Sequence record: OQ031076
Length of the DNA stretch: 39,499 nucleotides
Source of the DNA: Shigella phage SFP20
Direction: 5' to 3' (one strand)
Part shown: positions 1 through 39,499 of the stretch, piece after piece
Layout of the letters: each line of letters begins with the position of its first letter
Numbering within the stretch: position 1 is the first letter of the stretch
Translations under genes and position numbers: made by a program
The notes under the pieces: model-generated
What the model saw: the letters and a program-made list of their open reading frames with translations, nothing else
Database searches by the model: none
Told to the model about the DNA's origin: nothing

Positions 1-1050
1 ATGGCAAACGTTCCGGGTCAGAAAATTGGTGCAGACCAAGGTAAGGGCAAATCTAGTGCAGACCAGCTCGCACTGTTCCTTAAGGTCTTCGCTGGTGAAG
101 TCCTGACAGCTTTCACTCGCCGCTCTGTTACCGCTGACAAACATATTGTCCGTACCATTCAGAACGGTAAGTCCGCACAGTTCCCGGTAATGGGTCGCAC
201 CTCAGGTGTGTATCTTGCTCCCGGTGAGCGCCTGAGCGATAAGCGCAAGGGTATCAAACACACTGAGAAGGTTATCACCATTGATGGTCTGCTGACCGCT
301 GACGTGATGATTTTCGACATCGAAGACGCTATGAACCACTATGACGTGGCTGGCGAGTATTCCAACCAGCTCGGTGAGGCTCTGGCTATCGCTGCTGATG
401 GCGCGGTACTGGCTGAGATGGCGATTCTGTGTAACCTCCCGGCTGCATCCGATGAGAACATCGCTGGTCTGGGTAAGGCGTCCGTTCTGGAAGTTGGTAC
501 TAAAGCAGACCTGAACACTCCAGCCAAGCTGGGTGAAGCGATCATCGGTCAACTGACCATCGCACGTGCGAAGCTGACCGCCAACTACGTGCCTGCTGGC
601 GACCGCTACTTCTACACCACCCCTGACAACTACTCCGCGATTCTGGCGGCCCTGATGCCTAACGCTGCTAACTACGCTGCGCTGATTGACCCTGAGACGG
701 GCAACATCCGTAACGTAATGGGCTTCGTTGTGGTTGAAGTTCCTCACCTGACTCAGGGCGGTGCTGGGGAAACTCGTGGTGACGATGGCATCTCCATTGC
801 TTCCGGTCAGAAACACGCATTCCCGGCAACCTCCAGCTCTACCGTTAAGGTTGCTCTGGACAACGTTGTGGGCCTGTTCTCTCACCGTTCTGCCGTTGGT
901 ACTGTTAAGCTGCGTGACTTGGCGCTGGAACGTGACCGCGACGTCGATGCTCAGGGCGACCTGATTGTCGGTAAGTACGCTATGGGTCACGGCGGTCTGC
1001 GTCCAGAAGCGGCAGGCGCACTGGTTTTCAAGGCAGCGTCAGCGGGTTAA
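1..1050 (+). CDS. 10A: major capsid protein (gene 10A)
   Basis: 349 aa ORF; strong similarity by eye to T7 gp10A (KLALFLKVF, SAQFPV, KHTEKVITIDGLLTADV, AILAALMPNAANYAALIDPE, HRSAVGTVKLRDLALER, KYAMGHGGLRPEAAGA). The RBS and phi10 promoter lie at the window 3' end (circular permutation). Confidence 0.96.
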   Translation: MANVPGQKIGADQGKGKSSADQLALFLKVFAGEVLTAFTRRSVTADKHIVRTIQNGKSAQFPVMGRTSGVYLAPGERLSDKRKGIKHTEKVITIDGLLTADVMIFDIEDAMNHYDVAGEYSNQLGEALAIAADGAVLAEMAILCNLPAASDENIAGLGKASVLEVGTKADLNTPAKLGEAIIGQLTIARAKLTANYVPAGDRYFYTTPDNYSAILAALMPNAANYAALIDPETGNIRNVMGFVVVEVPHLTQGGAGETRGDDGISIASGQKHAFPATSSSTVKVALDNVVGLFSHRSAVGTVKLRDLALERDRDVDAQGDLIVGKYAMGHGGLRPEAAGALVFKAASAG

Positions 1051-1313
1051 TGACCTTTAAGGCCCTCTCTACAGAGGGTCCTACCTTAGAGACATACAGT
1101 TCTACGGTGGGAACCAGCTTGAAGGTTGACTTCCCTGAGCTTTCAGATGTGACCGATTGGTCGCTGCTTGAGGTGACTACACCTGATGGTGTTAGCTACT
1201 CCCGTAGAACCAACAGTCTCTACTTCAAGGCCACCTCTGGCGTGGAAGGTCTGGTGATTGTTGGGTATGACGGTTCGCCTGTGCGTTCCTTCAACGTATC
1301 TTTCACAAACTAA
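1..1313 (+). CDS. 10B: minor capsid protein 10B, made by -1 ribosomal frameshift near the 3' end of 10A (about 1023-1029, G GTT TTC) into the ORF ending at 1313
   Basis: The -1 frame downstream of GGTTTTC stays open for about 95 codons to the TAA at 1311-1313 (ORF 1050..1313 in the track); same arrangement as the T7 10A/10B frameshift. Confidence 0.6.
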
Positions 1314-1319
1314 TTGAAA

Positions 1320-1355
1320 CCCCTTGGGTGCCTTCGGGTGCTTGAGGGGTTTTTT
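1320..1355 (+). terminator. Tphi-like intrinsic terminator after gene 10
   Basis: CCCCTTGGGTGCC-TTCG-GGTGCTTGAGGGG stem (with G-U pairs) and UUCG tetraloop, followed by TTTTTT; resembles T7 Tphi (AACCCCTTGGGGCCTCTAAACGGGTCTTGAGGGGTTTTTTG). Confidence 0.85.
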
Positions 1356-1370
1356 GCTTAAGGAGGGCCT

Positions 1371-1937
1371 ATGGCTCAATACATTCCACTGAATGCTAAC
1401 GATGACTTGGATGCTGTTAACGATATGCTGGCTGCTATCGGTGAACCAGCAGTCCTCCAGCTCGACGAAGGGAATGCAGATGTCTCGAACGCTCAGCGCA
1501 TCCTGCATCGAGTAAATCGTCAGGTCCAAGCTAAAGGCTGGAACTTTAATATCAACGAGGCCGCTGTCCTCACACCGGATGTCCAAGACCAAAGGATTCG
1601 ATTCTTGCCGTCTTACCTCCGTGTCATGACTGCTGGTGCTACCAGCTACTACAGTAACATGGGCGGCTATCTCTATGACCTCAGCACTCAGTCGACAACC
1701 TTCACTGGACCGATTACCGTAGAGCTGGTTGAGATGAAGCCGTTCTCTGAGATGCCTGTGGTCTTCAGGGACTACATCGTGACCAAGGCCAGCCGAGAGT
1801 TCAACGCTAAGTTCTTCGGCAGCCCTGAGTCTGAAGCCTATCTGCGCGAGCAGGAAGCTGAGCTGTACCAGCAGGTGATGGAGTATGAGATGGACACCGG
1901 GCGCTACAACATGATGTCTGACATCGGTCGAGACTAA
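1371..1937 (+). CDS. 11: tail tubular protein A (gp11)
   Basis: 188 aa; position after gene 10 and motifs shared with T7 gp11 (AVNDMLAAIGEP, RQVQAKGWNFN, IVTKASREFNAKFFG, MEYEMD). RBS AAGGAGG upstream. Confidence 0.92.
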   Translation: MAQYIPLNANDDLDAVNDMLAAIGEPAVLQLDEGNADVSNAQRILHRVNRQVQAKGWNFNINEAAVLTPDVQDQRIRFLPSYLRVMTAGATSYYSNMGGYLYDLSTQSTTFTGPITVELVEMKPFSEMPVVFRDYIVTKASREFNAKFFGSPESEAYLREQEAELYQQVMEYEMDTGRYNMMSDIGRD

Positions 1938-1948
1938 TAGGAGGTGAT

Positions 1949-4318
1949 ATGCCACTTTACACACAATCAATCAAGAACCTGAAGGGTGGCATTAGCCAAC
2001 AGCCGGACATCCTGAGGTTCTCTGACCAAGGTGAACAGCAGATTAACGGCTGGTCATCCGAAAGTGATGGGCTTCAGAAGCGACCGCCGACCGTCTGGAA
2101 GAAGAGACTTTCAGCCGTGAACTGGGTCATCCCGAACAACGCTAAGTTCCACCTGATTAACCGCGATGAGAACGAGCAGTATTACATCGTACTCACCGGA
2201 AAGGAAATCATGGTCTTTGACCTTGAGGGGAACCAGTACGCTGTTTCAGGTGTAACGGACTACGTGAACACTTCCAAGCCACGTGACGACATCCGGGTCA
2301 TTACAGTAGCTGACTACACGTTCGTAGTGAATCGGCGCACTGTGGTGGCTCAGGGGACAAATAAGGCAAACCCTACTTACAACATGAAGAACCGCGCTTT
2401 GATTAACCTTCGTGGTGGTCAGTACGGTAGATTGCTGAAGGTAGGAATTAATGGCGGTACAAAGGTTGAGCACCAGCTTCCTCCGGGAGATAACGCCAAA
2501 GATGACCCACCTAAAGTCGACGCTCAGGCTATCGGTAAGGCGTTGGTGGACCTGCTTGTCGTGGCCTATCCGAACTACACGTTCACCCTTGGGTCTGGCT
2601 ACATCGAGATTAAAGCCCCAGCAGGGACCAACATCAACTCGGTGGAGACTGAGGATGGCTATGCCAACCAGCTAATCAATGCGGTACTTGATACTGTGCA
2701 GACTATCAGTAAGCTACCTCTGGCAGCACCTGAAGGCTACATCATCCGTATTCAGGGTGAGACCAACAGCTCAGCCGATGAGTATTTCGTGAAGTATGAC
2801 TCCGCGAAGAAGACTTGGCGCGAGACTGTGGAGCCGGGGACCGTAACTGGTTTCGATGCGTCGACCATGCCGCACGCTCTGGTCAGACAGGCCGATGGGA
2901 ACTTTACGTTCCAGACTCTCGATTGGTCTGAGCGGGGAGCAGGGAATGATGAAACCAACCCGATGCCGAGCTTCGTGAACTCCACGATTAACGATGTGTT
3001 CTTCTATCGTAACCGCTTAGGGTTCCTCTCTGGCGAGAACGTCATTATGTCCCGGTCGGCTGGCTACTTTGCGTTCTTCCCTAAAAGCGTGGCGACCCTC
3101 AGTGATGACGACCCGATTGATGTGGCTGTGAGTCACCCTCGAATCTCCATCCTGAAGTATGCCGTGCCGTTCGCTGAACAGCTCCTGCTGTGGTCTGATG
3201 AGGTACAGTTCGTGATGACCAGCTCTGGGGTCCTGACCGCCAAGTCCATTCAGCTTGACGTAGGCTCTGAGTTCGCTGTGAGTGATAACGCTCGACCGTT
3301 CGCTATCGGACGCTCAGTCTTCTTCGCGGCTCCTCGCGGCTCGTTCACCAGCATTAACCGTTACTTTGCGGTGGCCGACGTGACTGACGTGAAGGACGCA
3401 GACGATACGACCGGGCATGTGCTGTCCTACATTCCTAACGGAGTGTTCGACATCCAAGGGTCCTCGACTGAGAACTTCATCACGGTGTCGACTGAAGGTG
3501 CTCCGAACAAGCTGTTCATCTACAAGTTCCTCTTCAAGGATGGCGTACAGCTTCAAGCCTCGTGGTCACACTGGGAGCTGGAGCAGGGCGAGCAGATTAT
3601 GGCCTCAGCCTGTATCGGGTCCGCTATGTACATCGTGCGTAAGCATGGCTATGGCGTGGACTTGGAGAAGCTGGAGTTCATCAAGGAGACTGTGGACATC
3701 GCTGGCGAACCGTACCGTCTACACCTTGATGGCAAAACAACTATGGTCATCCCGACTAACGCATTCAACCCTAACACATACACATCATCCTTCGACGTTG
3801 GTGCGGCTTACGGTGGAGTTTTCCCACCAGCAGGGAAGTACGTCATGGTCGACTCAAGTGGGCGCTTCGTGCAACTGCCGGACACCGTATGGTCCAACAC
3901 TCGGTGGGTGACTGTGAAGGGAGATTGGTCAGGCAAGACAGTGTTCCTCGGTCGCGTCTACAAGTTCACCTACGCCTTCTCTCGGTTCCTCATCAAGTAT
4001 GAAGACCAGAATGGGACGGTAACGGAAGACTCCGGTCGACTACAGCTTCGCCGCGCTTGGGTGAACTATCAGCGTACTGGCGCTCTGGTGATGCGTGTCG
4101 TAAACCAACAGCGTGAGTTTCTGAACACCCTGAACGGCTACAAGCTGGGACTACAGGACATCGGTCAGGTCAATATTGGTGATGGTCAGTTCCGGTTCCC
4201 AATGAACGGTGACGCTCTGCACACTCGGTTAATCCTTGAGTCAGACTATCCGACTCCATTGTCCATCGTTGGTTGCGGCTGGGAGGCTTCATACGCCCGT
4301 AAAGCCAAAGCTATCTAA
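1949..4318 (+). CDS. 12: tail tubular protein B (gp12)
   Basis: 789 aa, size and position match T7 gp12 (794 aa); RBS TAGGAGGTG upstream. Confidence 0.9.
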   Translation: MPLYTQSIKNLKGGISQQPDILRFSDQGEQQINGWSSESDGLQKRPPTVWKKRLSAVNWVIPNNAKFHLINRDENEQYYIVLTGKEIMVFDLEGNQYAVSGVTDYVNTSKPRDDIRVITVADYTFVVNRRTVVAQGTNKANPTYNMKNRALINLRGGQYGRLLKVGINGGTKVEHQLPPGDNAKDDPPKVDAQAIGKALVDLLVVAYPNYTFTLGSGYIEIKAPAGTNINSVETEDGYANQLINAVLDTVQTISKLPLAAPEGYIIRIQGETNSSADEYFVKYDSAKKTWRETVEPGTVTGFDASTMPHALVRQADGNFTFQTLDWSERGAGNDETNPMPSFVNSTINDVFFYRNRLGFLSGENVIMSRSAGYFAFFPKSVATLSDDDPIDVAVSHPRISILKYAVPFAEQLLLWSDEVQFVMTSSGVLTAKSIQLDVGSEFAVSDNARPFAIGRSVFFAAPRGSFTSINRYFAVADVTDVKDADDTTGHVLSYIPNGVFDIQGSSTENFITVSTEGAPNKLFIYKFLFKDGVQLQASWSHWELEQGEQIMASACIGSAMYIVRKHGYGVDLEKLEFIKETVDIAGEPYRLHLDGKTTMVIPTNAFNPNTYTSSFDVGAAYGGVFPPAGKYVMVDSSGRFVQLPDTVWSNTRWVTVKGDWSGKTVFLGRVYKFTYAFSRFLIKYEDQNGTVTEDSGRLQLRRAWVNYQRTGALVMRVVNQQREFLNTLNGYKLGLQDIGQVNIGDGQFRFPMNGDALHTRLILESDYPTPLSIVGCGWEASYARKAKAI

Positions 4319-4342
4319 CTCATTGAATGGCCTATAGAAACT

Positions 4343-4365
4343 ATTACACCCTCACTATAGGGACT
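4343..4365 (+). promoter_or_regulatory. phage RNAP promoter (phi13 position), ATTACACCCTCACTATAGGGACT, +1 about 4360
   Basis: Match to the repeated 23-bp CCCTCACTATAGG promoter family found 12 times in the window. Confidence 0.8.
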
Positions 4366-4393
4366 ATAGGCCCTTTAAGTTATAGGAGACTTT

Positions 4394-4864
4394 ATGTATA
4401 TTCGTAAGGCTACTGAACCTGATGTCCACTACTTATTGTGGCATCTCTCACAAGATGACGTTAAAGAGTGCCGAGCAAACTTCGGGTCGACTAAAGGTCT
4501 GACTGATAGAATGCTTAGCCACCTCACTCCGTCATCTGTGGTTTTGACGAATGGTGTAGGCGAAGTGTTTGCCTATGGTGGGAACCAAGGTGATAACGTG
4601 TGGTTCCTGACTTCAAGTCTTGTCGAAAGGTTAAGACCGAAAGACAAGCGGGAGTTTATTCAGCGTATCTCTGAGTACAGGGACTTAATGTTAGACCAAT
4701 ACGGGACCATCTGGAACTACGTGTGGTCAGGCAATAAGTCTCACATTAGATTCTTGCGGTTGCTGGGCGCTAAGTTTCACCCTGAGGTGACTATCAGTCC
4801 GGTAACAGGTGAGCGTTTTCAATTATTCACAATCTCTAAGGAGGACGTATGTGCGAACCCGTAA
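4394..4864 (+). CDS. 13: internal virion protein A (gp13 position)
   Basis: 156 aa ORF with RBS TAGGAGAC between gene 12 and gene 14; assignment by synteny only. Confidence 0.65.
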   Translation: MYIRKATEPDVHYLLWHLSQDDVKECRANFGSTKGLTDRMLSHLTPSSVVLTNGVGEVFAYGGNQGDNVWFLTSSLVERLRPKDKREFIQRISEYRDLMLDQYGTIWNYVWSGNKSHIRFLRLLGAKFHPEVTISPVTGERFQLFTISKEDVCANP

Positions 4865-5436
4865 GTATCGGCATGGGTATCATGGCTGTAGCCGGGGCCA
4901 CTATGTCCGCATCCCAACAGGCAAAGGCTGAGGGTGCTGCTATTGACGCTCAGAACCGACAGGCTCAGGAGATGATTAAGCAGATGAACTACTCTGACGC
5001 CAACCTGAGGATGCAGGAGCGAGACCTTAAGGAACAGCAGGTCGCTGAACTGACCGAGACGACTCTGAACGGTATTCGTAATCAGGGCATGGTCCGTGCA
5101 GCAGTGGCTGAGTCTGGTCTGGAAGGTAACGCCATGAACCGCATTGAGCGCTCAGTGGAAGGCGACACCGTGAAGGAACGTGCTGGCATCACCGAAAGCT
5201 ACAACCGCGACTATGCGGCTATCTTCGGGAACCGTATTGCCAACATTGAGAACACCAAGTCTGCCATCAAGGGTCAGGCTAAAATCATCAAGACCAGCCC
5301 TCTGGCTCACGCACTTAACGTCACATCTGCTGGTATGCAGGGCTACATGGCTGGCGAGTCTCTCGCTGGGTCCAAGCCGTCAGGCGGTGCAGCTCCAATT
5401 AGTGCCGCTAAAGGCACACCTACAGGTCATAGCTAA
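4849..5436 (+). CDS. 14: internal virion protein B (gp14)
   Basis: 195 aa; begins MC like T7 gp14, similar length (196 aa), Ala/Gln-rich; RBS TAAGGAGG. Confidence 0.85.
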   Translation: MCEPVSIGMGIMAVAGATMSASQQAKAEGAAIDAQNRQAQEMIKQMNYSDANLRMQERDLKEQQVAELTETTLNGIRNQGMVRAAVAESGLEGNAMNRIERSVEGDTVKERAGITESYNRDYAAIFGNRIANIENTKSAIKGQAKIIKTSPLAHALNVTSAGMQGYMAGESLAGSKPSGGAAPISAAKGTPTGHS

Positions 5437-5447
5437 CAGGAGGACCA

Positions 5448-7730
5448 ATGGCTAGTAATATCGAATCAGCTTTAGCTAACCGGACTATGGGCCGTGGTCG
5501 CGCTCCGGGCAAAGCTATCAGTGTAGACTATCAAGCGGCTAACGTTCAGGGGCAGACTGGGGACTCCGGTCTTGCCCGTGCGTTCACCAACTTCGTGGAG
5601 TCCGGCACTGGCCTGTACAAGCAGTTTCAAGAGAAGGCCAAGAACCTTGGGGATGAGCGGTCTAACGAGATTATCCGTAAGCTGACTCCCCAGCAACGGC
5701 GTGAGGCCATCCAGAATGGGACCCTTCTGTATCAGGACGACCCATACGCAATGGAGGCACTGAAGGTCAAGACTGGACGAAACGCTGCCTATGCGGTAGA
5801 CGATGAGATTAACGTCAAGATTCAGAACGGCGAGTTCCGCACCCGTCAGGATATGGAGGAGTATCGCCACCAGCGACTTCAGGATGCCGCTAAGTCCTAC
5901 GCTGATGAGGCTGGTATTAATCCTAATGATGAGCACTTCCAGCGTGGATTTAACGCAGACATCACGGACCGTAACGTAGCCATCTATGGGTCGTTCAATA
6001 AGTATTTCTCTAAGCAGTCCGAGAATACTGCTATGCTGAACACCCGTGTAGAGCTGAACTCGTTCCTGAATGATGGGGACCTGATGCGCTCACCTGAGGC
6101 AGGCAAGTCTTTCATGGCGTACCTTCGCGATGGGCTGACAACTGCCGCCATTCCGTCTGACCAGAGAGCGACTGAAGTTATCTCCCAGACGGTTCGTGAC
6201 GCAATCCAGAAGTCTGGCGGGGCCAACTTCCTACAGCAGATTCGACAAGAGCGCATCACCCTTAACGGAGTGGACGCCACAGTCGAGGAGATTGTCGGGC
6301 CGGAGGTCTTCAACGCCGCTCTGATTGAGGCCCAAGGAACCGAGTACAAGCTGGTGGCTAAGTATCAGGAAGACCTAGCGTTGGGAGTCCAGTCTGCCCT
6401 GCTTCAGGATGACCCGACTATTGGTCTGGCTCAAATCCAGAAACTCAAGGCTCAGAACAACCAGCTCCAGCCGGGTGAGGAGATGACACCACAACGTCAG
6501 ATGCTCATCAATGCTGAGGCCAGCCTCTTAGAGACCGTGAAGCGCAAGTCCGCTGAGCAGGCCAAGGAGAACGTTAAGCTCATCCAGACGCAGAACAAGC
6601 AACTGGTCATCGACCAAGTGTATCAGAGACGACTGGCTGGGGACAACGTGTCCACCAACTATGAGGACCTTCCGGTATCTGAGGCCACTGGTGAGTTCAA
6701 GCGTTCGGACATGAACAACTACGCTATGGGTAAACTCCAGCAGATTGACCAGATGGACATCCCGCAAGCTGCGAAGGATGCTCAGAAGGTGGCACTGCTG
6801 CGGGCTGACACCAACAATGGACCGTTCCGTAATGCCTTCCAGACGCTGACTCAGGATGCTGCTGGTGAGTGGCAGGCTGCGGTAATCCGTGGTCAATACG
6901 ACCCGGACAAGATGCAGCGCTTCGAGGCCCTGCGTAAGGTCTACACTCAGGACCCTTCCAGCTTCGCGGCTCTATACCCTGACCAAGCCCAATTGTTCAC
7001 GACTTTCGAGCAGATGGACAAGATGGGTCTGGACCCTCAGACGATGATTGATGCTGACAAACAGGCTGCAAGCCAGTCCCGTGAGATGCGCATTGAGTCT
7101 GACAAGGCGTGGCAAGAGCTGAAGAACGACTCGAAGAACAAGGACCTCTCGCGGCTCCCGACGAGTCTTGACGCAAGCGCTCGTAAGGTCTGGGACTCAT
7201 GGTATTACCGCACAGGTAACGCCGATGCAGCTACCCAGAACACTCAGAAGTGGCTGAACGAGAACACCGTGACTTTCAGTGATGATGGTCAGGACGGTAA
7301 GTCAATCGGCATGGTGTCCAAGCACCAGCTTATGGTAGGGGATAACCCTGAGTCTTGGCAGGTTGGTCGAGACATTATCGACACAGCCCGCAAGCAGCTC
7401 ATCAAGACTAACCCTTGGGTCGTGAACTCTCAGCTCTCTGTAGTTGAGCAGAACGGCTCGGTCTTCCTGCAAGACGCCACTGGGACCATTCGTATTCGCT
7501 ACGATAAGGAACTGGTTGGTAAACTGTACCGTGAACAGCAGAAACAAGCCGAGGATAAAGCCTACGCTGAAGCTGAACGTAAAGCCAACACCCGCGCTCG
7601 CATTGTCGAGACTAAAGCGGCTGGCGATAAGCGTCGGGCCGAACGTGAAGGTAATATCCAGAAACGCGGTGGTCTGTACAGTGATGTCTCGCTGGAGGGT
7701 ATCGCAAACACCTTAATCGGTAAGGAGTAA
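5448..7730 (+). CDS. 15: internal virion (core) protein C (gp15)
   Basis: 760 aa vs T7 gp15 747 aa; synteny; RBS AGGAGG. Confidence 0.88.
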   Translation: MASNIESALANRTMGRGRAPGKAISVDYQAANVQGQTGDSGLARAFTNFVESGTGLYKQFQEKAKNLGDERSNEIIRKLTPQQRREAIQNGTLLYQDDPYAMEALKVKTGRNAAYAVDDEINVKIQNGEFRTRQDMEEYRHQRLQDAAKSYADEAGINPNDEHFQRGFNADITDRNVAIYGSFNKYFSKQSENTAMLNTRVELNSFLNDGDLMRSPEAGKSFMAYLRDGLTTAAIPSDQRATEVISQTVRDAIQKSGGANFLQQIRQERITLNGVDATVEEIVGPEVFNAALIEAQGTEYKLVAKYQEDLALGVQSALLQDDPTIGLAQIQKLKAQNNQLQPGEEMTPQRQMLINAEASLLETVKRKSAEQAKENVKLIQTQNKQLVIDQVYQRRLAGDNVSTNYEDLPVSEATGEFKRSDMNNYAMGKLQQIDQMDIPQAAKDAQKVALLRADTNNGPFRNAFQTLTQDAAGEWQAAVIRGQYDPDKMQRFEALRKVYTQDPSSFAALYPDQAQLFTTFEQMDKMGLDPQTMIDADKQAASQSREMRIESDKAWQELKNDSKNKDLSRLPTSLDASARKVWDSWYYRTGNADAATQNTQKWLNENTVTFSDDGQDGKSIGMVSKHQLMVGDNPESWQVGRDIIDTARKQLIKTNPWVVNSQLSVVEQNGSVFLQDATGTIRIRYDKELVGKLYREQQKQAEDKAYAEAERKANTRARIVETKAAGDKRRAEREGNIQKRGGLYSDVSLEGIANTLIGKE

Positions 7731-7735
7731 TAACA

Positions 7736-10700
7736 ATGGCGACTCGTGGTATTCGCAACAATAACATCGGGAACATTCGTGTTTCCAAAGACCAGTGGGA
7801 AGGAGCTACAGGAGACGATGGGTCTTTCGTAACGTTCGACACTCCTGACTCTGGCGTCCGCGCTCTGGCGAAGAACCTGATGTCCTACGGTCGCCAAGGC
7901 TACGACTCAATCGAGAAGATTATCAACCGATGGGCACCACCTAGCGAGAACGACACTCAGTCTTACATCGACTCTGTGGTGGCTGCTACTGGCATCCCGG
8001 CGACCCAAAGTATCGACCTGACGAACCCTGATGTCCTCGCCTCTCTGTCTGAGGCTATCGGCTACCACGAGACTGGTTCCCGGTATGACCCTGAGGTCTA
8101 CAAGCTCGGAGTCTCTCGCGCCTTAAGTGGTGCGGGAGGCATCGCCCCAAAGACTCCACCAGTAAGCGCTAACGTCTTCGACGCTCTCACGGAGGGCTTG
8201 AAGGCTAAACCTAAAGTCGCTCTTGGAGAGAACCTTCCGGGCGTTACTGGTATGAACATCGAAGGTCAGGAACCTGAGGCTCCTAACGAGTCTTTCGGAG
8301 AGATGTTCTATAAGTCAACTGGCGAGACGCTGGACCAAAGAGCTGACCGCTCTACATGGTTCGGCTTCGGTGGAGCTGCTGAGGCTGAAGTGAAGAACTC
8401 TCTGGTTGGCGTGGCTGTCCGCGCTGGTCAGACTGAGGACTCACTCGATGTCATTGGCGATGTGTTTAACCCTACCCGCTGGAATAACCACAAGTGGTCC
8501 CGCGAGGAGTTAGACCAGATTCGTAACGCTGGGGTACTCCCTCAGTATTACGGAGTCATCACTGGTGGTTCGCCTCAGAATCTGACCGAGCTGATTAACT
8601 TGGCGCTGGAGAACCAGAAGTTAGACGCTGAGAAGGCTAAGGCCGGGACTGGCGCTCAACTGGCGGCTGGTGTGATTGGTGCTGGCGTGGACCCACTGAC
8701 CTATGTTCCTATTGCCGGACAGGTAGGTAAAGGCGGGAAGCTGGTCAACAAGATGTTCACCGTGGCTGCTCAGTCTGGTGCGTTGGCTGGCGCGTCTGAG
8801 ATTGCTCGTACCTCTGTTGCTGGTGGTGATGCTCACGTTGCCGAGGCAATTATGGGCGGTGCTCTCTTCGGTGGTGGCATGACTGCTATCGGGGACGCTC
8901 TTGGCAAGGTTCTTGGAAAGTCGACCAATGAGTTCGCTGGTCCAGCTACACGTCTTGAGGCACGTGAGACTGCTCGCAACGTTGATGGTCAGGACCTGTC
9001 GCGTCTGCCAATCCGTGAAGGAGAGGAGACCTTCAGTCACCAAGGCGTTAAGTTTGCTGACGTTCCTAACGAGCCGGGAAGTGTGCGACTGGAAGATGGT
9101 TCAATCCTGATTGGCGAGAACCCGCTGAACCCTAAGACACGTCAAGTCTTCGACGAGGTGATTGAGCCTGAACGTGCTGCTGCTGGTGTAAACCTTGGTG
9201 GACTTACCGAGATTGGCTTGAAGCTCTTGAGGTCTGAGAACCCTGAGATTCGCGGACTTGCCGCTGACTTGGTGCGTTCCCCTACAGGTATGCAGTCAGG
9301 TGCGAGCGGGAAGATTGGGACTACAGCGTCAGACGTGTTCGAGCGACTTCGTGCAGTGGACCATCGGTTCTACAACGACATCGACGATGCGGTGACTGAG
9401 GCCCTGAAGGACCCGTACTTCCAGACCAACTTCAACCGTGACACTGGTGCTTTCCGTCAGGACATCTACCAGCGTGTAGCTCTGGCTATCGAGGACGGAA
9501 GTGGGAACCTGAAGTCTGAGCTGACTCCGGGCGAACTGAAGGTCTATGACCTCCTGAAGAACCAGTTTGACGCTAAGCGTGAGATGATGGAGAACCCGGC
9601 GATGTTCGGTCGAGTGGACGCTCAGTCTATCTTCCCCGGTAGCCGCTTCAAGGGGACCTACGTTCCTCATGTTTACAGCAACCAAATGAAGGAACTGTTC
9701 ATCAAGGAGCTGGGAAGCCCTGAGGCGCTACAGGAGGCCATCAAGAAGTCATGGCTCACGAGCTATGCGTCAAGACCTGAGGTCAAAGCGCGGGTGGATG
9801 AGGCCCTGATGGAAGCTGACCCTAATCTGACCCCAGAAGGACTTGCGGCTGCGGTCGATAAGTATGCCAACGATAAGGCTTACGGTATCTCACACACCGA
9901 CATGTTTGAGCGCTCATCCGTCATGGAAGAGAACATCAACGGCCTAGTGGGTCTGGAGAACAACAACTTCCTTGAGGCCCGTAACCTGTTCGATAGTGAT
10001 ATGTCTATCATCCTGCCTAATGGTCAGCCGTTCAACGTGAACAGCCTCCGTGAGTGGGATATGGACAAGATTGTCCCGGCGTACAACCGTCGAGTCAATG
10101 GTGATATTGCTATCATGGCTGGGACCGGGAAGACCACGAAGGAAGTGAAGGATGCAGTAGAGACCATGATGAACCGTGCTGGCGATGATGGGAAGTTGAA
10201 GGCTGAAGTCTCGACCCTGCGTGACACCCTGAAGATTCTGACTGGTCGTGCTCGCCGGGACGGTGCTGACGATGCTGCTTTCTCTACCGTGATGCGGACC
10301 ATGACCGACCTGTCCTTCTTCGCCAAGAATGCCTACATGGGCGTACAGAACTTGACAGAGATTGGTGGGATGCTGGCTCGTGGTAATGTACGTGCAATGC
10401 TGCATGGTATTCCGATGTTCCGTGACCTAGCCTTCCGTAACAAGAAGATGGGTGCATCGGAGATTAAGGACCTGCACAACGTGGTCTTCGGTAAGGAGCT
10501 TGACGACTCCATCCGTCCGTCCAAACAGGATGTCATCGACCGTCTGCGAGCTTACAGTGACCTGAGTAAACCTGTGGCTACTGCTTTGGGTTCCGCCAAG
10601 TATTACACTGGCGAGCTTGCAGTACGCTCCCCGTTTACGAAAGTCCTGAACGGGACGACGAACTATCTGCTGGATGCTGGGCGTCAGGGCTTCTTGTCTG

Positions 10701-11632
10701 ACATCGTGGAACACAGCCTGACCGGAAGCAAGCGTAAGTTTGATGACCGTTGGTTGAAGACCGCTGGTATCTCGGACGAACAGTGGAAGGGCATTAAGTC
10801 CCTCATCCGTGAGTCCGTGACCCGTGGTCCAGACGGGAAGTACACCATCAAGGACAAGAAGGCGTTTAGTCGGGACCCAAGGGCTATGGACCTCTGGCGT
10901 ATGGGTGATGCCATCGCTGACGAGACGCTGCTCCGTCCGCACAAGCTGAGCAACATGGATGCCAAGGCGTATGGACCTCTGGCGAAGACTGTCTTGCAGT
11001 TTAAGAACTTCGTCATCAAGTCCATCAACGGTCGAACCATGCGTACCTTCTACAACGCCACCAAGAACAACCGAGCGATGGACGCTGCACTGTCAACGGT
11101 CATGTCTATGGGTCTGGCTGGAATGTACTACATGGCTCAGGCGCACATCAAGGCTTACGCTATGCAGGACGGTCGTGACAGGGAGTATCTGAAACAAGCC
11201 CTTAACCCGACGATGATTGGCTATGCGGCTCTGTCCCGTAGCTCCCACTTGGGTGGGCCACTTGGGGTAGCCAACATTCTGGGTGGTATCGCTGGGTATG
11301 AGGACACTAAGATGCTCCGCTCGTCAATCCTTCCGCGCTCACCTACCGAGAAACCTGAACGTGCTATTACCTATGGCGCTGCAAAAAGTGACCAGGTGAT
11401 GAACGTGGTCGGTAACTTCCTTGAGCAGGTCCCGGCTTTCGGCTATGCTGCTAACGTTGGCGCTTCGGCTTACAACTTGGCTGGCTACCTGAAGGCTGAT
11501 ACCCGTGTGAATGAACGAGACTACATGACCGGGATGTATAACACTTTCCGCGAGCTGGTCCCTAACGACCCAATCACTCAGAAGCTGCTGTTAGGCACCT
11601 TTGAGGAGCAAGGCATTCACATCAAGGATTAA
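7736..11632 (+). CDS. 16: internal virion (core) protein D (gp16); N-terminal about 200 aa diverges from the T7 lytic-transglycosylase domain
   Basis: 1298 aa; long blocks shared with T7 gp16 (TGGSPQNL, GVIGAGVDPLTYVP, RLEARETARN, RSPTGMQSGASGK, GTYVPHVY, SRPEVKARVDE, ILTGRARR, FFAKNAYMGVQNLTEIGGM, DPRAMDLWR, TFYNATKNNRAMDAALS, ELVPNDP). Confidence 0.95.
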   Translation: MATRGIRNNNIGNIRVSKDQWEGATGDDGSFVTFDTPDSGVRALAKNLMSYGRQGYDSIEKIINRWAPPSENDTQSYIDSVVAATGIPATQSIDLTNPDVLASLSEAIGYHETGSRYDPEVYKLGVSRALSGAGGIAPKTPPVSANVFDALTEGLKAKPKVALGENLPGVTGMNIEGQEPEAPNESFGEMFYKSTGETLDQRADRSTWFGFGGAAEAEVKNSLVGVAVRAGQTEDSLDVIGDVFNPTRWNNHKWSREELDQIRNAGVLPQYYGVITGGSPQNLTELINLALENQKLDAEKAKAGTGAQLAAGVIGAGVDPLTYVPIAGQVGKGGKLVNKMFTVAAQSGALAGASEIARTSVAGGDAHVAEAIMGGALFGGGMTAIGDALGKVLGKSTNEFAGPATRLEARETARNVDGQDLSRLPIREGEETFSHQGVKFADVPNEPGSVRLEDGSILIGENPLNPKTRQVFDEVIEPERAAAGVNLGGLTEIGLKLLRSENPEIRGLAADLVRSPTGMQSGASGKIGTTASDVFERLRAVDHRFYNDIDDAVTEALKDPYFQTNFNRDTGAFRQDIYQRVALAIEDGSGNLKSELTPGELKVYDLLKNQFDAKREMMENPAMFGRVDAQSIFPGSRFKGTYVPHVYSNQMKELFIKELGSPEALQEAIKKSWLTSYASRPEVKARVDEALMEADPNLTPEGLAAAVDKYANDKAYGISHTDMFERSSVMEENINGLVGLENNNFLEARNLFDSDMSIILPNGQPFNVNSLREWDMDKIVPAYNRRVNGDIAIMAGTGKTTKEVKDAVETMMNRAGDDGKLKAEVSTLRDTLKILTGRARRDGADDAAFSTVMRTMTDLSFFAKNAYMGVQNLTEIGGMLARGNVRAMLHGIPMFRDLAFRNKKMGASEIKDLHNVVFGKELDDSIRPSKQDVIDRLRAYSDLSKPVATALGSAKYYTGELAVRSPFTKVLNGTTNYLLDAGRQGFLSDIVEHSLTGSKRKFDDRWLKTAGISDEQWKGIKSLIRESVTRGPDGKYTIKDKKAFSRDPRAMDLWRMGDAIADETLLRPHKLSNMDAKAYGPLAKTVLQFKNFVIKSINGRTMRTFYNATKNNRAMDAALSTVMSMGLAGMYYMAQAHIKAYAMQDGRDREYLKQALNPTMIGYAALSRSSHLGGPLGVANILGGIAGYEDTKMLRSSILPRSPTEKPERAITYGAAKSDQVMNVVGNFLEQVPAFGYAANVGASAYNLAGYLKADTRVNERDYMTGMYNTFRELVPNDPITQKLLLGTFEEQGIHIKD

Positions 11633-11650
11633 ACCCTCACTATAGGAAAC
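11628..11650 (+). promoter_or_regulatory. phage RNAP promoter (phi17 position), ATTAAACCCTCACTATAGGAAAC
   Basis: Promoter family match overlapping the gene 16 stop codon. Confidence 0.8.
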
Positions 11651-11688
11651 GGGGCGCTACCACAGGTCCCATTTAACTCAACACTTAA

Positions 11689-14196
<2,508 letters not shown>

Positions 14197-14242
14197 CAGA
14201 TAACTTTGGGTCAAGGACGACCCGTTTAACAATGGAGGTACT

Positions 14243-14437
14243 ATGATTGAGTTCGACTTCAAGAATGAGGTCCTCAAAGCCTCGCCTATCGTCGGGACCG
14301 CTGCGGCTGATGGTGCCAGTCGGTTCTTCTTTGGGTTAACACTCAACGAATGGTTCTACGTCGCTGCTATCGCGTATACCGTGGTTCAGATTGGCGTACT
14401 GATTTACAAGACGATTAAGAGCGGAGGTAAGACATGA
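14243..14437 (+). CDS. 17.5: holin (gp17.5)
   Basis: 64 aa; near-identical core to T7 gp17.5 (FFGLTLNEWFYVAAIAYTVVQIG). Confidence 0.92.
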   Translation: MIEFDFKNEVLKASPIVGTAAADGASRFFFGLTLNEWFYVAAIAYTVVQIGVLIYKTIKSGGKT

Positions 14438-14697
14438 CGCAGATGGACTTAGAGAAGTTCCTGTTAATGCTGGACACCGAACGTGCTCGACTCATGTTGC
14501 AAGACCTGCGGGATGACTCTAAGCGTTCGCCACAGCTTTACAACGCCATCGAGAAGCTGCTGGCTCGTCACAACTTTGTACTGAGCAAGGTGTCGGTGGA
14601 CGAGAAGCAACTGGCTGACATGGAGGCGCTGAACCGAGAGTACGACAAGGTGCTATCAGCGACCGAGGATAATGACACCGGGTATGGTGTTCAGTAA
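14434..14697 (+). CDS. 18: terminase small subunit (gp18)
   Basis: 87 aa; shares the RSPQLYNAIEKLLARH motif with T7 gp18; ATGA overlap with the holin stop. Confidence 0.9.
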   Translation: MTQMDLEKFLLMLDTERARLMLQDLRDDSKRSPQLYNAIEKLLARHNFVLSKVSVDEKQLADMEALNREYDKVLSATEDNDTGYGVQ

Positions 14698-14703
14698 GTG
14701 TTA

Positions 14704-14747
14704 GACTCAAGGTCATTACCACTATATGTAGTGGCCTTTATGATTAA
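14704..14747 (+). promoter_or_regulatory. putative RNase III processing stem-loop (R18.5 position)
   Basis: GACTCAAGGTCATTACCACTATATGTAGTGGCCTTTATGATTAAC: two-stem hairpin with conserved GACTCAAGG and GGCCTTTATGATTAAC flanks, repeated at other intergenic sites. Confidence 0.55.
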
Positions 14748-14801
14748 CACACACTACGAGCGGTGACGCTACGTGGATTCTGAGAAATGAGGAGGGCAAC
14801 T

Positions 14802-15251
14802 ATGCTCGAACTTTTACGTAAAGCAATCCCGTGGCTGGTTGCAGGACTCCTGTTCTGCTCTGGCTATTGGGTAGCTGATAATAAGTGGGAGGCGAAGGTA
14901 AACAATGAGTACATCACGAAACTTGAGGCACGAGAGAATCAACGGGCTGCTGTCCAAGGTGAAATCGACAAAGTGTCAGCAGAGTGGCAAGACAAGATGT
15001 CCGCGCTGGAAGGCTCTACTGATAGGATTATTGCTGACCTTAACCGCGATAACAAGCGGCTGCGCATCCGAGTCAAACCCACCAGTGGAACAGTCCAGAC
15101 TGACGGTCGATGCGTCATTGATGGTTACGCCGAACTTGACGAACGAGATGCTAAGCGTCTTATCGCCATCGGACTGAAAGGTGACGAATGGATTAAGGCC
15201 CTCCAGAAGACCGTGAGAGCCATGCAGCAAGAGAAGGAGGTGAAACCTTGA
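14802..15251 (+). CDS. 18.5: Rz-like i-spanin (gp18.5)
   Basis: [18 protein letters not shown]... closely matches T7 gp18.5 ([21 protein letters not shown]); start chosen at the ATG at 14802 behind RBS GAGGAGG (the track ORF begins at 14787). Confidence 0.88.
14905..15177 (+). CDS. 18.7: Rz1-like o-spanin lipoprotein (gp18.7), embedded in the +1 frame of 18.5
   Basis: 90 aa; begins MST and contains a lipobox-like [12 protein letters not shown] matching T7 gp18.7 (ATISGCASES); entirely inside gene 18.5. Confidence 0.8.
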   Translation: MSTSRNLRHERINGLLSKVKSTKCQQSGKTRCPRWKALLIGLLLTLTAITSGCASESNPPVEQSRLTVDASLMVTPNLTNEMLSVLSPSD

Positions 15252-17011
15252 GTCAAGACTTAGCAGCGCGTCAGGCGCTTATGACTGCCCGTATGAAGGC
15301 AGACTTCGTGTTCTTCCTGTTCGTTCTGTGGAAAGCTCTGTCACTTCCTGTTCCGACTCGCTGTCAGATTGACATGGCGAAGAAGCTATCGGCTGGGGAC
15401 AACAGGCGCTTCATCTTGCAGGCGTTCCGTGGTATCGGGAAGTCCTTCATTACGTGTGCCTTCGTGGTCTGGAAGCTATGGAATAACCCGGACTTGAAGT
15501 TCATGATTGTGTCGGCCTCAAAGGAACGAGCCGATGCGAACTCAATCTTCATCAAGCGTATCATCGACCTCATGCCTCAGCTCCAAGAGTTGAAGCCTAA
15601 GCAGGGGCAGCGAGACGCAGTAATCAGCTTTGACGTAGGACCTGCCAAGCCTGACCACTCTCCTTCGGTTAAGTCCGTTGGTATCACTGGTCAGTTAACT
15701 GGTAGCCGTGCTGACATCCTGATTGCCGATGACGTAGAGGTCCCCGGTAACTCCGCTACTCAGGCAGCACGGGACCGACTGTCAGAGCTGGTGAAAGAGT
15801 TCGACGCAATCCTGAAGCCGGGTGGTACGGTTATCTATCTGGGTACTCCTCAGACCGAGATGACCTTGTATCGACAGCTTGAAGGTCGTGGTTACTCAAC
15901 TACCATCTGGCCTGCCCGCTACCCACGTGATGAGAAGGACTGGAAGTCTTACGGCGACCGTCTGGCCCCGATGCTTCAGGCCGAGCTTGAGTCCGACCCT
16001 GAGGGCTACTACTGGCTCCCTACCGATGAGGTTCGATTCGACGATGAGGACTTGAGGGAACGTGAGCTGTCTTACGGTAAGGCTGGCTTCGCTCTCCAGT
16101 TCATGCTCAACCCGAACCTTGGTGATGCCGAGAAATACCCGCTGAAGCTGCGTGACCTTATCGTAGCGGACTTGGACCCTGAGTCAAGCCCTATGGTCTA
16201 CCAGTGGCTCCCGAACCTTCAGAACAAGCGTGAGGACGTTCCTAACGTGGGACTCATGGGTGATTCCTACCACACGTATCAGACTGTAGGTTCTGCCTTC
16301 AGTTCGTACACCCAGAAGATTCTGGTCATTGACCCCAGTGGTCGTGGTAAGGATGAGACCGGGTATGCGGTACTGTATCAGCTCAACGGCTACATCTTCG
16401 TGATGGAAGCTGGTGGTATGCGCGGTGGCTATGAGGACTCTACGCTGGAGTCTCTGGCGAAGATTGGTCGCAAGTGGAAGATTAACGAGTACGTCATTGA
16501 GGGTAACTTCGGTGATGGTATGTATCTCGAACTCTTCAAGCCTGTGGCGGCTCGTATTCACCCGGCAGCAGTAACTGAGGTCAAGAGCAAGGGTCAGAAG
16601 GAACTACGCATCTGTGACGTTCTGGAGCCTATCATGGGGTCCCACAGACTCATCGTGAACTCCTCGACCATTGTGTCTGACTACCAGACTGCCGCTGACA
16701 AGGATGGCGTCCGTAACCCTATCTACTCCCTGTTCTACCAGATGACCCGTATCAGCCGTGAACGTGGGGCCTTGGCACACGATGACCGACTTGATGCTCT
16801 GGCTATCGGTGTACAGTTCTTCGTAGAGTCTATGGCTAAGGATGCCGTTAAGGGACAGCGTGAAGTCACCGAGGAGTGGCTGGAGGAACAGATGGAAGAC
16901 CCACGGAAAGGCTTTAAGTCCATCGAGACGGACTACTGGGACAATGGTGTCCGGGTCCAGTTCAATACAGATGATGACTTGGGCTTAGGGTCCTACGTAC
17001 AGTTCCACTAG
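15248..17011 (+). CDS. 19: terminase large subunit (gp19), apparent TTG start
   Basis: 587 aa; extensive identity to T7 gp19 ([134 protein letters not shown]). The track's first codon is TTG at 15248, preceded by RBS AAGGAGG. Confidence 0.95.
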
Positions 17012-17103
17012 CAGTTTGCATAAAGTACCGCTTTAGTTGCATGAATACGCACTATGTAAGTCGGTACATAACGCTCGTAACTCTATGTATTCCTTAGGAA
17101 AAT

Positions 17104-17126
17104 CTTATACCCTCACTATAGGAAAG
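17104..17126 (+). promoter_or_regulatory. phage RNAP promoter (phiOR position), CTTATACCCTCACTATAGGAAAG
   Basis: Promoter family match downstream of gene 19. Confidence 0.8.
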
Positions 17127-17301
17127 ACCCCCCGGTTACTTATAGTAAAGACTCAATGAATAATCATATGCACACTTTATGCAAGACCTTAGGAGGCAGA
17201 CTCCTGAGTTCTTACCTAAGGCTAGCACCGATGGAGAGGGTGATTGTAATCATCACACCCTCATAACTTAAGTAGACCCTAAGCGACAGGAGGTATGTAG
17301 C

Positions 17302-17460
17302 ATGGGTAAGACCAAAGCTGTTCTCAAAGCTCTGGCGATCAATAGAGCTACATACAGGTTTCTTGCTGCTGTTCTACTTGCTACTGGCGTTACTGCTGGA
17401 AGTCAGTGGGTCGGGTGGGTCGAGACTCTCGTATGTACTCTGGTGTCTGAGTGTAATTAA
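17302..17460 (+). CDS. 19.5: small hydrophobic protein (gene 19.5 position)
   Basis: 52 aa ORF (MGKTKAVLKALAINRATYRFLAAVLLATGVTAG...) with RBS GGAGG; below the 60-aa track cut-off; assigned by position. Confidence 0.55.
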   Translation: MGKTKAVLKALAINRATYRFLAAVLLATGVTAGSQWVGWVETLVCTLVSECN

Positions 17461-17492
17461 CGCCATCATGGTAACAATCAACGAAAGACGGA

Positions 17493-17534
17493 CCTAAGGT
17501 CAGTTCATAGCTGACGCTACTCTACTGACCTTAG
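17493..17534. repeat. perfect 10-bp inverted repeat (CTAAGGTCAG / CTGACCTTAG) with about 20-nt loop near the right genome end
   Basis: Read directly; no following T-tract, so not a typical terminator. Confidence 0.6.
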
Positions 17535-17697
17535 CTACTGTAGTCAAGGACTTTAGGTAACACCTTAAGAGAAGCTCACTTAGGGTCATCCTACTCACTG
17601 GTCTGCCCTAGTGTCGCCTGACCTACGGTCCTTGACCTACAGTGGCTGAGGCCTACAGTAGGGACGATGAGTTTTGGACCAAAAGTTTGAGACCACA

Positions 17698-17900
17698 TCT
17701 CACAGTTCAAGAACCTCAAGTCTCCCCATAGGCCCTCTTTCAGTCCAGACCAAAGGCCCTACCCCTAGACCTTCGGTCTAAACCTCAAGTCTTTGACCCG
17801 AAGTCGACCCGAAGTCTGGACCGATAGGGCCTATATCTTGTGGTTGGGACGATGGGTCGGGACTATATGTTGTGTCCTTGAGTCTCTATCTGTATCAGCC
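17698..17900. repeat. probable direct terminal repeat (collapsed to one copy) and physical genome end region
   Basis: TCTCACAGT at 17698-17706 matches the first bases of the T7 left end; CCTTGAGTCTCTATCTGTATC near 17875-17895 resembles the T7 TR end (CCTTGAGTGTCTCTCTGTGTCC). Boundaries approximate. Confidence 0.4.
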
Positions 17901-17905
17901 TCAAG

Positions 17906-18027
17906 TCATCACTACAGTCATCACTACAGTCATCACCTACAGTCAACCAGCCTACAGTCAATCCCTAAGTGATGGCCTACCTACAGTCACCAGACCTACA
18001 GTCAATAGACACCATGTCGACCTACAG
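17906..18027. repeat. array of short direct repeats ending in CCTACAGT (CATCACTACAGT x2, CATCACCTACAGT, and others)
   Basis: Tandem and dispersed ...CTACAGT units; positional analogue of the T7 left-end CCTAAAG repeat series. Similar units at 17620-17660 on the other side of the putative TR. Confidence 0.7.
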
Positions 18028-18241
18028 TTTATCAGAGTCCTAAGGTCTAGACTCACAGGTTATCACATCCGGTCCGTTTAGCAGTCAGAGACCATAGCTG
18101 ACTAGGGTTATTGTTGTTGGTGTCTGCCAACTGGACTCTTATTATCCATAGTCCAGACCTAAAGTCAATCACCTGTAGTCGATAATGGTCTTCCTTATAT
18201 AGTCACTGGACTACTGTATAAATTACCATGATAAATAGTTG

Positions 18242-18270
18242 TTGACAGTAGGTCTAACTTTTGGTTTAAT
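18242..18270 (+). promoter_or_regulatory. sigma70-type early promoter (A1-like): TTGACA, 17 bp, TTTAAT with upstream TG
   Basis: TTGACAGTAGGTCTAACTTTTGGTTTAAT; spacer contains GTCTAAC as in T7 A1. Confidence 0.6.
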
Positions 18271-18399
18271 AGCTTCCGTCAACACGACACGGCAACAACC
18301 GGATAGTGAAGACGCCGGGTCGGTCCGGTTAAGTAGTCAGCCTGTAAGACATACGAAAAACAGGCAACCGACAGCTAGGCGACTAGCGACAGAAAGTAG

Positions 18400-18429
18400 T
18401 TGACAAGATGTACCGACTTAAAGTAGTAT
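18400..18429 (+). promoter_or_regulatory. sigma70-type early promoter (A3-like): TTGACA, 18 bp, TAGTAT
   Basis: Downstream GTACCACATCGAAACGACAGTGAAG is nearly identical to the T7 A3 initial transcribed region (GTACCACATGAAACGACAGTGAG). Confidence 0.7.
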
Positions 18430-18554
18430 GTACCACATCGAAACGACAGTGAAGCCTAACACTGAAACAGGCTAGCGAGGCGACGACAGCCGAGCGAATG
18501 CTCTTTAACAATCTGGATAACTCTTAATGTGCGCCGATAATGCTAGTAAGCGAT

Positions 18555-18625
18555 TAACTCAAGAGACTTGTTGGCTACTGCGGGTCAGGCTCAAGATGAG
18601 CGCCTCAGGTCTCTTTCTGATAATC
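18555..18625 (+). promoter_or_regulatory. putative RNase III site upstream of gene 0.3 (R0.3 position)
   Basis: Preceded by CTCTTTAACAATCTGG, as in T7 upstream of R0.3; AACTCAAG ... TCTCTTTCTGATAATC flanks with internal inverted repeats (AGAGAC/GTCTCT). Confidence 0.5.
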
Positions 18626-18649
18626 ACTCACACTTAAAGGATACACATC

Positions 18650-19102
18650 ATGATTTACACTAACGAACCAGCCAACGTCTTCTATGTGCTCGTGTCTGCC
18701 GCTCGTGCTAACCTGTCTGATATGGCTAACATGGCCCGTCAGTTAGACCTTAAGGCACTGCTGCAAGCCGAACCTGAATACTACGGTGTGCTTGAATGCA
18801 CTGGGCTTACAGGCTGCTACCGCGAGGAGGGACAAGAGGTCGCCACTGAAGAGAGAACCTACCGTGTGCGCTGTGAGTCCAAGGCTCAAGCTATCAACGT
18901 TGCACGACTGGCCTGCAATGACTTTGAGCAAGACTGCGTGATGGTCTACAAGTCTCAGACTCACACGGCTGGACTGATGTTCTGCAAAGGCTTGGACGGG
19001 TTCAAGACCACACGTCTGAACGGGTCATTCCAGCAAGTCGATGCACCAAAGGGCGAATGCTTCACGAAAGACGCTGAAGGGCGCTTCTGGGAGGTGGTGT
19101 AA
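18650..19102 (+). CDS. 0.3: S-adenosylmethionine lyase/hydrolase (T3-type gene 0.3 anti-restriction protein)
   Basis: 150 aa; N-terminus MIYTNEPANVFYVLVSA... and motifs TGCYRE, VYKSQTHTAGL closely match my recollection of the T3 SAMase (about 152 aa); first early gene after the sigma70 promoters. Confidence 0.8.
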   Translation: MIYTNEPANVFYVLVSAARANLSDMANMARQLDLKALLQAEPEYYGVLECTGLTGCYREEGQEVATEERTYRVRCESKAQAINVARLACNDFEQDCVMVYKSQTHTAGLMFCKGLDGFKTTRLNGSFQQVDAPKGECFTKDAEGRFWEVV

Positions 19103-19103
19103 G

Positions 19104-19307
19104 ATGGTTAACTCATACCCTAATCACATCAAGCCATGGATAACGGTTGATATTGAGACCGTGGGCGACTCCAAGTTTGTGACCATACGGTCGAGCATAC
19201 ACGTTAACAAGGAGTTCAAACTTCCTCATAGCTATAGCCTGAGCTGGGGAGATTGGGAGATTCTACGGGATTCCGCTTTCCTCAAGTACGCCGGGAGGTT
19301 CTACTGA
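19104..19307 (+). CDS. hypothetical early protein
   Basis: 67 aa from the ATG at 19104 with RBS GGGAGGTGG; the track ORF 19041..19307 extends upstream into gene 0.3. Confidence 0.5.
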   Translation: MVNSYPNHIKPWITVDIETVGDSKFVTIRSSIHVNKEFKLPHSYSLSWGDWEILRDSAFLKYAGRFY

Positions 19308-19432
19308 TGTACACGATAAGCTACAGCAGTGAGCAAGCCTTCTATGACGGTCTAGTCGAGCTAATGAAGCGCGGGGCCTGCTACACGGCTAACCACCATG
19401 CGTTAACCATAACGCTGACAGGCGGGTACTGA
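19307..19432 (+). CDS. hypothetical small early protein (41 aa)
   Basis: ATG overlapping the upstream stop (TGATG); coding-like codon usage; below track cut-off. Confidence 0.3.
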   Translation: MYTISYSSEQAFYDGLVELMKRGACYTANHHALTITLTGGY

Positions 19433-19440
19433 GTGCCAGA

Positions 19441-19475
19441 CTACAGGTCATCCATGCGGGTGGCCTGACTGATTG
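19441..19475 (+). promoter_or_regulatory. putative RNase III stem-loop (R0.5 position)
   Basis: CAGGTCATCCATGCGGGTGGCCTGACTGATTG shares the AGGTCAT ... GTGGCCT ... TGATT pattern with the other candidate sites. Confidence 0.4.
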
Positions 19476-19505
19476 TCACTTAACCACAAGAAGGAAACAC
19501 ACGTA

Positions 19506-20240
19506 ATGAACGCACACGATAAAGTAATCATGAATAACCTGATGTCCCAGCTTCACGCTATCATCTGTCAGGCTGACTACAAGGTGGAGTCGCTGGGGTC
19601 TGGCATAGCTGCGCAAGACCGCTGGGGAGCCTTTGAGATACTGGCGAGGGAACATGGTTACAGGCTGTTAGGACTGGGACACTTCGCCGCTGCCTTTGAG
19701 CATGAGGACCTGCCGGGATATGCAATCAAGGTGGGCTTCAAGAAGGATGACTCAGGCGCTGCATATGCGGCCTTCTGCCGAGAGAATGAGGGTCTGGCTG
19801 GACTACCAATCATCCATCTGGTCAAGCGCTTCAGCAGGGCGTACATGGTGGCTATGGACAAGTACCGCTCACTGAATGACATCGGCGGGGGCTACTGCCG
19901 GGACGGTGAGACCTACGAGCAACGAGTCTTGAACGTGTCGTGGCGTGTAGTGAACGCAATAATAGACCAATGCGAGATGCCAGCCGCTGCACTGACTTGG
20001 TGGCTGGACAATGAGGCCCGACAAGAGTTTGCACACGTCGAGACCCAGTACATCAAGCAACTGGCGACCACAGCGCGTAAGATTCACACGTTCTTCTACG
20101 GTCTGGCGAGCTTCGACACTCACCGGGCAAACGTGATGGTCGATAACAACGGGCGCTTGATAATCACGGACCCGGTGTCTTGGACCTCAGCAGATCATCA
20201 AGACGACATGGCGAACAAGCTGAACGCAATAGCTGAATAG
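19506..20240 (+). CDS. 0.7: serine/threonine protein kinase (gene 0.7), kinase domain only
   Basis: Motifs shared with T7 gp0.7: GHFAAAFEH, IKVGFKKDDSGAAYAAFCR, ASFDTH, ITDPVS. 244 aa from the ATG at 19506 vs about 359 aa in T7; the basic C-terminal region is absent. Confidence 0.8.
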   Translation: MNAHDKVIMNNLMSQLHAIICQADYKVESLGSGIAAQDRWGAFEILAREHGYRLLGLGHFAAAFEHEDLPGYAIKVGFKKDDSGAAYAAFCRENEGLAGLPIIHLVKRFSRAYMVAMDKYRSLNDIGGGYCRDGETYEQRVLNVSWRVVNAIIDQCEMPAAALTWWLDNEARQEFAHVETQYIKQLATTARKIHTFFYGLASFDTHRANVMVDNNGRLIITDPVSWTSADHQDDMANKLNAIAE

Positions 20241-20309
20241 TGATAGACGAGAGGTCATCGAACGATAGGTGGCCTCAAAGATTATTACTTCAAACGATAG
20301 GTGAGAACT

Positions 20310-20507
20310 ATGATACCAATAGCACTGATAGTCATCGGCTATGGGCTGATACTCTGGGTCATCCTCCGGGACATCCAGAAGGCACGTAAAGTCTACAAAT
20401 TCAACTATGTGTCGCTCGGTCGCTGGACTGTGCGTCAACCAAACGGGCGCTTTATGCGTAACTTAGCGAATGTCTGGGACATCGCAACCTTAGGGAGCAA
20501 GCTATGA
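20310..20507 (+). CDS. hypothetical small membrane protein
   Basis: 65 aa with hydrophobic N-terminus (IPIALIVIGYGLILWVIL); ATG at 20310 within the track ORF 20301..20507. Confidence 0.5.
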   Translation: MIPIALIVIGYGLILWVILRDIQKARKVYKFNYVSLGRWTVRQPNGRFMRNLANVWDIATLGSKL

Positions 20508-20758
20508 GCTACAAACACAAGACCTCGCGTTACACCGTTCGTCAACAACAGGAGCGCGACCGGGTACTACAGGCAAGACTCCGGGCTGAGGGCCACAAGG
20601 CCGAGCTGATGTGTCTGGCATACGGTGGACGACCACGCACTGAAGATGGTAAACTTCTGGTCTCAGGCTGGAGGGCGATAGACCAGCGGTCAGCCATCCG
20701 TCACACGACTAAAGGCGACTTCAGTCACCTCCACGCTAACCCTTTGATATGCAAGTGA
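20504..20758 (+). CDS. hypothetical early protein
   Basis: 84 aa ORF with ATGA overlap with the upstream ORF; basic N-terminus. Confidence 0.45.
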   Translation: MSYKHKTSRYTVRQQQERDRVLQARLRAEGHKAELMCLAYGGRPRTEDGKLLVSGWRAIDQRSAIRHTTKGDFSHLHANPLICK

Positions 20759-20762
20759 TTTG

Positions 20763-20785
20763 AATATACCCTCACTAGAGGACTC
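20763..20785 (+). promoter_or_regulatory. variant phage-promoter-like element (CCCTCACTAGAGG) upstream of gene 1
   Basis: AATATACCCTCACTAGAGGACTC: one mismatch (TAGA for TATA) to the family consensus; followed by the GACTCAAGG motif. Confidence 0.4.
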
Positions 20786-20854
20786 AAGGTCTAAGACTTC
20801 AGTTAAAGACCAAAGAGACTTTAAGTGAAAGACTAACAAACAAGGACTTTAAGT

Positions 20855-23521
20855 ATGAGCGTCATTCAGCTTGAGAAGCACGACTTCTCGGACATCTCCA
20901 ACGCTATCGAGCCGTTTAACATTCTGGCTGACCACTACGGGCAGGACCTCGCAGTCAAACAGCTTCAGCTTGAGCATGAGGCATACACTGAAGGCGAGCG
21001 TCGTTTCATCAAGAATCTTGAGCGTCAGGCTGAGCGCGGGGAGCTGGCTGATAATCAGGTCGCAAGACCACTGATGCAAACTCTGGTCCCTAAACTGGCG
21101 CAAGCCGTCAAGGAGTGGCACGAGACCCAAGGGTCAACCCGTGGTAAACCTCAGGTCGCCTTCCTGAAGCTGAGCACTGAGTCGAAACCTCGTGCGCTAC
21201 TGGTCCAGCCTGAGTCGGTGGCGGTCATCGTCCTGAAGATTGCGCTCTCCAAGCTGGTCAAGCCTGAAGGCGTACCGATTACACCGATGGCCTCCGCGAT
21301 TGGTCGCACACTTGAGGATGAAATCCGCTTCGGTCGCATCCGTGACCAAGAGCAGGAGCACTTCAAGAAGACCATAGCCGAGAACCTGAAGAAACGCGCT
21401 GGCGTGGCCTACAAGAAAGCCTACATGCAAGCGGTCGAAGCCTCCATGCTGGACCAGAAGCAACTGGCTGATGCGTGGGGAACATGGTCGCCTGATGAGG
21501 CTGTACATGTTGGCATCAAGATGCTGGAGCTTCTCATCCAGTCCACACAACTGGTCGAACTGAAGCGCCACAACGCCGGGAACGCAGCGTCAGACGTCGA
21601 GATGGTCCACTTGTCGGACTTCTGGGCCAAGAAGATGGCACAGCGTGGCTACTCACTGGCAGGCATCGCCCCGGTTTACCAGCCTTGTGTCGTGCCTCCA
21701 CGTCCTTGGAACTCGGTGGTCGGTGGCGGGTACTGGGCTAAAGGTCGCAGACCTCTCCCGCTGATGCGCTTAGGGTCGAAGGCCGCTATCGCTCGCTACG
21801 AGGAAGTTTACATGCCTGAAGTCTACGAGGCAGTGAACATCATTCAGCAGACTCCTTGGAAGGTGAACAAGAAGGTTCTGGACGTAGTGAACATGGTCGA
21901 GAAGCTGAACAATACGCCTATCGCTGACATCCCACAGATGGACCCGATGAAACCTGAGGACTACAACGGGGAGACCGAGGAGGAGCTGAAGGCGTGGAAG
22001 AAAGCAGCCGCTGGAATCTATCGCCGCGAGAAGGCCCGACAGTCCCGCCGTTTGTCCCTGAGCTTCATCGTCGGACAGGCGAACAAGTTCTCTCAGTTCA
22101 AGGCCATCTGGTTCCCGTACAACATGGACTGGCGCGGTCGAGTCTACGCGGTCCCGATGTTCAACCCACAGGGCAACGACATGCAAAAGGGTCTACTGAC
22201 TCTGGCAGTCGGCAAGCCAATCGGTGCGGACGGATTCAAGTGGCTTAAGGTCCACGGTGCGAACTGTGCGGGTGTCGATAAAGTCACCTTTGAGGAGCGC
22301 ATCAAGTGGGTGGAAGACAACCATGACAACATTCTCGCAGCCGCGAAGTCTCCGATGGACAGCATCGACTGGTGGGGTCAGTTAGACTCTCCGTTCTGCT
22401 TCCTCGCCTTCTGCTTCGAGTATGCTGGAGTCATGCACCACGGGCTGAGCTACTCCTGCTCTCTGCCTATCGCGTTCGATGGGTCATGCTCTGGGATTCA
22501 GCACTTCAGCGCAATGCTTCGGGACCACGTTGGTGGACATGCGGTCAACCTGACGCCAAGCGGGAAGGTCCAAGACATCTACCGCATCGTGTCTGACGAA
22601 GTGGAGGAGCGACTCAAGGAGCTGCTGGTCAACGGTAGCGACAACGAAGTCAAGACCTTCGAGGACAAGAAGACTGGCGAGATTACTGAACGTCTCATCC
22701 TCGGGACCCGTGAGCTGGCCCGGCAGTGGCTGACCTACGGAATGTCACGCTCGGTCACTAAACGCTCTGTCATGACTCTGGCCTACGGGTCGAAGGAATA
22801 CGGGTTCGCGGACCAAGTGTTCGAGGACACCGTGATGCCAGCGATTGATGCAGGCAAGGGGGCGATGTTCACAGACCCGAGCCAAGCGTCTCGCTTCATG
22901 GCTAAGATGATTTGGGATGCAGTGAGCGTGACTGTGGTAGCTGCGGTGGACGCGATGAAGTGGCTGCAAGGCGCGGCTAAGCTGCTGGCTGCTGAGGTCA
23001 AGGACAAGAAGACCAAAGAGGTCCTGAAGCCGTGCCTCCCGGTTCACTGGGTCACGCCTGATGGCTTCCCGGTCTGGCAGGAGTACCGCAAGAAGGACAC
23101 CACACGTCTGGACCTGATGTTCCTAGGGACTTTCCGTCTGCAACCCACAGTCAACAAAGGGGCGAGCAAGGAGCTGGACAAGCACAAGCAGGAGTCAGGC
23201 ATCAGCCCGAACTTCGTCCACTCACAGGATGGCAGTCACCTGAGGAAGACTGTAGTCCACACTCACCGCAAGTATGGAGTCATGAGCTTTGCGGTCATTC
23301 ATGATAGCTTCGGGACCATCCCGGCAGACGCTGAGTTCCTGTTCAAGGGCGTCCGCGAGACTATGGTCGAGACCTACCGCGACAACGATGTGCTGCAAGA
23401 CTTCTACGAGCAGTTCGCGGACCAGCTTCATGAGACCCAGCGCGATAAGCTGCCTGAGTTACCGAAGCGTGGTAAACTGAACATTGAAGACATTCTGTCA
23501 TCTGACTTTGCATTCGCCTAA
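20855..23521 (+). CDS. 1: single-subunit DNA-dependent RNA polymerase (gene 1)
   Basis: 888 aa; extensive identity to T7/T3 RNAP (LADHYG, GERRF, RFGRIRD, LVELKRHNAGNA, QPCVVPP.PW, IWFPYNMDWRGRVYAVPMFNPQGNDM.KGLLTLA, DSPFCFLAFCFEYAG, FDGSCSGIQHFSAMLRD, RSVTKRSVMTLAYGSKE, HKQESGI.PNFVHSQDGSHLR, IHDSFGT, C-terminal SDFAFA). Confidence 0.98.
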   Translation: MSVIQLEKHDFSDISNAIEPFNILADHYGQDLAVKQLQLEHEAYTEGERRFIKNLERQAERGELADNQVARPLMQTLVPKLAQAVKEWHETQGSTRGKPQVAFLKLSTESKPRALLVQPESVAVIVLKIALSKLVKPEGVPITPMASAIGRTLEDEIRFGRIRDQEQEHFKKTIAENLKKRAGVAYKKAYMQAVEASMLDQKQLADAWGTWSPDEAVHVGIKMLELLIQSTQLVELKRHNAGNAASDVEMVHLSDFWAKKMAQRGYSLAGIAPVYQPCVVPPRPWNSVVGGGYWAKGRRPLPLMRLGSKAAIARYEEVYMPEVYEAVNIIQQTPWKVNKKVLDVVNMVEKLNNTPIADIPQMDPMKPEDYNGETEEELKAWKKAAAGIYRREKARQSRRLSLSFIVGQANKFSQFKAIWFPYNMDWRGRVYAVPMFNPQGNDMQKGLLTLAVGKPIGADGFKWLKVHGANCAGVDKVTFEERIKWVEDNHDNILAAAKSPMDSIDWWGQLDSPFCFLAFCFEYAGVMHHGLSYSCSLPIAFDGSCSGIQHFSAMLRDHVGGHAVNLTPSGKVQDIYRIVSDEVEERLKELLVNGSDNEVKTFEDKKTGEITERLILGTRELARQWLTYGMSRSVTKRSVMTLAYGSKEYGFADQVFEDTVMPAIDAGKGAMFTDPSQASRFMAKMIWDAVSVTVVAAVDAMKWLQGAAKLLAAEVKDKKTKEVLKPCLPVHWVTPDGFPVWQEYRKKDTTRLDLMFLGTFRLQPTVNKGASKELDKHKQESGISPNFVHSQDGSHLRKTVVHTHRKYGVMSFAVIHDSFGTIPADAEFLFKGVRETMVETYRDNDVLQDFYEQFADQLHETQRDKLPELPKRGKLNIEDILSSDFAFA

Positions 23522-23532
23522 GGAGGCACCTA

Positions 23533-23733
23533 ATGAAATTCGCACACAAAATCACCAACGTATCGGGTGGTAACAAGCTGGTAACTGTGACTGAGCACAA
23601 CGGTAAGGCGCTGGTCAAGGTGACAATGATTCCAGCCGGGACCGCCAAGCGTGTGGGCCTCACCCAGAAGGAGCTGGTCCAGAACGTCCAGTGGTCCCAC
23701 GAGAAGGCCCTTGAAGCTGGGGCAGCGAAATGA
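23533..23733 (+). CDS. hypothetical protein (between gene 1 and 1.1)
   Basis: 66 aa ORF with strong RBS TAAGGAGG; no recognisable motif. Confidence 0.5.
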   Translation: MKFAHKITNVSGGNKLVTVTEHNGKALVKVTMIPAGTAKRVGLTQKELVQNVQWSHEKALEAGAAK

Positions 23734-23807
23734 CAGACCTGAAGTGGCTGGCCTTATGGCTGGCCTTCCTTGCAGTATTCACCCTAATCCAACGACGCAG
23801 AGGCTAA
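23730..23807 (+). CDS. putative 25-aa hydrophobic peptide (MTDLKWLALWLAFLAVFTLIQRRRG)
   Basis: ATG overlaps the upstream stop (ATGA); single predicted transmembrane-like segment; very short. Confidence 0.25.
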   Translation: MTDLKWLALWLAFLAVFTLIQRRRG

Positions 23808-23812
23808 TAACC

Positions 23813-24268
23813 ATGTTCAACCGTAAACTGAAAGCACGTATCGCAGAACTTGAGTCCAACCTGACGAAAAGCGATGAGATGAACGACATAATGCGGCGTG
23901 ACAATCGCAGGCTTAAGGACAAGCTGGCGGTAGCCGACAAGAAGCGTGACCCTGAGCCGCTGCAAGTCAAGCGTATGGTCGGCCTTAAGTTCAAGGCGCT
24001 GTTCAATGGCCTCTATCAGCCTACCGAGTTCAAGACCGGGCCGGGACCATGTGGCAAGACGGTAACGCATTTCACCACGAGTCGTACCGAGCGTGAGCTG
24101 ACAATCCACCAGCACCACACGGATGGCTCCAGCAAGTCCTTCGAGTATCGACTGAGTGACATCGACGGTCGCATCCAGTACGACTATGAGAACGTGACAG
24201 TCTACGGAGAGGAGGCAGAACGTGAGCGCCTGATGTGGCGAGCAGCCCGTGTCGCCCGTTTCGCTTAA
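23813..24268 (+). CDS. hypothetical protein, 151 aa (N-terminal charged helix, C-terminal His-rich region)
   Basis: ATG at 23813 with RBS-like GCAGAGG upstream, within the track ORF 23651..24268; coding-like codon usage; unassigned. Confidence 0.5.
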   Translation: MFNRKLKARIAELESNLTKSDEMNDIMRRDNRRLKDKLAVADKKRDPEPLQVKRMVGLKFKALFNGLYQPTEFKTGPGPCGKTVTHFTTSRTERELTIHQHHTDGSSKSFEYRLSDIDGRIQYDYENVTVYGEEAERERLMWRAARVARFA

Positions 24269-24286
24269 ACCCTCACTATAGGATTA
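24264..24286 (+). promoter_or_regulatory. phage RNAP promoter (phi1.1 position), CTTAAACCCTCACTATAGGATTA
   Basis: Promoter family match. Confidence 0.8.
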
Positions 24287-24287
24287 A

Positions 24288-24327
24288 ACTCAAGGTCATC
24301 AGACTTCTGGTGGCCTTCATGATTAAC
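24288..24327 (+). promoter_or_regulatory. putative RNase III stem-loop (R1.1 position)
   Basis: ACTCAAGGTCATCAGACTTCTGGTGGCCTTCATGATTAAC; shares both flanks with the 14704 and 31548 sites. Confidence 0.55.
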
Positions 24328-24350
24328 CCTAAACTACTGGAGATTCAACC

Positions 24351-24530
24351 ATGTATCAGAATACCGTAAACTTTGAGCGCATCCGTGAACGTCAGCAGAC
24401 TGAAGGCTTCATGCCTAAGGGTCGCAAGCTGAACAAGACCAAGCGTGGCGGTGGCGTCAAGGGTGCTTTCCGCAATGCTGAAGGTAAAGACTCTCTGGTC
24501 AACCAAGAGAAATACTTCGTAGGAGCGTAA
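24351..24530 (+). CDS. 1.1: gene 1.1 protein
   Basis: 59 aa basic protein containing KGRKLNKTKR, as in T7 gp1.1; below track cut-off, found by manual translation. Confidence 0.7.
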   Translation: MYQNTVNFERIRERQQTEGFMPKGRKLNKTKRGGGVKGAFRNAEGKDSLVNQEKYFVGA

Positions 24531-24533
24531 GCG

Positions 24534-24821
24534 ATGGGCATGTTCTCAAGAGCACACAGCGGCAACCTCAACACGCTTCGTAAGGCGATACACAACTGGC
24601 AGTCCGAGACCGATTACAACGCAGTGGTGAGCACATGGTTCGACCCGTGTCACAATCGCACCTGCGTCAAGGCTGTGATAGTCCACAACCACACACGCGA
24701 GGTCCTCATTGAGAAGGACTTCACGGATTACCCTCATATCCGAGATGAAGACGTCCAGTCTGTGACGGTCGCCACTTGGTTCAACAAACAGTTCAACGAC
24801 TATACTGGTCGCTTCCTTTAA
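24534..24821 (+). CDS. 1.2: gene 1.2 protein (inhibitor of host dGTP triphosphohydrolase, by analogy with T7)
   Basis: 95 aa; N-terminus MG..SGNL and position match T7 gp1.2; RBS GTAGGAG. Confidence 0.65.
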   Translation: MGMFSRAHSGNLNTLRKAIHNWQSETDYNAVVSTWFDPCHNRTCVKAVIVHNHTREVLIEKDFTDYPHIRDEDVQSVTVATWFNKQFNDYTGRFL

Positions 24822-24838
24822 TTCTGGAGACATTCGAG

Positions 24839-25906
24839 ATGACAACTATTAAAACCGCGCCACACCGCGCCGTAGATTACTCTGAGTCAGGCGTTAAGAA
24901 AGCGCTGGCAGCAGCCGGGAGTCTGGAAGCTGAAGTCAAGTACGATGGCGTCCGGGTCAATATTCCGGTCCTGCGTGAAGGCGAGACTTACTGGCTGAGC
25001 CGCGAGTCTAAACCACTGCCAGCCTTGGAGTGGATGAACTCTGAGCTAGGCAATGCGTGGACCCAAGCTGACTGGCGATGGTTTCTACGTCAAGCTGGCT
25101 ACGAAGGTGTGGGCCTGATGATTGACGGCGAGGTGATGGTCAAAGGTGTGGACTTCAACACGTCCTCAGGTCTCATCCGAACGAAGTGGCTGAAGCCTAG
25201 CAACGAGGCGTTCGCTGAATGCTATCCGGCCCGTGATAAGAAGGTCCCGTTCTGGGCTGCCCGGTCCCGACTGCAAGTCATCGTCTACGGTATCATCGAC
25301 CTGCCAACCATCGCAGACCCGAAGGCCGAAGGTCCTATCCACAGCGTCACCCGCATGAGGGCTGAAGCTATCGTCCCTCTCCTCCAGAAATACTTCCCAG
25401 AAATCGACTGGGTTCTGTCTGAGTCACACACGGTCTTTGACCTTGAGTCGCTCAACTCCCTGTACGAACAGAAGCGTCTGGAAGGACACGAAGGGCTGGT
25501 AGTCAAGGACCCCCTGGGCCGCTACAAGCGTGGCAAGAAGTCAGGCATGTGGAAGATGAAACCTGAGGAGACTATAGACGGGACCGTATGTGGCCTCGTG
25601 TGGGGGACTCCGGGTAAGGCCAATGAAGGTAAGGTCATCGGCTTCGAGGTCCTGCTGGAGGATGGCATGGTAGTTAATGCCTGTGGCCTGACTGAAGAAC
25701 AGAAGACCGAGTTCACCAAGACTGTACTTTCGGGACCTTCAGTTGGTGAGTGGCAGGAAGCTGAGCAGACAGGAGAATGTCCAAACCCATACGAAGGCTG
25801 GCAGGTCGAGGTCCTCTACATGGAGCGCTTCCCTGATGGTTCCCTGCGTCACCCGAGCTTCAAGTGCTGGCGCGGCACGGAAGACAACCCGACCGTTAAG
25901 AGCTAA
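24839..25906 (+). CDS. 1.3: ATP-dependent DNA ligase (gene 1.3)
   Basis: 355 aa from the ATG at 24839; adenylation motif KYDGVR, plus YWLSR, DGEVMVKGVDFNT.SGL.RTKW, EGHEGLVVKDP, YKRGKKSG.WKMKPE, NEGKVIGFEVLLE, DGSLRHPSF..RGTEDNP matching T7 ligase. Confidence 0.95.
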   Translation: MTTIKTAPHRAVDYSESGVKKALAAAGSLEAEVKYDGVRVNIPVLREGETYWLSRESKPLPALEWMNSELGNAWTQADWRWFLRQAGYEGVGLMIDGEVMVKGVDFNTSSGLIRTKWLKPSNEAFAECYPARDKKVPFWAARSRLQVIVYGIIDLPTIADPKAEGPIHSVTRMRAEAIVPLLQKYFPEIDWVLSESHTVFDLESLNSLYEQKRLEGHEGLVVKDPLGRYKRGKKSGMWKMKPEETIDGTVCGLVWGTPGKANEGKVIGFEVLLEDGMVVNACGLTEEQKTEFTKTVLSGPSVGEWQEAEQTGECPNPYEGWQVEVLYMERFPDGSLRHPSFKCWRGTEDNPTVKS

Positions 25907-25916
25907 CTAAATGACA

Positions 25917-25948
25917 ACCCAGTGGTCTTCGGACTGCTGGGTCTTTTC
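25917..25948 (+). terminator. intrinsic terminator (TE-like early terminator) after the ligase gene
   Basis: ACCCAG-TG-GTC-TTCG-GAC-TG-CTGGGT stem-loop followed by CTTTTC; same position as T7 TE. Confidence 0.7.
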
Positions 25949-25969
25949 GCATTTGGGCCGGACCGAACG

Positions 25970-25992
25970 TTTAAACCCTCACTATAGGACCA
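25970..25992 (+). promoter_or_regulatory. phage RNAP promoter, TTTAAACCCTCACTATAGGACCA
   Basis: Promoter family match. Confidence 0.8.
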
Positions 25993-26018
25993 TCCCTCAA
26001 CAACCTAAGGAGTACCTT

Positions 26019-26279
26019 ATGTTCAAGAACTTAATGTTCAACCGTTATTCCAACACCTTCCATCTGTCCCACAACCCGTTCGCCTGCATCAAGCGCAACG
26101 AGAAGCTGGGCTACTTCGGGAAGGCCGTTAAGCTGTCACCTACAGTCTACGCTCTGATTACTCCGGGCAAAGCTGATGAGGCTCGACAGAAGCGTGAGAC
26201 CTCTGTACCTGTGGTCTACACTAAGTGGCCTCGCCTGCGTCTGGCCTTGGCATGGGCTAAAGAAGTCTACAACGACTAA
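26019..26279 (+). CDS. hypothetical protein (gene 1.6 position)
   Basis: 86 aa from the ATG at 26019 behind RBS TAAGGAG, within the track ORF 25911..26279. Confidence 0.55.
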   Translation: MFKNLMFNRYSNTFHLSHNPFACIKRNEKLGYFGKAVKLSPTVYALITPGKADEARQKRETSVPVVYTKWPRLRLALAWAKEVYND

Positions 26280-26291
26280 GGAGCGTGAGCT

Positions 26292-26669
26292 ATGGTTCAT
26301 TACTGTCCGGTCTGCGAGGAGTTCGGTGACAACTGCACCTGTCACGACCAGAAGCAGCCTATCCCGGCTAAGCCAGAAGCTATCTATACTGGTGGTTCCT
26401 CCTCCTATTACACTGTGCAGGTGAAGAACACGACCACGCCGTATGGTCTTCCTTATACTGCTGAGTGCAACGACATTATCGAAGCTCTAGGTATGAACTT
26501 CGCGGAAGGCAATGCGTTCAAGGCCCTCTGGCGTAGAGCAGCACAGCGGACTTTAGGTCTGCGTAAGGCTGGCGCTAAAGACGATGGACTGTATGATGCT
26601 GAGAAGGTCGAGTTCTTCGGTGCTCGTCTGGTCGCACAAAGTAAGGCACTGAATCATGAGTCCAAGTAG
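26292..26669 (+). CDS. hypothetical protein with N-terminal Cys/His cluster (gene 1.7 position)
   Basis: 125 aa; CPVCEEFGDNCTCHD near the N-terminus; contains NAFKALWR. Function not assignable by eye. Confidence 0.55.
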   Translation: MVHYCPVCEEFGDNCTCHDQKQPIPAKPEAIYTGGSSSYYTVQVKNTTTPYGLPYTAECNDIIEALGMNFAEGNAFKALWRRAAQRTLGLRKAGAKDDGLYDAEKVEFFGARLVAQSKALNHESK

Positions 26670-26747
26670 CTGGTGCTTTAGACAGTGGGTATCAACCGGA
26701 AACACGGACTACTTGTCCATGTACCATATGTGGAAGGAGAAGGGACT

Positions 26748-26939
26748 ATGACCGTCTATCGCGGAGTGTTCGGACAACTGTACGCAGTTAACCGTCATGG
26801 GATAGTATGCGTTAAACCTGAAGGCTGCGACTGGCAGCCATCCCACTATAGCCCTGAAGGTTTTCAGGACGCTATTTATAAAGGCTATGTTAAGGAGGTC
26901 AATGATGACCGTGGAGCAGAAATACATCGTGGAGCTTGA
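26748..26939 (+). CDS. hypothetical protein (gene 1.8 position)
   Basis: 63 aa from the ATG at 26748 with RBS GGAAGGAGAAGGG; overlaps the gene 2 start in another frame. Confidence 0.45.
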
Positions 26940-27066
26940 GGGTCGCGTTCAATCCTTCGAGGTCCCGGTCTACGCTAAGTCACTCGACGAGGCGACCTTA
27001 AAGTCTCAGGAATATGAAGATGCTGGTTTCGTGGTAGGCCGCATTCGCCCTGAGCAGAAGCAATAA
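26902..27066 (+). CDS. 2: host RNA polymerase inhibitor (gene 2)
   Basis: 54 aa (below track cut-off); [14 protein letters not shown] ... GFVVGRIRP matches T7 Gp2 (SFEVPIYAETLDEA ... GFEVTRVRP); RBS TAAGGAGG. Confidence 0.8.
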
Positions 27067-27084
27067 ACCCTCACTTTAGGACTA
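27062..27084 (+). promoter_or_regulatory. phage RNAP promoter variant (phi2.5 position), AATAAACCCTCACTTTAGGACTA
   Basis: Family match with TTTA in place of TATA. Confidence 0.65.
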
Positions 27085-27109
27085 CCATTAATCAACAGGA
27101 GATTTACTG

Positions 27110-27805
27110 ATGGCTAAGCAAGAACCTCTGAAGACTTTCACCACTCCGGTAGCTGGTCTGGTCGAGCCTTATAGCTGGCTCAATAAAGCTGACACCAAGT
27201 TCAACGAGCGCGGTGAGCACAAAGTCAACCTGACATTCAGTCTGGATGACCCGAAGGTCCGCAAGATGATTGACGTCTTGCAGAAGATTCACGACGATGC
27301 GTATGCGAAAGCTCTCGCAGACCACGAGAAGAACCCACCTCAGGTTCAGCGTGGCAAGAAGCCTATCGAACCTCGTGAAGGCGACATGCCGTGGATTGAA
27401 AATGGTGACGGTACTGTTACCCTGAAGTTTAAATGCTTTGCGTCTTACCTGAAAGACGGCAAGTCTGAGCCTATCGTATTACGGTTCTACGACACCGATG
27501 CTAAACTCATCCGTGACGTCCCGAATATTGGCACAGGCTCAGAGCTGAAGGTCAAGTTTAAAGTCCTGCCGTTCAAGTGGAACGCTGCGACTGGTGCGAG
27601 CGTTAAGCTGCAACTCGAATCGGTGCTGCTGGTCACTCTCAAAGAGTGGAAAGGCGATGGTGCTGGTGGCGATGGTGGCTGGGGTGATGACGAAGACATC
27701 GGGTCTGGTGGCTACAAGGCCTCGACCGATGGCGACTTCGGGTCTGATGACTTCGGCGGTGATGCTGATGGCTCTGCTGAAGACTCCGGTGACTACGACT
27801 TCTAA
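27110..27805 (+). CDS. 2.5: single-stranded DNA-binding protein (gene 2.5)
   Basis: 231 aa; GDMP, NGDGT.T.KFKC.AS, GASVKLQLESV and acidic C-terminal tail ending DF as in T7 gp2.5. Confidence 0.95.
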   Translation: MAKQEPLKTFTTPVAGLVEPYSWLNKADTKFNERGEHKVNLTFSLDDPKVRKMIDVLQKIHDDAYAKALADHEKNPPQVQRGKKPIEPREGDMPWIENGDGTVTLKFKCFASYLKDGKSEPIVLRFYDTDAKLIRDVPNIGTGSELKVKFKVLPFKWNAATGASVKLQLESVLLVTLKEWKGDGAGGDGGWGDDEDIGSGGYKASTDGDFGSDDFGGDADGSAEDSGDYDF

Positions 27806-27807
27806 TC

Positions 27808-28260
27808 GTGGCTGCATGGACACCAAAACGGGGGCACTCTGTGGGTGCCTACCGCTCTGGACTTGAGGCCAAGAACCAGCAGTGGCTGGAACAGAACGGC
27901 GTCAAAGCGGAGTACGAAAGCCATTATATCAACTATGTGATTCCGGCTTCCGACCACAAGTACACACCAGACTTCATCCTTCCGAACGGCATCATCGTCG
28001 AGACCAAAGGTATCTTCGACAGTGAAGACCGCAAGAAGCATCTGCTGGTGCGCGAGCAGCATCCTGAGCTGGACATCCGGTTCGTGTTCTCCTCGTCTCG
28101 CTCCAAGCTGTACAAAGGGTCCCCGACCACGTATGGCGCATGGTGCGAAAAGAACGGCTATAAGTTTGCCGACAAGTTTATCCCGGTTGAGTGGCTGAAA
28201 GAGGCGACTGTACGTCTGCCTTCCGGTATCCTCATCCCGAAGAAAGGAGCTAAGAAATGA
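27808..28260 (+). CDS. 3: endonuclease I, Holliday-junction resolvase (gene 3); apparent GTG start
   Basis: 150 aa; VGAYRSGLE, VIPAS.H.YTPDF.LPNGI.VETKG, DRKKHLLVREQHPELDIRFVFSSSRSKLYKGSPT.YG..CEK.G.KFADK match T7 gp3. Confidence 0.93.
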   Translation: MAAWTPKRGHSVGAYRSGLEAKNQQWLEQNGVKAEYESHYINYVIPASDHKYTPDFILPNGIIVETKGIFDSEDRKKHLLVREQHPELDIRFVFSSSRSKLYKGSPTTYGAWCEKNGYKFADKFIPVEWLKEATVRLPSGILIPKKGAKK

Positions 28261-28484
28261 CCTTCAAAGAAGTACAGATTGTCCGTCAGCGCCTGTCCAT
28301 CGACAAGATTCCGGTAGGCTATGCGTTCATCGTTCATGGTCGCCCAGACGAAGTGTACGTGAAGATTAGCAACTCGCACGTCTTCAACCATAAGCGTCTC
28401 CAGATGCACACGACTGTGAGCGAGCGCTTCAAGTCTCACCTGAACCTCGTTATTGTCGAGCTGGTGGTGTACAATGGCAAGTAA
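28257..28484 (+). CDS. hypothetical protein between genes 3 and 3.5
   Basis: 75 aa ORF with coding-like codon usage; ATG overlaps the gene 3 stop (ATGA); no counterpart I recall at this position in T7. Confidence 0.5.
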   Translation: MTFKEVQIVRQRLSIDKIPVGYAFIVHGRPDEVYVKISNSHVFNHKRLQMHTTVSERFKSHLNLVIVELVVYNGK

Positions 28485-28932
28485 GGTTCAGTTCAAACCA
28501 CGAGCTGTGACCGATGCAATCTTCGTCCACTGTTCTGCGACCCAACCGTCTCAGGACATCGGCGTAGACACTATCCGCATGTGGCATAAGCAGCAGGGCT
28601 GGCTGGACGTAGGCTACCACTTCATCATCAAACGTGATGGCACAGTGGAAGAAGGACGCCCGGTCGATGTCGTAGGGTCACACGTTAAGGATTGGAACTC
28701 CCGGTCCGTAGGCGTCTGCCTTGTAGGTGGAATCGACGCCAAGGGCAAGTTTGAAGCTAACTTCACGCCTGCTCAGATGAGCGCCCTACGCAACAAGCTG
28801 GCTGAACTGAAGGTCCTGTACCCTCAGGCAGACATCAAGGCTCATCACGATGTAGCACCAAAGGCCTGCCCAAGTTTCGACTTGCAGCGCTGGCTGAAAA
28901 CTAACGAAATGGTCACTTCCGACCGAGGCTAA
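28474..28932 (+). CDS. 3.5: lysozyme / N-acetylmuramoyl-L-alanine amidase (gene 3.5)
   Basis: 152 aa from the ATG at 28474; near-identity to T7 gp3.5 (VQFK, TDAIFVHCSAT.PSQ, GWLDVGYHFIIKRDGTVE, VGVCLVGGID.KGKF.ANFTPAQM, AHHDVAPKACPSFDL, TSDRG). Confidence 0.96.
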   Translation: MASKVQFKPRAVTDAIFVHCSATQPSQDIGVDTIRMWHKQQGWLDVGYHFIIKRDGTVEEGRPVDVVGSHVKDWNSRSVGVCLVGGIDAKGKFEANFTPAQMSALRNKLAELKVLYPQADIKAHHDVAPKACPSFDLQRWLKTNEMVTSDRG

Positions 28933-28948
28933 CAAGGAGAATTAAAAC

Positions 28949-29161
28949 ATGATTAAGTTTATCGAATTTCTGGGTCGTCTGGTCGTGCGTGGTTATTCTC
29001 GTGCTGCGAGTGTGGAACGAAAAGTCGCATCTGCTGCGGGTAAAGGCGCGGAAGCGGCTGCTGCGGAAGCGGACAGTCTTCGCATCAAGTCTCTGGACGC
29101 TGGCCTCCGCGCTCGTGGTCTGGACAAGAAGGCTGAACAACTGAAGGCTTTCTTCAGCTAA
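28949..29161 (+). CDS. hypothetical protein (gene 3.8 position), Ala-rich
   Basis: 70 aa ORF with RBS AAGGAGA. Confidence 0.5.
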   Translation: MIKFIEFLGRLVVRGYSRAASVERKVASAAGKGAEAAAAEADSLRIKSLDAGLRARGLDKKAEQLKAFFS

Positions 29162-29164
29162 TCT

Positions 29165-29187
29165 TTTAAACACTCACTAAAGGGAGA
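29165..29187 (+). promoter_or_regulatory. phage RNAP promoter, T3-like variant TTTAAACACTCACTAAAGGGAGA
   Basis: Only copy with CACTAAAGGGAGA (T3-type -3..+6) and ACACT at -12..-8. Confidence 0.7.
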
Positions 29188-29233
29188 GGACTTCGGTCTT
29201 TTCCCTTTTGTCGCATTATTGATTAAGGAGTGA

Positions 29234-30940
<1,707 letters not shown>

Positions 30941-30999
30941 TCCTCAATACTTCTGGATTGACGAGTGGGAAGAACTTAATGAACAAGACCGGAGGAACA

Positions 31000-31530
31000 A
31001 TGCGAAACTTAATCAGCGGTAAGACCCTCAGTGAGTTCCAGAACCAGCTTGGCCCGAAGGAGGGCCTTAACGTCTTCACGACACGCTGCACTGGCAGGAC
31101 CAAGAGTCGCGCCTTACTGTTCATCTCCACGGTTATGGTCCAAGGGTCTATGGACATCGGGCCTCTCCGTGGCAACCTCGGTGATGATGAGGTCAATTAC
31201 ACCAAGATGGAAATCATCAAGTCCCTAGACCAGATGCAGCTCGTAGGCTTCTCGTGGTCCGGTGACGTTCTGTCCTACTACCCGTTTGAGGAGTATCAAG
31301 ATGTTAAAGAGGTTGTGCGAGAAGTTAAAGTCGAAGTATCACCTTTCGCTGGCGAAGTGGTATCACCACGAAGCTACCGTGTTGTCGAACATTCTGAAGG
31401 ACCAGCGGTTCCAGTCGATAGCTTGGAACAAAGCTACCCAGAAGTGCGCGTATCATCTGGCGAGAGTGCTGTAGTCCCGATGGAGGTCATTGAACCTCTG
31501 GTCCCGGACATGACGCCTCCCAAGCAATAA
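31000..31530 (+). CDS. hypothetical protein (gene 4.3-4.7 region)
   Basis: 176 aa from the ATG at 31000 behind RBS GGAGG, within the track ORF 30919..31530; this frame has the G-rich first codon positions typical of the other genes here. Confidence 0.45.
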   Translation: MRNLISGKTLSEFQNQLGPKEGLNVFTTRCTGRTKSRALLFISTVMVQGSMDIGPLRGNLGDDEVNYTKMEIIKSLDQMQLVGFSWSGDVLSYYPFEEYQDVKEVVREVKVEVSPFAGEVVSPRSYRVVEHSEGPAVPVDSLEQSYPEVRVSSGESAVVPMEVIEPLVPDMTPPKQ

Positions 31531-31548
31531 GCCCTCACTGTAGGATAG
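31526..31548 (+). promoter_or_regulatory. phage RNAP promoter variant, AATAAGCCCTCACTGTAGGATAG
   Basis: Family match with TGTA in place of TATA. Confidence 0.65.
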
Positions 31549-31588
31549 ACTCAAGGCCATTCACATCGAGTGGTCTTTATGATTAGAC
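31548..31588 (+). promoter_or_regulatory. putative RNase III stem-loop upstream of gene 5
   Basis: GACTCAAGGCCATTCACATCGAGTGGTCTTTATGATTAGAC; same flank motifs as the other candidate sites. Confidence 0.5.
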
Positions 31589-31603
31589 TATAGGAGATTA
31601 ACC

Positions 31604-33775
31604 ATGATTGACTTACAGAACATCTGGGGTTCGGACATTGAGACTAACGGTCTCCTTGACACCGTGTCTCAGTTCCACTGTGGGGTCCTGATTAACGCCG
31701 AGTCGAACGAGACCCTGAAGTACGGGGTGGTGCCGATGGTCGGTATCGTCGGTGGCTTTAAGGAGTATGTGGAGAAGGTTGAGCAGATTGCAGCAACTCC
31801 ACATGGACTGCTGGTCTTCCACAACGGTATTAATTATGACGTTCCAGCGATTGACATCCTGAAGCGTAAATACTTTGGCAAGCGCTTCAACTTTCCGAAA
31901 CAGAAGATGATAGACACGCTGGTCATGGGCCGACTGATGTACCCGAACATTAAGTTCTCGGACATTGGGGCTGTGAAAGCTGGGCGTCTGCCGCCTAAGA
32001 TGATGGGCCGCCAGTCGCTTGAAGCGTGGGGCTATCGTCTCGGTGAGATGAAGGGTGAGTACAAGACCGATTACATTGCCAAGTGCAAGGCTGAAGGTAT
32101 CGACTATAAGGCCGGGGACGAATGGTTGTTCCCTAGCCAAGAGATGCTGGACTATAACGTCCAAGACGTTGTGGTCACACTGGCCCTGTTCAAGAAGTTC
32201 CTGACCGACCAGTTCTACTTTGGGTCTCCTGAAGCAGGACTTGAGGCTGTGTACGCATTGCGTCTCGAACATGATGCTGCATGGACCTGTACGAAGATGG
32301 AGCGCAACGGCTACCCGATGAACTCGGAGATAGTCGAAGGCTTGTATCGTGATCTGTCTGTCAAACGTGCTGAGCTTCTGGATAAGCTGCGGTCGACGTT
32401 CGGTAGTTGGTATTCACCTAAGGGTGGCAAAGAGTTCTTCAAGCACCCACGAACCGGGGCAGACCTGCCGAAATACCCGCGAGTCATCTACCCAAAGGTA
32501 GGGGCAATCTTCAAGAAGCCGAAGAACAAAGCTCAGCGCTTAGGTCTGGAGCCTTGCGAACGAGACTCACGAGATACGATGGAAGGCGCACCGTTCACAC
32601 CGATTACCTTCGTTGAGTTCAATCCGGGGAGTGGCGACCACTTAGCTAAGGTTCTGATGGACCGTGGCTGGGAGCCTACTGAGTTCACGGATACAGGGAA
32701 GCCTAAGTGTGATGACGAAACTCTTGAGCACGTTAAGCTTGCAGACCCTGAGGCACAGGCTTGCGTAGAGCTGGTCCGTGAGTATCTGGTGGTCCAGAAG
32801 CGCATCGGTCAGGCGGCTGAAGGTAAGAACGCATGGCTGCGACTTGTGGGTCCTGACGGAAGGATGCACGGGTCGATTAACCCATGTGGTGCTGTAACCG
32901 GACGTGCGACTCACAGTTCACCGAACATGGCTCAGGTCCCGGCTAACGGTGCTCCTTGGGGTGAAATATGCCGAAGTGCTTTCGGTGCTCAGTGGAACAA
33001 GAACAATGGCAAGCCAGACCCGTGGATTCAAGTTGGGGTCGATGCCTCAGGCCTTGAACTCCGTTGTCTGGGGAACCGTGCGTCCCCGTTCGATGGTGGT
33101 GAATATGCGAAGACTGTGGTCGAGGGGGACATCCACTGGGCTAATGCGGTCAACGCCGGGTTAGCACCTAACGTCCCACGCGACAAGTCTAACCACGACC
33201 ACGATGCTTTCCGTAACAACGCCAAGACGTTCATCTATGCGTTCCTGTATGGTGCAGGGGCCGCGAAGATTGGACTGATAGTTGGCGGTGGTAAGAAAGA
33301 AGGTTCCGCCCTGATGAAGAAATTCATTGAGGGTACACCAGCTATCAAGGACCTGCGAGAGGCGGTGCAAAACACGCTCATCTCCGAGTCCAAGTGGGTA
33401 GACGGTGAGAACATCGTGAAGTGGAAACGTCGCTGGCTGAAGGGTCTGGACGGTCGACGCATTCACATCCGGTCTCCGCACTCAGCACTTAACGCCTTAC
33501 TTCAGGGCGATGGTGCGGTAGTATGTAAGCACTGGATTGTCGAGACTGAACGTATGCTCGAAGAGGCCGGGTATGTCCACGGCTGGGAAGGAGACTTTGC
33601 GTACATGGCATGGGTCCACGACGAATTGCAGATTGCGTGTCGTACTCAGGAGATTGCCGAAGAAGTAGTCAAGATTGCTCAACTTGCTATGCGCAAGGTG
33701 GGTGAGTTCTATAACTTTAAATGTGTCCTTGATACCGAAGGTAAGATTGGACCAACGTGGAAGGAGTGTCACTAA
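31604..33775 (+). CDS. 5: DNA polymerase (gene 5)
   Basis: 723 aa; T7 gp5 motifs: FHCGV, VFHNG..YDVPA, EAWGYRLGEMKGEYK, DYNVQDVVVT, HPRTG..LPKYPR, GGIFKKPKNKAQR, QKRIGQ.AEG, GRATH, GIDASGLELRC, NAKTFIY.FLYGAG, WKRRW.KGLDGR..H.RSPHAALN.LLQ, AYMAWVHDE.Q, LDTEGK.GP.W. Confidence 0.98.
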   Translation: MIDLQNIWGSDIETNGLLDTVSQFHCGVLINAESNETLKYGVVPMVGIVGGFKEYVEKVEQIAATPHGLLVFHNGINYDVPAIDILKRKYFGKRFNFPKQKMIDTLVMGRLMYPNIKFSDIGAVKAGRLPPKMMGRQSLEAWGYRLGEMKGEYKTDYIAKCKAEGIDYKAGDEWLFPSQEMLDYNVQDVVVTLALFKKFLTDQFYFGSPEAGLEAVYALRLEHDAAWTCTKMERNGYPMNSEIVEGLYRDLSVKRAELLDKLRSTFGSWYSPKGGKEFFKHPRTGADLPKYPRVIYPKVGAIFKKPKNKAQRLGLEPCERDSRDTMEGAPFTPITFVEFNPGSGDHLAKVLMDRGWEPTEFTDTGKPKCDDETLEHVKLADPEAQACVELVREYLVVQKRIGQAAEGKNAWLRLVGPDGRMHGSINPCGAVTGRATHSSPNMAQVPANGAPWGEICRSAFGAQWNKNNGKPDPWIQVGVDASGLELRCLGNRASPFDGGEYAKTVVEGDIHWANAVNAGLAPNVPRDKSNHDHDAFRNNAKTFIYAFLYGAGAAKIGLIVGGGKKEGSALMKKFIEGTPAIKDLREAVQNTLISESKWVDGENIVKWKRRWLKGLDGRRIHIRSPHSALNALLQGDGAVVCKHWIVETERMLEEAGYVHGWEGDFAYMAWVHDELQIACRTQEIAEEVVKIAQLAMRKVGEFYNFKCVLDTEGKIGPTWKECH

Positions 33776-34059
33776 TGGCTATTACTAAACGTATTCGCGT
33801 GAGTTTTGACCTGAAGATGGTTGTTAGCTCAAAGGAAGAAGAGACAATGTGTCGTCAGCTTGCTGAGATGACTAAAGCCTATGCTGAGGGCGAGAAGCTG
33901 GATGGACTTCAGTTGGCTCTGGTCAAAACAGCAATCGAGTCAGGTCCTGAGTCTGCCCTTGAAATTGCCGTCAAGAAGACCATCAAGGAGGAGCTGGTAG
34001 ACGCCTTTGGTGATGACCAGTTCGGAGTATCCAACCTGCGATTCGAGGTCAAGCAATGA
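33775..34059 (+). CDS. 5.5: gene 5.5 protein (H-NS-binding protein in T7)
   Basis: 94 aa; MAITKRIRVSFDL vs T7 gp5.5 MAMTKKFKVSFDV; TAATG overlap with the gene 5 stop. Confidence 0.7.
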   Translation: MAITKRIRVSFDLKMVVSSKEEETMCRQLAEMTKAYAEGEKLDGLQLALVKTAIESGPESALEIAVKKTIKEELVDAFGDDQFGVSNLRFEVKQ

Positions 34060-34265
34060 GTGAATACTTACGGGTCCTTGCGGCCCTTAAGTCCTGCCCG
34101 AAGACCTTCCAGTCCAACTATGTGCGCAACAACGCTGCACTTGTGGCTGAGGCTGCGAGTCGTGGACATCTAAGCTGCCTGTCTATGGATGGGCGTAACA
34201 ACGGTGCGTGGGAGATTACCGCTGCTGGCACCAAGTTCCTGAACCAACACGGAGGCTGTCTATGA
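34056..34265 (+). CDS. 5.7: gene 5.7 protein
   Basis: 69 aa; near-identical to T7 gp5.7 (LKSCPKTFQSNYVRNNA.LVAEAASRGH.SCLS, GAWEITA.GT.FL, GGC). Confidence 0.9.
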   Translation: MSEYLRVLAALKSCPKTFQSNYVRNNAALVAEAASRGHLSCLSMDGRNNGAWEITAAGTKFLNQHGGCL

Positions 34266-34594
34266 GCTTACTAGAAACTTTACAATCCCTGCTGCGTGAG
34301 AACCCTTGGTCAGACGAGCTGCCAGACGAGTGGGAAATCCTTGAGGATGGAGACTGGTGTGACAACCATAAGTCCGAGGCCAAAGAGGACATCGTTAAGC
34401 ACCTGCCTTCAGGTAAAATCTTCCGCGTGTCTCTGGGTCGAACTGGGGACTACTGGCAGGGCTACGAGACTGAGTTCTATGATGCTGAAGAGGTTGAACC
34501 TTATGAAGCGGTCGTGGTTCTATACCGTCCTGTGAAACTTCTGGATGTCACTGTCCCGGCAATGAGTAAAGCCAAGGCGGTGAGCAATGAGTGA
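34262..34594 (+). CDS. hypothetical acidic protein (gene 5.9 position)
   Basis: 110 aa from the ATG at 34262 within the track ORF 34208..34594; acidic and Trp-containing (ELPDEWEILEDGDWCD). Confidence 0.5.
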   Translation: MSLLETLQSLLRENPWSDELPDEWEILEDGDWCDNHKSEAKEDIVKHLPSGKIFRVSLGRTGDYWQGYETEFYDAEEVEPYEAVVVLYRPVKLLDVTVPAMSKAKAVSNE

Positions 34595-35453
34595 GAAGAA
34601 GATAGCTCTGGTTCTGGATGGTGACTATCTGGTCTTCTCTTCTATGGCTGCTGCCGAGGACGAGACAGACTGGGGCGATGACATCTGGACACTTATCTGC
34701 GACCATGAGAAGGCTCGTCGTATCCTTGAGAACACCATCGCTGAAATCGTTAAGAAGCGCAAGGCGTGGAAAGACGCTAAGATTGTGATGTGCTTCACCG
34801 ATGACGATAACTGGCGTAAGGGTGTTCTGCCTACCTATAAGGCCAACCGTAAAGGTTCTCGCAAGCCTGTCGGTTACAAGAAGTTCGTAGCCGAAGTGAT
34901 GGCTGACCCACGGTTCAACAGCTTCCTGCGTCCTACTCTTGAGGGTGACGACTGTATGGGTATCATCGGGACCCGACCTCAGATTGTCGGATGTGACCAT
35001 GCGGTGCTGGTGTCCTGTGATAAGGACTTCAAGACCATCCCGAACTGTGAGTTCTTCTGGTTAACCACTGGTGAAGTCCTGAGCCACACGACTGCTGAGG
35101 CAGACTACTGGCACATGGAGCAGACCATCAAGGGTGACATGACCGATGGCTACGGTGGCATTCCGGGGATGGGCGAGGACACTACCCGTGCGTTCCTTGA
35201 CGAGCCGTACTACTTCGTGCAGGAGACCCGTGAGCTGAAGACTGGCAAGAACAAAGGGCAGCTTAAGGTCGAGTGGAAGAAGTATCCGAAGCGCGAGGAC
35301 CAGACGTTGTGGGACTGCATGGTTACACTGGCTGCTAAAGCTGGTATGACCGAGGAGGAGCTGCTGGTCCAAGCACGAGTGGCTCGCATCTGCCGGGCGA
35401 CCGACTTCGACTTCAAGCAGAAGGAGGTCATTCTGTGGACTCCCTGCATCTAG
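34587..35453 (+). CDS. 6: 5'-3' exonuclease (gene 6)
   Basis: 288 aa; DGDWLVF/DGDYLVFSSMAA, YKANRK, KPVGY, LEGDD.MG, CDKDFKTIPNC.F, IKGD.TDGY.GI.G, LWDC, GMTEE match T7 gp6. Confidence 0.95.
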   Translation: MSEKKIALVLDGDYLVFSSMAAAEDETDWGDDIWTLICDHEKARRILENTIAEIVKKRKAWKDAKIVMCFTDDDNWRKGVLPTYKANRKGSRKPVGYKKFVAEVMADPRFNSFLRPTLEGDDCMGIIGTRPQIVGCDHAVLVSCDKDFKTIPNCEFFWLTTGEVLSHTTAEADYWHMEQTIKGDMTDGYGGIPGMGEDTTRAFLDEPYYFVQETRELKTGKNKGQLKVEWKKYPKREDQTLWDCMVTLAAKAGMTEEELLVQARVARICRATDFDFKQKEVILWTPCI

Positions 35454-35574
35454 TCTACTGGGCTGGCCTGCTGGTCCTGTACTTTATGTACACAATCAGT
35501 GGGTCCAATCGGCCTAAGCATTAAGCCTAACCGATAGTCTTATCCTATCAATGGTCCATTACCCATAGGGAAAT

Positions 35575-35597
35575 AATAAACCCTCACTATAGGGATT
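35575..35597 (+). promoter_or_regulatory. phage RNAP promoter (phi6.5 position), AATAAACCCTCACTATAGGGATT
   Basis: Family match; followed by an inverted repeat TAAGACT ... AGTCTTA (about 35611-35640). Confidence 0.8.
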
Positions 35598-35660
35598 TTG
35601 GACCAAAGATAAGACTATAAGATAGACTTAAGTCTTAACTTAAAGAGAGGAGACGTAACG

Positions 35661-35933
35661 ATGGCAATCAAAGTCATTGATGATACAATCAATCAACTCG
35701 TTGAAGAACGACTCAAGGTCCCTGCCTTCTCCGAGTCAGCCGTTCAGTTCCTGCACATCCTGTTCAACGCAAGCTATGCGTCCAAGCTGGGTGTCATCAA
35801 CGACCTGAAGGTTGCTGGCTACAGTGAAGGATATATCGCAGGCTTTATCGGTGGTCTTCAGTATTGTTCAGACACTCTGGACTCTGCGGTAGCTAAACGT
35901 CAAAGCCTGAAGGACAACGTACAGTTCGACTAA
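35661..35933 (+). CDS. 6.5: gene 6.5 protein (hypothetical)
   Basis: 90 aa ORF with RBS GAGAGGAG; assigned by position. Confidence 0.6.
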   Translation: MAIKVIDDTINQLVEERLKVPAFSESAVQFLHILFNASYASKLGVINDLKVAGYSEGYIAGFIGGLQYCSDTLDSAVAKRQSLKDNVQFD

Positions 35934-35944
35934 CAGGAGGGACT

Positions 35945-36169
35945 ATGTGCTTCAGCCCTAAGATTAGCACTCCCAAGCCTAAGCCTAATGCACCTGAACC
36001 TGCGCCTCTGAGTGAGGACGTAGCCAGCGTGGACATCGGGGCTGAGGATGGAGCGGACACCAAGGAGACCAAAGGTATTTCAGACCTTAAGGTCAAGCGG
36101 GAGTCCTCACCGAAAGATAAATCGTCAGTGAGCCGCGCTATGCGAGCCTCTGGCGTCAACATGGGGTAA
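35945..36169 (+). CDS. 6.7: gene 6.7 virion protein
   Basis: 74 aa; MCFSPKI.TPK ... EPAPL ... LKV.R matches the T7 gp6.7 N-terminus; RBS ACAGGAGGG. Confidence 0.8.
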   Translation: MCFSPKISTPKPKPNAPEPAPLSEDVASVDIGAEDGADTKETKGISDLKVKRESSPKDKSSVSRAMRASGVNMG

Positions 36170-36173
36170 GACT

Positions 36174-36575
36174 ATGCTTCATTACCGAAACTCAAGCGAT
36201 GGTCGCCGCATGGCTGCTGAGCGCCTCTGGGAAGACGGACAGTCTGACTTCGCCTCGTTCTCTGACTTTAAGCAGCATACCTTCCGTATGGCTGATGAGT
36301 TAGAAGGAGAGGAGTATACAATCTACGATGATGAGCTAAAGCCTGTGGCCTACCTCTACATGCTGGCTTCATCGTCTTGGCACCGAAAGACTCCCGGTCT
36401 TGACCTTTCCATTCTCGCTATCCGTAGTGACTCGCAGTCCTCCCGCAAGGTTCTTGAGACTGTCAGCCACATTATTGACGGAGAGTGTAGACGATGGGGT
36501 CTGAACTGGTGGTCCCGTGTCAAGCACAATGGGCCAGTAGACATCGTTCTAACCAAGGAGATAAACCGTGGGTAA
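36174..36575 (+). CDS. 7: gene 7 protein (hypothetical; gene 7 position)
   Basis: 133 aa, same length as T7 gp7; assigned by synteny. Confidence 0.6.
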   Translation: MLHYRNSSDGRRMAAERLWEDGQSDFASFSDFKQHTFRMADELEGEEYTIYDDELKPVAYLYMLASSSWHRKTPGLDLSILAIRSDSQSSRKVLETVSHIIDGECRRWGLNWWSRVKHNGPVDIVLTKEINRG

Positions 36576-36819
36576 ATCTATTAGCAAGGCATTCAAGAAA
36601 GTGGTGGGTGGTGCCCTGAATACTGTGGGTCTGGGACCTTCAGCTCCTCAGCCGAAAGCTCAGGAACAGCAGGTCGCTGCTGCGCCAGTTGACGTCCCTC
36701 AGGACCAAGTGACTGACGTCGAGACCGATGTGACCGAGACCGATAAGAAGAAGGTCAAGGCGACTGGTAAGCGTGGACTTCAGGTCTCTCGTACCTCTGG
36801 TGGCGGTATCTCAATCTAA
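36568..36819 (+). CDS. 7.3: gene 7.3 tail/virion protein, apparent GTG start
   Basis: 83 aa; MGK ... C-terminal SRTSGGGISI vs T7 gp7.3 ARSSGGGINI; RBS AAGGAGA before the GTG at 36568. Confidence 0.75.
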   Translation: MGKSISKAFKKVVGGALNTVGLGPSAPQPKAQEQQVAAAPVDVPQDQVTDVETDVTETDKKKVKATGKRGLQVSRTSGGGISI

Positions 36820-36831
36820 CGGAGGTGACTA

Positions 36832-38400
36832 ATGGCTGAACGTGAAGGCTTCGCTGCTGAAGGAGCCAAGGCGGTCTATGACCGACTGAAGAACGGTCGC
36901 CAGCCGTATGAGACCCGTGCTCAGAACTGCGCTGCTGTCACCATCCCGTCACTGTTCCCGAAAGAGTCTGACAACTCCTCAACCGAGTATACGACTCCGT
37001 GGCAGGCTGTTGGTGCTCGCTGCCTGAACAACCTCGCTGCTAAACTGATGCTGGCCCTGTTCCCTCAAGCCCCGTGGATGAGACTCACCGTCTCTGAATA
37101 CGAGGCCAAGACCCTGAGTCAAGACTCTGAGGCCGCTGCTCGTGTGGATGAGGGGCTGGCTATGGTCGAGCGTGTTCTGATGGCCTACATGGAGACTAAC
37201 AGTTTCCGTGTCCCACTGTTCGAGGCTCTGAAGCAACTTATCGTCTCAGGCAACTGTCTGCTGTACATTCCTGAACCTGAGCAGGGGACCTACAGTCCTA
37301 TGCGCATGTATCGTCTGGTCTCATATGTGGTCCAGCGCGATGCGTTTGGTAACGTGCTACAGATTGTCACCCTCGACAAGGTTGCGTACAGCGCACTCCC
37401 GGAAGACGTTAAGTCACAGCTCAACGCTGATGACTACGAGCCGGACACTGAGCTGGAAGTTTACACGCACATCTATCGTCAGGACGACGAGTACCTGCGT
37501 TATGAGGAAGTGGAAGGAGTAGAGGTTAAGGGGACCGATGGTTCCTACCCGCTTACCGCCTGTCCTTACATCCCGGTACGAATGGTTCGACTGGACGGTG
37601 AAGACTATGGTCGTTCTTACTGCGAGGAGTATCTGGGCGACCTGAACTCGCTGGAGACGATTACAGAAGCTATCACCAAAATGGCTAAGGTAGCCTCCAA
37701 AGTGGTGGGTCTCGTTAACCCGAACGGCATCACGCAACCTCGACGTCTGAACAAGGCGGCTACAGGTGAGTTCGTGGCTGGTCGCGTAGAGGACATCAAC
37801 TTCCTGCAACTGACGAAAGGTCAGGACTTTACGATTGCCAAGTCGGTGGCTGATGCTATCGAGCAACGTTTAGGCTGGGCCTTCCTTCTTAATAGTGCTG
37901 TTCAGCGTAATGCCGAGCGAGTCACTGCCGAAGAGATTCGTTATGTTGCTGGCGAACTGGAGGCGACCTTAGGTGGCGTGTATTCCGTGCAGTCTCAGGA
38001 GATGCAGTTACCTCTGGTCCGTGTGCTGCTGAACCAGCTTCAGTCTGCTGGCATGATTCCTGACCTTCCGAAAGAAGCAGTAGAGCCTACGGTCTCCACT
38101 GGTCTGGAAGCTCTGGGTCGTGGTCAGGACTTGGAGAAGCTGACTCAGGCGGTTAACATGATGACTGGACTTCAGCCTCTGGCTCAGGACCCGGACATCA
38201 ACTTACCGACCCTTAAGTTGCGACTCCTTAACGCTCTGGGCATCGACACCGCTGGTCTGCTCCTGACGCAAGACGAGAAGATTCAGCGTATGGCTGAGCA
38301 GTCGTCTCAACAGGCAGTCGTACAAGGCGCTGGTGCTGCTGGTGCCAATATGGGCGCTGCTGTGGGTCAGGGCGCTGGCGAGGATATGGCTCAGGCTTAA
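36832..38400 (+). CDS. 8: portal / head-tail connector protein (gene 8)
   Basis: 522 aa; extensive identity to T7 gp8 (YETRAQNCA, TIPSLFPK, TPWQAVGAR.LNNLA.KLMLALFP, YVVQRDAFGNVLQ, LRYEEVEG, ACPYIP.RMVRLDGE.YGRSY.EEYLGDL.SLE, GLVNP.GITQPRRL.KA.TG.FV.GR.EDI.FLQL, ERVTAEEIRYVA.ELE.TLGGVYS, LPLVRVLL.QLQ, PKEAVEPT.STGLEA.GRGQDL.KL). Confidence 0.98.
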   Translation: MAEREGFAAEGAKAVYDRLKNGRQPYETRAQNCAAVTIPSLFPKESDNSSTEYTTPWQAVGARCLNNLAAKLMLALFPQAPWMRLTVSEYEAKTLSQDSEAAARVDEGLAMVERVLMAYMETNSFRVPLFEALKQLIVSGNCLLYIPEPEQGTYSPMRMYRLVSYVVQRDAFGNVLQIVTLDKVAYSALPEDVKSQLNADDYEPDTELEVYTHIYRQDDEYLRYEEVEGVEVKGTDGSYPLTACPYIPVRMVRLDGEDYGRSYCEEYLGDLNSLETITEAITKMAKVASKVVGLVNPNGITQPRRLNKAATGEFVAGRVEDINFLQLTKGQDFTIAKSVADAIEQRLGWAFLLNSAVQRNAERVTAEEIRYVAGELEATLGGVYSVQSQEMQLPLVRVLLNQLQSAGMIPDLPKEAVEPTVSTGLEALGRGQDLEKLTQAVNMMTGLQPLAQDPDINLPTLKLRLLNALGIDTAGLLLTQDEKIQRMAEQSSQQAVVQGAGAAGANMGAAVGQGAGEDMAQA

Positions 38401-38418
38401 ACCCTCACTATAGGAACA
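38396..38418 (+). promoter_or_regulatory. phage RNAP promoter (phi9 position), CTTAAACCCTCACTATAGGAACA
   Basis: Family match; transcript leader contains a 9-bp perfect inverted repeat GGAACAACG (38414-38422) / CGTTGTTCC (38452-38460). Confidence 0.8.
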
Positions 38419-38488
38419 ACGTCTGGTCTACAATTTGTAGGTTTCTAGTCCCGTTGTTCCTATCAACAACCATCAAAGGAGAGACTTA

Positions 38489-39373
38489 ATGTCCCAATCA
38501 GTTTATGCCGAGTTCGGCGTTAGTCCTAATGCAATCACTGGTTCCGTTGAGGACCTGAACGAACACCAACAGTCTATGCTGGAGAAGGACGTAGCTGTCC
38601 GTGATGGCGATGATGCCATTACCTTCAAGCAACTGGAAGCCGAGCAACAGGAAGAGGCGACCGAAGAAGGCGAGAACGTCGAAGAGGCTGAAGGCGAAGA
38701 AACCGAAGGCAACGACGATGAGTCCGATACCGAAGGCGATGACCAAGAGTTCGTTGAGCTGGGCGAAACCCCGAAAGAGCTGACCGAAAGTGTAGCCGCT
38801 CTTGACGAGAATGAAGCTGCGTTCGACGACATGGTGTCTGCTGCTGTAGAAGCTGGTAAGGTTACTGCTGATGACATAGCCACTATTAAGGCTGAATACG
38901 CATCTAAAGGTGAACTGTCCGAGGCATCCTACGCTAAGCTGGCTGAAGCTGGATACACCAAGCGTTTCGTCGATTCGTTCGTCCGTGGTCAGGAAGCTCT
39001 GGCTGAGCAGTATGCTGCGGGTGTGGTTCGCTACGCTGGTGGTGCTGAGCAGTTCAACCGCATCCTGTCTCACCTTGAGGCCAACGATAAGTCAACCAAG
39101 GAAGCCCTTGAGTCTGCAATCATCCGTAAGGACCTTGCGACCGCTAAGGCCATCCTGAATCTGGCTGGTCGTAACCTCGGCAAGACCCGTGGCGTTGCAC
39201 CTCAGCGCACCCTGACGACCCAAGGTAAGCCAGCAGTCGCTGCACCGAAGGTCCAGACCGAAGGCTTCAGCTCCAAGGCTGACATGATTAAGGCCATGAG
39301 CGACCCGCGCTATCTGCGTGATGCTGCTTACACCAACTCTGTCCGCACGAAGGTTGCTGCTTCCAACTTCTAA
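38489..39373 (+). CDS. 9: capsid assembly (scaffolding) protein (gene 9)
   Basis: 294 aa; RDGDDAI, acidic central region, SYAKLAE.GYTK.F.DS..RGQEAL.EQY, DLAT.KAI.NLAG, IKAMSDPRY, C-terminal SNF as in T7 gp9. Confidence 0.93.
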   Translation: MSQSVYAEFGVSPNAITGSVEDLNEHQQSMLEKDVAVRDGDDAITFKQLEAEQQEEATEEGENVEEAEGEETEGNDDESDTEGDDQEFVELGETPKELTESVAALDENEAAFDDMVSAAVEAGKVTADDIATIKAEYASKGELSEASYAKLAEAGYTKRFVDSFVRGQEALAEQYAAGVVRYAGGAEQFNRILSHLEANDKSTKEALESAIIRKDLATAKAILNLAGRNLGKTRGVAPQRTLTTQGKPAVAAPKVQTEGFSSKADMIKAMSDPRYLRDAAYTNSVRTKVAASNF

Positions 39374-39394
39374 TATACCCTCACTATAGGGAGA
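39372..39394 (+). promoter_or_regulatory. phage RNAP promoter phi10 (major capsid promoter), AATATACCCTCACTATAGGGAGA
   Basis: Best match to the T7/T3 class III consensus (GGGAGA at +1..+6); followed by a leader and RBS AGGAGA at 39486-39491 that serves the ATG at window position 1 once the window is circularised. Confidence 0.85.
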
Positions 39395-39499
39395 CCAAGA
39401 GTTACGACTCAAGGTTTCCCTGTAACTTCAGTCCATACGGATTGGGCACAACGAAGTCACTAAACTTTATTTCTTTCATTCGAATAGGAGAATTATCAT

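Follow-up and report, generated by a model that had tools for sequence, protein, structure and literature searches.

The GenBank record of Shigella phage SFP20 is very probably a collapsed and circularised short-DTR genome re-opened at the gene 10 start codon

The window that we analysed is the whole published GenBank record of Shigella phage SFP20, 39,499 bp in length, in which the capsid, tail fibre and RNAP proteins are exact matches to WBF70018.1, WBF70026.1 and WBF70037.1 respectively. Comparison with T7 proteins by tblastn confirmed the proposal of the initial annotation that the T7 map is reproduced, with genes 10–19 at 1–17011 and genes 0.7–9 at 19497–39370, all on the + strand, as is every feature described below. 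The matches to T7 genes 10, 11, 12, 13, 14, 15, 16, 17, 17.5, 18, 18.5, 18.7 and 19 are collinear at 16–16993, those to genes 0.7, 1, 1.3, 2, 2.5, 3, 3.5, 4, 5, 5.7, 6, 6.5, 6.7, 7.3, 8 and 9 are collinear at 19497–39370, and 45 of the 47 CDS of the sister phage SFP21B were recovered in SFP20 in the same order. Scans of the window for Rfam families (at gathering thresholds) and for tRNAs found nothing.

The record starts, as had been noted, at the gene 10 ATG: position 1 is the first base of an ORF of 349 aa (gene 10A, the major capsid protein, 1–1050), the product of which has 70% identity to T7 gp10A. A T7-type −1 frameshift site, GGTTTTC, can be read at 1023–1029, and the −1 frame relative to gene 10 is open from 1050 to 1313, giving a predicted gene 10B extension (1023–1313) whose counterpart in SFP21B carries only a 'hypothetical' annotation. 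It is followed by a Tphi-like terminator hairpin and T run (1317–1356), placed as is Tphi in T7 and T3. The late genes 11–19 form a block at 1371–17011, identified with T7 proteins by tblastn and having 98–100% identity to the SFP21B proteins; these are genes 11 (1371–1937), 12 (1949–4318), 13 (4394–4864), 14 (4849–5436), 15 (5448–7730), 16 (7736–11632), 17 (11698–14196), 17.5 (14243–14437), 18 (14434–14697), 18.5 (14802–15251), 18.7 (14905–15177) and 19 (15248/15281–17011). The gp18 homologue shows 52% identity to T7 gp18, and the terminase large subunit encoded by gene 19 shows 65% identity to T7 gp19 over residues 7–581, so that SFP20 has the T7-type terminase (gp18 plus gp19) associated with short-DTR genome ends. 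The last ORF before the predicted right end is a small gene 19.5-like ORF of 52 aa (17302–17460), which has 96% identity to SFP21B_014 and matches the position of gp19.5 in Dev2, IMM-002 and T7.

Gene 0.3 (18650–19102), with which the gene order of the physical genome begins, encodes an S-adenosylmethionine lyase of the T3 anti-restriction type (Pfam PF23780, E = 3.3e-40) with 99% identity to SFP21B_015. Comparisons with T7 and SFP21B proteins, together with Pfam, then define a block of early and middle genes at 19473–39373, comprising a 0.7-like kinase gene (19506–20240), gene 1 (20855–23521), a 1.05-like gene ending at 24268, the ligase gene 1.3 (24839–25906) and genes 2 (26902–27066), 2.5 (27110–27805), 3 (27808–28260), 3.5 (28474–28932), 4 (29237–30940), 5 (31604–33775), 5.7 (34056–34265), 6 (34587–35453), 6.5, 6.7, 7 (36174–36575), 7.3 (36568–36819), 8 (36832–38400) and 9 (38489–39373). 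The gene 1 product is an RNAP of 888 aa with 63–65% identity to the RNAPs of T7 and T3 and 89% identity to that of K1F, in an alignment that covers the catalytic and specificity-loop regions.

The phage promoter motif CCCTCACTATAGG, allowing up to two mismatches, occurs 12 times on the + strand, compared with 0.78 matches expected by chance on both strands. One of these promoters, downstream of gene 19 (17104–17126), lies where phiOR is found in T7 and T3. Unlike T7 and T3, SFP20 has a phage promoter upstream of gene 1, and the motif scan found no phiOL-type promoter between the terminal repeat and gene 0.3. Two early host-type promoters were placed by a sigma-70 consensus scan, TTGACA-17-TTTAAT at 18243–18271 and TTGACA-18-TAGTAT at 18400–18429, and we take the spacing of this region (18243–18429) to resemble that of the T7 A1/A2 region. 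The sigma-70 and terminator consensus scans showed no genome-wide enrichment over shuffled sequences and were used solely for placing the early promoters and Tphi.

At the other extremity of the record, the last 128 bases after gene 9 do hold the phi10 promoter, leader and RBS that had been described there. The promoter, TATACCCTCACTATAGGGAGA, spans 39372–39394 (−17 to +6, with +1 at 39389) and has phi10 orthologues in Ro45lw, Dev2, IMM-002, MopsHU1 and K1F; the gene 10 leader occupies 39395–39499, with an RBS, AGGAG, at 39486–39490 followed by AATTATCAT, and is severed from its ATG at position 1 by the record boundary. When the end of the window was joined to its start, the join aligned base for base, with no indel, to five relatives that are contiguous there.

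The same annotation had called the phage T7/T3-like, a description that holds at the level of the subfamily and fails at that of the genus. As expected of the Studiervirinae and of Kayfunavirus, SFP20 has a single-subunit T7-type RNAP gene in its early region; its genes all lie on one strand, follow the T7 order and have phage-specific promoters. T7 (NC_001604), T3 (NC_003298) and SFP20 share their gene map, a single-subunit RNAP that has promoters of its own, the frameshift site in gene 10 and Tphi, together with a short DTR in which TCTCA(C/T)AG opens the repeat and ATCTGT(T/A) comes directly behind it, although the repeat differs in length (190 bp in SFP20, 160 in T7 and 231 in T3). Features resembling T3 are the SAM lyase gene 0.3, the gene 1.05 domain and a D residue where the T7 RNAP has N748. 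However, blastn with T7 DNA gave only scattered segments of ~66–75% identity, whereas SFP20 DNA is 80–97% identical to K1F, Dev2, SH4, Ro45lw, GW1 and SFP21B across most of its length. Members of Kayfunavirus thus reach the genus-level nucleotide similarity (~70% or more over the genome), whereas Teseptimavirus (T7) is set apart by the scattered blastn matches, and both it and Teetrevirus (T3) by RNAP identities of only 64–65%. Judged by its sequence, SFP20 is a K1F-like phage of the genus Kayfunavirus and not of the T7 or T3 genera, in agreement with its NCBI taxonomy entry (species Kayfunavirus SFP20, genus Kayfunavirus, subfamily Studiervirinae).

Two sets of relatives are informative. SFP21B (OQ031073.1), the best nucleotide hit in the phage collection searched, and SFP21A (OQ031074.1) belong to the same submission series as SFP20, have the same host and source and are collinear with it; over the first 20 kb they are about 94–97% identical to SFP20 (96.9% over 1–19976 for SFP21B), and over the early/middle half ~91% (SFP21B) and ~89% (SFP21A) identical, with ~89% coverage. 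The second set, K1F (NC_007456, the type member of Kayfunavirus), Ro45lw, IMM-002 and MopsHU1, has the gene order of SFP20 and ~80–90% DNA identity over most of the genome. These four differ from SFP20 in the C-terminal part of gene 17, where there is no alignment at 33.8–36.0 kb of the rotated SFP20 genome, and in their promoters, which read CTATCACTATAGG rather than CCCTCACTATAGG. Unlike that of SFP20, each of their records opens at the left physical terminus and includes the terminal repeat twice.

Given these complete relatives, the position of the physical ends of SFP20 can be predicted. The proposal that they lie in the middle of the window was upheld: TCTCACAGT starts at 17698, the first base to align with the left ends of Ro45lw, IMM-002, MopsHU1 and K1F. 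By homology with the DTR boundaries of these phages, a single copy of a direct terminal repeat of 190 bp, TCTCACAGTTCAAG ... GAGTCTCT, is inferred at 17698–17887, its first and last bases being the predicted left and right physical ends respectively; both termini and the exact repeat length (189–190 bp) are derived from this homology only. The boundaries, from TCTCACAGTT to GAGTCTCT, are common to SFP20 and to the exact DTRs that occur twice in the records of Ro45lw (190 bp, annotated), IMM-002 (189 bp), MopsHU1 (195 bp, annotated as PhageTerm-predicted) and K1F (178 bp). The Ro45lw repeat rests on the annotation of its record and on exact duplication in the sequence, because a paper on that series applied PhageTerm to other phages and not to Ro45lw itself (PMC6454146). 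A direct-repeat search and blastn found no second copy of the 190 bp repeat in the window, the best other match being 17 nt. When the window was rotated and the repeat restored, the resulting 39,689 bp aligned from first base to last with Ro45lw, IMM-002 and MopsHU1; its alignment with K1F likewise started at base 1 of that phage.

The sequences flanking the repeat have features of a T7/T3-type junction. The unique right-end sequence adjoining it (17636–17697) contains two CCTACAGT repeats and a block, GGGACGATGAGTTTTGGACCAAAAGTTTGAGACCACA, which is nearly identical directly before the right terminal repeat in K1F, Ro45lw, MopsHU1 and IMM-002. Directly after the repeat lies ATCTGTA (17888–17894), in the position where T7 and T3 have ATCTGTT, which is presumably the class II pause signal of their concatemer junction. 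The form ATCTGT(T/A) directly follows the DTR in T7, T3, Ro45lw, IMM-002, MopsHU1 and SFP20; the K1F repeat ends one base earlier and its motif is thus offset by 1 nt. The left-end sequence TCTCACAG is accompanied by this post-repeat motif in SFP20, T7, T3 and the four Kayfunavirus records. To the right of the repeat is an array of five further CCTACAGT repeats (17936–18028), analogous to the CCTAAAG repeats of T7; 11 matches to CCTACAGT were found in the window compared with 1.6 expected, 7 of them at 17636–18028.

We therefore consider it very probable that the SFP20 record is a collapsed, circularised short-DTR linear genome, re-opened at the gene 10 ATG by the submitters or their pipeline. 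By analogy with its relatives, SFP20 is predicted to package a linear, non-permuted DNA of ~39,689 bp, with a 190 bp direct terminal repeat at each end. Short-read assembly would merge the two repeat copies, so that the contig closes into a 39,499 bp circle identical in sequence to one unit of a replicative concatemer, in which a single repeat lies between the right and left ends. If the circle were then re-opened at the start codon of the major capsid gene, phi10 and the leader with its RBS would come last in the record, and the true ends, 17698 (left) and 17887 (right), would stay inside an intact concatemer junction. From T7 and T3 biology, the gp18/gp19 terminase (14434–17011) would be expected to cut concatemers at this junction, with duplication of the repeat during packaging, and the position and conservation of the pre-repeat block, ATCTGTA and the flanking CCTACAGT arrays make them candidate cis elements for packaging. 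In T7 and T3, the RNAP–lysozyme complex pauses at the concatemer junction, thereby starting packaging (PMC3276506). Collapsed DTRs are a recognized assembly artefact, marked by ~twofold coverage over the repeat (PMC5923482).

A collapsed, circularised assembly of a short-DTR genome would yield just such a single repeat copy, which leaves the record 190 bp short of the virion DNA predicted for SFP20. The suggestion of a circularised assembly or a deliberate rotation was thus sound on both counts, given the single repeat copy and an opening at a start codon common to the sister records. The description of the genome as circularly permuted applies to the record and not to the virion DNA, as the ends are fixed in this phage group. 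The mentions of SFP20 and SFP21 that we found in the literature were limited to an ICTV taxonomy summary and a comparative paper, and we found no account of assembly, orientation or termini.

Alternatively, the assembler might have broken a circularised contig at an arbitrary point, which became position 1. Many related records do open at arbitrary places: that of GW1 starts inside gene 16, SFPH2 was deposited in the opposite orientation to the window (reverse complement) and has its record boundary at another point of the genome, and the Dev2 record begins only a few bases short of where the repeat ends on the right. However, the SFP20 break falls exactly at the A of a start codon, for which the chance is ~0.1% (~47 gene starts in 39,499 positions), and no assembler overlap of 10 nt or more, as would be left by k-mers, remains between the window end and its start. 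In addition, SFP21A and SFP21B are distinct genomes whose records open at the same gene 10 ATG, with the major capsid protein as first CDS and with record position 1 equivalent to that of the window. This shared start codon therefore points to a rotation made on purpose or by a pipeline; we regard a random breakpoint as improbable.

Still less likely, and rejected here, is headful packaging, which would give virion DNA with genuine circular permutation and terminal redundancy; in that case any start would be equally valid. One repeat copy and a closed circle, taken alone, would fit this as well as they fit a collapsed DTR, but the terminase large subunit resembles T7 gp19 from end to end, conserved features mark the junction as T7/T3-type, and four relatives, one with an annotated PhageTerm prediction, have exact short DTRs and hence fixed ends with identical boundary sequences, in place of the lack of fixed termini expected of headful genomes. 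That the physical ends are the window boundaries themselves, with termini ...AATTATCAT and ATGGCAAAC..., is suggested by nothing beyond the labelling of this record, like its sister records, as linear, and we reject it as extremely improbable, since it would leave the most highly expressed late gene without the RBS in front of its ATG, at a point where every relative with defined ends is continuous, and would disregard the conserved terminal-repeat sequence at 17698–17887.

A separate observation concerns the specificity of the RNAP and its promoters. The RNAPs of SFP20, SFP21B and GW1 have a T3-like specificity loop, with D and R at the positions of T7 N748 and R756, and a different AT-rich recognition loop; all of the 11–12 promoters in these phages have CC rather than TA at −10/−9 and usually T rather than C at −15. 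Together with Ro103C3lw and a few Enterobacter and Cronobacter phages they form a minority of ~11 of 223 Kayfunavirus-like records, the RNAP and promoters having been checked in full in SFP20, SFP21B and GW1 and the recognition-loop segment in the remainder. The flanking DNA is up to 93% identical to that of phages with the K1F-type system, including SFP21A, which was isolated on the same host strain and, unlike SFP20, has the K1F-type RNAP and promoters. It is possible, and we suggest it only tentatively, that RNAP specificity and promoters switched in step; if true and undescribed, this would be a recent, natural, genome-wide reprogramming of an orthogonal polymerase–promoter pair between near-identical phages.

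The rotation itself is an ordinary record-keeping artefact; the permutation holds nothing new and the genome was already published, so the value of the present analysis lies mainly in curation and our understanding of phage biology is unchanged by it. A non-biological orientation with one repeat copy missing is found not only in SFP20 but also in SFP21A, SFP21B and several further entries of Kayfunavirus. For SFP20, the form of the record understates the genome length by 190 bp, rotates the gene numbering and splits the phi10–gene 10 expression unit across the record ends, and the record will be mis-handled in whole-genome comparisons and by software that expects terminal repeats or synteny anchored at the start. 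Re-orientation would begin the record at 17698 and add 17698–17887 again at the right end.

The first bases of the window, ATGGCAAAC, start a 349-amino-acid ORF (1-1050) that is 70% identical to T7 gp10A by tblastn, and the window finishes, in order, with the gene 9 stop at 39373, TATACCCTCACTATAGGGAGA, a leader of approximately 100 nt and AGGAGAATTATCAT. We fused positions 39331-39499 to 1-90 and aligned the product with Ro45lw, Dev2, IMM-002, MopsHU1 and K1F, in all five of which gene 9, phi10 and gene 10 are continuous. The RBS, spacer and ATG read across the join as AGGAGAATTATCAT followed by ATGGCAAACG, as in the five relatives, the alignment being free of gaps and duplications, and a search for an overlap of at least 10 nt between window end and start left none. 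Judged by these alignments, the window boundary is artificial. The initial annotation had predicted this continuous phi10-RBS-gene 10 unit, and the gene 10 ATG at position 1, the promoter, leader and RBS at the end and the 17698 motif all lie where it had placed them.

Its claim that the true genome ends lie mid-window is also supported by alignment, as 17698, where TCTCACAGT starts, begins a stretch matching the direct terminal repeats of four relatives. Exact repeats of this kind are present in the records of Ro45lw (190 bp), IMM-002 (189 bp), MopsHU1 (195 bp) and K1F (178 bp), and are annotated as such for Ro45lw and MopsHU1, the latter citing PhageTerm; all four start with TCTCACAGTTCAAGAACCTCAAGTCT and finish with ...GAGTCTC(T). 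The equivalent stretch in the window is 17698-17887 (190 bp), preceded by the block GGGACGATGAGTTTTGGACCAAAAGTTTGAGACCACA, found in relatives directly before the right-hand repeat, and followed by ATCTGTATCAG, found in relatives after the left-hand repeat. T7 and T3 have the same layout, with a repeat starting TCTCA(C/T)AG and ATCTGTT directly after it. The window contains no second copy of the repeat, the next best blastn match being 17 nt, and a direct-repeat search of it returned no long direct repeat. We rotated the window so that it began at 17698 and added the repeat again at the other end, which gave a molecule of 39,689 bp; its alignments with Ro45lw, IMM-002 and MopsHU1 ran from the first base to the last, and that with K1F started at base 1. 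We predict that the physical ends of the SFP20 genome are the boundaries of 17698-17887.

Seven of the 11 CCTACAGT copies in the window (genome-wide expectation 1.6) lie to the left and right of the repeat, within 17636-18028, as candidate packaging/pause elements whose clusters resemble the CCTAAAG arrays of T7. In addition, ATCTGTA (17888-17894) abuts the repeat's right boundary, where T7 has ATCTGTT, the class II pause signal. Packaging or pause roles for ATCTGTA and the CCTACAGT copies we infer only by analogy.

Demonstrated in the window are one repeat copy, an intact right-end/repeat/left-end junction and T7-type terminase genes, and the ends are fixed and conserved in relatives. By analogy with T7/T3 biology, replication would produce head-to-tail concatemers with one repeat copy per junction, which the terminase gp18/gp19 would cut, the repeat being duplicated on packaging. 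In T7/T3, transcribing RNAP and lysozyme pause at the concatemer junction, aiding packaging start (PMC3276506), and such a pause at the right side of the SFP20 junction may likewise help packaging to begin. A short-read assembler would fuse the two identical ends, and the concatemer unit would come out circular; artefacts caused by DTRs, with approximately twofold coverage over them, have been reported (PMC5923482). The SFP21B and SFP21A records open at the same gene 10 ATG as the window. A breakpoint placed arbitrarily has a probability of approximately 0.1% of hitting a start codon, and the three genomes with this ATG in common differ from one another; this points to an opening point picked by the submitters or their pipeline. 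The single repeat copy, the seamless join and the ATG common to three records agree with the circularized assembly or deliberate rotation suggested initially.

We also mapped gene content by searching the window with 53 T7 proteins (tblastn). Genes 10A, 11, 12, 13, 14, 15, 16, 17, 17.5, 18, 18.5, 18.7 and 19 were found at 16-16993, with the gene 17 match confined to the N-terminal 171 amino acids, and 0.7, 1, 1.3, 1.8, 2, 2.5, 3, 3.5, 4, 4.2, 5, 5.7, 6, 6.5, 6.7, 7.3, 8 and 9 at 19497-39370; the T7 genes unmatched in the window are small accessory genes. All matches are collinear on the + strand, so that the T7 map order is reproduced as originally described. In place of gene 0.3 the window has a T3-type S-adenosylmethionine lyase at 18650-19102 (Pfam PF23780, E = 3.3e-40). 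Of the 47 annotated CDS of SFP21B, the closest searchable relative, 45 were recovered in order; its gp1.2-like dGTPase inhibitor has no match in the window, where the gene 1.2 slot (24534-24821) holds a different 95-amino-acid ORF, nor has the short ORF that follows its ligase gene (about 25906-26020). A tRNA scan and an Rfam search of the window found none. The gene set is complete for the phage type.

Near the gene 10 end, a T7-type slippery site, GGTTTTC, marks a candidate 10B frameshift (1023-1313), with the -1 frame open for approximately 95 codons further; the product is likely the 10B minor capsid protein. In the sister records this extension is annotated only as a separate 'hypothetical protein'. 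The gp17 protein (11698-14196) is a tailspike-like fusion of a T7 tail-fibre N-terminal adaptor (amino acids 12-117), Tail_spike_N (150-208) and a GDSL/SGNH esterase (269-449), which suggests a receptor-deacetylating spike. Phages of Citrobacter, Cronobacter and Shigella share the 832-amino-acid gp17 cluster.

The RNAP, tail fibre and capsid proteins are exactly WBF70037.1, WBF70026.1 and WBF70018.1 of Shigella phage SFP20 (species Kayfunavirus SFP20 in NCBI taxonomy); the phage, its record and the artefact type are all already known. The nearest searchable genomes, SFP21B and SFP21A, share its host strain and have neighbouring taxids. SFP21B is 96.9% identical over 1-19976, and 91% at 89% coverage over the remainder. 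The late half (1-20000) is 96.9% identical to SFP21B and approximately 94.5% to Dev2 and SH4, and the early/middle half (20000-39499) reaches at best approximately 90-91% (GW1, SFP21B) at approximately 89-92% coverage; on these identities, the SFP20 genome is mosaic. Exchanged genes appear to include 5.5 (35% amino acid identity to SFP21B), 6.5 (68%) and the ORF downstream of gene 1 (58%). T7 shows DNA identity only in 66-75% patches, and the T7 and T3 RNAPs are 64-65% identical to that of SFP20; by these measures the genome is Kayfunavirus, not T7 (Teseptimavirus) or T3 (Teetrevirus). The initial description 'T7/T3-like' holds for the T7 gene set and order, but not for the genus or the patchy T7 DNA identity. 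SFP20 resembles T3 in having a SAM lyase and a gene 1.05 domain, and in its left-end sequence and promoter core.

The core CCCTCACTATAGG (≤2 mismatches) occurs in 12 + strand copies, against 0.78 expected on both strands from shuffles, every one intergenic and equivalent in position to a T7 or T3 promoter (4343, 11628, 17104, 20763, 24264, 25970, 27062, 29165, 31526, 35575, 38396 and 39372). That at 20763-20785, ATATACCCTCACTAGAGGACTC, precedes the RNAP gene by approximately 70 nt and implies putative positive autoregulation; T7 and T3, unlike SFP20, have no phage-type promoter just upstream of this gene, whereas K1F, Dev2, Ro45lw, IMM-002 and MopsHU1 have orthologous ones. Upstream of gene 4, the variant AAACACTCACTAAAGGGAGA (29165-29187), with a T3-like AAAGGGAGA start, is present in SFP21B; in SFP21A and Dev2 no orthologue could be aligned with it.

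In the SFP20 RNAP (20855-23521) the residues of interest lie at about 88-125 and 750-775. SFP20-type enzymes (SFP20, SFP21B, GW1) have 888 amino acids, the specificity loop TTRLDLMFLGTFRLQPT, with D at the T7 N748 position, as in T3 RNAP, and R at the R756 position, and the AT-rich recognition loop STRGKPQVAF; their genomes carry 11 promoters of the CCCTCACTnnAGG form (12 matches in the SFP20 core search) and zero of the CTATCACTnnAGG form. K1F-type enzymes (SFP21A, Ro45lw, Dev2, IMM-002, MopsHU1, K1F) have 893 amino acids, with TTRLNL(L/M)FLGSFNLQPT and KSSTSRPSVAF, and their genomes carry 10-11 CTATCACT promoters and zero of the CCCTCACT form, an N/N loop being paired with CTATCACTATAGG promoters in all six, and the T3-like D/R loop with CCCTCACTATAGG promoters in the three SFP20-type genomes. 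Orthologous promoters differ between SFP20 and K1F types at -10/-9 (CC versus TA), and usually also at -15, within flanks that are 73-93% identical. No mixed genome, with one type's RNAP and the other's promoters, was found among the nine compared, across which the genus appears to split cleanly into SFP20 and K1F types; within the genus, the polymerase and its promoters seem to have undergone a joint switch of specificity. Covariation of contact residues R746, N748, R756 and Q758 with promoter bases in T7-like phages is documented (PMC11880802), and the residue-promoter rule is therefore known. By tblastn of the recognition-loop segment alone, only 11 of the 223 records matched contain the SFP20-type segment at ≥83% identity.

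As to the records themselves, that of IMM-002 (MF630921.1) is clearly over-annotated: both of its strands bear numerous short, implausible CDS that overlap one another and have unrelated names ('ATPase 8', '50S ribosomal protein L31', 'S26-RNase'). Several 'complete genome' records in the genus (Dev2, GW1, SFP21B, SFP21A, SFPH2) are either permuted or given as the reverse complement, and contain the terminal repeat once only: GW1 opens within gene 16, Dev2 a few bases before the repeat's right end, and SFPH2 is deposited as the reverse complement relative to the window. For SFP20 the practical outcome is a re-orientation recipe, namely to begin at 17698 and add 17698-17887 at the end. Permuted Kayfunavirus records are common, and they pose a systematic curation problem when statistics are drawn up on synteny or genome length.

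What the first reader, a model, noticed from the sequence alone, without database searches (positions are those of the whole stretch)
1018..1313. Capsid 10A/10B programmed -1 frameshift appears conserved
Immediately before the 10A stop, GGTTTTC (1023-1029) sits in the same context as the T7 gene 10 shift site, and the -1 frame is open for about 95 further codons to 1313, just upstream of the Tphi hairpin. This would produce a C-terminally extended minor capsid protein.
Basis: partly seen in the sequence, partly recalled or inferred. Interest (0 to 1): 0.45.

Follow-up and report, generated by a model that had tools for sequence, protein, structure and literature searches.

The report
T7-type capsid frameshift, Ig-like tail
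This T7-like phage very probably makes a longer minor capsid protein by a -1 ribosomal slip at GGTTTTC, as T7 does; here the slip adds a small Ig-like domain instead of T7's tail, which is an ordinary feature already annotated in close relatives.

Summary
The window is a Kayfunavirus genome (98.8% identical to Shigella phage SFP21B over window 900-1400) that starts at the capsid gene. G_GTT_TTC lies at 1023-1029 in the X_XXY_YYZ phase, on the same Val-Phe codons as the T7 and K1F shift sites. The -1 frame is open for 94 codons (1029-1310, stop 1311-1313), and a Tphi-like hairpin follows at 1316-1353.

Comparative evidence strongly supports a programmed -1 frameshift.
- The extension is under purifying selection only in the -1 frame (pN/pS 0.19, against 1.85 and 1.92).
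- Most relatives have no start codon for it.
- The rare GTT Val codon is used in 42 of 42 loci that have an extension at this site. The four Val-Phe loci that do not use this site have GTC or GTG.
- One lineage replaces the site with G_GTA_AAG.

The added tail is not T7's. It is a linker of about 20 residues plus an Ig-like beta-sandwich of about 75 residues (PHROG 7473, no Pfam family). The same domain sits in the -1 frame behind the capsid gene in four genera. Phages Peacock and CR8 already annotate it as a frameshift product.

A hairpin 30 nt downstream of the site shows covariation in relatives; its role is unknown. No protein-level data exist for this phage.

Verdict: a new member of a known kind, of low to moderate interest.

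The parts
1..1050 (+). Gene 10A, the major capsid protein (349 aa, stop TAA at 1048-1050).
   Evidence: ORF list. Pfam Gp10A-like PF21703, E 7e-105. The closest solved capsid chains are 9vvq (E 2.8e-210), 7y23 and T7 2xvr.
1023..1029 (+). Slippery heptamer G_GTT_TTC (Val342-Phe343), the proposed -1 shift site.
   Evidence: In phase, and at the codons homologous to the T7 and K1F sites. GTT is invariant in 42 of 42 loci with an extension at this site, although GTT makes up only 19% of Val codons in the window's genes 10A, 11 and 12. The Val-Phe loci that lack or do not use this site have GTC or GTG (L034, L035, L041, L049).
1029..1313 (+). -1 frame extension of 10B: 94 codons (1029-1310) plus TAA (1311-1313). 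Residues 1-20 (1029-1088) form a flexible linker. Residues 21-94 (1089-1310) form an Ig-like beta-sandwich.
1048..1052 (+). UAAUG: the 10A stop overlaps an ATG in the -1 frame, a possible termination-reinitiation start for a free 87-aa protein.
   Evidence: Present in the window and in SFP21B. Most relatives have ACG at this position, and no SD-like sequence lies upstream.
1060..1082 (+). Local RNA hairpin (core CCCUCU/AGAGGG at 1063-1078, loop CUAC). It lies 30 nt 3' of the heptamer and 10 nt 3' of the 10A stop. It is a candidate cis element of unknown role.
   Evidence: RNAfold. It ranks 7th of 300 windows of 36 nt. It is more stable than synonymous-codon resamples (z -2.84, 1 of 1000). Hairpins of different sequence occupy the same place in other lineages. 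The hairpin of the K11 clade shows covariation.
1316..1353 (+). Tphi-like terminator for the phage RNA polymerase: a 17-bp stem, a UUCG loop and a U tract. It forms the 3' boundary of the exchangeable cassette.
   Evidence: Fold at -25.2 kcal/mol, z -3.7. Terminator scan. Nearly identical to K1F from 1308 onward. T7 Tphi is annotated at the equivalent place.
1371..1937 (+). Gene 11, tail tubular protein A (context only: the next gene after Tphi).
   Evidence: ORF list and annotations of relatives.

Best explanation
A fraction of the ribosomes translating gene 10 slip back one base at G_GUU_UUC (1023-1029). At that moment tRNA-Val is on GUU and tRNA-Phe is on UUC. T7's value of about 10% is the only benchmark for the fraction, and it is an inference here. 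After the slip the ribosomes read CAA GGC AGC ... in the -1 frame, bypass the 10A stop at 1048-1050, and terminate at 1311-1313 just before the Tphi hairpin.

The product is gp10B, 437 aa and 46.0 kDa. It consists of residues 1-343 of the major capsid protein, a flexible linker of about 20 residues, and an Ig-like beta-sandwich of about 75 residues. It would co-assemble with 10A and display the domain on the outside of the head at sub-stoichiometric levels.

Shown here:
- the site, its phase and the open frame;
- purifying selection on the -1 frame;
- conservation of the site and of the frame relationship across genera;
- the predicted fold of the extension.

Inferred: that the slip actually occurs in this phage, its efficiency, the incorporation of 10B into capsids, and what the domain does. 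The likely function is weak adhesion to surface carbohydrates or mucus, as proposed for other Ig-like domains displayed on phages.

The stimulatory elements are not identified. The candidates are the conserved hairpin at 1060-1082 and, by analogy with T7, the Tphi region.
For: 1. The heptamer is in phase and at the codons homologous to the experimentally established T7 site. It is the only in-phase GGTTTTC in the window.

2. The -1 ORF is under purifying selection in that frame only: pN/pS 0.19 against 1.85 and 1.92, and variable sites 13/6/34 by codon position. dN/dS is 0.15-0.39 against relatives that are 45-85% identical.

3. The same domain lies in the -1 frame, open from the heptamer, behind the capsid gene in Kayfunavirus, Caroctavirus CR8, Przondovirus K11 and Pektosvirus PP47. 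It matches 454 phage records.

4. There is no conserved initiation codon. The ATG at 1050 is ACG in most relatives. Gene callers produce ORFs of 54-87 aa with different starts. None of the candidate starts in the window, and only one in all the relatives surveyed (K11's GTG at codon 24), has an SD-like sequence upstream.

5. A natural control: 42 of 42 distinct Val-Phe loci with an extension at this site use GTT, which is 19% of Val codons. The Val-Phe loci without a -1 ORF (L035, L041, L049) use GTC, and L034, which carries a Big_2 extension, uses GTG. My hand-computed Fisher exact test gives about 6e-6, not corrected for shared ancestry.

6. One lineage (L156) has G_GTA_AAG at the same codons and still leads in the -1 frame into the same domain.

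7. Precedents exist. Peacock (92.6% identical extension) and CR8 annotate a joined -1 frameshift CDS, and the CR8 record notes mass-spectrometry matches. K1F g10b fusions are used for display (PMC6277420; PMC13370021). Kvp1 10B was shown by mass spectrometry to arise by a -1 shift at TTTTCA (PMC2579914).
Against: There are no protein-level data for this phage or, in the papers I could read, for any phage with exactly this extension. The CR8 note does not say that peptides unique to 10B were found.

No canonical stimulator is present: there is no SD-like element upstream and no structure 5-9 nt downstream. The 98-nt region after the site does not fold significantly better than shuffles (z -1.63).

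G_GUU is an imperfect X_XX for re-pairing in the P site. Relatives tolerate A_GUU_UUC and C_GUU_UUC, so the efficiency could be low.

In this particular phage a UAAUG overlap offers another route to express the domain.

One relative (L017/L030) has lost half of the domain, so the extension is dispensable.
Confidence: 0.85

Rival explanations
1. The ORF at 1050-1313 is a separate small gene. Ribosomes that terminate at the 10A stop reinitiate at the overlapping ATG (UAAUG, 1048-1052) and make a free 87-aa protein, perhaps a capsid decoration protein. No frameshift is involved. This could also occur alongside frameshifting.
For: The window and SFP21B have the UAAUG overlap, and SFP21B annotates 1050-1313 as a CDS. 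A few other lineages have an ATG at the same place or a few codons downstream: the 87-aa clusters P0001-P0003 and P0024, and the 82-84-aa clusters that begin MTVASAP. Several records annotate a separate 'minor capsid protein' or 'hypothetical protein'. PMC7693777 treats it as a separate gene.
Against: Most close relatives have ACG at this position. The K11 clade has no ATG before the domain, and the annotated starts differ from record to record. No SD-like sequence precedes the candidate starts, except K11's GTG at codon 24. The stretch between the heptamer and any candidate start stays open and aligns as protein in every lineage examined. The ORF is always in the -1 frame relative to 10A, although the 10A tail varies in length. 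The link between the GTT codon and the extension, and the swap to G_GTA_AAG, are unexplained if the heptamer is irrelevant.
Confidence: 0.1
2. The heptamer and the downstream ORF are a coincidence or a decaying relic. Only 10A is made, and 1051-1313 is effectively non-coding spacer ahead of Tphi.
For: The extension is dispensable in T7 (established knowledge). One relative carries a truncated domain (L017/L030). K11, EV136_1 and SH4 leave the region unannotated.
Against: There is strong frame-specific purifying selection. The domain is conserved at 45-55% identity across genera. The predicted fold is confident. A 112-codon stop-free run contrasts with a background of 1-29 codons.
Confidence: 0.03
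3. The longer protein arises from transcriptional slippage by the phage RNA polymerase on the T4 run, not from ribosomal slippage.
For: None specific. The site does contain a short run of T.
Against: Productive transcriptional slippage is known to need runs of about 7-9 or more identical bases (reviewed in PMC5009743); four T is far too short. The lineage with G_GTA_AAG has no such run yet keeps the arrangement. The T7 event is established as ribosomal.
Confidence: 0.01

Closest known systems
Phage T7 gene 10A/10B programmed -1 frameshift (Condron, Atkins & Gesteland 1991; reviewed in PMC5009743)
   Same: The heptamer G_GUU_UUC is identical and sits on the homologous Val-Phe codons a few codons before the 10A stop. 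The -1 ORF ends just before Tphi, and the next gene is gene 11.
   Different: T7 adds 53 residues of low-complexity, probably helical tail with no Pfam family. This phage adds 88 net residues that include a folded Ig-like domain. The two tails share no sequence similarity. The distance from the heptamer to Tphi is about 290 nt here, against about 200 nt in T7.
Phage K1F gene 10b (type species of the same genus, Kayfunavirus)
   Same: Same genus, same heptamer and same flanks. Nucleotide identity exceeds 92% up to position 1029 and the sequences are nearly identical again from 1308 through Tphi. The frameshift product is used experimentally for display (PMC6277420, PMC13370021).
   Different: K1F carries the T7-type tail of 44-48 codons. 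The segment 1030-1307 has no counterpart in K1F, so the region between the heptamer and Tphi behaves as a swapped cassette.
10B of Citrobacter phage CR8 and the minor capsid protein of Escherichia phage Peacock (GenBank joined -1 frameshift CDS)
   Same: Same heptamer and the same extension domain family (Peacock 92.6% identical; CR8 about 45-50%). Both are annotated as made by a -1 frameshift, and the CR8 record notes mass-spectrometry matches.
   Different: These are only annotations. I found no published junction peptide. The window's closest record (SFP21B) annotates a separate hypothetical protein instead.
Phage T3 / phiYeO3-12 10B (Big_2 Ig-like extension made by a -1 shift at C_CCA_AAG)
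   Same: [quoted passage not shown]
   Different: The slippery site is different (Lys codon, two codons downstream) and the domain family is different: Big_2 PF02368, E 4.5e-10 for T3. The window's tail has no Pfam hit and no BLASTP similarity to the T3 tail.
Ig-like domains displayed on phage structural proteins (for example lambda gpV C-terminal domain and Hoc; 'Ig-like domains on bacteriophages', Fraser et al.)

Membership tests
T7-type gene 10 programmed -1 ribosomal frameshift (10A/10B) | A slippery X_XXY_YYZ heptamer in the 0 frame near the 3' end of the major capsid gene. | tested here: met
   G_GTT_TTC at 1023-1029, in phase and identical in sequence and position to T7 and K1F.
T7-type gene 10 programmed -1 ribosomal frameshift (10A/10B) | The -1 frame is open from the heptamer past the 10A stop and is conserved as coding sequence in relatives. 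| tested here: met
   94 codons. pN/pS is 0.19 in the -1 frame against about 1.9 in the other frames. The frame is open and homologous in every lineage examined.
T7-type gene 10 programmed -1 ribosomal frameshift (10A/10B) | The extension has no independent, conserved translation start. | tested here: met
   The ATG at 1050 is ACG in most relatives. No SD-like sequence is present in the window. Predicted starts vary, giving ORFs of 54-87 aa.
T7-type gene 10 programmed -1 ribosomal frameshift (10A/10B) | The slippery sequence is conserved at synonymous positions only where the extension exists. | tested here: met
   42 of 42 loci with an extension use GTT, and 0 of 4 control loci do. GTT is 19% of Val codons. 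L156 carries the alternative G_GTA_AAG.
T7-type gene 10 programmed -1 ribosomal frameshift (10A/10B) | Two capsid protein species share an N terminus, and a junction peptide spans the shift. | not testable with these tools
   This needs SDS-PAGE and mass spectrometry of virions. The only indirect support comes from T7, Kvp1 (PMC2579914) and the CR8 GenBank note.
T7-type gene 10 programmed -1 ribosomal frameshift (10A/10B) | A distal 3' stimulator that involves the Tphi terminator (the CCCC element in T7). | tested here: inconclusive
   A Tphi-like hairpin with CCCC is present at 1316-1353, but I found no conserved pairing partner near the site. Its function is not testable here. The T7 requirement is known to me only from PMC5009743.
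T7 10B tail (sequence homologue) | Sequence similarity to the T7/K1F tail (...TLTPAQ/QQKAARTRAAN...). | tested here: not met
   BLASTP finds no meaningful alignment. The motif is absent.
Big_2 (PF02368) Ig-like domain, as in T3 10B | A match to the Pfam Big_2 profile above the gathering threshold. | tested here: not met
   The window's tail has no Big_2 hit even at E of 1 or below. The T3 and L034 tails do hit Big_2, at E 4.5e-10 and 1.7e-16. BLASTP against the T3 tail finds nothing.
Ig-like beta-sandwich fold (structural class) | A seven-strand beta-sandwich that can be superposed on Ig-like domains. | tested here: met
PHROG 7473, the 'minor capsid' domain of Studiervirinae (VTDWS...RRTNSLYFK...YDG...SF) | A profile match and the conserved motifs. 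| tested here: met
   PHROG 7473, E 3.4e-37, covering positions 2-82 of 82. The invariant residues are listed. The BFVD top hit is the PP81 'minor capsid protein', TM 0.87.

The most novel reading that the evidence does not exclude
The hairpin 20-30 nt 3' of the shift site (1060-1082 in the window) is a real cis element with non-canonical spacing that tunes gene 10 frameshifting. It could act by pausing a leading ribosome so that the following ribosome sits on the slippery codons. That mechanism is my inference and has not been tested.

The hairpin recurs with unrelated sequences in several lineages. It is kept by compensatory changes in the K11 clade and by synonymous codon choice here. If it does tune frameshifting, it could help explain the still unexplained 3' requirements of T7 gene 10 frameshifting.

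Separately, the cassette between the heptamer and Tphi would be a hot spot for swapping surface-display domains.
Probability: 0.15. Interest if true: 0.55.

Novelty: new member of a known kind. Interest (0 to 1): 0.25.

Why it matters
Practically, this is an annotation fix. Hundreds of Kayfunavirus, Przondovirus and related genomes, many of them phage-therapy candidates, list this region as a stray 'hypothetical protein' with arbitrary starts, as a separate 'minor capsid protein', or as nothing. It is most likely the C-terminal part of a frameshifted capsid protein.

It also marks a natural site that tolerates display of a folded domain on the head. This is relevant to engineering K1F-like display phages. 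It also indicates that the segment between the shift site and Tphi is exchanged as a cassette within a genus.

Biologically the finding adds little to the T7 paradigm. That would change only if the Ig-like domain turned out to have a defined ligand, or if the conserved downstream hairpin turned out to control frameshifting.

Tried and rejected
- **Canonical stimulators.** There is no SD-like element upstream: the third positions of the Ala-Ala-Gly-Ala codons vary freely. No structure lies 5-9 nt downstream. The 98 nt after the site fold only marginally better than shuffles (z -1.63).
- **Pairing between a G run after the site and the CCCC of Tphi, as a T7-like long-range interaction.** By eye, at most 5 bp are possible in the window and they are not conserved in relatives (sequences). 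I dropped this idea.
- **The second GGTTTTC at 26859.** It is out of phase (GGT TTT C) inside a small ORF and is irrelevant.
- **L020 and L021** (40% identity over 38 residues). They lie in an off-frame stretch of an unrelated high-GC phage and are spurious.
- **Solved structures.** None covers the extension. 9vvq, 7y23 and the T7 chains stop at about residue 345.
- **Weak sequence hits to carboxypeptidase A** (E 0.003-0.15). I treat these as noise.
- **The two Condron 1991 papers** are not held in the library, so the T7 requirements are cited from reviews.
- **Literature on a Kayfunavirus or Przondovirus capsid frameshift.** Nothing specific turned up.
- **Protein database search.** It returned only ORF fragments truncated by gene callers, and no fused 10B.
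Full report
**What the window is**

The window starts exactly at the ATG of a T7-like major capsid gene. Over 900-1400 it is 98.8% identical to Shigella phage SFP21B, whose record is rotated in the same way. It is 96-98% identical to many Kayfunavirus phages (Studiervirinae) of Shigella, Escherichia, Citrobacter, Cronobacter, Enterobacter and Salmonella. Gene 10A occupies 1-1050 (349 aa; Pfam Gp10A-like, E 7e-105). Gene 11 starts at 1371.

**Check of the observation**

- The 10A frame reads GCA CTG GTT TTC AAG GCA GCG TCA GCG GGT TAA. GGTTTTC (1023-1029) is therefore in the X_XXY_YYZ phase on Val342-Phe343, six codons before the stop at 1048-1050.
- Read from C1029, the -1 frame gives QGSVSGLMTFKALSTEGPTLETYSSTVGTSLKVDFPELSDVTDWSLLEVTTPDGVSYSRRTNSLYFKATSGVEGLVIVGYDGSPVRSFNVSFTN. 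That is 94 codons, followed by a stop at 1311-1313.
- A 17-bp hairpin with a UUCG loop and a U tract follows at 1316-1353 (-25.2 kcal/mol, z -3.7). T7 and T3 annotate Tphi at the equivalent place.
- T7 (GTG GTT TTC AAA GTG GAG TAA) and K1F (CTG GTT TTC AGC ...) carry the same heptamer on the homologous codons.
- GGTTTTC occurs only twice in the window, and the second copy is out of phase.
- Stop-free runs in the -1 frame of the capsid region are 1-29 codons long, except for the 112-codon run that contains the extension.

**Is the -1 ORF really coding?**

I compared the window with 14 close relatives over the part that does not overlap 10A. Variable sites fall 13/6/34 on codon positions 1/2/3 of the -1 frame. 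pN/pS is 0.19 in that frame, against 1.85 and 1.92 in the other two frames. Against relatives whose extension is 45-85% identical, dN/dS is 0.15-0.39. The ORF therefore encodes a protein under purifying selection.

**Is it reached by frameshifting or by its own start?**

Five observations favour frameshifting.

1. The ATG at 1050, which overlaps the 10A stop as UAAUG, is present in the window, in SFP21B and in a few other lineages. Most close relatives have ACG there, and the K11 clade has no ATG before the domain.
2. Annotators and gene callers pick different starts. These are the equivalents of 1050, 1107 (GTG) and 1119 (TTG), which give 'proteins' of 54-87 aa. No candidate start in the window, and only K11's GTG at codon 24 among the relatives surveyed, has an SD-like sequence upstream.
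3. In every lineage the -1 frame is open from the heptamer into the domain. The ORF is always -1 relative to 10A, although the 10A tail after the heptamer varies from 3 to 6 codons.
4. There is a natural control at a synonymous position. All 42 distinct Val-Phe loci that carry a T7-type or a window-type extension use GTT, a codon that makes up only 19% of Val codons in the window's genes 10A, 11 and 12. The Val-Phe loci with no -1 ORF (L035, L041, L049) use GTC. L034, which has a Big_2 extension, uses GTG. My hand-computed Fisher exact test gives about 6e-6, uncorrected for shared ancestry.
5. A metagenomic relative (L156) has G_GTA_AAG at the same two codons. This is a different but classic slippery sequence, and it still leads in the -1 frame into the same domain.

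Minor variants exist: A_GTT_TTC in the PP47 clade and C_GTT_TTC in L143 and L148. They suggest that the first base of the heptamer is not critical. This agrees with the Kvp1 report of shifting at TTTTCA, which was shown by mass spectrometry (PMC2579914).

**What is appended**

The tail is unrelated to the T7/K1F tail (no BLASTP similarity). It is also unrelated to the Big_2 domain of T3 (no similarity). Big_2 is detected in the T3 and L034 tails but not in the window's tail.

The tail matches PHROG 7473, a family of unknown function (E 3e-37). AlphaFold2, run on an 18-sequence alignment, predicts a disordered linker (residues 1-20, pLDDT about 50). It also predicts a confident seven-strand beta-sandwich (residues 21-94, pLDDT above 90).

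Fold searches return only Ig-like domains, at modest scores:
- the family's own member, the PP81 'minor capsid protein', TM 0.87.

No solved capsid structure includes the tail.

**Distribution**

tblastn finds the domain in 454 phage records: 285 Klebsiella, 54 Escherichia, 35 Salmonella, 19 Enterobacter, 13 Pectobacterium and others. In each record I fetched it lies directly behind the capsid gene. In Kayfunavirus, Caroctavirus CR8, Przondovirus K11 and Pektosvirus PP47 it is in the -1 frame behind the heptamer.

Annotation is inconsistent.
- Peacock and CR8 carry joined -1 frameshift CDSs, and CR8 notes 'matches in mass spectrometry analysis'.
- NS1 and PP47 call a separate 'minor capsid protein'.
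- SFP21B, KKP_3263 and LM33_P1 call a 'hypothetical protein'.
- K11 and EV136_1 annotate nothing.
- PMC7693777 describes it as a separate putative minor capsid gene with no T7 homologue.

**Cassette behaviour**

The window and K1F belong to the same genus. They are more than 92% identical up to 1029 and unalignable from 1030 to 1307. They are nearly identical again from AACTAATTGAAACCCC (1308) through Tphi.

Across 79 diverse capsid loci, three tail modules occur behind the conserved ...GHGGLRPEAAGA(L/V)VF end of the capsid protein:
- the T7-type tail;
- Big_2, reached through a slippery site ending in A_AAG;
- the module found here.

More distant relatives have no -1 ORF. One relative (L017/L030) has lost the distal half of the domain, so the extension is dispensable.

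**Mechanism and stimulators**

The best-supported mechanism is tandem or A-site slippage on G_GUU_UUC, as in T7. I found no upstream SD-like element and no structure at the canonical 5-9 nt spacing.

A hairpin does lie at 1060-1082, 30 nt after the heptamer and 10 nt after the 10A stop. It ranks among the most stable 36-nt windows of the region (7th of 300). It is more stable than sequences that encode the same peptide with resampled synonymous codons (z -2.84, 1 of 1000).

Hairpins of unrelated sequence occupy the same position in other lineages. The EV136_1 and CR8-like lineages have a C(UUCG)G hairpin, L155 has another, and the K11 clade has an 18-bp hairpin. In 27 distinct sequences of the K11 clade, 98.6% of cells are paired. 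Two adjacent pairs switch A-U to G-C and C-G to U-A through wobble intermediates, and 0 of 500 shuffles reach the observed covariation score. These switches may represent only a few evolutionary events.

The hairpin is absent or not supported in PP47, K1F, T7 and CR8 itself. Its role is open: it could be a frameshift stimulator with unusual spacing, a pause site near termination, or an mRNA stability element.

For T7, the review PMC5009743 states that a CCCC element in Tphi, more than 200 nt downstream, contributes to frameshifting and remains unexplained. The window keeps a Tphi-like hairpin with CCCC, but I found no conserved partner for it.

**Comparison with what is known, and novelty**

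This is the T7 gene 10 frameshift in a Kayfunavirus. The frameshift has been noted and exploited in K1F (PMC6277420, PMC13370021). It is annotated with this very domain in Peacock and CR8, and noted in the T7-like phage Penshu1 (PMC6753287). It is a new member of a known kind.

The modestly new points are these:
- the demonstration that the 'hypothetical' or 'minor capsid' ORF found across four genera is a frameshift extension;
- the definition of its Ig-like fold;
- the cassette boundaries;
- the recurrent downstream hairpin.

**Verdict**

Reinitiation at UAAUG is a minor rival, possibly an additional route, that is specific to this phage. Interest is 0.25.

Noticed in passing
window 1048-1052: The 10A stop and an ATG in the -1 frame overlap as UAAUG. 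This is a classic translational-coupling arrangement, and it is created by a single ACG-to-ATG difference from most relatives. It could yield a free 87-aa copy of the domain in this phage and in SFP21B.
   Followed up: partly
window 1060-1082; also L025 and L107-L148 (K11 clade), L016, L026, L152-L155: An RNA hairpin recurs 20-31 nt 3' of the shift site with unrelated sequences in different lineages. Synonymous codon choice supports it here (z -2.84), and two compensatory pairs support it in the K11 clade. Its spacing is not canonical for a frameshift stimulator.
   Followed up: partly
L156 (metagenome contig JACCDR012271413.1), about 170-190: The slippery site is G_GTA_AAG (Val-Lys) instead of G_GTT_TTC (Val-Phe) at the same codons, and it still leads in the -1 frame into the same domain. 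L143 and L148 have C_GTT_TTC, and the PP47 clade has A_GTT_TTC.
   Followed up: yes
window 1030-1307 compared with L005 (K1F): Within one genus, the segment between the heptamer and Tphi is a swapped cassette: an Ig-like module here and a T7-type tail in K1F. The flanks are nearly identical, and the stop codon of the extension lies inside the conserved block just before Tphi.
   Followed up: yes
L017 / L030 (IMGVR_UViG_2974604219): A natural deletion removes the distal half of the extension domain and fuses the frame to downstream sequence. This suggests that the domain is dispensable.
   Followed up: no
L022 (LM33_P1), about 1660-1770; absent in the window between 1356 and 1370: Many relatives carry an insert of about 100 nt between Tphi and gene 11. 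It encodes a 29-aa hydrophobic peptide (MVLIYTGLALFVLFWAYLLSSSPSSAYDR). The window lacks it.
   Followed up: no
window 1 (start of the sequence): The window begins exactly at the gene 10 ATG, as the GenBank records of SFP21B and SFP21A do. The sequence is probably a complete genome of about 39.5 kb that was rotated or linearised at the capsid gene rather than at the terminal repeats.
   Followed up: no
PDB 9vvq: The closest solved capsid chain (347 aa, E 2.8e-210) is deposited under the name 'Minor capsid protein', although it has the length of 10A. This is another sign of confused 10A/10B naming in this group.
   Followed up: no

Follow-up and report, generated by a model that had tools for sequence, protein, structure and literature searches.

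The twelve conserved elements described here are very likely promoters of gp1, the single-subunit RNA polymerase that the phage itself encodes and that carries the DNA-reading residues of the T3 class. The promoter scaffold is of the K1F genus type, and overall the system is very probably an ordinary one, apart from a change of promoter type within one phage genus. The window, meaning the whole 39,499-nucleotide stretch analyzed (Shigella phage SFP20, OQ031076), is a permuted genome of Kayfunavirus (K1F-like, T7 family), with the ATG of gene 10 at position 1. Its nucleotide matches are to Kayfunavirus records genome-wide, and Shigella phage SFP21B is 96.9% identical to it over 20 kb. Descent from Teetrevirus (T3-like phages) was rejected, as the polymerase has 64.8% identity to that of T3 and 98% to that of SFP21B, a Kayfunavirus. 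GenBank records of this phage lineage hold no regulatory annotation, and a literature search found no transcript or biochemical work on this phage or its close relatives.

All twelve elements listed in an earlier note are present, all on the plus strand. With a weight matrix spanning -19 to +8 and both strands scored, they score 27.2 to 37.4; the best-scoring sequence elsewhere reaches just 7.9, so that there are exactly twelve, with none overlooked. Searching for a 14-base core, ACCCTCACTATAGG, with up to three mismatches recovered 12/12 elements plus two weak minus-strand chance matches (14 sites versus 2.9 expected; 0/100 shuffles reached 14), and the 21-mer of the earlier note, at the same tolerance, gave six sites versus 0.00 expected. 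The consensus that the elements were said to share, AATAAACCCTCACTATAGGGA, is matched exactly only once, at 35575; what they do share is a related consensus, (A/C/T)(T/A)TA(A)ACCCTCACTATAGG(A>G). Conservation extends over ~23 bp (-17 to +6) in three parts: an AT-rich segment at -17 to -13, a specificity block at -12 to -7, and a TATA-like segment at -4 to -1 that leads into a GG start. All twelve have T at -15, A at -14, CTCACT at -9 to -4, A at -1, and GG at +1/+2; position -16 is T in seven and A in five, and +3 is A in eight and G in four. The CCCTC block is T3-like, as had been proposed, but it sits at -11 to -7 (taking the first G as +1) rather than at -12 to -8. ACCCT at -12 to -8 is exact in 10/12, the exceptions being 29165 (A at -10) and 31526 (G at -12).

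Each element is intergenic or extends into no more than the final codons of the preceding gene, 31 to 181 nt before the next start codon, and 0/12 lie inside a gene. The number of copies falls within the 10 to 20 per genome expected of T7-family promoters, and copy number, strand, and intergenic placement all agree with T7/T3 promoter maps. Counterparts in the T7/T3 annotation exist for the positions before genes 1.1, 1.5, 2.5, 4, 6.5, 9, 10, 13, and 17 and for that after gene 19.

In the gene 1 to 5 region, a predicted promoter lies directly upstream of gene 1 (20763..20785; AATATACCCTCACTAGAGGACTC, with G at -2; predicted +1 at 20780), and an orthologous one precedes gene 1 in every Kayfunavirus genome compared. 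Two with perfect cores follow, one at a phi1.1-like position, overlapping the stop codon of the preceding open reading frame (24264..24286; CTTAAACCCTCACTATAGGATTA; predicted +1 at 24281) and followed by a hairpin with ACTCAAGG, and one after the ligase gene at a phi1.5-like position (25970..25992; TTTAAACCCTCACTATAGGACCA; predicted +1 at 25987). The putative promoter before gene 2.5, encoding the single-stranded DNA-binding protein (27062..27084; predicted +1 at 27079), has T at -3 (TTTA), a position that deviates (T or G) in all relatives compared. That before gene 4, encoding the primase/helicase (29165..29187; TTTAAACACTCACTAAAGGGAGA, with A at -10 and A at -2; predicted +1 at 29182), is the exception already recognized in the earlier note (ACACT...TAAAGGGAGA), and it is identical to T3 phi3.8 over -12 to +6. 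The one before gene 5, encoding the DNA polymerase (31526..31548; predicted +1 at 31543), has G at -12 and G at -3 (TGTA); the latter is found in 9/10 other genomes of a first comparison (EcpYZU01 has T) and also in vB_EclP_26 and SFP21A, and no promoter was found at this position in K1F or SD6.

The first late promoter would be that at the phi6.5 position (35575..35597; predicted +1 at 35592). It is followed by predicted promoters before gene 9 (scaffold), overlapping the end of gene 8 (38396..38418; predicted +1 at 38413), and before gene 10 (major capsid), with a transcribed start, GGGAGACC, like that of T7 phi10 (39372..39394; predicted +1 at 39389). Further candidates lie before gene 13 at the phi13 position (4343..4365; predicted +1 at 4360), before gene 17 (tail fiber), where the stop codon of gene 16 supplies the TAA at -15 to -13 (11628..11650; predicted +1 at 11645), and after gene 19 at the phiOR position, ~600 nt ahead of the terminal-repeat homologue (17104..17126; predicted +1 at 17121). 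A terminator-like hairpin between genes 10 and 11 (1316..1359, plus strand), with a 17-bp stem and then six U, occupies the position of T7/T3 Tphi (-25.2 kcal/mol; z = -5.2).

The ACCCTCACTATAGG core is altered at four sites, all of them in the gene 1 to 5 region, which holds six of the promoters; the six late promoters all keep it (Fisher, one-sided p = 0.03). Deviations at -3/-2 are restricted to the early/middle region. The variants TAGA, TTTA, and TGTA had been described as changes at -4/-3; the changed positions are in fact -2, -3, and -3. The -3/-2 deviations that precede genes 2.5, 4, and 5 are seen again at the orthologous promoters in related genomes. It is plausible that the deviating early/middle copies act as weaker class II promoters.

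Gene 1 (20855..23521, plus strand) encodes an 888-aa polymerase of the T7 family (Pfam RNA_pol, E = 7e-106; RPOL_N) in an intact reading frame, and alignment shows conservation of the equivalents of D537, K631, Y639, H784, and D812. The protein is 98% identical to that of SFP21B, 89 to 91% identical over its whole length to those of K1F and Dev2, and 64 to 65% identical to those of T7 and T3. In the specificity loop (T7 residues 739 to 770 by alignment; 23084..23179, plus strand; residue roles from PMC11880802), R751 (codon 23105-23107), D753 (23111-23113), R761 (23135-23137), and Q763 (23141-23143) are the equivalents of T7 R746, N748, R756, and Q758. The loop alignment that had been suggested as a check thus places Asp, as in T3, at the equivalent of T7 N748 and T3 D749, in agreement with the T3-like CC at -11/-10. 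R/D/R/Q at T7 positions 746/748/756/758 is the T3 combination and fits CCCTC at -11 to -7 under the published code; since both the D/R/Q set and ACCCT at -12 to -8 are those of T3, the specificity class is predicted to be T3-like. Residues 748/756/758 and bases -12 to -8 dominate specificity, and pairing D/R/Q with a C-rich block gives activity in a T7 background (PMC11880802). The peptide pointed to in the earlier note is where it was said to be (23138-23200), but it begins one residue past the R756 equivalent, and the decisive D753 lies 25 nt upstream of it.

The AT-rich recognition loop (T7 residues 93 to 101 by alignment; 21131..21157, plus strand) reads G-STRGKPQV, similar to the KRGK motif of T7 and unlike the K1F-type DGKSSTSRPSV. 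It covaries with promoter position -16 (T/A in the window, C in K1F-type genomes); this link is a correlation only, because EcpYZU01, a genome with D/R/Q and CCCT, has one promoter that retains C at -16. Since the loop is unlike those of T7 and T3, recognition of the upstream part of the promoter may not follow T3.

A model of transcription can be proposed in which host polymerase transcribes the early region, gene 1 included, after which gp1 would initiate at the GG of each element and transcribe the middle and late genes rightward. The specificity loop would read the major groove at -11 to -7, with R751 contacting -7, Q763 contacting -8, R761 contacting -9, and D753 contacting -10/-11, while the AT-rich loop would read -17 to -13 and TATA at -4 to -1 would serve as the melting region. 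Sequences, placement, orthology, and covariation are observed directly, whereas these residue-to-base contacts are inferred from the T7 structure and published engineering, and the T7 polymerase is only 64% identical. Transcription from the elements is likewise our inference from the DNA, and the intact polymerase gene with its conserved catalytic residues, the T7/T3-like map, and occupation of the same positions in twelve relatives all argue for it.

Comparison within Kayfunavirus revealed two types of genome. Five combine D/R/Q with CCCT (the window, GW1, SFP21B, Ro103C3lw, and EcpYZU01) and eight combine N/N/Q with CTAT (K1F, Dev2, SH4, SFPH2, IMM-002, SD6, SFP21A, and vB_EclP_26); residue set and promoter block covary without exception in 13/13 genomes. 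K1F is the type species of the genus. SFP21A and SFP21B share one Shigella strain as their isolation host. Twelve related genomes have promoters at the same twelve or so positions, and no promoter of the other type was found in any of 11 genomes scanned, the window included. Orthologous promoters of K1F-type relatives, CTAAACTATCACTATAGG, have the same TATA and differ from those of the window only at -16, -10, and -9, where they carry C, T, and A (CTAAACTATCACT). These three positions differ in 12/12 pairs between the window and Dev2, and the pairs never differ at -15, -11, -8 to -5, or -1 to +2. The two types have in common CACTATAGG, the transcribed starts, the deviations peculiar to the sites before genes 2.5 and 5, and the gene 1 promoter. 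Membership of the window in the K1F-type class (ACTAT at -12 to -8, C at -16, N748/N756) was rejected, as it has ACCCT, T/A, and D/R. At the matching residues, its polymerase differs from the K1F-type enzymes by D for N at 748, R for N at 756, and the AT-rich loop, which has two insertions in the K1F type. A natural control is provided by vB_EclP_26, whose loop has T754 and S at T7 position 765 in common with the window (SSK; K1F-type S/T/A-KK) and which has N/N at 748/756 and has kept CTAT promoters. CCCT is the minority promoter type within Kayfunavirus and is unannotated in GW1, SFP21B, Ro103C3lw, and EcpYZU01.

Late genes are 92 to 98% identical between the window and K1F-type phages, and at gene 13 a type-specific patch from -22 to -9 is set in flanks that are otherwise ~98% identical across types. 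One may tentatively suppose, at somewhat less than even chances, that two mutually exclusive specificities (N/N/Q with CTAT; D/R/Q with CCCT) exist in one genus and on the same hosts, with structural modules recombining freely and promoters always matching their own polymerase, and that the T3-like code arose in a K1F-like backbone by two residue changes and an AT-rich loop change, independently of T3.

Alternatively, the polymerase might have relaxed specificity and also use K1F-type, T3, and T7 promoters, the T3-like block reflecting drift rather than a switch. The loop-swapped T7 polymerases of Temme kept residual activity on noncognate promoters, as far as they are described in PMC11880802. 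Drift should leave mixed promoter sets, however, and at -10/-9 all ~130 promoters in 11 genomes agree with the type of polymerase encoded alongside them, including those whose flanking DNA is 94 to 98% identical across types; we therefore consider this unlikely. The elements could also be chiefly something other than promoters, such as RNase III processing sites, replication origins, or packaging signals. Hairpins with ACTCAAGG follow several of them, like T7/T3 RNase III sites, and the T3 record annotates an origin adjoining phi1.05; some T7 promoters double as replication origins. What is conserved, however, is the promoter-like 19-mer itself, with downstream hairpins that vary or are missing; the block is 15/17 identical to the T3 promoter upstream region, the core CACTATAGG is that of T7, and the block covaries with the DNA-reading residues of the polymerase. 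Any origin function would be additional to promoter function, as in T7, and a chiefly nonpromoter role is scarcely credible.

The earlier description of the consensus as a T3/T7 hybrid is fair as a description and misleading as to origin, the polymerase being a Kayfunavirus enzyme and not a T3/T7 chimera. A true hybrid would have come from recombination of T3-like and T7-like phages, with a T3 upstream half, a T7 downstream half, and a chimeric polymerase. The consensus does differ from that of T3 only at -16 (where T is commoner and the A of T3 occurs in 5/12), -14, -2, and +3, -2 matches T7 class III promoters, and the 29165 promoter equals T3 phi3.8 over 19 nt. Nevertheless, the similarity of the polymerase to those of K1F and Dev2 runs throughout, far above that to T7/T3, and its specificity loop is built on the Kayfunavirus backbone (KKDTTRL.L.FLG.F.LQPTVNKG..KELDK), from which it differs at individual residues, and does not have the T3 sequence. 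TATA is common to T7 class III promoters and all K1F-type relatives, whose orthologues also have the transcribed starts GGATTAGA, GGAAACGG, and GGGAGACC; because T7 class II promoters carry TAAA too, -2 is no lineage marker. Such recombination is very unlikely.

Promoters of gp1, switched in type within the genus, thus remain the preferred reading. It provides a complete predicted promoter and terminator map for a lineage lacking one in GenBank, and a natural polymerase of predicted T3-class specificity on a divergent (~65%) backbone, a possible part for orthogonal expression systems. Only the clean two-state switch in one genus, involving two loop residues and three promoter positions, goes beyond routine annotation; it offers, in compact form, a natural test of the code linking residues to bases that genome mining has suggested (PMC11880802), and it leads one to ask how a dozen scattered promoters can change in concert when the genes flanking them go on recombining. 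If there are indeed two specificities, they would constitute a natural experiment in the joint switching of a dozen promoters and one polymerase and might form a transcriptional barrier between coinfecting relatives.

Among known systems, T3 has the same reading residues (R746, D748, R756, and Q758 in T7 numbering) and the same block, ACCCTCACT, at -12 to -4, and its consensus agrees with that of the window at 15/17 positions upstream of +1. It belongs to another genus, however, its polymerase is only ~65% identical and has a different AT-rich loop, and its promoters have T rather than A at -14, A at -2 in all cases rather than the T (TATA) found in 10/12 here, and a GGG start where +3 in the window is mostly A. 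T7 shares the 23-bp architecture, TCACTATAGG at -8 to +2, the phi10 start, a Tphi-like terminator after gene 10, and late promoters that are more uniform than the variable early/middle ones. Unlike the window, T7 has CGA at -12 to -10 and N748, and none of its 17 promoters (phiOL included) lies directly before gene 1. A search of the literature for the string CCCTCACTATA returned only papers unrelated to phage genomes, whose titles suggest primers or synthetic constructs. A T3 block on a TATA scaffold is already known to work in engineered systems: PT3, a T7 promoter with the T3 block at -12 to -7, is used by T7 polymerase with a T3 loop, and this pair is active and orthogonal to the K1F-block/K1F-loop pair (Temme et al. 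2012, PMC3458549). The engineered PT3 and DRQ variants (Zhu et al. 2025, PMC11880802) have the same design, a T3 block joined to a TATA start region, but they are synthetic and in a T7 background, whereas that of the window is natural, in a K1F-genus background, and present in twelve copies in the genome.

All twelve elements that the earlier note put forward as promoters of the phage polymerase are present at the coordinates it gave, on the + strand. A weight matrix was built across -19 to +8 (+1 being the first G) and both strands were scored; the twelve elements reached 27.2 to 37.4, and the next-best site on either strand reached 7.9, a gap indicating that the set is complete and sharply bounded. 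The 14-base core ACCCTCACTATAGG, with up to three mismatches, recovered 12/12 elements plus two weak minus-strand chance matches (14 observed versus 2.9 expected, a count reached by no shuffle), and the 21-mer from the earlier note found six sites in the window at up to three mismatches, with none expected. Details of the original description required correction. The quoted consensus matches exactly only once among the twelve, position -16 being T in seven and A in five and position +3 being A in eight and G in four; the CCCTC block assigned to -12 to -8 lies at -11 to -7; and the TAGA, TTTA, and TGTA changes placed at -4/-3 fall at -2 and -3.

The elements are intergenic or touch only the last codons of the preceding gene, with none inside a gene, and stand 31 to 181 nt upstream of the next start codon. 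In T7 nomenclature, they precede gene 1 (20763), gene 2.5 (27062), gene 4 (29165), gene 5 (31526), gene 9 (38396), gene 10 (39372), gene 13 (4343), and gene 17 (11628), occupy the phi1.1-like (24264), phi1.5-like (25970), and phi6.5 (35575) positions, or follow gene 19 (17104), all on the + strand. At five promoters the invariant TAA (-15 to -13) also serves to terminate translation of the gene upstream, e.g., gene 16 or gene 8 (stop-codon overlaps at 11630-11632, 24266-24268, 27064-27066, 31528-31530, and 38398-38400).

By Megablast, the window belongs to the genus Kayfunavirus (K1F-like, Studiervirinae), and its genes are ordered as in T7. Its first 20 kb share 96.9% identity with Shigella phage SFP21B and, in this same late region, about 93 to 95% identity with Dev2, SH4, and SFPH2; SFP20 itself is identical to no record. 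In record OQ031076 the assembly is permuted and opens with the gene 10 ATG. The single copy of a terminal-repeat homologue (~17698-17889, 82 to 87% identical to the SH4 and Ro103C3lw repeats) indicates that the window is circularly permuted, with the physical left end near 17700. Short CCTACAGTCA-like repeats run on after this homologue (region 17698-18040).

Gene 1 (20855-23521, + strand) encodes gp1, an 888-aa T7-family RNA polymerase (Pfam RNA_pol, E = 7e-106, plus RPOL_N) with conserved catalytic residues, which is 98% identical to the SFP21B enzyme, 89 to 91% to those of K1F and Dev2, and 64 to 65% to those of T7 and T3. The loop peptide singled out in the earlier note is found at 23138-23200 as proposed, although it begins just after R761 and so misses the equivalent of T7 N748/T3 D749; the alignment that the note called for identifies this residue as D753 (codon 23111-23113). 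Residues R751, D753, R761, and Q763 of gp1 are the equivalents of T7 R746, N748, R756, and Q758, which make base contacts from the loop in the T7 complex (PMC11880802), and T3 has the same residue set as gp1 at these four positions. In T7-like polymerases, specificity is dominated by residues 748, 756, and 758 against bases -12 to -8 (PMC11880802), a published code that the residue-to-base pairing predicted for gp1 fits. Furthermore, a T3 block on a TATA scaffold is active with a T3-loop polymerase and orthogonal to the K1F pair (PMC3458549), and DRQ controls have also been reported (PMC11880802). Based on this fit and on the working T3-block/TATA design, gp1 would use the twelve elements as promoters of T3-class specificity; transcription from them by gp1 is inferred, as would be any cross-recognition with T3 or K1F systems.

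Comparison with the polymerase loops and all promoters of twelve other Kayfunavirus genomes separated the genus members compared into two types with zero exceptions. Type B comprises the window, SFP21B, GW1, Ro103C3lw, and EcpYZU01, with D/R/Q at T7 positions 748/756/758, the AT-rich loop STRGKPQVAF (AARGRPQVAI in EcpYZU01), and the promoter NNTAAACCCTCACTATAGG. Type A comprises K1F, Dev2, SFPH2, SH4, IMM-002, SD6, vB_EclP_26, and SFP21A, with N/N/Q, the AT-rich loop S/LSTSRPSVAF carrying two insertions, and the promoter NCT(A/T)AACTATCACTATAGG; the K1F and Dev2 promoters were recovered by counting frequent 11-mers. In both types the promoters occupy the same dozen or so positions (11 or 12 per genome) and share CACTATAGG, the transcribed starts, and the same kind of -3 deviation before genes 2.5 and 5. 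Between orthologous promoters of the window and Dev2, positions -16, -10, and -9 differ in 12/12 pairs, with zero differences at -15, -11, -8 to -5, and -1 to +2. At phi13, the window and the other type differ by a type-specific patch from -22 to -9 within flanks about 98% identical.

The hybrid T3/T7 consensus of the earlier note is thus apt for describing the sequence, though misleading as to its origin: TATA is the genus-wide state and also occurs in T7 class III promoters, and the T3-like part is confined to two C residues, at -10 and -9, whose counterparts in the polymerase are D at 748 and R at 756. T7 class II promoters have TAAA too, so that position -2 is no marker of specificity. In vB_EclP_26, the loop has the window's T754 and S at T7 765 (SSK; K1F-type loops have S/T/A-KK), yet N/N at 748/756, and the genome has CTAT promoters, making this phage a useful natural control. 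Origin of the window's system by recombination between T3 and T7 was considered and rejected: the loop has a Kayfunavirus backbone carrying point differences, and gp1 is K1F-like along its whole length. Promoters of the other type, including fossils comparable to the unused T7 promoter before gene 17 of T3, numbered zero in the 11 genomes scanned.

In gene-by-gene identity, only gene 1 cleanly separated the types (about 92.5 to 93% to SFP21B, GW1, and Ro103C3lw, 82% to EcpYZU01, and about 83 to 87% to type A). The late genes (window 1-17011), at 92 to 98% identity to Dev2, SH4, and SFPH2, are as near type A as type B, or nearer; gene 10, for instance, is 97.9% identical to that of Dev2 (type A) and 96.3% to that of GW1 (type B). 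The window is a mosaic genome. A single host strain was used to isolate both SFP21A (type A) and SFP21B (type B). What is most interesting is that late genes are mixed across types and a host strain is shared, yet the promoters of each genome are all of one type. We found no discussion in the literature of two promoter types coexisting with shared late genes.

Type B is a minority lineage already present, unannotated, in public records, and the genomes mined in PMC11880802 very probably included it. With the loop as query, tblastn returned about 14 phage records at at least 90% identity, nearly all type B (SD6, at 91.3%, falls in this group though type A), and about 206 in the 80 to 90% band. 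Multiple copies of AACCCTCACTATAGG were found on four IMG/VR contigs: GW1, EcpYZU01, a 39.9-kb metagenomic genome (seven copies), and a 24.8-kb contig (two copies, T3-like variant). The last, metagenomic viral contig 3300020045_000647, carries ATTAACCCTCACTATAGGGAGA twice, the T3 consensus with T at -2, which indicates that the pairing of a T3 block with TATA is not confined to the lineage of the window. A literature search with the literal promoter string returned only papers unrelated to phage genomes, whose titles suggest primers or synthetic constructs, and no natural phage promoter; the genome papers on Ro103C3lw, SH3-SH5/Dev2, and Hafnia phage Ca describe no phage-specific promoters of the lineage.

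Late promoters have a perfect ACCCTCACTATAGG core in 6/6 cases, versus departures at four of the six promoters in the gene 1-5 region (one-sided Fisher p = 0.03): G at -2 (20763), T at -3 (27062), A at -10 and -2 (29165), and G at -12 and -3 (31526). The 29165 promoter matches T3 phi3.8 exactly over -12 to +6. Orthologous promoters in type A and type B genomes alike show the departures seen before genes 2.5, 4, and 5, suggesting that these are maintained, and the pattern is consistent with the weaker middle (class II) promoters that the earlier note had envisaged.

Overall, the generic scans for sigma-70 sites and for terminators did not rise above background, the sole stand-out being a hairpin at 1316-1359, between genes 10 and 11, with a 17-bp perfect stem followed by six U (-25.2 kcal/mol, z = -5.2). 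This hairpin probably corresponds to Tphi, a terminator for the phage polymerase, which lies at the same place, after gene 10, in T7 and T3. The best early-region sigma-70-like site (TTGACA-18-TAGTAT, 18400-18429) precedes the SAM-hydrolase gene (18650) and, coming from a scan at background overall, is a candidate early host promoter. The predicted transcript from the gene 4 promoter opens with a 10-bp GC-rich hairpin, GGGAGAGGAC-UUCG-GUCUUUUCCC, then UUUU (29182-29210, z = -3.1), a terminator-like or stabilizing structure at its very 5' end; in T3, an annotated RNase III site overlaps phi3.8. Hairpins with ACTCAAGG(T/C)C follow several promoters (20780-20800, 24281-24325, and 31543-31580) and resemble the RNase III sites annotated in T3 and T7. 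Against shuffled controls, folding is better for the hairpin after 24264 (z = -2.1) but not for that after 20763 (z = -0.4). Rfam, which has no model for these hairpins, gave zero matches across the whole window at gathering thresholds and hence does not independently back RNase III sites or any other RNA element.

In every Kayfunavirus genome compared, gene 1 is directly preceded by a phage-type promoter (region 20763-20854 in the window), variable at -2/-3 (TAGA in the window; TATA, TAAA, or TGTA in the others). With this promoter upstream, gp1 could transcribe its own gene, a potential positive feedback. The annotated promoter maps of T7 and T3 parallel the placement of the twelve elements; ahead of gene 1, however, T7 and T3 have an E. 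coli C promoter and an RNase III site rather than a phage-type promoter.

What the first reader, a model, noticed from the sequence alone, without database searches (positions are those of the whole stretch)
7736..8400. gp16 N-terminal domain does not resemble the T7 lytic transglycosylase domain
From about residue 220 onward gp16 aligns by eye with T7 gp16, but the first about 200 residues (MATRGIRNNNIGNIRVSKDQWEGATGDDGSFVTFDTPDSGVRALAKNL...) lack the T7 N-terminal features I remember (TESRF ... GLMQ lytic transglycosylase motif). The cell-wall-penetrating module of the ejected core protein may have been exchanged for a different domain.
Basis: inference. Interest (0 to 1): 0.6.

Follow-up and report, generated by a model that had tools for sequence, protein, structure and literature searches.

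The report
Swapped cell-wall enzyme on phage gp16
In this T7-like phage, the injected protein gp16 carries an Enc34/PM2-P5-type wall-cutting enzyme at its tip instead of T7's lytic transglycosylase, which is a real but old module swap shared by a whole phage clade and mislabelled in many database records.

Summary
gp16 (7736..11632, 1298 aa) has no SLT domain. Pfam SLT hits T7 gp16 (E 6e-31) but not this protein, BLASTP homology to T7 (53%) begins only at residue ~120, and a profile-profile comparison of the two N-termini gives 0.2% probability.

It is aa 1-~132 (nt 7736-8131), equivalent to T7 1-156. Residues 133-209 are the diverged homologue of T7's gp15-binding 'molecular tape'.

About 220 sequenced Kayfunavirus-type phages share the domain. 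The gp16 body tree nests this clade among SLT-bearing lineages, so SLT was replaced once. The closest outside copies lie in an ejection-cluster protein of epsilon15-like phages.

Verdict: a new member of a known kind, of modest interest. The practical value is annotation, because many records call this protein a 'lytic transglycosylase' and that is unsupported. The bond it cleaves is untested.

The parts
7736..11632 (+). Gene 16: internal virion / ejection protein gp16 (1298 aa plus stop)
   Evidence: ORF. phrog_342 'internal virion protein with endolysin domain', 1081 bits over aa 6-1296. 53% identity to T7 gp16 over 1194 aa. 96% nt identity to gp16 of Shigella phage SFP21B at the same coordinates.
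7736..8131 (+). N-terminal Enc34 / PM2-P5-type muralytic domain (aa 1-~132), the unit that replaces T7's SLT domain
7754..7780 (+). Family signature motif R7-N-N-N-I-G-N-I-R15 (RNNNPGNIR in most members)
   Evidence: R7, N8, N9, N10 and N13 are invariant in 54 diverse homologues, and P11 is present in >=90% of them. The window has I11 (codon ATC), shared with 9 of 22 IMG/VR clade relatives.
7931..7933 (+). W66 codon (TGG), equivalent to Enc34 Trp79
   Evidence: Invariant in alignment A1. Aligned to Enc34 W80 by ORF index, which the paper numbers Trp79. W in 22 of 23 clade sequences.
7964..7966 (+). Y77 codon (TAC), equivalent to Enc34 Tyr95
   Evidence: Invariant in A1 and in 23 of 23 clade sequences. 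Aligned to Enc34 Y96, the paper's Tyr95.
8069..8071 (+). E112 codon (GAG), predicted catalytic glutamate, equivalent to Enc34 Glu131
   Evidence: Invariant in A1 and in 23 of 23 clade sequences. Aligned to Enc34 E132, the paper's Glu131. The role of Glu131 is taken from PMC8943055.
8132..8362 (+). Linker, homologue of the T7 gp16 'molecular tape' (aa 133-209, equivalent to T7 157-228)
   Evidence: 38% identity to T7 157-228, starting at the shared GGI(A/T)PK motif. The role of T7 157-228 in cementing the gp15 hexamer is from PMC8954989. AF2 pLDDT drops below 50 from aa 135.
8363..11632 (+). Conserved gp16 body (aa 210-1298), T7-like
   Evidence: 55% identity to T7 over aa 210-678 and a continuous alignment to the C-terminus. 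tblastn of aa 221-620 finds 1283 phage records.
5448..7730 (+). Upstream gene 15 (760 aa). Its stop codon is at 7728-7730 and the AAGGAG ribosome-binding site for gene 16 lies at 7722-7727, inside its last codons
   Evidence: ORF sizes match gp15/gp16/gp17 of Citrobacter phage SH4 and Cronobacter phage Dev2. There is no inserted gene between 15 and 16 here, unlike in CR44b.

Best explanation
gp16 of this Kayfunavirus-type phage is a T7-type ejection protein. Its N-terminal enzymatic 'wing' was replaced, once on the stem of the clade, by a complete Enc34-endolysin / PM2-P5-type peptidoglycan-degrading domain (aa 1-~132).

Inferred mechanism, by analogy with T7: gp16 is packaged in the internal core, ejected through the tail after gp14 and gp15, and refolds in the periplasm. 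The N-terminal domain then cuts the glycan strands locally, using E112 as the general acid with W66 and Y77 positioning the substrate. The retained 'tape' segment (aa 133-209) binds gp15 to complete the periplasmic tunnel, and the conserved C-terminal body inserts into the inner membrane.

What is shown here: the domain identity, the fold prediction, conservation of the residue triad, purifying selection, the clade distribution and the direction of the swap. What is inferred: muralytic activity of this particular protein, its role at infection, and the bond it cleaves. The Enc34 authors argue for a GH73-like N-acetylglucosaminidase, which would make this a hydrolase and not a lytic transglycosylase.
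For: No SLT is present, and T7 homology begins at the domain boundary.

W66, Y77 and E112 correspond to Enc34 Trp79, Tyr95 and Glu131. They are invariant in 54 diverse homologues and near-invariant in 23 clade members.

The Enc34 domain lyses outer-membrane-permeabilised E. coli, P. aeruginosa and H. alvei (PMC8943055). PM2 P5 is named a 'structural protein' in NCBI records and is assigned to the same fold with the same triad.

dN/dS of the N-domain is 0.04-0.14, and its GC equals that of the rest of the gene.

Distribution: 217 phage records carry the N-domain at >=80% identity and 220 carry the gp16 body at >=80%, with almost nothing between 60 and 80%.

In the body tree, Kayfunavirus is sister to the SLT-bearing Ningirsuvirus and nested among T7, WX1 and Ghunavirus, with a Wuhanvirus outgroup. 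All of these carry SLT.

gp16 was detected in virions of the 95%-identical phage SH4 by mass spectrometry (PMC4925675).
Against: No enzymatic or genetic data exist for any Kayfunavirus gp16 N-domain in the literature I could search.

The window and its sub-clade carry I11 where >=90% of the family has proline, inside the signature RNNNPGNIR motif. This could alter activity.

The catalytic role of Glu131 in Enc34 rests on structural superposition. No mutagenesis is reported in the sections I read.

Bond specificity is unsettled. The related M4Lys was reported to show both glucosaminidase and endopeptidase activities.

PDB 9VVP, a near-identical full-length 'Gp29', did not appear in the fold searches. 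I could not establish whether it was in those libraries or whether its N-domain is modelled.
Confidence: 0.85

Rival explanations
1. The N-terminus is the same SLT/GH23 domain as in T7, diverged in place beyond recognition. On this view there was no exchange.
For: Both folds belong to the broad lysozyme-like group. The Enc34 authors argue for distant common ancestry with GH23 and GH73. The only stretch hhalign aligned (24 columns) pairs two helices that could be structurally equivalent.
Confidence: 0.02
2. The domain keeps the Enc34 fold but is now a non-catalytic structural 'wing' or peptidoglycan-binding module of the periplasmic tunnel. Cell-wall cutting would be dispensable or done by something else.
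For: In T7 the transglycosylase is needed only under particular conditions. Vibrio phage VP4 gp16 has no N-terminal enzyme domain at all, so a T7-type ejectosome can work without one. The near-invariant P11 is replaced by I in this sub-clade.
Against: The proposed catalytic Glu and both aromatic residues are strictly conserved in the clade, as is the RNNN..N motif. dN/dS is 0.04-0.14. Purely structural retention would not be expected to preserve exactly the active-site residues over a divergence with dS around 1.
Confidence: 0.08
3. The apparent difference is an artefact such as a wrong start codon, an assembly chimera or a frameshift. The real gp16 would have an SLT encoded elsewhere.
For: None found.
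Against: The ORF is continuous, with an AAGGAG ribosome-binding site 8 nt upstream of the ATG and gene 15 ending 5 nt before it. The same architecture is present in 217+ independent phage genomes and in 22 IMG/VR contigs without stop codons. A near-identical 1295-aa protein has been deposited in the PDB as one chain (9VVP_L).
Confidence: 0.01

Closest known systems
Hafnia phage Enc34 endolysin catalytic domain (PDB 7Q47; NCBI family PHA02564; homologue M4Lys of Salmonella phage BSPM4)
   Different: Enc34 is a 242-aa lysis-cassette endolysin with a C-terminal two-helix membrane anchor, and it acts from within at the end of infection. Here the domain is the N-terminus of a 1298-aa ejected virion protein and would act from outside at the start of infection. 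The window has I11 in place of P.
T7 gp16 (internal virion protein D; lytic transglycosylase, catalytic E37; PDB 7K5C, 7EYB, 6YT5)
   Same: The gene position is the same (14-15-16-17). Identity is 53% over 1194 residues. The gp15-binding 'tape' and the C-terminal body are retained. The presumed task is the same: local opening of the cell wall for the ejectosome.
   Different: The enzymatic domain is unrelated. T7 has SLT/GH23 with E37 near the N-terminus, while this protein has the Enc34 type with E112 near the end of the domain. The chemistry probably differs as well (hydrolase against lytic transglycosylase), but that is untested.
Corticovirus PM2 protein P5 and the Autolykiviridae 'peptidoglycan hydrolase'
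   Same: Same domain family with the same W/Y/E triad (bioRxiv 10.1101/2022.07.18.500477). Many standalone homologues of the window domain carry the NCBI name 'structural protein P5'.
   Different: These are small standalone proteins of tailless, membrane-containing phages. They are not fused to an ejection protein.
836-aa ejection-cluster protein of epsilon15-like phages (Uetakevirus: Salmonella phage 66FD, Klebsiella phage BUCT711; phrog_992)
   Same: This is the closest copy outside the clade (51% identity, E 1e-41, triad conserved). It also sits in a large protein encoded next to 'internal virion proteins A/B' in a short-tailed enterobacterial phage.
   Different: The domain is internal (aa 247-378), not N-terminal. 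The carrier protein is unrelated to T7 gp16.

Membership tests
SLT / GH23 lytic transglycosylase domain (Pfam PF01464), as in T7 gp16 | Match to the SLT profile above the gathering score | tested here: not met
   No SLT hit even at E<=1 for aa 1-220 or for the full protein. The positive control, T7 gp16 aa 1-220, gives E 6.3e-31.
SLT / GH23 lytic transglycosylase domain (Pfam PF01464), as in T7 gp16 | Catalytic Glu in the N-terminal E-S motif (T7 W-T-E37-S) followed by the G-L/M-M-Q motif | tested here: not met
   These motifs are present in T7, SNK, Pa7, WX1 and Cornix and absent from the window protein.
SLT / GH23 lytic transglycosylase domain (Pfam PF01464), as in T7 gp16 | Profile-level or fold-level similarity to GH23 domains | tested here: not met
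   [not shown]
Enc34 endolysin / PM2 P5 muralytic domain (PHA02564; PDB 7Q47) | Significant sequence similarity to the crystallised catalytic domain | tested here: met
   phmmer E 3.6e-11 over aa 3-118. BLASTP E 3e-19, 32% identity.
Enc34 endolysin / PM2 P5 muralytic domain (PHA02564; PDB 7Q47) | Mainly helical, permuted lysozyme alpha-lobe fold | tested here: met
   [not shown]
Enc34 endolysin / PM2 P5 muralytic domain (PHA02564; PDB 7Q47) | Conserved Trp79 / Tyr95 / Glu131 active-site triad | tested here: met
   W66, Y77 and E112 align to them with a constant numbering offset. They are invariant in 54 homologues.
Enc34 endolysin / PM2 P5 muralytic domain (PHA02564; PDB 7Q47) | N-terminal R-N-N-N-P-G-N signature | tested here: met
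   R7, N8, N9, N10, G12 and N13 are present. P11 is replaced by I in this sub-clade.
Enc34 endolysin / PM2 P5 muralytic domain (PHA02564; PDB 7Q47) | Peptidoglycan-degrading activity | not testable with these tools
   Shown for the Enc34 domain in turbidity assays (PMC8943055). No data exist for gp16.
T7-type gp16 ejection protein (internal virion protein D; phrog_342) | Full-length homology of the body and C-terminus | tested here: met
   53% identity over 1194 aa to the C-terminus. phrog_342, 1081 bits.
T7-type gp16 ejection protein (internal virion protein D; phrog_342) | Position in the gene 14-15-16-17 cluster | tested here: met
   ORFs of 195, 760, 1298 and 832 aa lie in series. These sizes match gp14-gp17 of SH4 and Dev2.
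T7-type gp16 ejection protein (internal virion protein D; phrog_342) | gp15-binding 'molecular tape' after the enzymatic domain | tested here: met
   Window aa 133-209 align to T7 157-228 at 38% identity. The function is defined in T7 only.
T7-type gp16 ejection protein (internal virion protein D; phrog_342) | Presence in the virion and ejection into the cell | not tested
   Mass spectrometry detected gp16 in virions of the 95%-identical phage SH4 (PMC4925675). Ejection has not been examined in this clade.

The most novel reading that the evidence does not exclude
Kayfunavirus-type phages would breach the cell wall with different chemistry from T7, using a GH73-like N-acetylglucosaminidase-type hydrolase in place of a lytic transglycosylase. 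Such an enzyme cuts the other glycosidic bond, yields no 1,6-anhydro-muropeptides, and (from general knowledge of these enzyme classes) should be indifferent to MurNAc O-acetylation and to inhibitors aimed at lytic transglycosylases. The swap would then be an adaptive change in how the ejectosome copes with particular cell-wall states or host defences. The homing-endonuclease-linked mosaicism seen next to this domain in relatives would be a route by which the module still moves between co-infecting phages.
Probability: 0.3. Interest if true: 0.5.

Novelty: new member of a known kind. Interest (0 to 1): 0.33.

Why it matters
The finding corrects a widespread annotation by transfer. GenBank and RefSeq records for this clade call gp16 a 'peptidoglycan lytic exotransglycosylase', 'transglycosylase' or 'MltF', yet the protein has no SLT domain. 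The VP4-type gp16 is called 'with endolysin domain' and has no N-terminal enzyme domain at all.

It provides a natural three-state experiment for the T7-type ejectosome: an SLT wing, an Enc34-type wing, or no wing, all on an otherwise homologous gp16. That could be used to ask what the enzymatic wing contributes to genome delivery.

It also extends the Enc34/P5 family. That family is known as an endolysin, as the PM2 protein P5 and as a T6SS effector domain, and it now has ejection-protein members in two podophage lineages. This is relevant to mining virion-associated lysins as antibacterials.

The general principle, that muralytic modules are shuffled among ejection proteins, is already established (PMC8954989). 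The conceptual advance is therefore small.

Tried and rejected
- Pfam and NCBIfam gave no family for the N-terminus. Only PHROGs and the PDB sequence search identified it.
- I could not obtain the K1F genome paper (Scholl & Merril 2005), by DOI or by a guessed PMC id. I also could not obtain Moak & Molineux 2004. I therefore cannot exclude that the missing transglycosylase motif in K1F gp16 was noted there.
- Searches for 9VVP, for gp29 with ejectosome, and for Kayfunavirus with gp16 found no paper describing this domain in gp16.
- The word-indexed protein search returned only short standalone homologues and no gp16 proteins. I used it to build the alignment, not to judge distribution.
- I rejected in-place divergence of SLT and an assembly or start-codon artefact.
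- GC content carries no trace of recent import (0.549 for the N-domain against 0.546 for the rest), so composition says nothing about a donor.
- Two Python calls failed because a locus file was stored under another file name. I redid the work with protein comparison and translate.

Full report
**1. What is at the coordinates**

The window is a Kayfunavirus-type (K1F / SH4 / Dev2-like) relative of T7. Its gene 16 is 96% identical in DNA to that of Shigella phage SFP21B at the same coordinates, and 94-95% identical to Citrobacter phage SH4 and Cronobacter phage Dev2. It follows a 760-aa gene 15 that ends at 7730. An AAGGAG ribosome-binding site lies at 7722-7727. ORFs of 195, 760, 1298 and 832 aa in series reproduce the gp14-gp17 sizes tabulated for SH4 and Dev2.

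**2. Checking the observation**

- Pfam finds no SLT domain in aa 1-220 or in the full protein, even at E<=1. NCBIfam finds nothing.
- The positive control works: T7 gp16 aa 1-220 gives SLT PF01464 at E 6.3e-31.
- BLASTP of the two full proteins gives a single alignment of 1194 residues at 53% identity, running from window aa 120 / T7 aa 144 to the C-terminus. Nothing aligns for aa 1-119.
- A profile of this N-domain (54 sequences) compared with a profile of SLT N-termini from four gp16 proteins gives hhalign probability 0.2%.

Only the boundary needs revising. In a multiple alignment, identity to T7 is noise over aa 1-117 and 4 of 13 over aa 118-132. It is 38% over aa 133-209 (T7 157-228) and 55% over the following 470 residues. 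The first convincingly shared motif is GGIAPK in the window against GGITPK in T7. T7 residues 1-156 are the transglycosylase 'wing' of the periplasmic tunnel, and 157-228 are the 'molecular tape' that cements gp15 (PMC8954989). The exchanged unit is thus window aa 1-~132 (nt 7736-8131) against T7 aa 1-156. That is one whole structural domain, with the tape retained.

**3. What the domain is**

- PHROGs shows that aa 2-131 are a module shared with several unrelated large virion-protein families. These carry labels such as 'endolysin', 'head protein', 'tail injection transglycosylase' and 'tape measure', and the module sits at different positions in their profiles.
- A sequence search of the PDB matches aa 3-118 to 7Q47, the catalytic domain of the Hafnia phage Enc34 endolysin, at E 3.6e-11. 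It also finds a near-identical full-length chain, 9VVP_L 'Gp29', for which I found no paper.
- An AlphaFold2 model built on 54 homologues is confident (pLDDT 90.2, pTM 0.84). It is mainly helical and ordered to about aa 131.
- Foldseek against the PDB returns 7Q47 as the only significant hit (E 4e-9, TM 0.81).

The Enc34 paper showed that this domain lyses outer-membrane-permeabilised E. coli, P. aeruginosa and H. alvei. It describes the fold as a helix-order-permuted lysozyme alpha-lobe and names Glu131 as the catalytic residue, with Trp79 and Tyr95 as conserved partners. The authors argue for a GH73-like N-acetylglucosaminidase, though the bond was not determined (PMC8943055).

The window residues W66, Y77 and E112 align to these three positions with a constant offset of one. 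They are invariant across 54 diverse homologues, together with R7, N8, N9, N10, N13, F34, G40, R42, A43, A67, P68, N72 and T74.

The same family includes corticovirus PM2 protein P5, which NCBI-named homologues call a 'structural protein'. It was assigned to this fold with the same triad (bioRxiv 10.1101/2022.07.18.500477). The family also includes the N-terminal domain of a Stenotrophomonas T6SS effector.

**4. Is it functional here?**

I compared 23 clade sequences: the window plus 22 IMG/VR contigs.

- E112 and Y77 are invariant, and W66 is present in 22 of 23.
- Pairwise Nei-Gojobori dN/dS for the N-domain is 0.04-0.14 at dS around 1. The body gives 0.02-0.09. This is strong purifying selection, slightly weaker than on the body.
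- GC content matches the rest of the gene.
- One caveat: the window and 9 of the 22 relatives carry I11 (ATC), where the other 13 and >=90% of the wider family carry proline in the signature motif.

**5. Distribution and direction of the swap**

These are tblastn results against 50,697 phage records.

| Query | Records matched | Identity breakdown |
|---|---|---|
| Window N-domain (aa 1-120) | 761 | 217 at >=80%, 6 at 60-80%, 538 below 60% |
| gp16 body (aa 221-620) | 1283 | 220 at >=80%, 3 at 60-80%, 1060 below 60% |
| T7 SLT N-terminus (aa 1-140) | 1227 | 193 at >=80%, 634 at 60-80%, 400 below 60% |

- The 217 N-domain matches at >=80% are all Kayfunavirus-type gp16 proteins. The 538 matches below 60% lie in other contexts.
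- The Enc34-type wing is therefore co-extensive with one gp16 clade.
- A neighbour-joining tree of the body (444 ungapped columns) places that clade as sister to Ningirsuvirus (Cornix). It is nested with T7 and Yersinia WX1, with Ghunavirus SNK further out and Wuhanvirus Pa7 as outgroup. All of these have the WxES...G(L/M/I)xQF SLT motifs.
- The parsimonious reading is an ancestral SLT, a single replacement on the Kayfunavirus stem, and a loss in Chatterjeevirus. VP4 gp16 starts only ~66 aa before the body and has no Pfam domain there.

**6. Where it may have come from**

- The nearest copies outside the clade among isolated phages are 51-55% identical. They lie at aa 247-378 of an 836-aa protein (phrog_992) encoded directly after 'internal virion proteins A/B' in epsilon15-like Uetakevirus phages of Salmonella and Klebsiella.
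- The same module has therefore been recruited into the ejection apparatus of a second podophage lineage that shares hosts with Kayfunavirus.
- IMG/VR also holds standalone versions of 135-270 aa at 40-50% identity. By eye, the N-termini of two of them (L029, L031) look like signal or lipoprotein leaders.
- I cannot decide the donor without a proper domain phylogeny.

**7. Mechanism**

By analogy with T7 (PMC8954989), gp16 is ejected from the internal core and its N-terminal enzyme opens the peptidoglycan locally. The tape then locks the gp15 hexamer into a periplasmic tunnel, and the C-terminal part enters the inner membrane. Everything from the tape onward is conserved here, and only the cutting tool differs. 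The steps shown in this analysis are domain identity, active-site conservation, selective constraint, and virion presence in a 95%-identical relative by mass spectrometry. The steps inferred are activity, timing and bond specificity.

**8. Novelty and verdict**

The domain family, the carrier protein and the principle that muralytic domains move among ejection proteins are all known. In the searchable literature I found no explicit assignment of the Kayfunavirus gp16 N-terminus to the Enc34/P5 family. Many records label it a lytic transglycosylase by transfer from T7. I rate this a new member of a known kind. It is of modest interest, useful mainly for annotation and as a natural domain-swap system.

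Noticed in passing
L024:1070-1519 (IMG/VR copy of Citrobacter phage CR44b) and the same site in L012. The equivalent window site is 7731-7735, between genes 15 and 16.: A 149-aa HNH endonuclease gene (Pfam HNH_3, E 5e-16) is inserted between gene 15 and gene 16 in some clade members but not in the window. Next to it, the first ~300 nt of gene 16 (the N-domain) are only 66-86% identical to an otherwise 96-99% identical relative (dS 0.99 against 0.07). This looks like a homing-associated co-conversion tract or mosaic joint.
   Followed up: partly
L003:1303-1500 (Vibrio phage VP4, NC_007149.1 gene VVP4_p27): VP4 (Chatterjeevirus) gp16 has only ~66 residues before the conserved body and no detectable enzyme domain. 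RefSeq nevertheless names it 'internal virion protein with endolysin domain'. This is a third state of the gp16 N-terminal slot, namely empty.
   Followed up: partly
window 7766-7768 (codon 11, ATC): In the family signature RNNNPGNIR, the near-invariant proline is isoleucine in the window and in 9 of 22 IMG/VR relatives (the SH4/Dev2-like sub-clade). The other 13 relatives, with the K1F-like P11 form, keep CCT or CCC. The change needs two nucleotide substitutions, and its effect on activity is unknown.
   Followed up: partly
L043:3203-5710 (Salmonella phage 66FD) and L041:3209-5707 (Klebsiella phage BUCT711): Epsilon15-like (Uetakevirus) phages carry the same muralytic module at aa 247-378 of an 836-aa protein in their ejection-protein cluster. 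It is 51% identical to the window domain and is annotated only as 'putative structural protein' or 'hypothetical protein'.
   Followed up: partly
GenBank records hit by window 7736-11632: There are several annotation problems in relatives. gp16 is labelled 'peptidoglycan lytic exotransglycosylase', 'transglycosylase' or 'MltF' despite having no SLT domain. In several Enterobacter phage records (the IJM and MII series) many separate features are annotated under the gp16 match. In Shigella phage ESh23 it is called 'nonfunctional ... due to mutation'.
   Followed up: no
MT350292.1 and MT350293.1: Two records named 'Enterococcus phage EFA-1' and 'EFA-2', with Enterococcus faecalis as host, encode gp16 bodies 94% identical to this window (EFA-1) and 53% identical (EFA-2). 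Such T7-like phages of enterobacteria are unlikely to infect a Gram-positive host, so the host label may be wrong or the sample contaminated.
   Followed up: no
[not shown]
   Followed up: partly

What the first reader, a model, noticed from the sequence alone, without database searches (positions are those of the whole stretch)
17461..18240. Genome-end region with T7-like left-end signature and CCTACAGT repeat series
TCTCACAGT (17698) and CCTTGAGTCTCTATCTGTATC (about 17875) mirror the start and end of the T7 160-bp terminal repeat. On both sides are arrays of short units ending in CCTACAGT (17620-17660 and 17906-18027), positionally equivalent to the T7 CCTAAAG repeats implicated in concatemer processing. 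The repeat unit has diverged from T7 while the architecture is retained.
Basis: partly seen in the sequence, partly recalled or inferred. Interest (0 to 1): 0.55.

Follow-up and report, generated by a model that had tools for sequence, protein, structure and literature searches.

The report
Collapsed terminal repeat of K1F-like phage
This stretch is the joined-up genome end of a T7-family (K1F-like) phage, with one copy of its 190-base terminal repeat flanked by short repeat arrays; that layout is already known, but the repeat units here match a short palindrome that is unusually abundant across this phage genus.

Summary
The window is a circularly permuted Kayfunavirus (K1F-like) genome, 95.6% identical to Shigella phage SFP21B. 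Positions 17461-18240 are its concatemer junction. By homology to ends mapped or annotated in relatives (SH4/SH5 by run-off sequencing, Ro45lw, Pisces, IMM-002, K1F), the terminal repeat is 17698-17887 (190 bp). It starts TCTCACAGT and ends GAGTCTCT.

One correction. Its ATCTGTA part (17888-17894) matches 6 of 7 bases of T7's ATCTGTT concatemer-junction pause signal and is invariant in 20 Kayfunavirus sequences.

CCTACAGT occurs 7 times in this region, all on the + strand, against about 0.04 expected. The right-hand array varies from 4 to 11 units among relatives. The left-hand units sit in a strongly conserved 200-bp block that begins with a hairpin.

All of this is the known T7/T3/K1F architecture, so it is a new member of a known kind. 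What the arrays do remains untested, even in T7.

One unexpected extra: the units fit GAC-N5-GTC. That palindrome occurs 84 times in this genome (about 16 expected) and 80 times in K1F, but is not enriched in T7, T3 or K11.

The parts
17108..17123 (+). Phage RNA polymerase promoter between gene 19 and gene 19.5, the counterpart of T7/T3 phiOR. It is the nearest upstream source of transcripts that would run into the junction.
   Evidence: TACCCTCACTATAGGA is one of 11 same-strand promoter-like sites against 0.23 expected. T7, T3 and K11 annotate phiOR at the same place.
17302..17460 (+). Gene 19.5-like ORF (52 aa), the last gene before the genome's right end.
   Evidence: Read. It gives a weak match to T7 gp19.5 (E = 5e-05). 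Terminase large subunit lies just upstream at 15248-17011.
17489..17697 (+). Right-end unique block, non-coding and strongly conserved. It is the candidate region for the terminase recognition signal (pacB-like).
   Evidence: Identity is 0.83-1.0 with no gaps across 13 relatives, higher than in the interior of the terminal repeat. Sequence upstream of 17489 differs between relatives. No ORF longer than 44 aa.
17492..17536 (.). Hairpin / inverted repeat at the left edge of the conserved block. The perfect 11-bp arms are at 17494-17504 and 17524-17534.
   Evidence: The arms are invariant in 22 Kayfunavirus sequences while the loop has three unrelated alleles. T7, T3 and K11 carry an inverted repeat of different sequence (AGGGATTC...CATCCCT) at the same place, 145-190 nt left of the repeat.
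17620..17661 (+). Left-hand short-repeat units: GACCTACGGTC, then CCTACAGT twice. This is the counterpart of the T7 right-end repeat array.
   Evidence: The units are conserved and gap-free in relatives.
17698..17887 (+). Direct terminal repeat, 190 bp. One copy is present here because the assembly collapsed the two ends. Virion DNA should begin at 17698 and end at 17887.
   Evidence: Ends of close relatives were mapped by run-off sequencing (PMC4925675).
17888..17894 (+). ATCTGTA (TATCTGTA from 17887), immediately right of the repeat. It is the counterpart of the T7 class II concatemer-junction pause signal ATCTGTT.
   Evidence: Same position in T7, T3, phiYeO3-12 and K11; K11 annotates a 'concatemeric junction' there. 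TATCTGTA is present in all 20 Kayfunavirus sequences that extend past the repeat.
17897..18046 (+). Right-hand short-repeat array: CCTCAAGT, CTACAGT twice, CCTACAGT five times, CCTAAGGT, spaced 12-29 bp. This is the counterpart of the T7 left-end CCTAAAG array.
   Evidence: Unit number and subtype vary among relatives.
18156..18180 (+). Two outlying units, GACCTAAAGTC and ACCTGTAGTC.
18242..18429 (+). Host-type early promoters. TTGACA-17-TTTAAT at 18242 aligns with T7 A1. TTGACA-18-TAGTAT lies at 18400-18429.
   Evidence: and reading. The gene 0.3 SAM hydrolase starts at 18650.

Best explanation
The segment is the concatemer junction of a K1F-like (Kayfunavirus) member of the T7 group, captured because the assembler joined the two genome ends through their shared repeat.

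Layout: the right-end unique sequence (17461-17697), one copy of the 190-bp direct terminal repeat (17698-17887), then the left-end unique sequence (17888 to about 18240), which leads into the early promoters.

Inferred working, following the T7/T3 paradigm:
- Replicated genomes join head to tail through the repeat.
- Phage RNA polymerase, transcribing from the phiOR-like promoter at 17108, reads through the junction and pauses at ATCTGTA just past the repeat.
- The paused polymerase helps recruit the terminase (gp18/gp19) and prohead.
- Terminase recognises sequence in the conserved block left of the repeat and cuts at 17697/17698 and 17887/17888.
- The repeat is duplicated by repair synthesis, possibly through the conserved hairpin, so that every virion DNA carries it at both ends.

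The short same-strand units on both sides are most likely repeated protein-binding sites that assist this process. That last step has not been demonstrated in any T7-group phage.

Shown here: the identity and boundaries of the repeat by homology to mapped ends, the conservation pattern, and the statistics of the arrays. Inferred: pausing, terminase recognition, and the function of the units.
For: Context:
- Terminase large subunit lies at 15248-17011, the gene 19.5-like ORF at 17302-17460, the SAM hydrolase gene from 18650, and RNA polymerase at 20855-23521.
- The genome is 95.6% identical to Shigella phage SFP21B.

Ends:
- K1F starts at the base matching 17698 and ends one base short of 17887.
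- Ro45lw, Pisces, IMM-002, MopsHU1 and SH4/SH5 annotate terminal repeats that match 17698-17887 end to end.
- Four isolate contigs stop at ...GAGTC(T/C)CT.
- The SH3/SH4/SH5 ends were mapped by run-off sequencing (PMC4925675).
- Four genera share the start TCTCA(C/T)AGT and the end ...GTC(C/T)CT followed by ATCTGT(T/A).

Pause signal:
- It is invariant in the genus.
- T7 ATCTGTT is a class II signal at the concatemer junction (bioRxiv 10.1101/2021.01.11.426313; 10.64898/2026.02.12.705533).
- In T7 the polymerase-lysozyme complex pauses there and interacts with gp18/gp19 (PMC3276506, citing Zhang and Studier 2004).
- gp18 recognises PacB and gp19 cuts PacC (PMC9860248).

Arrays and conservation:
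- Array statistics are, and array variation.
- The 200 bp left of the repeat are the best conserved non-coding stretch.
Against: - Only one copy of the repeat is in the window, so terminal redundancy of this particular phage is inferred, not seen.
- ATCTGTA differs from the T7 heptamer at its last base. For T7 polymerase any base change is reported to abolish class II termination (bioRxiv 10.1101/2021.01.11.426313), so pausing would require a cognate polymerase with slightly different specificity.
- The right-hand array varies from 4 to 11 units with mixed subtypes, which argues against a strict requirement for any particular array.
- No experiment on the function of the arrays was found for any T7-group phage.
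Confidence: 0.88

Rival explanations
1. The flanking units are not T7-type packaging accessories as such. They are a local cluster of binding sites for a genus-specific factor that recognises the palindrome GAC-N5-GTC all over the genome. The factor could be the small terminase or another DNA-binding or DNA-acting protein. On this reading the ends are simply its densest site cluster.
For: - GAC-N5-GTC occurs 84 times in the window against 16.1 +/- 3.6 in shuffles.
- It is the top outlier of an unbiased scan of all trinucleotide palindromes with spacers of 0-15 (z = 15.7; next best 6.6).
- Other spacers give about 15 sites.
- A codon-permuted null gives 27.5 +/- 3.4, and the sites lie in all three reading frames.
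- K1F has 80 sites (z = 16.9), and partial genomes of four relatives have the same density.
- T7 has 14, T3 has 11 and K11 has 21, none enriched.
- Core bases of the sites diverge 7.3% in relatives, against 13.2% for the N5 spacer and 16.3% for the flanks.
- The junction holds 9 full sites in the window and 8 in K1F, against 0 in T7, T3 and K11. The generic CCW-N3-G unit count is similar in all five.
Against: - Only some array units are full sites. The commonest unit, (A)CCTACAGTC, fits only the relaxed AC-N5-GTC form.
- No candidate protein was identified.
- The palindrome has no polarity, whereas the array units are strictly co-oriented.
- No literature was found on the motif.
Confidence: 0.3
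2. The right-hand array is largely neutral, slippage-prone spacer DNA between the repeat and the early promoters. It is kept only as filler and has no sequence-specific role.
For: - Unit number varies from 4 to 11 among close relatives, with obvious tandem expansions: five copies of CCATAGGTCTCAACAA in L005 and five of CCTACAGTCCTACAA in L011.
- The region has low identity and many gaps.
- Yersinia T7-like phages vary from 11 to 34 repeats at the same place (PMC5923468).
Against: - Arrays of the same unit family, on the same strand and at the same two positions, persist in four genera (T7, T3, K11, Kayfunavirus) although the surrounding sequence is not alignable between them.
- The left-hand units are strongly conserved.
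Confidence: 0.2
3. The hairpin and the repeats act mainly in DNA replication rather than in terminase recognition. They could form a secondary origin driven by the phiOR-like promoter, act as primase start sites (GTC), or support hairpin-primed duplication of the terminal repeat.
For: - A hairpin DNA end containing the repeat is reported during T7 infection and features in models of repeat duplication (PMC4281155, citing the Chung and Hinkle papers).
- The hairpin position is conserved in four genera.
- AGTC is five-fold enriched in the region.
Against: - The two bases before GTC in the units (CA, AA, AG) do not match the preferred T7 primase sites (GGGTC, TGGTC, GTGTC; my own knowledge).
- The region contains no obvious AT-rich unwinding element.
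- Nothing here separates a replication role from a packaging role.
Confidence: 0.15
4. The similarity to T7 ends is coincidental and the real ends lie elsewhere, or the genome is packaged headful and is circularly permuted.
For: The window itself shows only one copy and no physical end. TCTCACAGT alone is not significant.
Against: At least seven independent records of relatives start or end exactly at the homologous bases, several with experimental or read-based mapping (PMC4925675). The match to the T7 repeat start has z = 7.1.
Confidence: 0.03

Closest known systems
Phage T7 concatemer junction: 160-bp terminal repeat, flanking CCTAAAG repeat arrays and the class II pause site
   Same: - Same position, between gene 19.5 and the early promoters.
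- Same first nine bases, TCTCACAGT.
- The repeat end ...GTC(C/T)CT is followed directly by ATCTGT.
- Co-oriented short units of 7-8 bases lie on both sides and inside the repeat.
- An inverted repeat lies about 190 nt left of the repeat.
- A phiOR promoter lies upstream.
   Different: - The repeat is 190 bp, not 160 bp.
- Only the first 35 nt and the last 20 nt or so are alignable.
- The unit is CCTACAGT(C) rather than CCTAAAG.
- The pause heptamer is ATCTGTA rather than ATCTGTT.
- No phiOL-type phage promoter lies between the array and the early promoters.
- The units carry the genus-specific GAC-N5-GTC pattern that T7 lacks.
Terminal repeats of Kayfunavirus phages (K1F 178-179 bp; SH3 183 bp; SH4/SH5 190 bp; Ro45lw, Pisces 190 bp)
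   Same: Direct homologues. Identity over the repeat is 85-98%, the boundaries are identical, TATCTGTA is the same, and the conserved left block and hairpin arms are the same.
   Different: The window is not identical to any record; the best match is SFP21B at 95.6%. Its right-hand array has its own unit count and order, including two CATCACTACAGT copies. An 11-bp tandem duplication lies inside the repeat at 17795-17816.
Phage T3 / T7 packaging signal (PacB recognised by gp18, PacC cut by gp19)
   Same: The window has the same gene set (gp18 at 14434-14697, gp19 at 15248-17011) and the same junction layout. The first 100 nt of the repeat align well with T3 (z = 25.6).
   Different: The positions of PacB and PacC were not available in the papers I could read. 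Their assignment to 17489-17697 and to the repeat boundaries is inference.
Repeat arrays next to the terminal repeats of Yersinia T7-like fPS phages (PMC5923468)
   Same: Arrays lie between the left repeat and the first promoter and between the last promoter and the right repeat, and copy number varies among near-identical isolates.
   Different: They belong to a different genus with different unit sequences. I did not examine their sequences.

Membership tests
T7-group (Studiervirinae) short direct terminal repeat / concatemer junction | Lies between the last late genes (19, 19.5) and the early promoters and gene 0.3, in a co-linear T7-like genome | tested here: met
T7-group (Studiervirinae) short direct terminal repeat / concatemer junction | Repeat starts TCTCA(C/T)AGT and ends ...GTC(C/T)CT | tested here: met
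   Table of T7, T3, phiYeO3-12, K11, K1F, Ro45lw, Pisces, MopsHU1 and the window; alignment A1
T7-group (Studiervirinae) short direct terminal repeat / concatemer junction | The same sequence is present at both physical ends of virion DNA | not testable with these tools
   The window holds one collapsed copy. Shown experimentally for the relatives SH3/SH4/SH5 (PMC4925675) and present at both ends of the K1F, Ro45lw and IMM-002 records.
T7-group (Studiervirinae) short direct terminal repeat / concatemer junction | Non-coding | tested here: met
   The longest ORF is 69 aa and is a translation of the repeats. No Rfam family matched.
T7 class II (concatemer-junction) pause/termination signal | Heptamer ATCTGTT on the non-template strand | tested here: not met
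   The window has ATCTGTA, 6 of 7. For T7 polymerase any base change is reported to abolish termination (bioRxiv 10.1101/2021.01.11.426313). The variant is invariant in the genus, so it may serve the cognate polymerase.
T7 class II (concatemer-junction) pause/termination signal | Preceded by A, C or T, and located immediately right of the terminal repeat on the strand transcribed from phiOR | tested here: met
   TATCTGTA lies at 17887-17894 on the + strand, with the promoter at 17108 on the + strand. The requirement is stated in bioRxiv 10.64898/2026.02.12.705533.
T7 class II (concatemer-junction) pause/termination signal | RNA polymerase pauses 6-8 nt downstream | not testable with these tools
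   Needs in vitro transcription with the cognate polymerase
T7 CCTAAAG repeat arrays flanking the terminal repeat | Arrays of co-oriented short units immediately next to the repeat on both sides | tested here: met
T7 CCTAAAG repeat arrays flanking the terminal repeat | Unit sequence CCTAAAG | tested here: not met
   The main unit is CCTACAGT. Only one CCTAAAGT occurs, at 18158. This is a diverged unit within the same architecture.
Headful (pac) or cohesive-end (cos) packaging site | Permuted ends, or single-stranded cohesive ends without a duplicated repeat | tested here: not met
   Relatives have exact ends with a 179-195 bp direct repeat (PMC4925675)

The most novel reading that the evidence does not exclude
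In Kayfunavirus the T7-type end repeats have been retuned to carry a genus-specific palindrome, GAC-N5-GTC. That palindrome is also scattered about 80 times through the coding genome, in all reading frames, and is kept by selection. This would point to an undescribed sequence-specific DNA-binding or DNA-acting factor whose densest site cluster is the concatemer junction. The factor could be the small terminase or a genus-specific protein. If so, packaging or end processing would be linked to a genome-wide 'self' mark absent from T7, T3 and K11.
Probability: 0.3. Interest if true: 0.6.

Novelty: new member of a known kind. Interest (0 to 1): 0.3.

Why it matters
For this genome the result fixes the true ends. 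Virion DNA should run from 17698 round to 17887, giving about 39,689 bp with a 190-bp repeat at each end. That allows the record to be re-oriented and annotated correctly, and it matters for rebooting or engineering the phage.

The architecture itself is textbook T7 biology and adds nothing new. The part that could matter more is the side observation. The end-repeat units of this genus coincide with a palindrome that is eight-fold over-represented and conserved throughout Kayfunavirus genomes, but not in T7, T3 or K11. If a protein reads that motif, it would give a first experimental handle on what the long-unexplained repeats beside T7-group terminal repeats do.

Tried and rejected
- Translation error. 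I first translated the gene 19.5-like ORF one base out of frame (no family, no match). The correct frame, 17302-17460, gives a weak match to T7 gp19.5.
- Papers not held. The K1F genome paper, the phiYeO3-12 paper and Nayak 2008 are not in the library. K1F's repeat length comes from the record (178 bp) and from PMC4925675 (179 bp).
- Literature search for CCTAAAG plus 'terminal repeat' returned nothing relevant. I could not confirm from a paper that the T7 arrays act in concatemer processing.
- Search for a phiOL-type phage promoter between the array and the early promoters found none within 3 mismatches.
- An Rfam scan of 16900-18800 gave one chance-level hit (E = 0.19).
- ORFs in the region are all short. 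The 69-aa one is a translation of the repeats.
- Covariation test of the hairpin was not informative, because the arms are invariant. The evidence is instead that the loop has been replaced while the arms are kept.
- Codon usage as the cause of the GAC-N5-GTC excess is rejected. The reasons are the spacer control (in-phase spacers 0, 6 and 9 are much lower), the codon permutation (27.5 against 84) and the spread over all three frames.
- T7-type primase sites as the explanation for the motif are rejected. The bases before GTC do not match the T7 preferences (logo; preferences from my own knowledge), and T7 itself lacks the enrichment.
- A PHROG scan of ten small or unassigned proteins gave no DNA-binding candidate for the motif.

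Full report
**What the window is.** All long ORFs lie on the + strand in T7 order. These include the major capsid protein (1-1050), small terminase (14434-14697), spanin, large terminase (15248-17011), SAM hydrolase (18650-19102), protein kinase and a single-subunit RNA polymerase (20855-23521). The first 25 kb are 95.6% identical to Shigella phage SFP21B. They are 92-95% identical to SFP21A, SFPH2, Citrobacter phage SH4 and Cronobacter phage Dev2, all Kayfunavirus (K1F-like Studiervirinae). The window starts at the capsid ATG and contains the late-to-early gene junction internally. It is therefore a circularly permuted assembly of a linear genome. PhageTerm's authors note that assemblers place the first base of such genomes arbitrarily (PMC5557969).

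**The observation.**
- TCTCACAGT is at 17698 and occurs once.
- CCTTGAGTCTCTATCTGTATC is at 17876-17896.
- CCTACAGT occurs 11 times in the window against 1.64 expected. Seven of these lie at 17636-18028, all on the + strand.
- Against the rest-of-genome rate the region expects 0.04 per strand (P = 3e-14).
- Two more units read CTACAGT (17912, 17924). Tandem Repeats Finder reports 12-15 bp periods over 17896-18010.
- The region has no ORF above 69 aa and no Rfam match.

**Where the terminal repeat is.** The K1F record begins with the sequence at window 17698, and its two ends share 178 bp. The K1F junction, rebuilt from its two ends, aligns co-linearly with window 17491-18012.

A search with window 17698-17887 matched end to end the annotated terminal repeats of these phages:
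- Ro45lw (1-190)
- Pisces (1-190, PhageTerm)
- MopsHU1 (1-195)
- vB_EcoP-Ro103C3lw (1-191)
- IMM-002 (1-189), unannotated, matched at both ends of the record

SH4 and SH5 annotate 1-191. Their ends were mapped by run-off Sanger sequencing, which gave 190 bp; SH3 gave 183 bp (PMC4925675). Four isolate contigs in IMG/VR stop exactly at ...GAGTC(T/C)CT.

A table of eight phages from four genera shows the same boundaries. Every repeat starts TCTCA(C/T)AGT, ends ...GTC(C/T)CT and is followed at once by ATCTGT(T/A). The repeat in the window is therefore 17698-17887, 190 bp.

That alignment is 12 nt out of register with the one fixed by the mapped ends. Only CCTTGAGTCTCT belongs to the repeat.

**Significance of the T7 similarity.** In local alignment of the repeat against T7, the first 35 nt match at 28/35 (z = 7.1, 0 of 1000 dinucleotide shuffles). 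T3 gives z = 25.6 over about 100 nt. K11 matches the last 33 nt (z = 8.9). K1F gives z = 56.

**The base after the repeat.** In T7 the heptamer ATCTGTT follows the repeat directly. It is the class II pause/termination signal at the concatemer junction (bioRxiv 10.1101/2021.01.11.426313; 10.64898/2026.02.12.705533). The polymerase-lysozyme complex paused there interacts with gp18/gp19 to start maturation (PMC3276506, citing Zhang and Studier 2004). K11's record annotates a 'concatemeric junction' at the same spot.

The window has ATCTGTA at 17888-17894. TATCTGTA is present in all 20 Kayfunavirus sequences that extend past the repeat, although the sequence on either side varies. The nearest upstream phage promoter is at 17108-17123, one of 11 such sites, and no phiOL-type promoter lies downstream. 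I infer a pause site for the cognate polymerase. The last base differs from the T7 heptamer, and T7 polymerase is reported not to tolerate any change, so this step is not shown.

**The flanks.** Aligning 14 junctions gives a clear conservation pattern:
- 17518-17757 is 0.83-1.0 identical and gap-free. This covers about 180 bp left of the repeat and the repeat's first 60 bp. The 27 bases around 17698 were used to fetch these loci, so that stretch is biased.
- The interior of the repeat is 0.53-0.79 identical.
- The last 20 bases and the pause site are 0.9 identical.
- The right-hand array is 0.37-0.8 identical, with many gaps.

The right array holds 4-11 units in relatives. The units are mixtures of CCTACAGT, CCATAGGT, CCATAAGT and CCTCAAGT, with plain tandem expansions. 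Yersinia T7-like phages show the same behaviour (PMC5923468).

The left units (17620-17661) do not vary. The conserved block starts at 17489 with a hairpin. Its 11-bp arms are invariant while its loop has three unrelated alleles, and the sequence upstream differs entirely between relatives. T7, T3 and K11 have an inverted repeat of different sequence (AGGGATTC...CATCCCT) 145-190 nt left of their repeats. A hairpin DNA end is reported as a T7 processing intermediate (PMC4281155). I recall that it maps to this neighbourhood, but I could not check that.

**How it most likely works.**

Shown here:
- the repeat boundaries by homology to mapped ends
- the conservation pattern
- the array statistics

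Established for T7/T3 and transferred by homology:
- Concatemers form through the repeat.
- gp18 recognises PacB and gp19 cuts PacC (PMC9860248).
- The polymerase pauses at the junction.
- The repeat is regenerated by synthesis from staggered nicks (PMC5557969).

Inferred:
- PacB lies in 17489-17697.
- The cuts fall at 17697/17698 and 17887/17888.
- The short units are protein-binding sites that assist processing.

Nothing I could read tests the arrays in any T7-group phage.

**An unexpected extra.** While defining the unit I found that its skeleton, (G)AC-N5-GTC, is abundant across the whole genome.
- GACNNNNNGTC occurs 84 times against 16.1 +/- 3.6 in shuffles.
- Other spacers give about 15 sites, spacer 6 gives 44 and spacer 3 gives none.
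- In an unbiased scan of all trinucleotide palindromes with spacers 0-15 it is the top outlier (z = 15.7; next best 6.6).
- Permuting codons within genes gives 27.5 +/- 3.4, and the sites lie in all three frames.
- K1F has 80 sites (z = 16.9), and four partial relatives have the same density.
- T7 (14), T3 (11) and K11 (21) are not enriched.
- In alignments to 15 relatives the six core bases differ at 7.3%, the spacer at 13.2%, the flanks at 16.3% and the rest of the genome at 12.8%.
- The junction holds 9 full sites in the window and 8 in K1F, against none in T7, T3 or K11. Generic CCW-N3-G units are equally common in all five.

The divergence also coincides with a genus-wide, conserved motif of unknown function. 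I found no literature on it and no candidate protein.

**Verdict.** The finding is real and correctly interpreted, with the repeat boundary and the pause site corrected. It is a new member of a well-known kind, and its interest rests mainly on the GAC-N5-GTC side observation.

Noticed in passing
whole window (84 sites; list): The palindrome GAC-N5-GTC is about 5-fold (shuffles) to 8-fold (uniform expectation) over-represented. It lies in all three reading frames, and its core bases are conserved relative to its spacer and flanks. The same holds in K1F and four other Kayfunavirus sequences, but not in T7, T3 or K11. Its function is unknown.
   Followed up: partly
whole window; also L044 (T7), L045 (T3), L046 (K1F), L047 (K11): GAC-N3-GTC is absent from the window and K1F and occurs once each in T7 and T3, where other spacers give 10-20 sites. 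K11 has 11. Several 6-bp palindromes (CTGCAG, CAGCTG, TGATCA) are also absent from the window. This is probably restriction-site avoidance.
   Followed up: no
17492-17536: A hairpin with perfect 11-bp arms marks the start of the conserved right-end block. The arms are invariant in 22 relatives and the loop has three unrelated alleles. T7, T3 and K11 carry a different-sequence inverted repeat at the equivalent position.
   Followed up: partly
17529-17558 and 17621-17651: A second, imperfect inverted repeat of about 30 nt with a 62-nt spacer is built from oppositely oriented repeat units. The 240-nt strand folds better than shuffles (z = -3.2).
   Followed up: no
17888-18640: No phage-polymerase promoter (phiOL equivalent) lies between the right-hand array and the early promoters. 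T7, T3 and K11 all annotate one there.
   Followed up: partly
18168-18141 (- strand): A leftward host-type promoter-like site (TTGACT-16-GATAAT, 10/12) recalls the leftward A0 promoter of T7/T3. The reverse complement of the unit tail AGTCAA supplies TTGACT.
   Followed up: no
17795-17816: An exact 11-bp tandem duplication (GACCCGAAGTC twice) lies inside the terminal repeat. Repeat length in the genus ranges from about 179 to about 231 bp through such internal unit changes.
   Followed up: partly
11845-11852 (+ strand): A perfect T7-type class II consensus, TATCTGTT, lies on the coding strand inside the tail-fibre gene. The count is not above chance (3 found against 1.5 expected).
   Followed up: no
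public records OR786095 (Staphylococcus phage MBBL139), PQ520054 (Enterococcus phage IME_EF3), PV615262 (Acinetobacter phage vB_Aba_01KA): Records named for unrelated hosts carry this Kayfunavirus junction at 77-94% identity. They are likely mislabelled or contaminated.
   Followed up: no
window 1 and 39499: The window starts exactly at the capsid gene ATG, the same rotation as the SFP21A and SFP21B records. This suggests one assembly or re-orientation convention rather than biology.
   Followed up: no

What the first reader, a model, noticed from the sequence alone, without database searches (positions are those of the whole stretch)
18242..18429. Host sigma70 early promoters retained, with a T7 A3-like initial transcribed region
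Two strong sigma70-type promoters drive the early region. The second is followed by GTACCACATCGAAACGACAGTGAAG, almost identical to the T7 A3 downstream sequence, implying selection on the transcript 5' region and not only on the promoter hexamers. Only two clear promoters were found, against three (A1-A3) in T7.
Basis: partly seen in the sequence, partly recalled or inferred. Interest (0 to 1): 0.4.

Follow-up and report, generated by a model that had tools for sequence, protein, structure and literature searches.

The report
T7-type early promoters and antitermination leader

Summary
The window is a circularly permuted T7-like genome (Kayfunavirus, 93.6% to Cronobacter phage GW1), with its physical left end at 17698.

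- **P1:** 18242-18270 aligns base for base with promoter A1 of T7 and T3.
- **P2:** 18400-18429 aligns with A3, giving a predicted start at A18437.
- **A2:** it has no counterpart. Two promoters is the usual number in the Kayfunavirus relatives sampled.
- **Quoted string:** 18430-18454 matches T7 at 22 of 25 bases with one inserted C.

Two corrections are needed.

- **P1 strength:** its -10 element (TGgTTTAAT) lacks the near-universal A at -11, so "strong" is unproven.
- **Conserved string:** it is not one initial-transcribed element. It is a discriminator (GTACCAC), a variable +1..+10, and then the 5' edge of a roughly 75-nt leader RNA module. The module runs GUGA, hairpin HP1, hairpin HP2, then boxA (18499-18511).

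HP1 has an invariant loop ACACUGAAA and four stem pairs that each show 13-19 compensatory double changes across 46 distinct sequences. In 81 polymerase-anchored loci HP1 occurs 27 times, always 50-54 nt upstream of boxA and never without it. BoxA is a genetically supported antiterminator in T7. HP1 matches no Rfam family.

The promoters are ordinary. The leader hairpin is the only possibly new item.

The parts
18242..18270 (+). P1, homologue of T7/T3 early promoter A1. It has -35 TTGACA (18242-18247), a 17-bp spacer, an extended -10 TG (18262-18263) and -10 TTTAAT (18265-18270). An A/T-rich tract lies upstream at about 18215-18239.
   Evidence: Sequence read. Aligned with the T7 and T3 A1 hexamers. 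The pattern TTGAC(A/T)-N14-TGG-YY-TAAT-RGC occurs in 26 distinct relatives. The scan does not list it because it lacks A at -11.
18278..18278 (+). Predicted P1 transcription start, by homology only.
   Evidence: T7 A1 +1 (position 498, annotated in NC_001604) maps to window 18278 in alignment A1.
18315..18365 (+). Conserved A1-leader block. It holds hairpin HPa (CCGG 18315-18318 with CCGG 18325-18328), the tract UUAAGUAGUCA, and hairpin HPb (GCCUG 18341-18345 with CAGGC 18361-18365). In T7 and T3 it ends at the -35 of A2.
   Evidence: From about 18326 the block is 85-95% identical to T7 and T3. HPa stems differ between relatives while staying complementary. HPb is 99% paired, with two pairs showing changes on both sides.
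18366..18399 (+). Position where T7 and T3 carry promoter A2. The window has no -35/-10 pair here, only CCGACA (18368-18373) where T7 and T3 have TTGACA. It also holds a small hairpin GCTAGGCGACTAGC (18374-18387).
   Evidence: The T7 and T3 A2 hexamers and start fall in an alignment gap at window 18367. All Kayfunavirus-type relatives show ATGACA, GTGACA or CCGACA here, followed directly by the A3-type promoter.
18400..18436 (+). P2, homologue of T7/T3 early promoter A3. It has -35 TTGACA (18400-18405), an 18-bp spacer, -10 TAGTAT (18424-18429) and discriminator GTACCAC (18430-18436).
   Evidence: Scores 10 of 12 in the scan, the same as T7 A2 and A3 in the control. Aligned with the annotated T3 and T7 A3 hexamers. 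Mean majority fraction is 0.98 for the -35 and 0.94 for the discriminator, against 0.54 for the spacer.
18437..18452 (+). Predicted P2 start (A18437) and the first 16 transcribed bases, AUCGAAACGACAGUGA. The segment ends in the conserved CAGUGA (18447-18452).
   Evidence: T7 A3 +1 (750) maps to 18437. Conservation is 0.68 for +1..+10 and 0.90 for CAGUGA.
18453..18473 (+). Hairpin HP1. The stem is AGCCU (18453-18457) with AGGCU (18469-18473), and the loop AACACUGAAAC holds the invariant ACACUGAAA (18459-18467). Upstream CAGUG (18447-18451) can pair with loop CACUG (18460-18464), which would give a pseudoknot.
   Evidence: the count of structure pairs on 46 distinct sequences gives four core pairs with 13-19 double-sided changes each and 0-4 broken. 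The covariation score is 0.44, against 0.15 in shuffles (0 of 500 as high) and at most 0.108 in slid controls. RNAalifold predicts the same four pairs independently. The CAGUG/CACUG helix is 95% paired but varies on one side only.
18475..18495 (+). Hairpin HP2, GC-GA-GGC-GACGACA-GCC-GA-GC. It ends 4 nt before boxA, which is the boxB position of rrn leaders.
   Evidence: A hairpin at this position is the minimum-energy fold in 25 of 27 distinct versions, about 1-3 SD (typically 2) below shuffles. Stems are unrelated in sequence: GGC/GCC, CCC/GGG, AGUC/GACU, GGUC/GACC, GUGC/GCAC, GGCU/AGCC.
18499..18511 (+). boxA, TGCTCTTTAACAA.
   Evidence: GCTCTTTAACA is a perfect match to the gamma-proteobacterial boxA consensus GYTCTTTAANA (PMC5725501). 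It is present, allowing one mismatch, in 68 of 81 polymerase-anchored loci. It is identical to the rrnB leader boxA. The T7 counterpart is described as a functional antitermination element in PMC3709561, which cites Savalia et al. 2010.
18549..18628 (+). Long hairpin homologous to the RNase III site R0.3 of T3 and T7, with an insertion of about 33 nt.
   Evidence: The annotated T3 stem-loop 822-875 maps to window 18547-18630. The single-sequence fold gives a long hairpin there.
18650..19102 (+). First early gene, the gene 0.3 position. It is a T3-type S-adenosylmethionine hydrolase of 150 aa.
   Evidence: ORF listed. The homologous gene is annotated as S-adenosyl-L-methionine hydrolase in GW1 and other close relatives.

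Best explanation
The interval is the host-RNA-polymerase entry point of a T7-like phage, 545-815 bp from the physical left end of the genome. E. coli-type sigma-70 holoenzyme is predicted to start at about G18278 (P1, the A1 homologue) and at A18437 (P2, the A3 homologue). Promoter A2 of T7 and T3 has no counterpart.

The 'T7 A3-like' sequence after P2 has two parts. The first is a DNA-level promoter part, the discriminator GTACCAC plus the start site. The second is the 5' edge of a cis-acting leader RNA: GUGA, hairpin HP1 with invariant loop ACACUGAAA, hairpin HP2, and 4 nt later boxA.

As the nascent RNA emerges, boxA recruits NusB/NusE and the other Nus factors to the elongating host polymerase, as in rrn operons. 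The two hairpins occupy the rrn boxB side of boxA and are inferred to help assemble or stabilise that complex. The modified polymerase then reads through the long untranslated leader and the early region without premature termination. Because host transcription also draws the genome into the cell, processivity here matters for infection.

Shown here: homology of both promoters, absence of A2, covariation of HP1, and strict linkage of HP1 to boxA. Taken from the literature: the boxA function in T7. Inferred: transcription starts in this phage and any role of HP1 and HP2 in antitermination.
For: - **Identity and layout:** the best DNA match is Cronobacter phage GW1 at 93.6%, with 487 phage records matching. 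Window 17698 aligns with base 1 of T7 and T3.
- **Promoter homology:** established. A scan control on T7 recovers exactly A1-A3.
- **Conservation islands:** they lie at 18326-18364, 18423-18452, 18501-18520 and 18611-18630, against a background that mostly lies between 5% and 70%.
- **HP1 covariation:**. G-U pairs occur on the + strand only (29 of 46 at the closing pair), which fits an RNA of the early-transcript sense.
- **Linkage to boxA:** in 927 kb of polymerase-anchored loci the HP1 motif occurs 27 times. It occurs once per locus, always on the + strand, always 50-54 nt upstream of boxA and never without boxA.
- **Independence from the promoter:** the module is found behind at least four unrelated promoter spacers, and in L034 and L035 about 90 nt away from the promoter.
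- **HP2:** a hairpin just before boxA in 25 of 27 versions.
- **Same order elsewhere:** hairpin-then-boxA is also the order in rrnB P2 and in a Rac-like prophage that shares 22 nt of boxA plus flank.
- **T7 genetics:** boxA mutations and A3 down-mutations make Gp2 dispensable (PMC3709561, citing Savalia 2010). Genome entry is coupled to transcription from A1-A3 (PMC5569994).
Against: - There are no transcription data for this phage. Both starts rest on alignment.
- P1 has T at -11 in the 17-bp register, or G at -7 in a 19-bp register, so it may be weak.
- 41 of 68 boxA-bearing relatives have no HP1, so HP1 is not needed for boxA to be kept. Its function could be unrelated to antitermination.
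- The HP1 loop and boxA were used to collect the sequences, so their invariance is partly by construction. Only the stem covariation and the linkage count in the polymerase-anchored sample are free of that bias.
- The single-sequence fold of the window leader is no more stable than shuffles (z = -0.40) and prefers CAGUG/CACUG over HP1.
- The primary paper on T7 boxA could not be read.
Confidence: 0.6

Rival explanations
1. The conserved sequence acts at the DNA level as part of the promoter. The discriminator and initial transcribed sequence would set open-complex lifetime, start-site choice, promoter escape or early pausing of host polymerase. No RNA function would be needed.
For: The discriminator GTACCAC is more conserved than the -10 hexamer (0.94 against 0.76). 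G(T/C)ACCAC also follows the last early promoter in relatives whose downstream leader is unrelated, such as L005, L018, L019 and many Klebsiella-phage-like loci with GCACCACAG. It resembles the rrnB P1 and P2 discriminators GCGCCACC and GCACACC.
Against: This explains only 18430-18437. The bases from +1 to +10 are the least conserved part (0.68). The conserved CAGUGA and HP1 keep pairing through double substitutions, which a duplex-DNA element does not require. The module is kept when moved about 90 nt from the promoter.
Confidence: 0.3
2. There is no special selection. The identity with T7 A3 reflects shared ancestry or recent recombination between mosaic T7-like genomes.
For: The exact motif GAAACGACAGTG (one mismatch allowed) has a patchy distribution, in 6 of 80 polymerase-anchored loci. 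It is absent from L015, whose polymerase is 99% identical to the window's. Promoter cores in front of the module are clearly swapped between lineages.
Against: Flanking non-coding sequence has diverged, mostly to between 5% and 70% identity, while the block stays at 85-95%. Compensatory changes in HP1 show purifying selection on pairing.
Confidence: 0.1
3. HP1 and HP2 form a 5' structural cap or processing signal. It would protect or mark the leader RNA for RNase E or RNase III decay control, independently of boxA.
For: The hairpins lie within 17-60 nt of the predicted 5' end. An RNase III site follows about 50 nt after boxA.
Against: A stabiliser needs no invariant 9-nt loop and no fixed 50-54 nt distance to boxA. 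RNase III cutting at R0.3 would separate the leader from the mRNA it would protect. The module also occurs well inside transcripts (L034, L035, and all A1 transcripts).
Confidence: 0.15
4. HP1 and HP2 act like the put RNAs of phage HK022. Two promoter-proximal hairpins would bind the transcribing host polymerase directly and make it termination-resistant without protein factors, with boxA as an independent second device.
For: There are two adjacent hairpins just downstream of an early promoter, with an invariant loop across phages of many host genera.
Against: No sequence or Rfam similarity to any known family was found. The strict association with boxA suggests joint rather than independent action. 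No experiment bears on it.
Confidence: 0.12
5. The start of the A3 transcript encodes a mini-ORF (in T7: AUG AAA CGA CAG UGA), and that is what is conserved.
For: T7 and T3 read ATGAAACGACAGTGA from +1.
Against: The window and most Kayfunavirus relatives read ATCGAAAC..., with no ATG and a shifted frame. Other lineages read ACGAAATGACGGAACAGTGA.
Confidence: 0.02

Closest known systems
Early (class I) E. coli RNA polymerase promoters A1, A2 and A3 of phages T7 and T3
   Same: Same position relative to the genome end: window starts at 581 and 740 bp, T7 at 498 and 750. Same orientation and the same downstream order of boxA, RNase III site R0.3 and gene 0.3. P1 and P2 align base for base with A1 and A3.
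   Different: A2 is absent. The P1 -10 is TGgTTTAAT instead of GATACT or TATTAT. The P2 spacer is unrelated and is 18 bp, not 17. There is one extra base at +3.
rrn operon leader of E. coli (P1, P2, boxB hairpin, boxA, boxC), the Nus-factor antitermination system
   Same: Tandem strong promoters, hairpin(s) then boxA in that order, and an identical boxA core GCTCTTTAACAA. The window P1 leader also aligns with the rrnB P1 leader better than any of 3000 dinucleotide shuffles.
   Different: There are two hairpins rather than one, and the first has an invariant 9-nt loop that rrn boxB lacks. The distance from start to boxA is 63 nt against about 30. No clear boxC was found. The product is mRNA, not rRNA.
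Lambda nut sites (boxA followed by boxB, bound by N)
   Same: A boxA element in an early leader just downstream of the early promoters.
   Different: The order is reversed, with hairpins 5' of boxA. Loops are 11 and 7 nt, not a GNRA-like pentaloop. T7-like phages are not known to encode an N protein (general knowledge, not tested here).
HK022 put RNAs
   Same: Two promoter-proximal hairpins in a phage early leader that could act in cis on host polymerase.
   Different: No sequence similarity was detected. Association with boxA implies factor-dependent action. This is an analogy only.

Membership tests
T7-group early host-polymerase promoters (A1/A3) | Located a few hundred bp from the physical left end, upstream of gene 0.3, reading rightward | tested here: met
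   The left end at 17698 aligns with base 1 of T7 and T3. P1 lies at 545 bp and P2 at 703 bp. Gene 0.3 lies at 18650.
T7-group early host-polymerase promoters (A1/A3) | Positional sequence homology with the annotated A1 and A3 promoters of T7 and T3 | tested here: met
   Alignment A1 maps the T7 +1 sites and the T3 -35 hexamers onto the window sites. The T3 A3 -10 maps exactly and the T3 A1 -10 maps within 3 nt.
T7-group early host-polymerase promoters (A1/A3) | Sigma-70 -35 and -10 hexamers with 16-18 bp spacing, including A at -11 and T at -7 | tested here: inconclusive
   P2 meets it (TTGACA-18-TAGTAT, 10 of 12). P1 has a perfect -35 and an extended -10 TG, but T at -11 (TTTAAT). That form is conserved in 26 distinct relatives.
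T7-group early host-polymerase promoters (A1/A3) | Transcription initiation by host holoenzyme at these sites | not testable with these tools
   Needs 5' end mapping or in vitro transcription.
BoxA / Nus-factor antitermination site (rrn type) | Match to the boxA consensus GYTCTTTAANA on the transcribed strand | tested here: met
   GCTCTTTAACA at 18500-18510; consensus from PMC5725501. It is the only occurrence of CTCTTTAACAA in the window on either strand.
BoxA / Nus-factor antitermination site (rrn type) | Lies in an untranslated leader downstream of a sigma-70 promoter, with a hairpin immediately 5' of boxA (rrn boxB position) | tested here: met
   63 nt downstream of the predicted P2 start. 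HP2 ends 4 nt before boxA. The rrnB layout was read.
BoxA / Nus-factor antitermination site (rrn type) | Binds NusB/NusE and confers terminator read-through | not testable with these tools
   Reported genetically for the T7 homologue (PMC3709561, citing Savalia et al. 2010). Not tested for this phage.
Lambda-type nut site | boxA followed 3' by a boxB hairpin with a GNRA-like pentaloop | tested here: not met
   The covarying hairpins are 5' of boxA, with loops of 11 and 7 nt.
Any curated Rfam RNA family | Score at or above the family's gathering threshold | tested here: not met
   No match in the whole window at gathering thresholds. Only two chance-level matches at E <= 10 in 18200-18700. One is StyR-44 at 18 bits against a threshold of 54, over the boxA region.
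H-type RNA pseudoknot (CAGUG with the loop CACUG of HP1) | Both helices supported by covariation | tested here: inconclusive
   HP1 is strongly supported. The second helix is 95% paired but shows only one-sided changes (C-G to U-G, A-U to G-U), and 9 of 46 sequences are unpaired at one position.

The most novel reading that the evidence does not exclude
GUGA, a covarying stem and the invariant loop ACACUGAAA (HP1; T7 nt 762-786, window 18449-18473) form an undescribed cis-acting RNA motif of the early leaders of T7, T3 and K1F-type phages. It would work together with boxA, for example by binding a host factor or the polymerase itself, to build an rrn-like termination-resistant host polymerase. 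On this reading the whole early leader is a mimic of the host rrn P1-P2 leader.
Probability: 0.3. Interest if true: 0.6.

Novelty: new member of a known kind. Interest (0 to 1): 0.35.

Why it matters
As stated, the finding is routine annotation of a T7-like genome. It fixes where host transcription, and hence genome entry, begins, and shows that this clade manages with two promoters instead of three.

The follow-up adds one testable point in a model phage. Between the A3 start and the genetically defined boxA antiterminator of T7 lies a hairpin whose stem is maintained by compensatory changes and whose loop does not vary across phages of many enterobacterial hosts. It matches no Rfam family, and the papers I could read do not mention it. 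If it contributes to antitermination, it would help explain how T7-like phages make host polymerase processive enough to pull in and express the early region.

Tried and rejected
- **Rfam:** nothing at gathering thresholds on the whole window, and only chance-level matches at E <= 10 on 18200-18700.
- **HP1 without boxA:** The metagenome scan with loop plus boxA returned mostly chance or rrn-leader matches and added only about ten T7-like sequences.
- **BLAST against E. coli genomes:** the leader found only the 22-nt boxA match in Rac-like prophages. The similarity of the P1 leader to rrnB P1 appears only in a direct pairwise alignment with shuffle controls.
- **Mini-ORF at the A3 start:** rejected, because the ATG is not conserved.
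- **Inverted repeat:** the 13-nt perfect inverted repeat between 17057-17069 and the P2 spacer is not co-conserved in relatives, so it is treated as chance.
- **Single-sequence folding:** the window leader gives no signal (z = -0.40).
- **Literature:** the primary paper on T7 boxA (Savalia et al. 2010, PMC2941873) is not held, so I rely on its summary in PMC3709561. Searches for the motif sequences found only a primer/fragment table.
- **Loose A1 scan:** a loose pattern scan for A1-type promoters was too unspecific and was replaced.
- **Direction of change at A2:** loss in this clade or gain by duplication in the T7/T3 line could not be decided. T7 A2 and A3 share TTGACAACATGAAGTAA, which fits duplication. 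The decayed TGACA at the A2 position in Kayfunavirus fits loss.

Full report
**What the window is.** The 601 bases around the finding match 487 phage records. The best is Cronobacter phage GW1 (Kayfunavirus, Studiervirinae) at 93.6%. The ORF map shows a large terminase ending at 17011, a non-coding stretch, a 150-aa first gene at 18650-19102 and an 888-aa RNA polymerase at 20855-23521. In close relatives that first gene is annotated as S-adenosylmethionine hydrolase. Window 17698 (TCTCACAGTT...) aligns with base 1 of both T7 and T3. The window is therefore a circular permutation of a linear T7-like genome, and the finding lies 545-815 bp from the physical left end. That is where T7 and T3 carry their host-polymerase early promoters.

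**Checking the observation.**
- P2 is TTGACA (18400-18405), 18 bp, TAGTAT (18424-18429). It is the best hit of the consensus scan at 10 of 12. The same scan on the first 1500 bp of T7 returns exactly the three mapped promoters A1, A2 and A3 with 9-10 of 12.
- P1 is TTGACA (18242-18247), 17 bp, TTTAAT (18265-18270), preceded by TG at 18262-18263 and by an A/T-rich tract.
- The scan does not list P1 because TTTAAT has T where almost all sigma-70 promoters have A (-11).
- Consensus matches alone are not above chance: 7 found in 5 kb against 4.4 +/- 2.2 expected.

Homology decides the matter. In a three-way alignment the T7 A1 start (498) maps to window 18278 and the T7 A3 start (750) to 18437. 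The T3 -35 hexamers map onto 18242 and 18400 and the T3 A3 -10 onto 18424. The T3 A1 -10 maps to 18268, about 3 nt from the TTTAAT hexamer, because of a 2-nt gap in the T3 spacer. The A2 hexamers of both phages fall into a gap. The quoted string lies at 18430-18454 and equals T7 743-766 at 22 of 25 bases with one inserted C.

**Two promoters, not three.** In 80 loci collected through the RNA polymerase gene, and so without regard to the leader, the count varies by lineage.
- Kayfunavirus-type phages mostly show an A1-type and an A3-type promoter.
- T7 and T3 types have three, and some Teseptimavirus-type loci have four.
- Klebsiella-phage-like loci have none to two.

In all Kayfunavirus-type sequences the block that precedes A2 in T7 and T3 (...ACGAAAAACAGGCA) is retained. 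It is followed by ATGACA, GTGACA or CCGACA and then, within 12-33 nt, by the A3-type -35. This looks like loss of the A2 core. However, T7 A2 and A3 share TTGACAACATGAAGTAA, so a duplication in the T7/T3 line cannot be excluded.

**P1 is atypical.** Twenty-six distinct relatives share TTGAC(A/T)-N14-TGG-YY-TAAT-RGC. The two bases that would be -12 and -11 are the variable ones and are never A. In the alternative 19-bp register (TAATAG) the -7 T is missing. The site is clearly the A1 homologue and is conserved. It has a perfect -35 and an extended -10 TG. Its strength cannot be asserted from sequence.

**What the 'A3-like initial transcribed region' is.** Against T7 and T3, identity in this non-coding region mostly lies between 5% and 70%. 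Four islands reach 75-100%: 18326-18364, 18423-18452, 18501-18520 and 18611-18630.

Across 28 distinct relatives that carry the module, the mean majority fraction per segment is as follows.

| Segment | Mean majority fraction |
|---|---|
| -35 hexamer | 0.98 |
| Spacer | 0.54 |
| -10 hexamer | 0.76 |
| Discriminator GTACCAC | 0.94 |
| +1..+10 | 0.68 |
| CAGUGA | 0.90 |

The block is therefore composite. The exact motif GAAACGACAGTG (one mismatch allowed) occurs in only 6 of the 80 polymerase-anchored loci. It is missing even from L015, whose polymerase is 99% identical to the window's. The discriminator G(T/C)ACCAC recurs behind the last early promoter even where the downstream leader is unrelated.

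**A covarying hairpin follows.** Directly after CAGUGA comes a hairpin, HP1. In the window it is AGCCU (18453-18457), loop AACACUGAAAC, then AGGCU (18469-18473). The corresponding stems are UCACC/GGUGA in T7 and GCGG/CCGC in T3. Others include UCCC/GGGA, GACC/GGUC, GGCU/AGCC, GUCAC/GUGAC and GGGGC/GCCCU.

On 46 distinct sequences, each of the four core pairs shows 13-19 sequences changed on both sides and 0-4 broken. One pair occurs as C-G, A-U, U-A and G-C with no exception. The covariation score is 0.44, against 0.15 +/- 0.013 in shuffles (0 of 500 as high) and at most 0.108 when partners are slid. RNAalifold predicts the same four pairs unaided. G-U pairs are frequent on the + strand, 29 of 46 at the closing pair. 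This fits an RNA of the early-transcript sense and not a DNA cruciform.

The loop ACACUGAAA is invariant, but it was used to collect the sequences. Upstream CAGUG can pair with loop CACUG, which would give an H-type pseudoknot. That helix is 95% paired but changes only on one side, so it remains possible and unproven.

**A second hairpin and boxA.** Between HP1 and boxA, a hairpin is the minimum-energy fold in 25 of 27 distinct versions. It ends 4-6 nt before boxA and has unrelated stems. BoxA itself (TGCTCTTTAACAA, 18499-18511) matches the consensus GYTCTTTAANA (PMC5725501) and the rrnB leader.

In the unbiased sample (window plus 80 loci, 927 kb) the counts are clear.
- BoxA occurs in 68 loci.
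- The HP1 motif occurs in 27 loci, once each and always on the + strand.
- HP1 is always 50-54 nt upstream of boxA and never occurs without it.

The module sits behind at least four unrelated promoter spacers. In L034 and L035 it lies about 90 nt further from the promoter. It is therefore not an initial-transcribed element in the strict sense.

**How it most likely works.**
- PMC3709561, summarising Savalia et al. 2010, states that boxA downstream of the T7 early promoters is an anti-termination element. It also reports that boxA mutations or A3 down-mutations make the host-polymerase inhibitor Gp2 dispensable.
- PMC5569994 recalls that entry of the T7 genome is coupled to host transcription from A1-A3.
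- Hairpin-then-boxA is the order in rrn leaders, where rrnB P2 has GCCGCU...AGCGGC, three bases, then boxA. It is also the order in a Rac-like prophage whose boxA and flank are identical to the window over 22 nt.

I therefore read 18437-18511 as an rrn-type antitermination leader. BoxA loads the Nus factors, and HP1 and HP2 are accessory. The accessory role is inference. 41 boxA-bearing relatives lack HP1, so HP1 may do something else. The rivals are a promoter-level role for the discriminator (likely true for 18430-18437), an RNA stabiliser, and a put-like polymerase-binding RNA. A mini-ORF is excluded because the ATG is not conserved.

**The rest of the interval.** The A1 leader is also constrained.
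- The block from about 18326 to 18365 is 85-95% identical to T7 and T3, although A2 is gone.
- It contains a hairpin whose stem differs among relatives while staying complementary: CCGG/CCGG, CCGGG/CCCGG, CCUGG/CCAGG, CCAC/GUGG, GCUG/CGGC.
- It contains a second hairpin that is 99% paired, with two pairs changed on both sides.
- The window P1 leader (18276-18330) aligns with the E. coli rrnB P1 discriminator and leader with a local score of 18.5. Three thousand dinucleotide shuffles give 8.75 +/- 1.32, and none reaches 18.5. T7 itself shows no such signal.

Together with boxA and the RNase III site that follows (18549-18628), the early leader resembles an rrn leader in layout. I flag this as a lead, not a conclusion.

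**Comparison with known things and novelty.** P1 and P2 are members of the T7-group early promoters by position and homology. Function is untested, and P1 deviates at -11. BoxA meets the sequence and context criteria of an rrn-type Nus site. It is not a lambda-type nut site, because the order is reversed and there is no pentaloop. No Rfam family matches. I found no mention of the hairpin in the papers I could read, but the key older papers were not available.

**Verdict.** The promoters are an ordinary new member of a known kind. The one item worth a specialist's attention is the covarying, boxA-linked hairpin, which is also present in T7 itself.

Noticed in passing
window 18276-18330: The leader transcribed from P1 aligns with the discriminator and leader of E. 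coli rrnB P1 (CGTCAACAC-GACACGGCAACAACCGG...ACGCCGGGTC against CGCCACCACTGACACGGAACAACGG...GCCGCCGGGTC). The local score is 18.5 against 8.75 +/- 1.32 in 3000 dinucleotide shuffles, and none is as high. T7 itself is not significant.
   Followed up: partly
window 18262-18270: The P1 -10 region is TGgTTTAAT, with no A at -11. Twenty-six distinct relatives share TGG-YY-TAAT-RGC, and the two would-be -12/-11 bases are the variable ones. This is an unusual conserved sigma-70 promoter form.
   Followed up: partly
window 18315-18365: An A1-leader block is 85-95% identical to T7 and T3 (from about 18326) even though the A2 promoter it precedes in those phages is absent. It contains two hairpins, 18315-18328 and 18341-18365, with some compensatory changes in relatives.
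   Followed up: partly
window 18374-18387: A small hairpin GCTAGGCGACTAGC is flanked by CGACAG repeats. The same hairpin type forms the first 16 nt of the T7 A2 transcript and lies directly before boxA in loci L051, L067, L071, L073 and L074. It looks like a mobile mini-module.
   Followed up: no
window 18141-18168 (- strand): A leftward sigma-70-like site, TTGACT-16-GATAAT, scores 10 of 12. It could correspond to the leftward A0 promoter of T7 and T3. However, its -35 is part of a copy of the left-end repeat unit CCAGACCTAAAGTCAAT, so it may be chance.
   Followed up: no
window 17600-18170: An array of short direct repeats (CCTACAGTCA-type units, several families) lies between the genome end and the early promoters, as at the left end of T7.
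   Followed up: no
window 17698: The physical left end of the linear genome aligns with base 1 of T7 and T3. The window is therefore a circular permutation, presumably with the terminal repeat collapsed.
   Followed up: yes
window 20768-20783 and 17109-17124: Ten copies of the phage-polymerase promoter ACCCTCACTATAGGA were found. None lies between 17125 and 20767, so there is no phiOL equivalent upstream of P1. One sits just upstream of the RNA polymerase gene itself.
   Followed up: no
window 18549-18628: The R0.3-type RNase III hairpin carries an insertion of about 33 nt (around 18571-18603) relative to T7 and T3.
   Followed up: no
window 18498-18519; locus L326 1470-1522: The 22 nt of boxA plus flank are identical in 343 E. 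coli genomes. They lie in a Rac-like prophage downstream of racR, where a hairpin GCCGGA...TCCGGC also lies 2 nt upstream of boxA.
   Followed up: partly
window 17057-17069 and 18408-18420: A 13-nt perfect inverted repeat links the region after the terminase gene and the P2 spacer. The two arms are not co-conserved in relatives, so it is probably chance.
   Followed up: yes

What the first reader, a model, noticed from the sequence alone, without database searches (positions are those of the whole stretch)
18650..19102. T3-type SAM lyase (gene 0.3) as first early gene instead of an Ocr DNA mimic
The first early ORF strongly resembles the T3 SAM-degrading enzyme (recalled N-terminus MIFTKEPANVFYVLVSA...), which depletes S-adenosylmethionine and blocks methyl-dependent restriction-modification. 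It is driven by A1/A3-like sigma70 promoters and preceded by an R0.3-like processing site. This marks the phage as T3-lineage in its anti-restriction strategy.
Basis: partly seen in the sequence, partly recalled or inferred. Interest (0 to 1): 0.55.

Follow-up and report, generated by a model that had tools for sequence, protein, structure and literature searches.

The report
T3-type SAM lyase early gene
The ORF is a well-conserved copy of the phage T3 enzyme that destroys the host's S-adenosylmethionine to disarm restriction and BREX defences; the same gene is already annotated in closely related phages, so the finding is correct but ordinary.

Summary
Window 18650-19102 (+) is a 150-aa ORF that matches the solved T3 SAM lyase (PDB 7OCK/8BB1) end to end (E=5.4e-57, 94/152 identical). 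It scores 137.6 bits against Pfam PF23780, whose cut-off is 28. Every residue shown by mutagenesis to matter in T3 is kept: E68, Q94 and D95, plus the family-conserved G55 and Y57. The MetK-contact residues I2, T4, Q103, T104 and H105 are also kept; only K5 differs (N). dN/dS against eight relatives is 0.02-0.12.

The gene starts 953 nt from the physical left end of a circularly permuted T7-like genome. It lies behind conserved A1-like and A3-like sigma-70 promoters and a hairpin homologous to the T3/T7 R0.3 RNase III site, with 7 base pairs showing compensatory changes. The window has no Ocr homologue.

One correction is needed. The phage is a Kayfunavirus, about 95.6% identical to Shigella phage SFP21B, not a Teetrevirus. 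A closely related phage, assigned to no genus in its record, carries a genuine Ocr in the same slot, so the gene 0.3 type is a swappable cassette and not a lineage marker. SFP21B already carries this protein at 99.3% identity, annotated as SAM hydrolase, and 508 phage records hold homologues. The finding is already known and of low interest.

The parts
18650..19102 (+). Gene 0.3 homologue: S-adenosylmethionine lyase, 150 aa (end includes the stop codon)
   Evidence: ORF. PDB 7OCK_L/8BB1 E=5.4e-57 over the full length. Pfam PF23780 137.6 bits against cut-off 28. 94/152 identical to T3 gp0.3, with I2, T4, G55, Y57, E67, E68, Q94, D95, Q103, T104 and H105 all kept and K5->N. dN/dS 0.02-0.12 against 8 relatives.
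18637..18641 (+). Shine-Dalgarno AAGGA, 8 nt upstream of the ATG
   Evidence: Read directly from the sequence. The AGGATA core of the AAAGGATACACATCATG block is invariant in all 11 aligned phages and the rest is nearly so.
18549..18628 (+). R0.3-like hairpin (putative RNase III processing site) in the early leader
   Evidence: Flanks AAGCGATTAACTCAAG... and ...CTTTCTGATAATCACT align to the annotated T3 R0.3 stem-loop and the matching T7 region. MFE is -27.5 kcal/mol, z=-2.67, and 2 of 200 shuffles fold as well. RNAalifold over 11 phages predicts 35 pairs, 7 with compensatory double changes. Cleavage itself was not tested.
18242..18270 (+). A1-like sigma-70 promoter: TTGACA, 17 nt spacer, TTTAAT
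   Evidence: Aligns with the annotated T3 A1 -35/-10 and with T7 A1. The same hexamers occur in 8 of the 10 relatives examined. The consensus scan missed it because its -10 has T at position 2. Activity was not tested.
18400..18429 (+). A3-like sigma-70 promoter: TTGACA, 18 nt spacer, TAGTAT
   Evidence: 10 of 12 consensus matches. The -10 and start region GTAGTATGTACCACATCGAAACGACAGTGA aligns with T3/T7 A3. It is conserved in 9 of 10 relatives. The T3/T7 A2 -35 is degenerate here (AACCGACA).
19104..19307 (+). Adjacent 67-aa gene (DUF7300), exchanged together with the SAM lyase when compared with the Ocr-carrying relative
   Evidence: Pfam PF23974, 91.6 bits. Homology to SAKp10309 stops at 18643 and resumes at 19307. 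The gene is not obligately linked to the lyase: IMM-002, vB_EclP_26 and T3 have other genes in this position.

Best explanation
This is a functional orthologue of phage T3 gene 0.3, an S-adenosylmethionine lyase. Host RNA polymerase transcribes it from the A1-like and A3-like promoters as soon as the left end of the genome enters the cell. The transcript is probably trimmed by RNase III at the R0.3-like hairpin, and the gene is translated as the first phage protein. By homology, the enzyme cleaves SAM into 5'-methylthioadenosine and homoserine lactone. It very probably also binds the host SAM synthase MetK through its N-terminal tail and its beta4-beta5 loop, blocking resynthesis. The resulting SAM collapse disables SAM-dependent defences (type I and type III restriction-modification, BREX) before they can act on the unmodified incoming DNA. 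Shown here: homology, conservation of the functional residues, purifying selection, position, and conservation of the upstream signals. Inferred: catalysis, MetK binding, and which defences are defeated.
For: Full-length match to the solved T3 SAM lyase, E=5.4e-57. Pfam S-AdoMet_lyase at 137.6 bits against a cut-off of 28. 61.8% global identity to T3 gp0.3 with a single 2-residue gap. E68, Q94 and D95 are conserved; their mutation in T3 lowers or abolishes activity or anti-BREX function (PMC7877911; 10.1101/2023.02.27.530186). G55 and Y57, the apparent equivalents (my reading of the alignment) of the family-invariant Gly56 and Tyr58 of Svi3-3, are conserved. The MetK-contact residues T4, Q103, T104 and H105, reported as strictly conserved in the family, and I2 are present. 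dN/dS is 0.02-0.12 against eight Kayfunavirus-group relatives while dS reaches 0.5. The gene starts 953 nt from the genome's left end, against 901 in T3 and 925 in T7. Promoters and hairpin are homologous to T3/T7 A1, A3 and R0.3, and the hairpin shows covariation. Homologues occur in 508 phage records, most annotated as SAM hydrolase.
Against: Nothing contradicts it. The limits are these. K5 of T3, part of the I2A/T4S/K5S triple mutant that lost MetK binding, is N in this protein. The segments 29-47 and 59-66 are divergent from T3. The host, and therefore its MetK sequence and defence repertoire, is unknown. The promoters and the RNase III site are inferred from homology and covariation only.
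Confidence: 0.92

Rival explanations
1. It is a catalytically active SAM lyase that works by SAM cleavage alone. It does not bind or inhibit MetK, so it has only one of the two T3 activities.
For: K5->N in the N-terminal tail that contacts MetK in T3 (10.1101/2023.02.27.530186). About 38% of residues differ from T3. MetK inhibition by the T3 enzyme depends on enterobacteria-specific MetK residues (PMC8406200), and the host here is unknown.
Against: I2, T4, Q103, T104 and H105 are all kept. The paper reports T4, Q103, T104 and H105 as strictly conserved across the family but does not list K5 among them. The closest phages infect Shigella, Cronobacter, Enterobacter, Klebsiella and Salmonella, which are enteric bacteria, and the MetK interface residues are reported in E. 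coli and closely related enteric bacteria (PMC8406200).
Confidence: 0.15
2. It is a SAM-dependent methyltransferase, as RefSeq records and PHROG 2226 label this family.
For: The label 'SAM-dependent methyltransferase' appears on phrog_2226 and on many RefSeq phage records, including T3's own gp0.3.
Against: The label sits on T3 gp0.3 itself, whose product has been shown biochemically and structurally to be a SAM lyase (PMC7877911; PMC8406200; PDB 7OCK/8BB1). Pfam finds only S-AdoMet_lyase and no methyltransferase domain. This is an annotation error that has been copied between records.
Confidence: 0.01
3. Its physiological substrate is not SAM but a SAM-derived signal such as SAM-AMP, which would make it an anti-type III CRISPR enzyme.
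For: Distant relatives of phage SAM lyases are SAM-AMP lyases, and one phage-encoded example degrades SAM-AMP in vitro (PMC12255297).
Against: The protein is 62% identical to T3 SAM lyase, whose SAM cleavage has been demonstrated, and has the same SAM-binding residues. The published SAM-AMP lyases were compared with the distant Svi3-3 type (PMC12255297), not with the T3 subfamily. SAM-AMP signalling was described in Clostridium and Leptotrichia contexts, not in the enteric hosts of the related phages.
Confidence: 0.02
4. It is a decaying or non-functional remnant kept only by linkage.
For: Natural deletions do hit this gene: Salmonella phage ST37 carries a truncated SAM lyase fused in frame to the kinase.
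Against: The ORF is intact and full length, with a good RBS and all functional residues. dN/dS is 0.02-0.12 over dS up to 0.5.
Confidence: 0.01

Closest known systems
Phage T3 gp0.3 SAM lyase (SAMase; PDB 7OCK, 8BB1; Teetrevirus T3)
   Same: It has the same family and fold and nearly the same length (150 against 152 aa), with 61.8% identity, a collinear alignment, and all tested catalytic and MetK-contact residues except K5. It is likewise the first gene behind the A promoters and an R0.3 hairpin, about 0.9 kb from the left end.
   Different: The host phage belongs to a different genus (Kayfunavirus). There is a 2-residue deletion near the C-terminus and K5 is N. The Shine-Dalgarno GAGGTG that serves T3's internal 0.3B start at M28 is absent here, although M28 is kept. 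No R0.5 site follows, because the next gene's ATG is 1 nt after the stop codon. The A2 promoter is degenerate, and no phiOL-type phage promoter lies upstream.
SAM lyase genes of Kayfunavirus phages (Shigella phage SFP21B WBF69710.1, Klebsiella phage phi1_146013, Cronobacter phage GW1, Enterobacter phage EP1, Escherichia phage IMM-002)
   Same: Protein identity is 94-99.3%, with the same position, the same promoters and the same leader hairpin. These are the same gene.
   Different: There is one amino-acid difference from SFP21B (F117Y in SFP21B) and 7 nucleotide differences. The hairpin occurs in two compensating sequence variants and in a short variant that lacks the apical branch.
Svi3-3-type SAM lyases from environmental phages (PDB 6ZM9 and others)
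   Same: The reaction is the same (SAM to MTA plus homoserine lactone) and so is the small set of substrate-binding residues: Gly56, Tyr58, Glu69 and Gln104 of Svi3-3 (PMC7877911). I equate these with G55, Y57, E68 and Q94 here; the papers give only E68 and Q94 explicitly.
   Different: Sequence similarity is barely detectable; the phmmer search did not retrieve the Svi3-3 chains. Svi3-3 is a trimer with no reported MetK binding, whereas T3-type enzymes form complexes with MetK (PMC8406200; 10.1101/2023.02.27.530186).
T7 Ocr (gp0.3 DNA mimic, Pfam PF08684)
   Same: It occupies the same genomic slot, has the same early timing and the same task (defeating type I R-M and BREX). In the close relative SAKp10309 an Ocr sits between identical flanks.
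   Different: The protein and mechanism are unrelated: Ocr is a DNA mimic that sequesters the enzymes, not an agent of cofactor depletion. There is no sequence similarity, and no Ocr is present in this window.

Membership tests
T3-type S-adenosylmethionine lyase (Pfam PF23780; T3 gp0.3) | Significant full-length sequence similarity to T3 gp0.3 and the family profile | tested here: met
   phmmer against PDB 7OCK_L gives E=5.4e-57, query 1-149 against chain 1-151. PF23780 scores 137.6 bits against a cut-off of 28, profile positions 1-132 of 133. 94/152 identical.
T3-type S-adenosylmethionine lyase (Pfam PF23780; T3 gp0.3) | Substrate-binding and catalytic residues: E68, Q94 and D95 in T3 numbering, plus the family-invariant Gly and Tyr (G55, Y57) | tested here: met
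   All are identical at the aligned positions, and there is no gap before residue 131. The roles of the residues come from PMC7877911 and 10.1101/2023.02.27.530186.
T3-type S-adenosylmethionine lyase (Pfam PF23780; T3 gp0.3) | MetK-binding elements: the N-terminal tail (I2, T4, K5) and the beta4-beta5 loop (Q103, T104, H105) | tested here: met
   I2, T4, Q103, T104 and H105 are conserved and K5 is N. The paper names T4, Q103, T104 and H105 as the strictly conserved residues. Binding itself was not tested.
T3-type S-adenosylmethionine lyase (Pfam PF23780; T3 gp0.3) | Enzymatic cleavage of SAM to MTA plus homoserine lactone | not testable with these tools
   This needs purified protein with an HPLC or NMR assay.
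T3-type S-adenosylmethionine lyase (Pfam PF23780; T3 gp0.3) | Fold: antiparallel beta-barrel-like core with two outer helices, as in 7OCK | not tested
   No model was built. At 62% identity over the full length to a solved chain, the fold is not in doubt.
T7-group class I (early) gene 0.3 position | First gene behind the host-RNAP A promoters, about 0.9 kb from the genome's left end, preceded by an RNase III-type hairpin | tested here: met
   The left end TCTCACAGTTCAAGAACC lies at 17698 and matches the T3/T7 ends, so the gene starts at +953. Promoter homology is shown. The hairpin homology and covariation are shown. Promoter activity and cleavage were not tested.
Teetrevirus (T3 lineage) as the phage's taxon | Genome-wide nucleotide relatedness to T3-like phages | tested here: not met
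   The best genome matches are Kayfunavirus phages: SFP21B 95.6% over 96% of 25 kb, then SFP21A, EP1, SFPH2, Dev2 and SH4. T3 itself is classified as Teetrevirus.
Ocr DNA mimic (PF08684) | Any Ocr homologue in the window | tested here: not met
   tblastn of T7 Ocr against the window gives a best E of 2.5. No early ORF hits PF08684, whereas the same test identifies Ocr in SAKp10309 at 109.2 bits.

The most novel reading that the evidence does not exclude
The SAM lyase and the adjacent DUF7300 gene (18644-19306) form a two-gene module that is exchanged as a unit against an 'Ocr plus 51-aa ORF' module at sharp, conserved borders. The left border is the ribosome-binding region just downstream of the R0.3 hairpin; the right border is the start of the 41-aa gene. 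On this reading, DUF7300 would be a functional partner of the lyase, for example a second anti-defence factor or a modulator of SAM-depletion toxicity, and the conserved borders would serve as recombination anchors for shuffling anti-defence cassettes.
Probability: 0.07. Interest if true: 0.4.

Novelty: already known. Interest (0 to 1): 0.1.

Why it matters
For annotation, the result tells us that this phage counters SAM-dependent defences (type I and III R-M, BREX) by cofactor depletion and not by DNA mimicry. That is useful for predicting host range or choosing therapeutic phages. It adds no new biology, because the same gene is already deposited and named in sibling phages and its T3 prototype has been characterised structurally and mechanistically. 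The modest added value has three parts. First, gene 0.3 type is a swappable cassette within this phage group. Second, the leader hairpin shows covariation. Third, the widespread label 'SAM-dependent methyltransferase' on this family is wrong.

Tried and rejected
1. An Rfam scan of 17400-21000 at E<=1 found only a chance snoRNA hit below threshold. No curated family matched the leader hairpin, so homology and covariation were used.
2. Folding the whole 161-nt leader gave no signal (z=-0.43). The hairpin alone does give one (z=-2.67).
3. The consensus promoter scan missed the A1-like site because of its own rule for -10 position 2. The site was recovered by alignment to T3/T7.
4. A terminator scan of 17400-19200 found none.
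5. I looked for a phiOL-type phage promoter upstream of the gene and found none within 3 mismatches.
6. I tested whether DUF7300 is an obligate partner of the lyase. It is not: IMM-002, vB_EclP_26 and T3 lack it.
7. I considered T3-style internal initiation (0.3B). M28 is kept but the T3 Shine-Dalgarno is not, so I do not claim it.
8. I deliberately did not run structure prediction or the large protein-database searches. At 62% identity to a solved structure and 99.3% to an annotated GenBank protein, they could not change the verdict.

Full report
**Observation.** It runs from 18650 to 19102 on the + strand, starts with ATG and encodes 150 aa beginning MIYTNEPANVFYVLVSA. An AAGGA Shine-Dalgarno lies 8 nt upstream.

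**Identity of the protein.**
- A phmmer search of all PDB chains returns the T3 enzyme (7OCK chain L and 8BB1, 'SAM hydrolase | S-adenosylmethionine lyase') at E=5.4e-57. The match covers query 1-149 against chain 1-151, and the next hits are at E~0.1.
- Pfam gives only PF23780 S-AdoMet_lyase, at 137.6 bits against a curated cut-off of 28, covering 132 of 133 profile positions.
- PHROGs gives phrog_2226 at E=1.7e-46.
- Global alignment with T3 gp0.3 has 94 identities in 152 columns and a single 2-residue gap near the C-terminus.

**Functional residues.** In T3, E68Q and Q94A each cut activity about 5-fold, the double mutant is inactive, and D95A also weakens anti-BREX function; E67Q behaves like wild type (PMC7877911; bioRxiv 10.1101/2023.02.27.530186). 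Gly56, Tyr58, Glu69 and Gln104 of Svi3-3 are the few family-wide conserved substrate-binding residues (PMC7877911). Here G55, Y57, E67, E68, Q94 and D95 are all identical to T3. For MetK binding, the T3 N-terminal tail and the beta4-beta5 loop are used, with T4, Q103, T104 and H105 strictly conserved in the family (10.1101/2023.02.27.530186). Here I2, T4, Q103, T104 and H105 are kept and K5 is N.

**Selection.** Against eight relatives the gene shows dS up to 0.52 with dN/dS of 0.02-0.12. The gene is therefore under strong purifying selection and is not a remnant.

**Genomic setting.** The window is a circularly permuted T7-like genome with all long ORFs on the + strand. The sequence TCTCACAGTTCAAGAACC at 17698 matches the physical left ends of T3 and T7. 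The record of Escherichia phage IMM-002 starts exactly at that position. The gene therefore starts 953 nt from the left end, compared with 901 in T3 and 925 in T7. Downstream lie a DUF7300 gene, a 41-aa gene, a short gp0.7-type kinase, two small genes and the T7-type RNA polymerase at 20855. The only ORFs between 17698 and 18650 are short ones of 69 aa or less, on either strand, none of which looks like a gene.

**Promoters.** Alignment of 18225-18470 with the annotated T3 and T7 early control regions shows clear homology.
- An A1-like promoter lies at 18242-18270 (TTGACA, 17 nt spacer, TTTAAT).
- An A3-like promoter lies at 18400-18429 (TTGACA, 18 nt spacer, TAGTAT), followed by the T7/T3 A3 start region GTACCACAT-GAAACGACAGTGA.
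- The A2 -35 element of T3/T7 (ATTGACA) reads AACCGACA here, so A2 seems to be lost.
- The scan tool independently reports the A3-like site at 10 of 12 matches. It finds 6 promoter-like sites in the region against 1.7 expected.
- The A1-like hexamers recur in 8 of the 10 relatives examined and the A3-like hexamers in 9 of 10.
- The phage's own promoter, TAAACCCTCACTATAGGA, occurs 12 times in the genome but not between the left end and the gene. Expression should therefore depend on host RNA polymerase.
- Promoter activity is inferred, not shown.

**R0.3-like site.** The leader at 18549-18628 aligns by its flanks to the annotated T3 R0.3 stem-loop and the equivalent T7 sequence. The apical part is longer here. 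On its own it folds to -27.5 kcal/mol, with z=-2.67 and 2 of 200 shuffles folding as well. Across 11 phages, RNAalifold predicts 35 pairs, 7 of which keep pairing through changes on both sides. These changes come mainly from two sequence haplotypes, so the number of independent events is small. Two phages carry a short form without the apical branch, which resembles the T3/T7 size. Cleavage by RNase III is inferred from homology.

**Absence of Ocr and the lineage question.** tblastn of T7 Ocr against the window finds nothing better than E=2.5. The phage is not of the T3 genus. Over 25 kb it is 95.6% identical to Shigella phage SFP21B, and its next neighbours are SFP21A, EP1, SFPH2, Dev2 and SH4. 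SFP21B, SFP21A and EP1 are filed under Kayfunavirus in the records I opened, as are GW1 and IMM-002; the records of SFPH2, Dev2 and SH4 were not opened. T3 is a Teetrevirus.

Klebsiella phage SAKp10309 aligns with the window up to 18643 and again from 19307. Between those points it carries a Pfam-confirmed Ocr (PF08684, 109.2 bits) plus a 51-aa ORF. Its record gives no genus, but its flanks are 83-87% identical to the window. The type of gene 0.3 is therefore a cassette exchanged within this phage group and does not mark descent. SAM lyase homologues occur in 508 phage records from many genera, 279 of them Klebsiella phages.

**Mechanism.** By homology with T3, the protein is made first after DNA entry. 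It cleaves SAM to MTA and homoserine lactone (PMC7877911). It very probably binds MetK and blocks SAM synthesis (PMC8406200; 10.1101/2023.02.27.530186). Together these remove the cofactor needed by type I restriction enzymes and by BREX. The steps shown here are homology, residue conservation, selection, position and conserved signals. Catalysis, MetK binding and the defences actually defeated are inferred.

**Novelty.** There is none of substance. SFP21B protein WBF69710.1 ('S-adenosyl-L-methionine hydrolase') differs at one residue, and phi1_146013 also differs at one. The window's phage sits near the 95% species boundary relative to SFP21B, but that does not bear on this finding. The finding is correct and ordinary, and I score it low.

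Noticed in passing
window 18644-19306 compared with L011 (Klebsiella phage SAKp10309) 1412-2079: A close relative has a genuine Ocr (168 aa, PF08684, with a C-terminal extension beyond T7's 117 aa) plus a 51-aa ORF exactly in place of the SAM lyase and DUF7300 genes. The homology borders are sharp, at window 18643 and 19307. This points to cassette exchange of anti-restriction genes within this phage group.
   Followed up: partly
L010 (Salmonella phage ST37) 1636-2565; corresponds to a deletion of window ~19007-19655: ST37 (and ST34, by the identical hit row) carries a natural deletion that fuses SAM lyase residues 1 to ~119 in frame to the C-terminal part of the gp0.7 kinase. The result is a 309-aa chimera annotated as SAM hydrolase. 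The DUF7300 gene, the 41-aa gene and the kinase N-terminus are lost.
   Followed up: partly
window 20765-20782: A phage-RNAP promoter-like site (TATACCCTCACTAGAGGA, 2 mismatches to the 12-copy consensus) lies about 70 nt upstream of the RNA polymerase gene (20855). The T3 and T7 records annotate only host (E. coli) promoters in that interval. It could allow the polymerase to transcribe its own gene.
   Followed up: no
window 4345, 11630, 17106, 20765, 24266, 25972, 27064, 29167, 31528, 35577, 38398, 39374: There are twelve copies of the phage promoter TAAACCCTCACTATAGGA. From memory, the -12 to -8 'CCCTC' is like the T3 promoter and the 'ACTATAGG' start region is like T7. None lies between the genome's left end (17698) and gene 0.3, so there is no phiOL equivalent.
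   Followed up: partly
window 17698 (left end) and 17896-18010: The window is a circular permutation of a linear T7-like genome. The physical left end, TCTCACAGTTCAAGAACC, is at 17698, and the terminal repeat appears once (collapsed). Downstream is an array of CCTACAGT-type short repeats with periods of 12-15 nt, reminiscent (from memory) of the short repeats near the T7 genome ends.
   Followed up: partly
window 18340-18400: The T3/T7 A2 promoter -35 (ATTGACA, after AAAAACAGGC) reads AACCGACA here. The segment between A2 and A3 is about 90 nt shorter than in T3/T7, as if a deletion had joined the A2 region to the A3 -10 and start region.
   Followed up: partly
window 19473-20240: The gp0.7-type protein kinase is only 255 aa (244 aa from the first ATG), against 369 aa in T3 and 359 aa in T7. 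It matches the 260-position phrog_15752 end to end, so it lacks the C-terminal portion present in T3/T7 gp0.7.
   Followed up: no
window 18716-18733 compared with L003 (T3) 968-984: T3's internal in-frame start 0.3B (M28) is preceded by GAGGTG. Here M28 is kept, but the upstream sequence (GATATGGCTAAC) has no Shine-Dalgarno, so a 0.3B product is unlikely.
   Followed up: partly
database annotations (phrog_2226; RefSeq NC_003298, NC_048161, NC_048071 and others); L006 1283-1855: The family is widely mislabelled 'SAM-dependent methyltransferase', including T3 gp0.3 itself. In Salmonella phage CHRF_30116.1 the CDS is called 40 codons too long, so that it starts inside the R0.3-like hairpin.
   Followed up: yes
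window 19433-19472: The intergenic stretch between the 41-aa gene and the kinase gene contains an inverted repeat (CAGGTCATCC...GGTGGCCTGA). It could be another RNase III-type processing hairpin.
   Followed up: no
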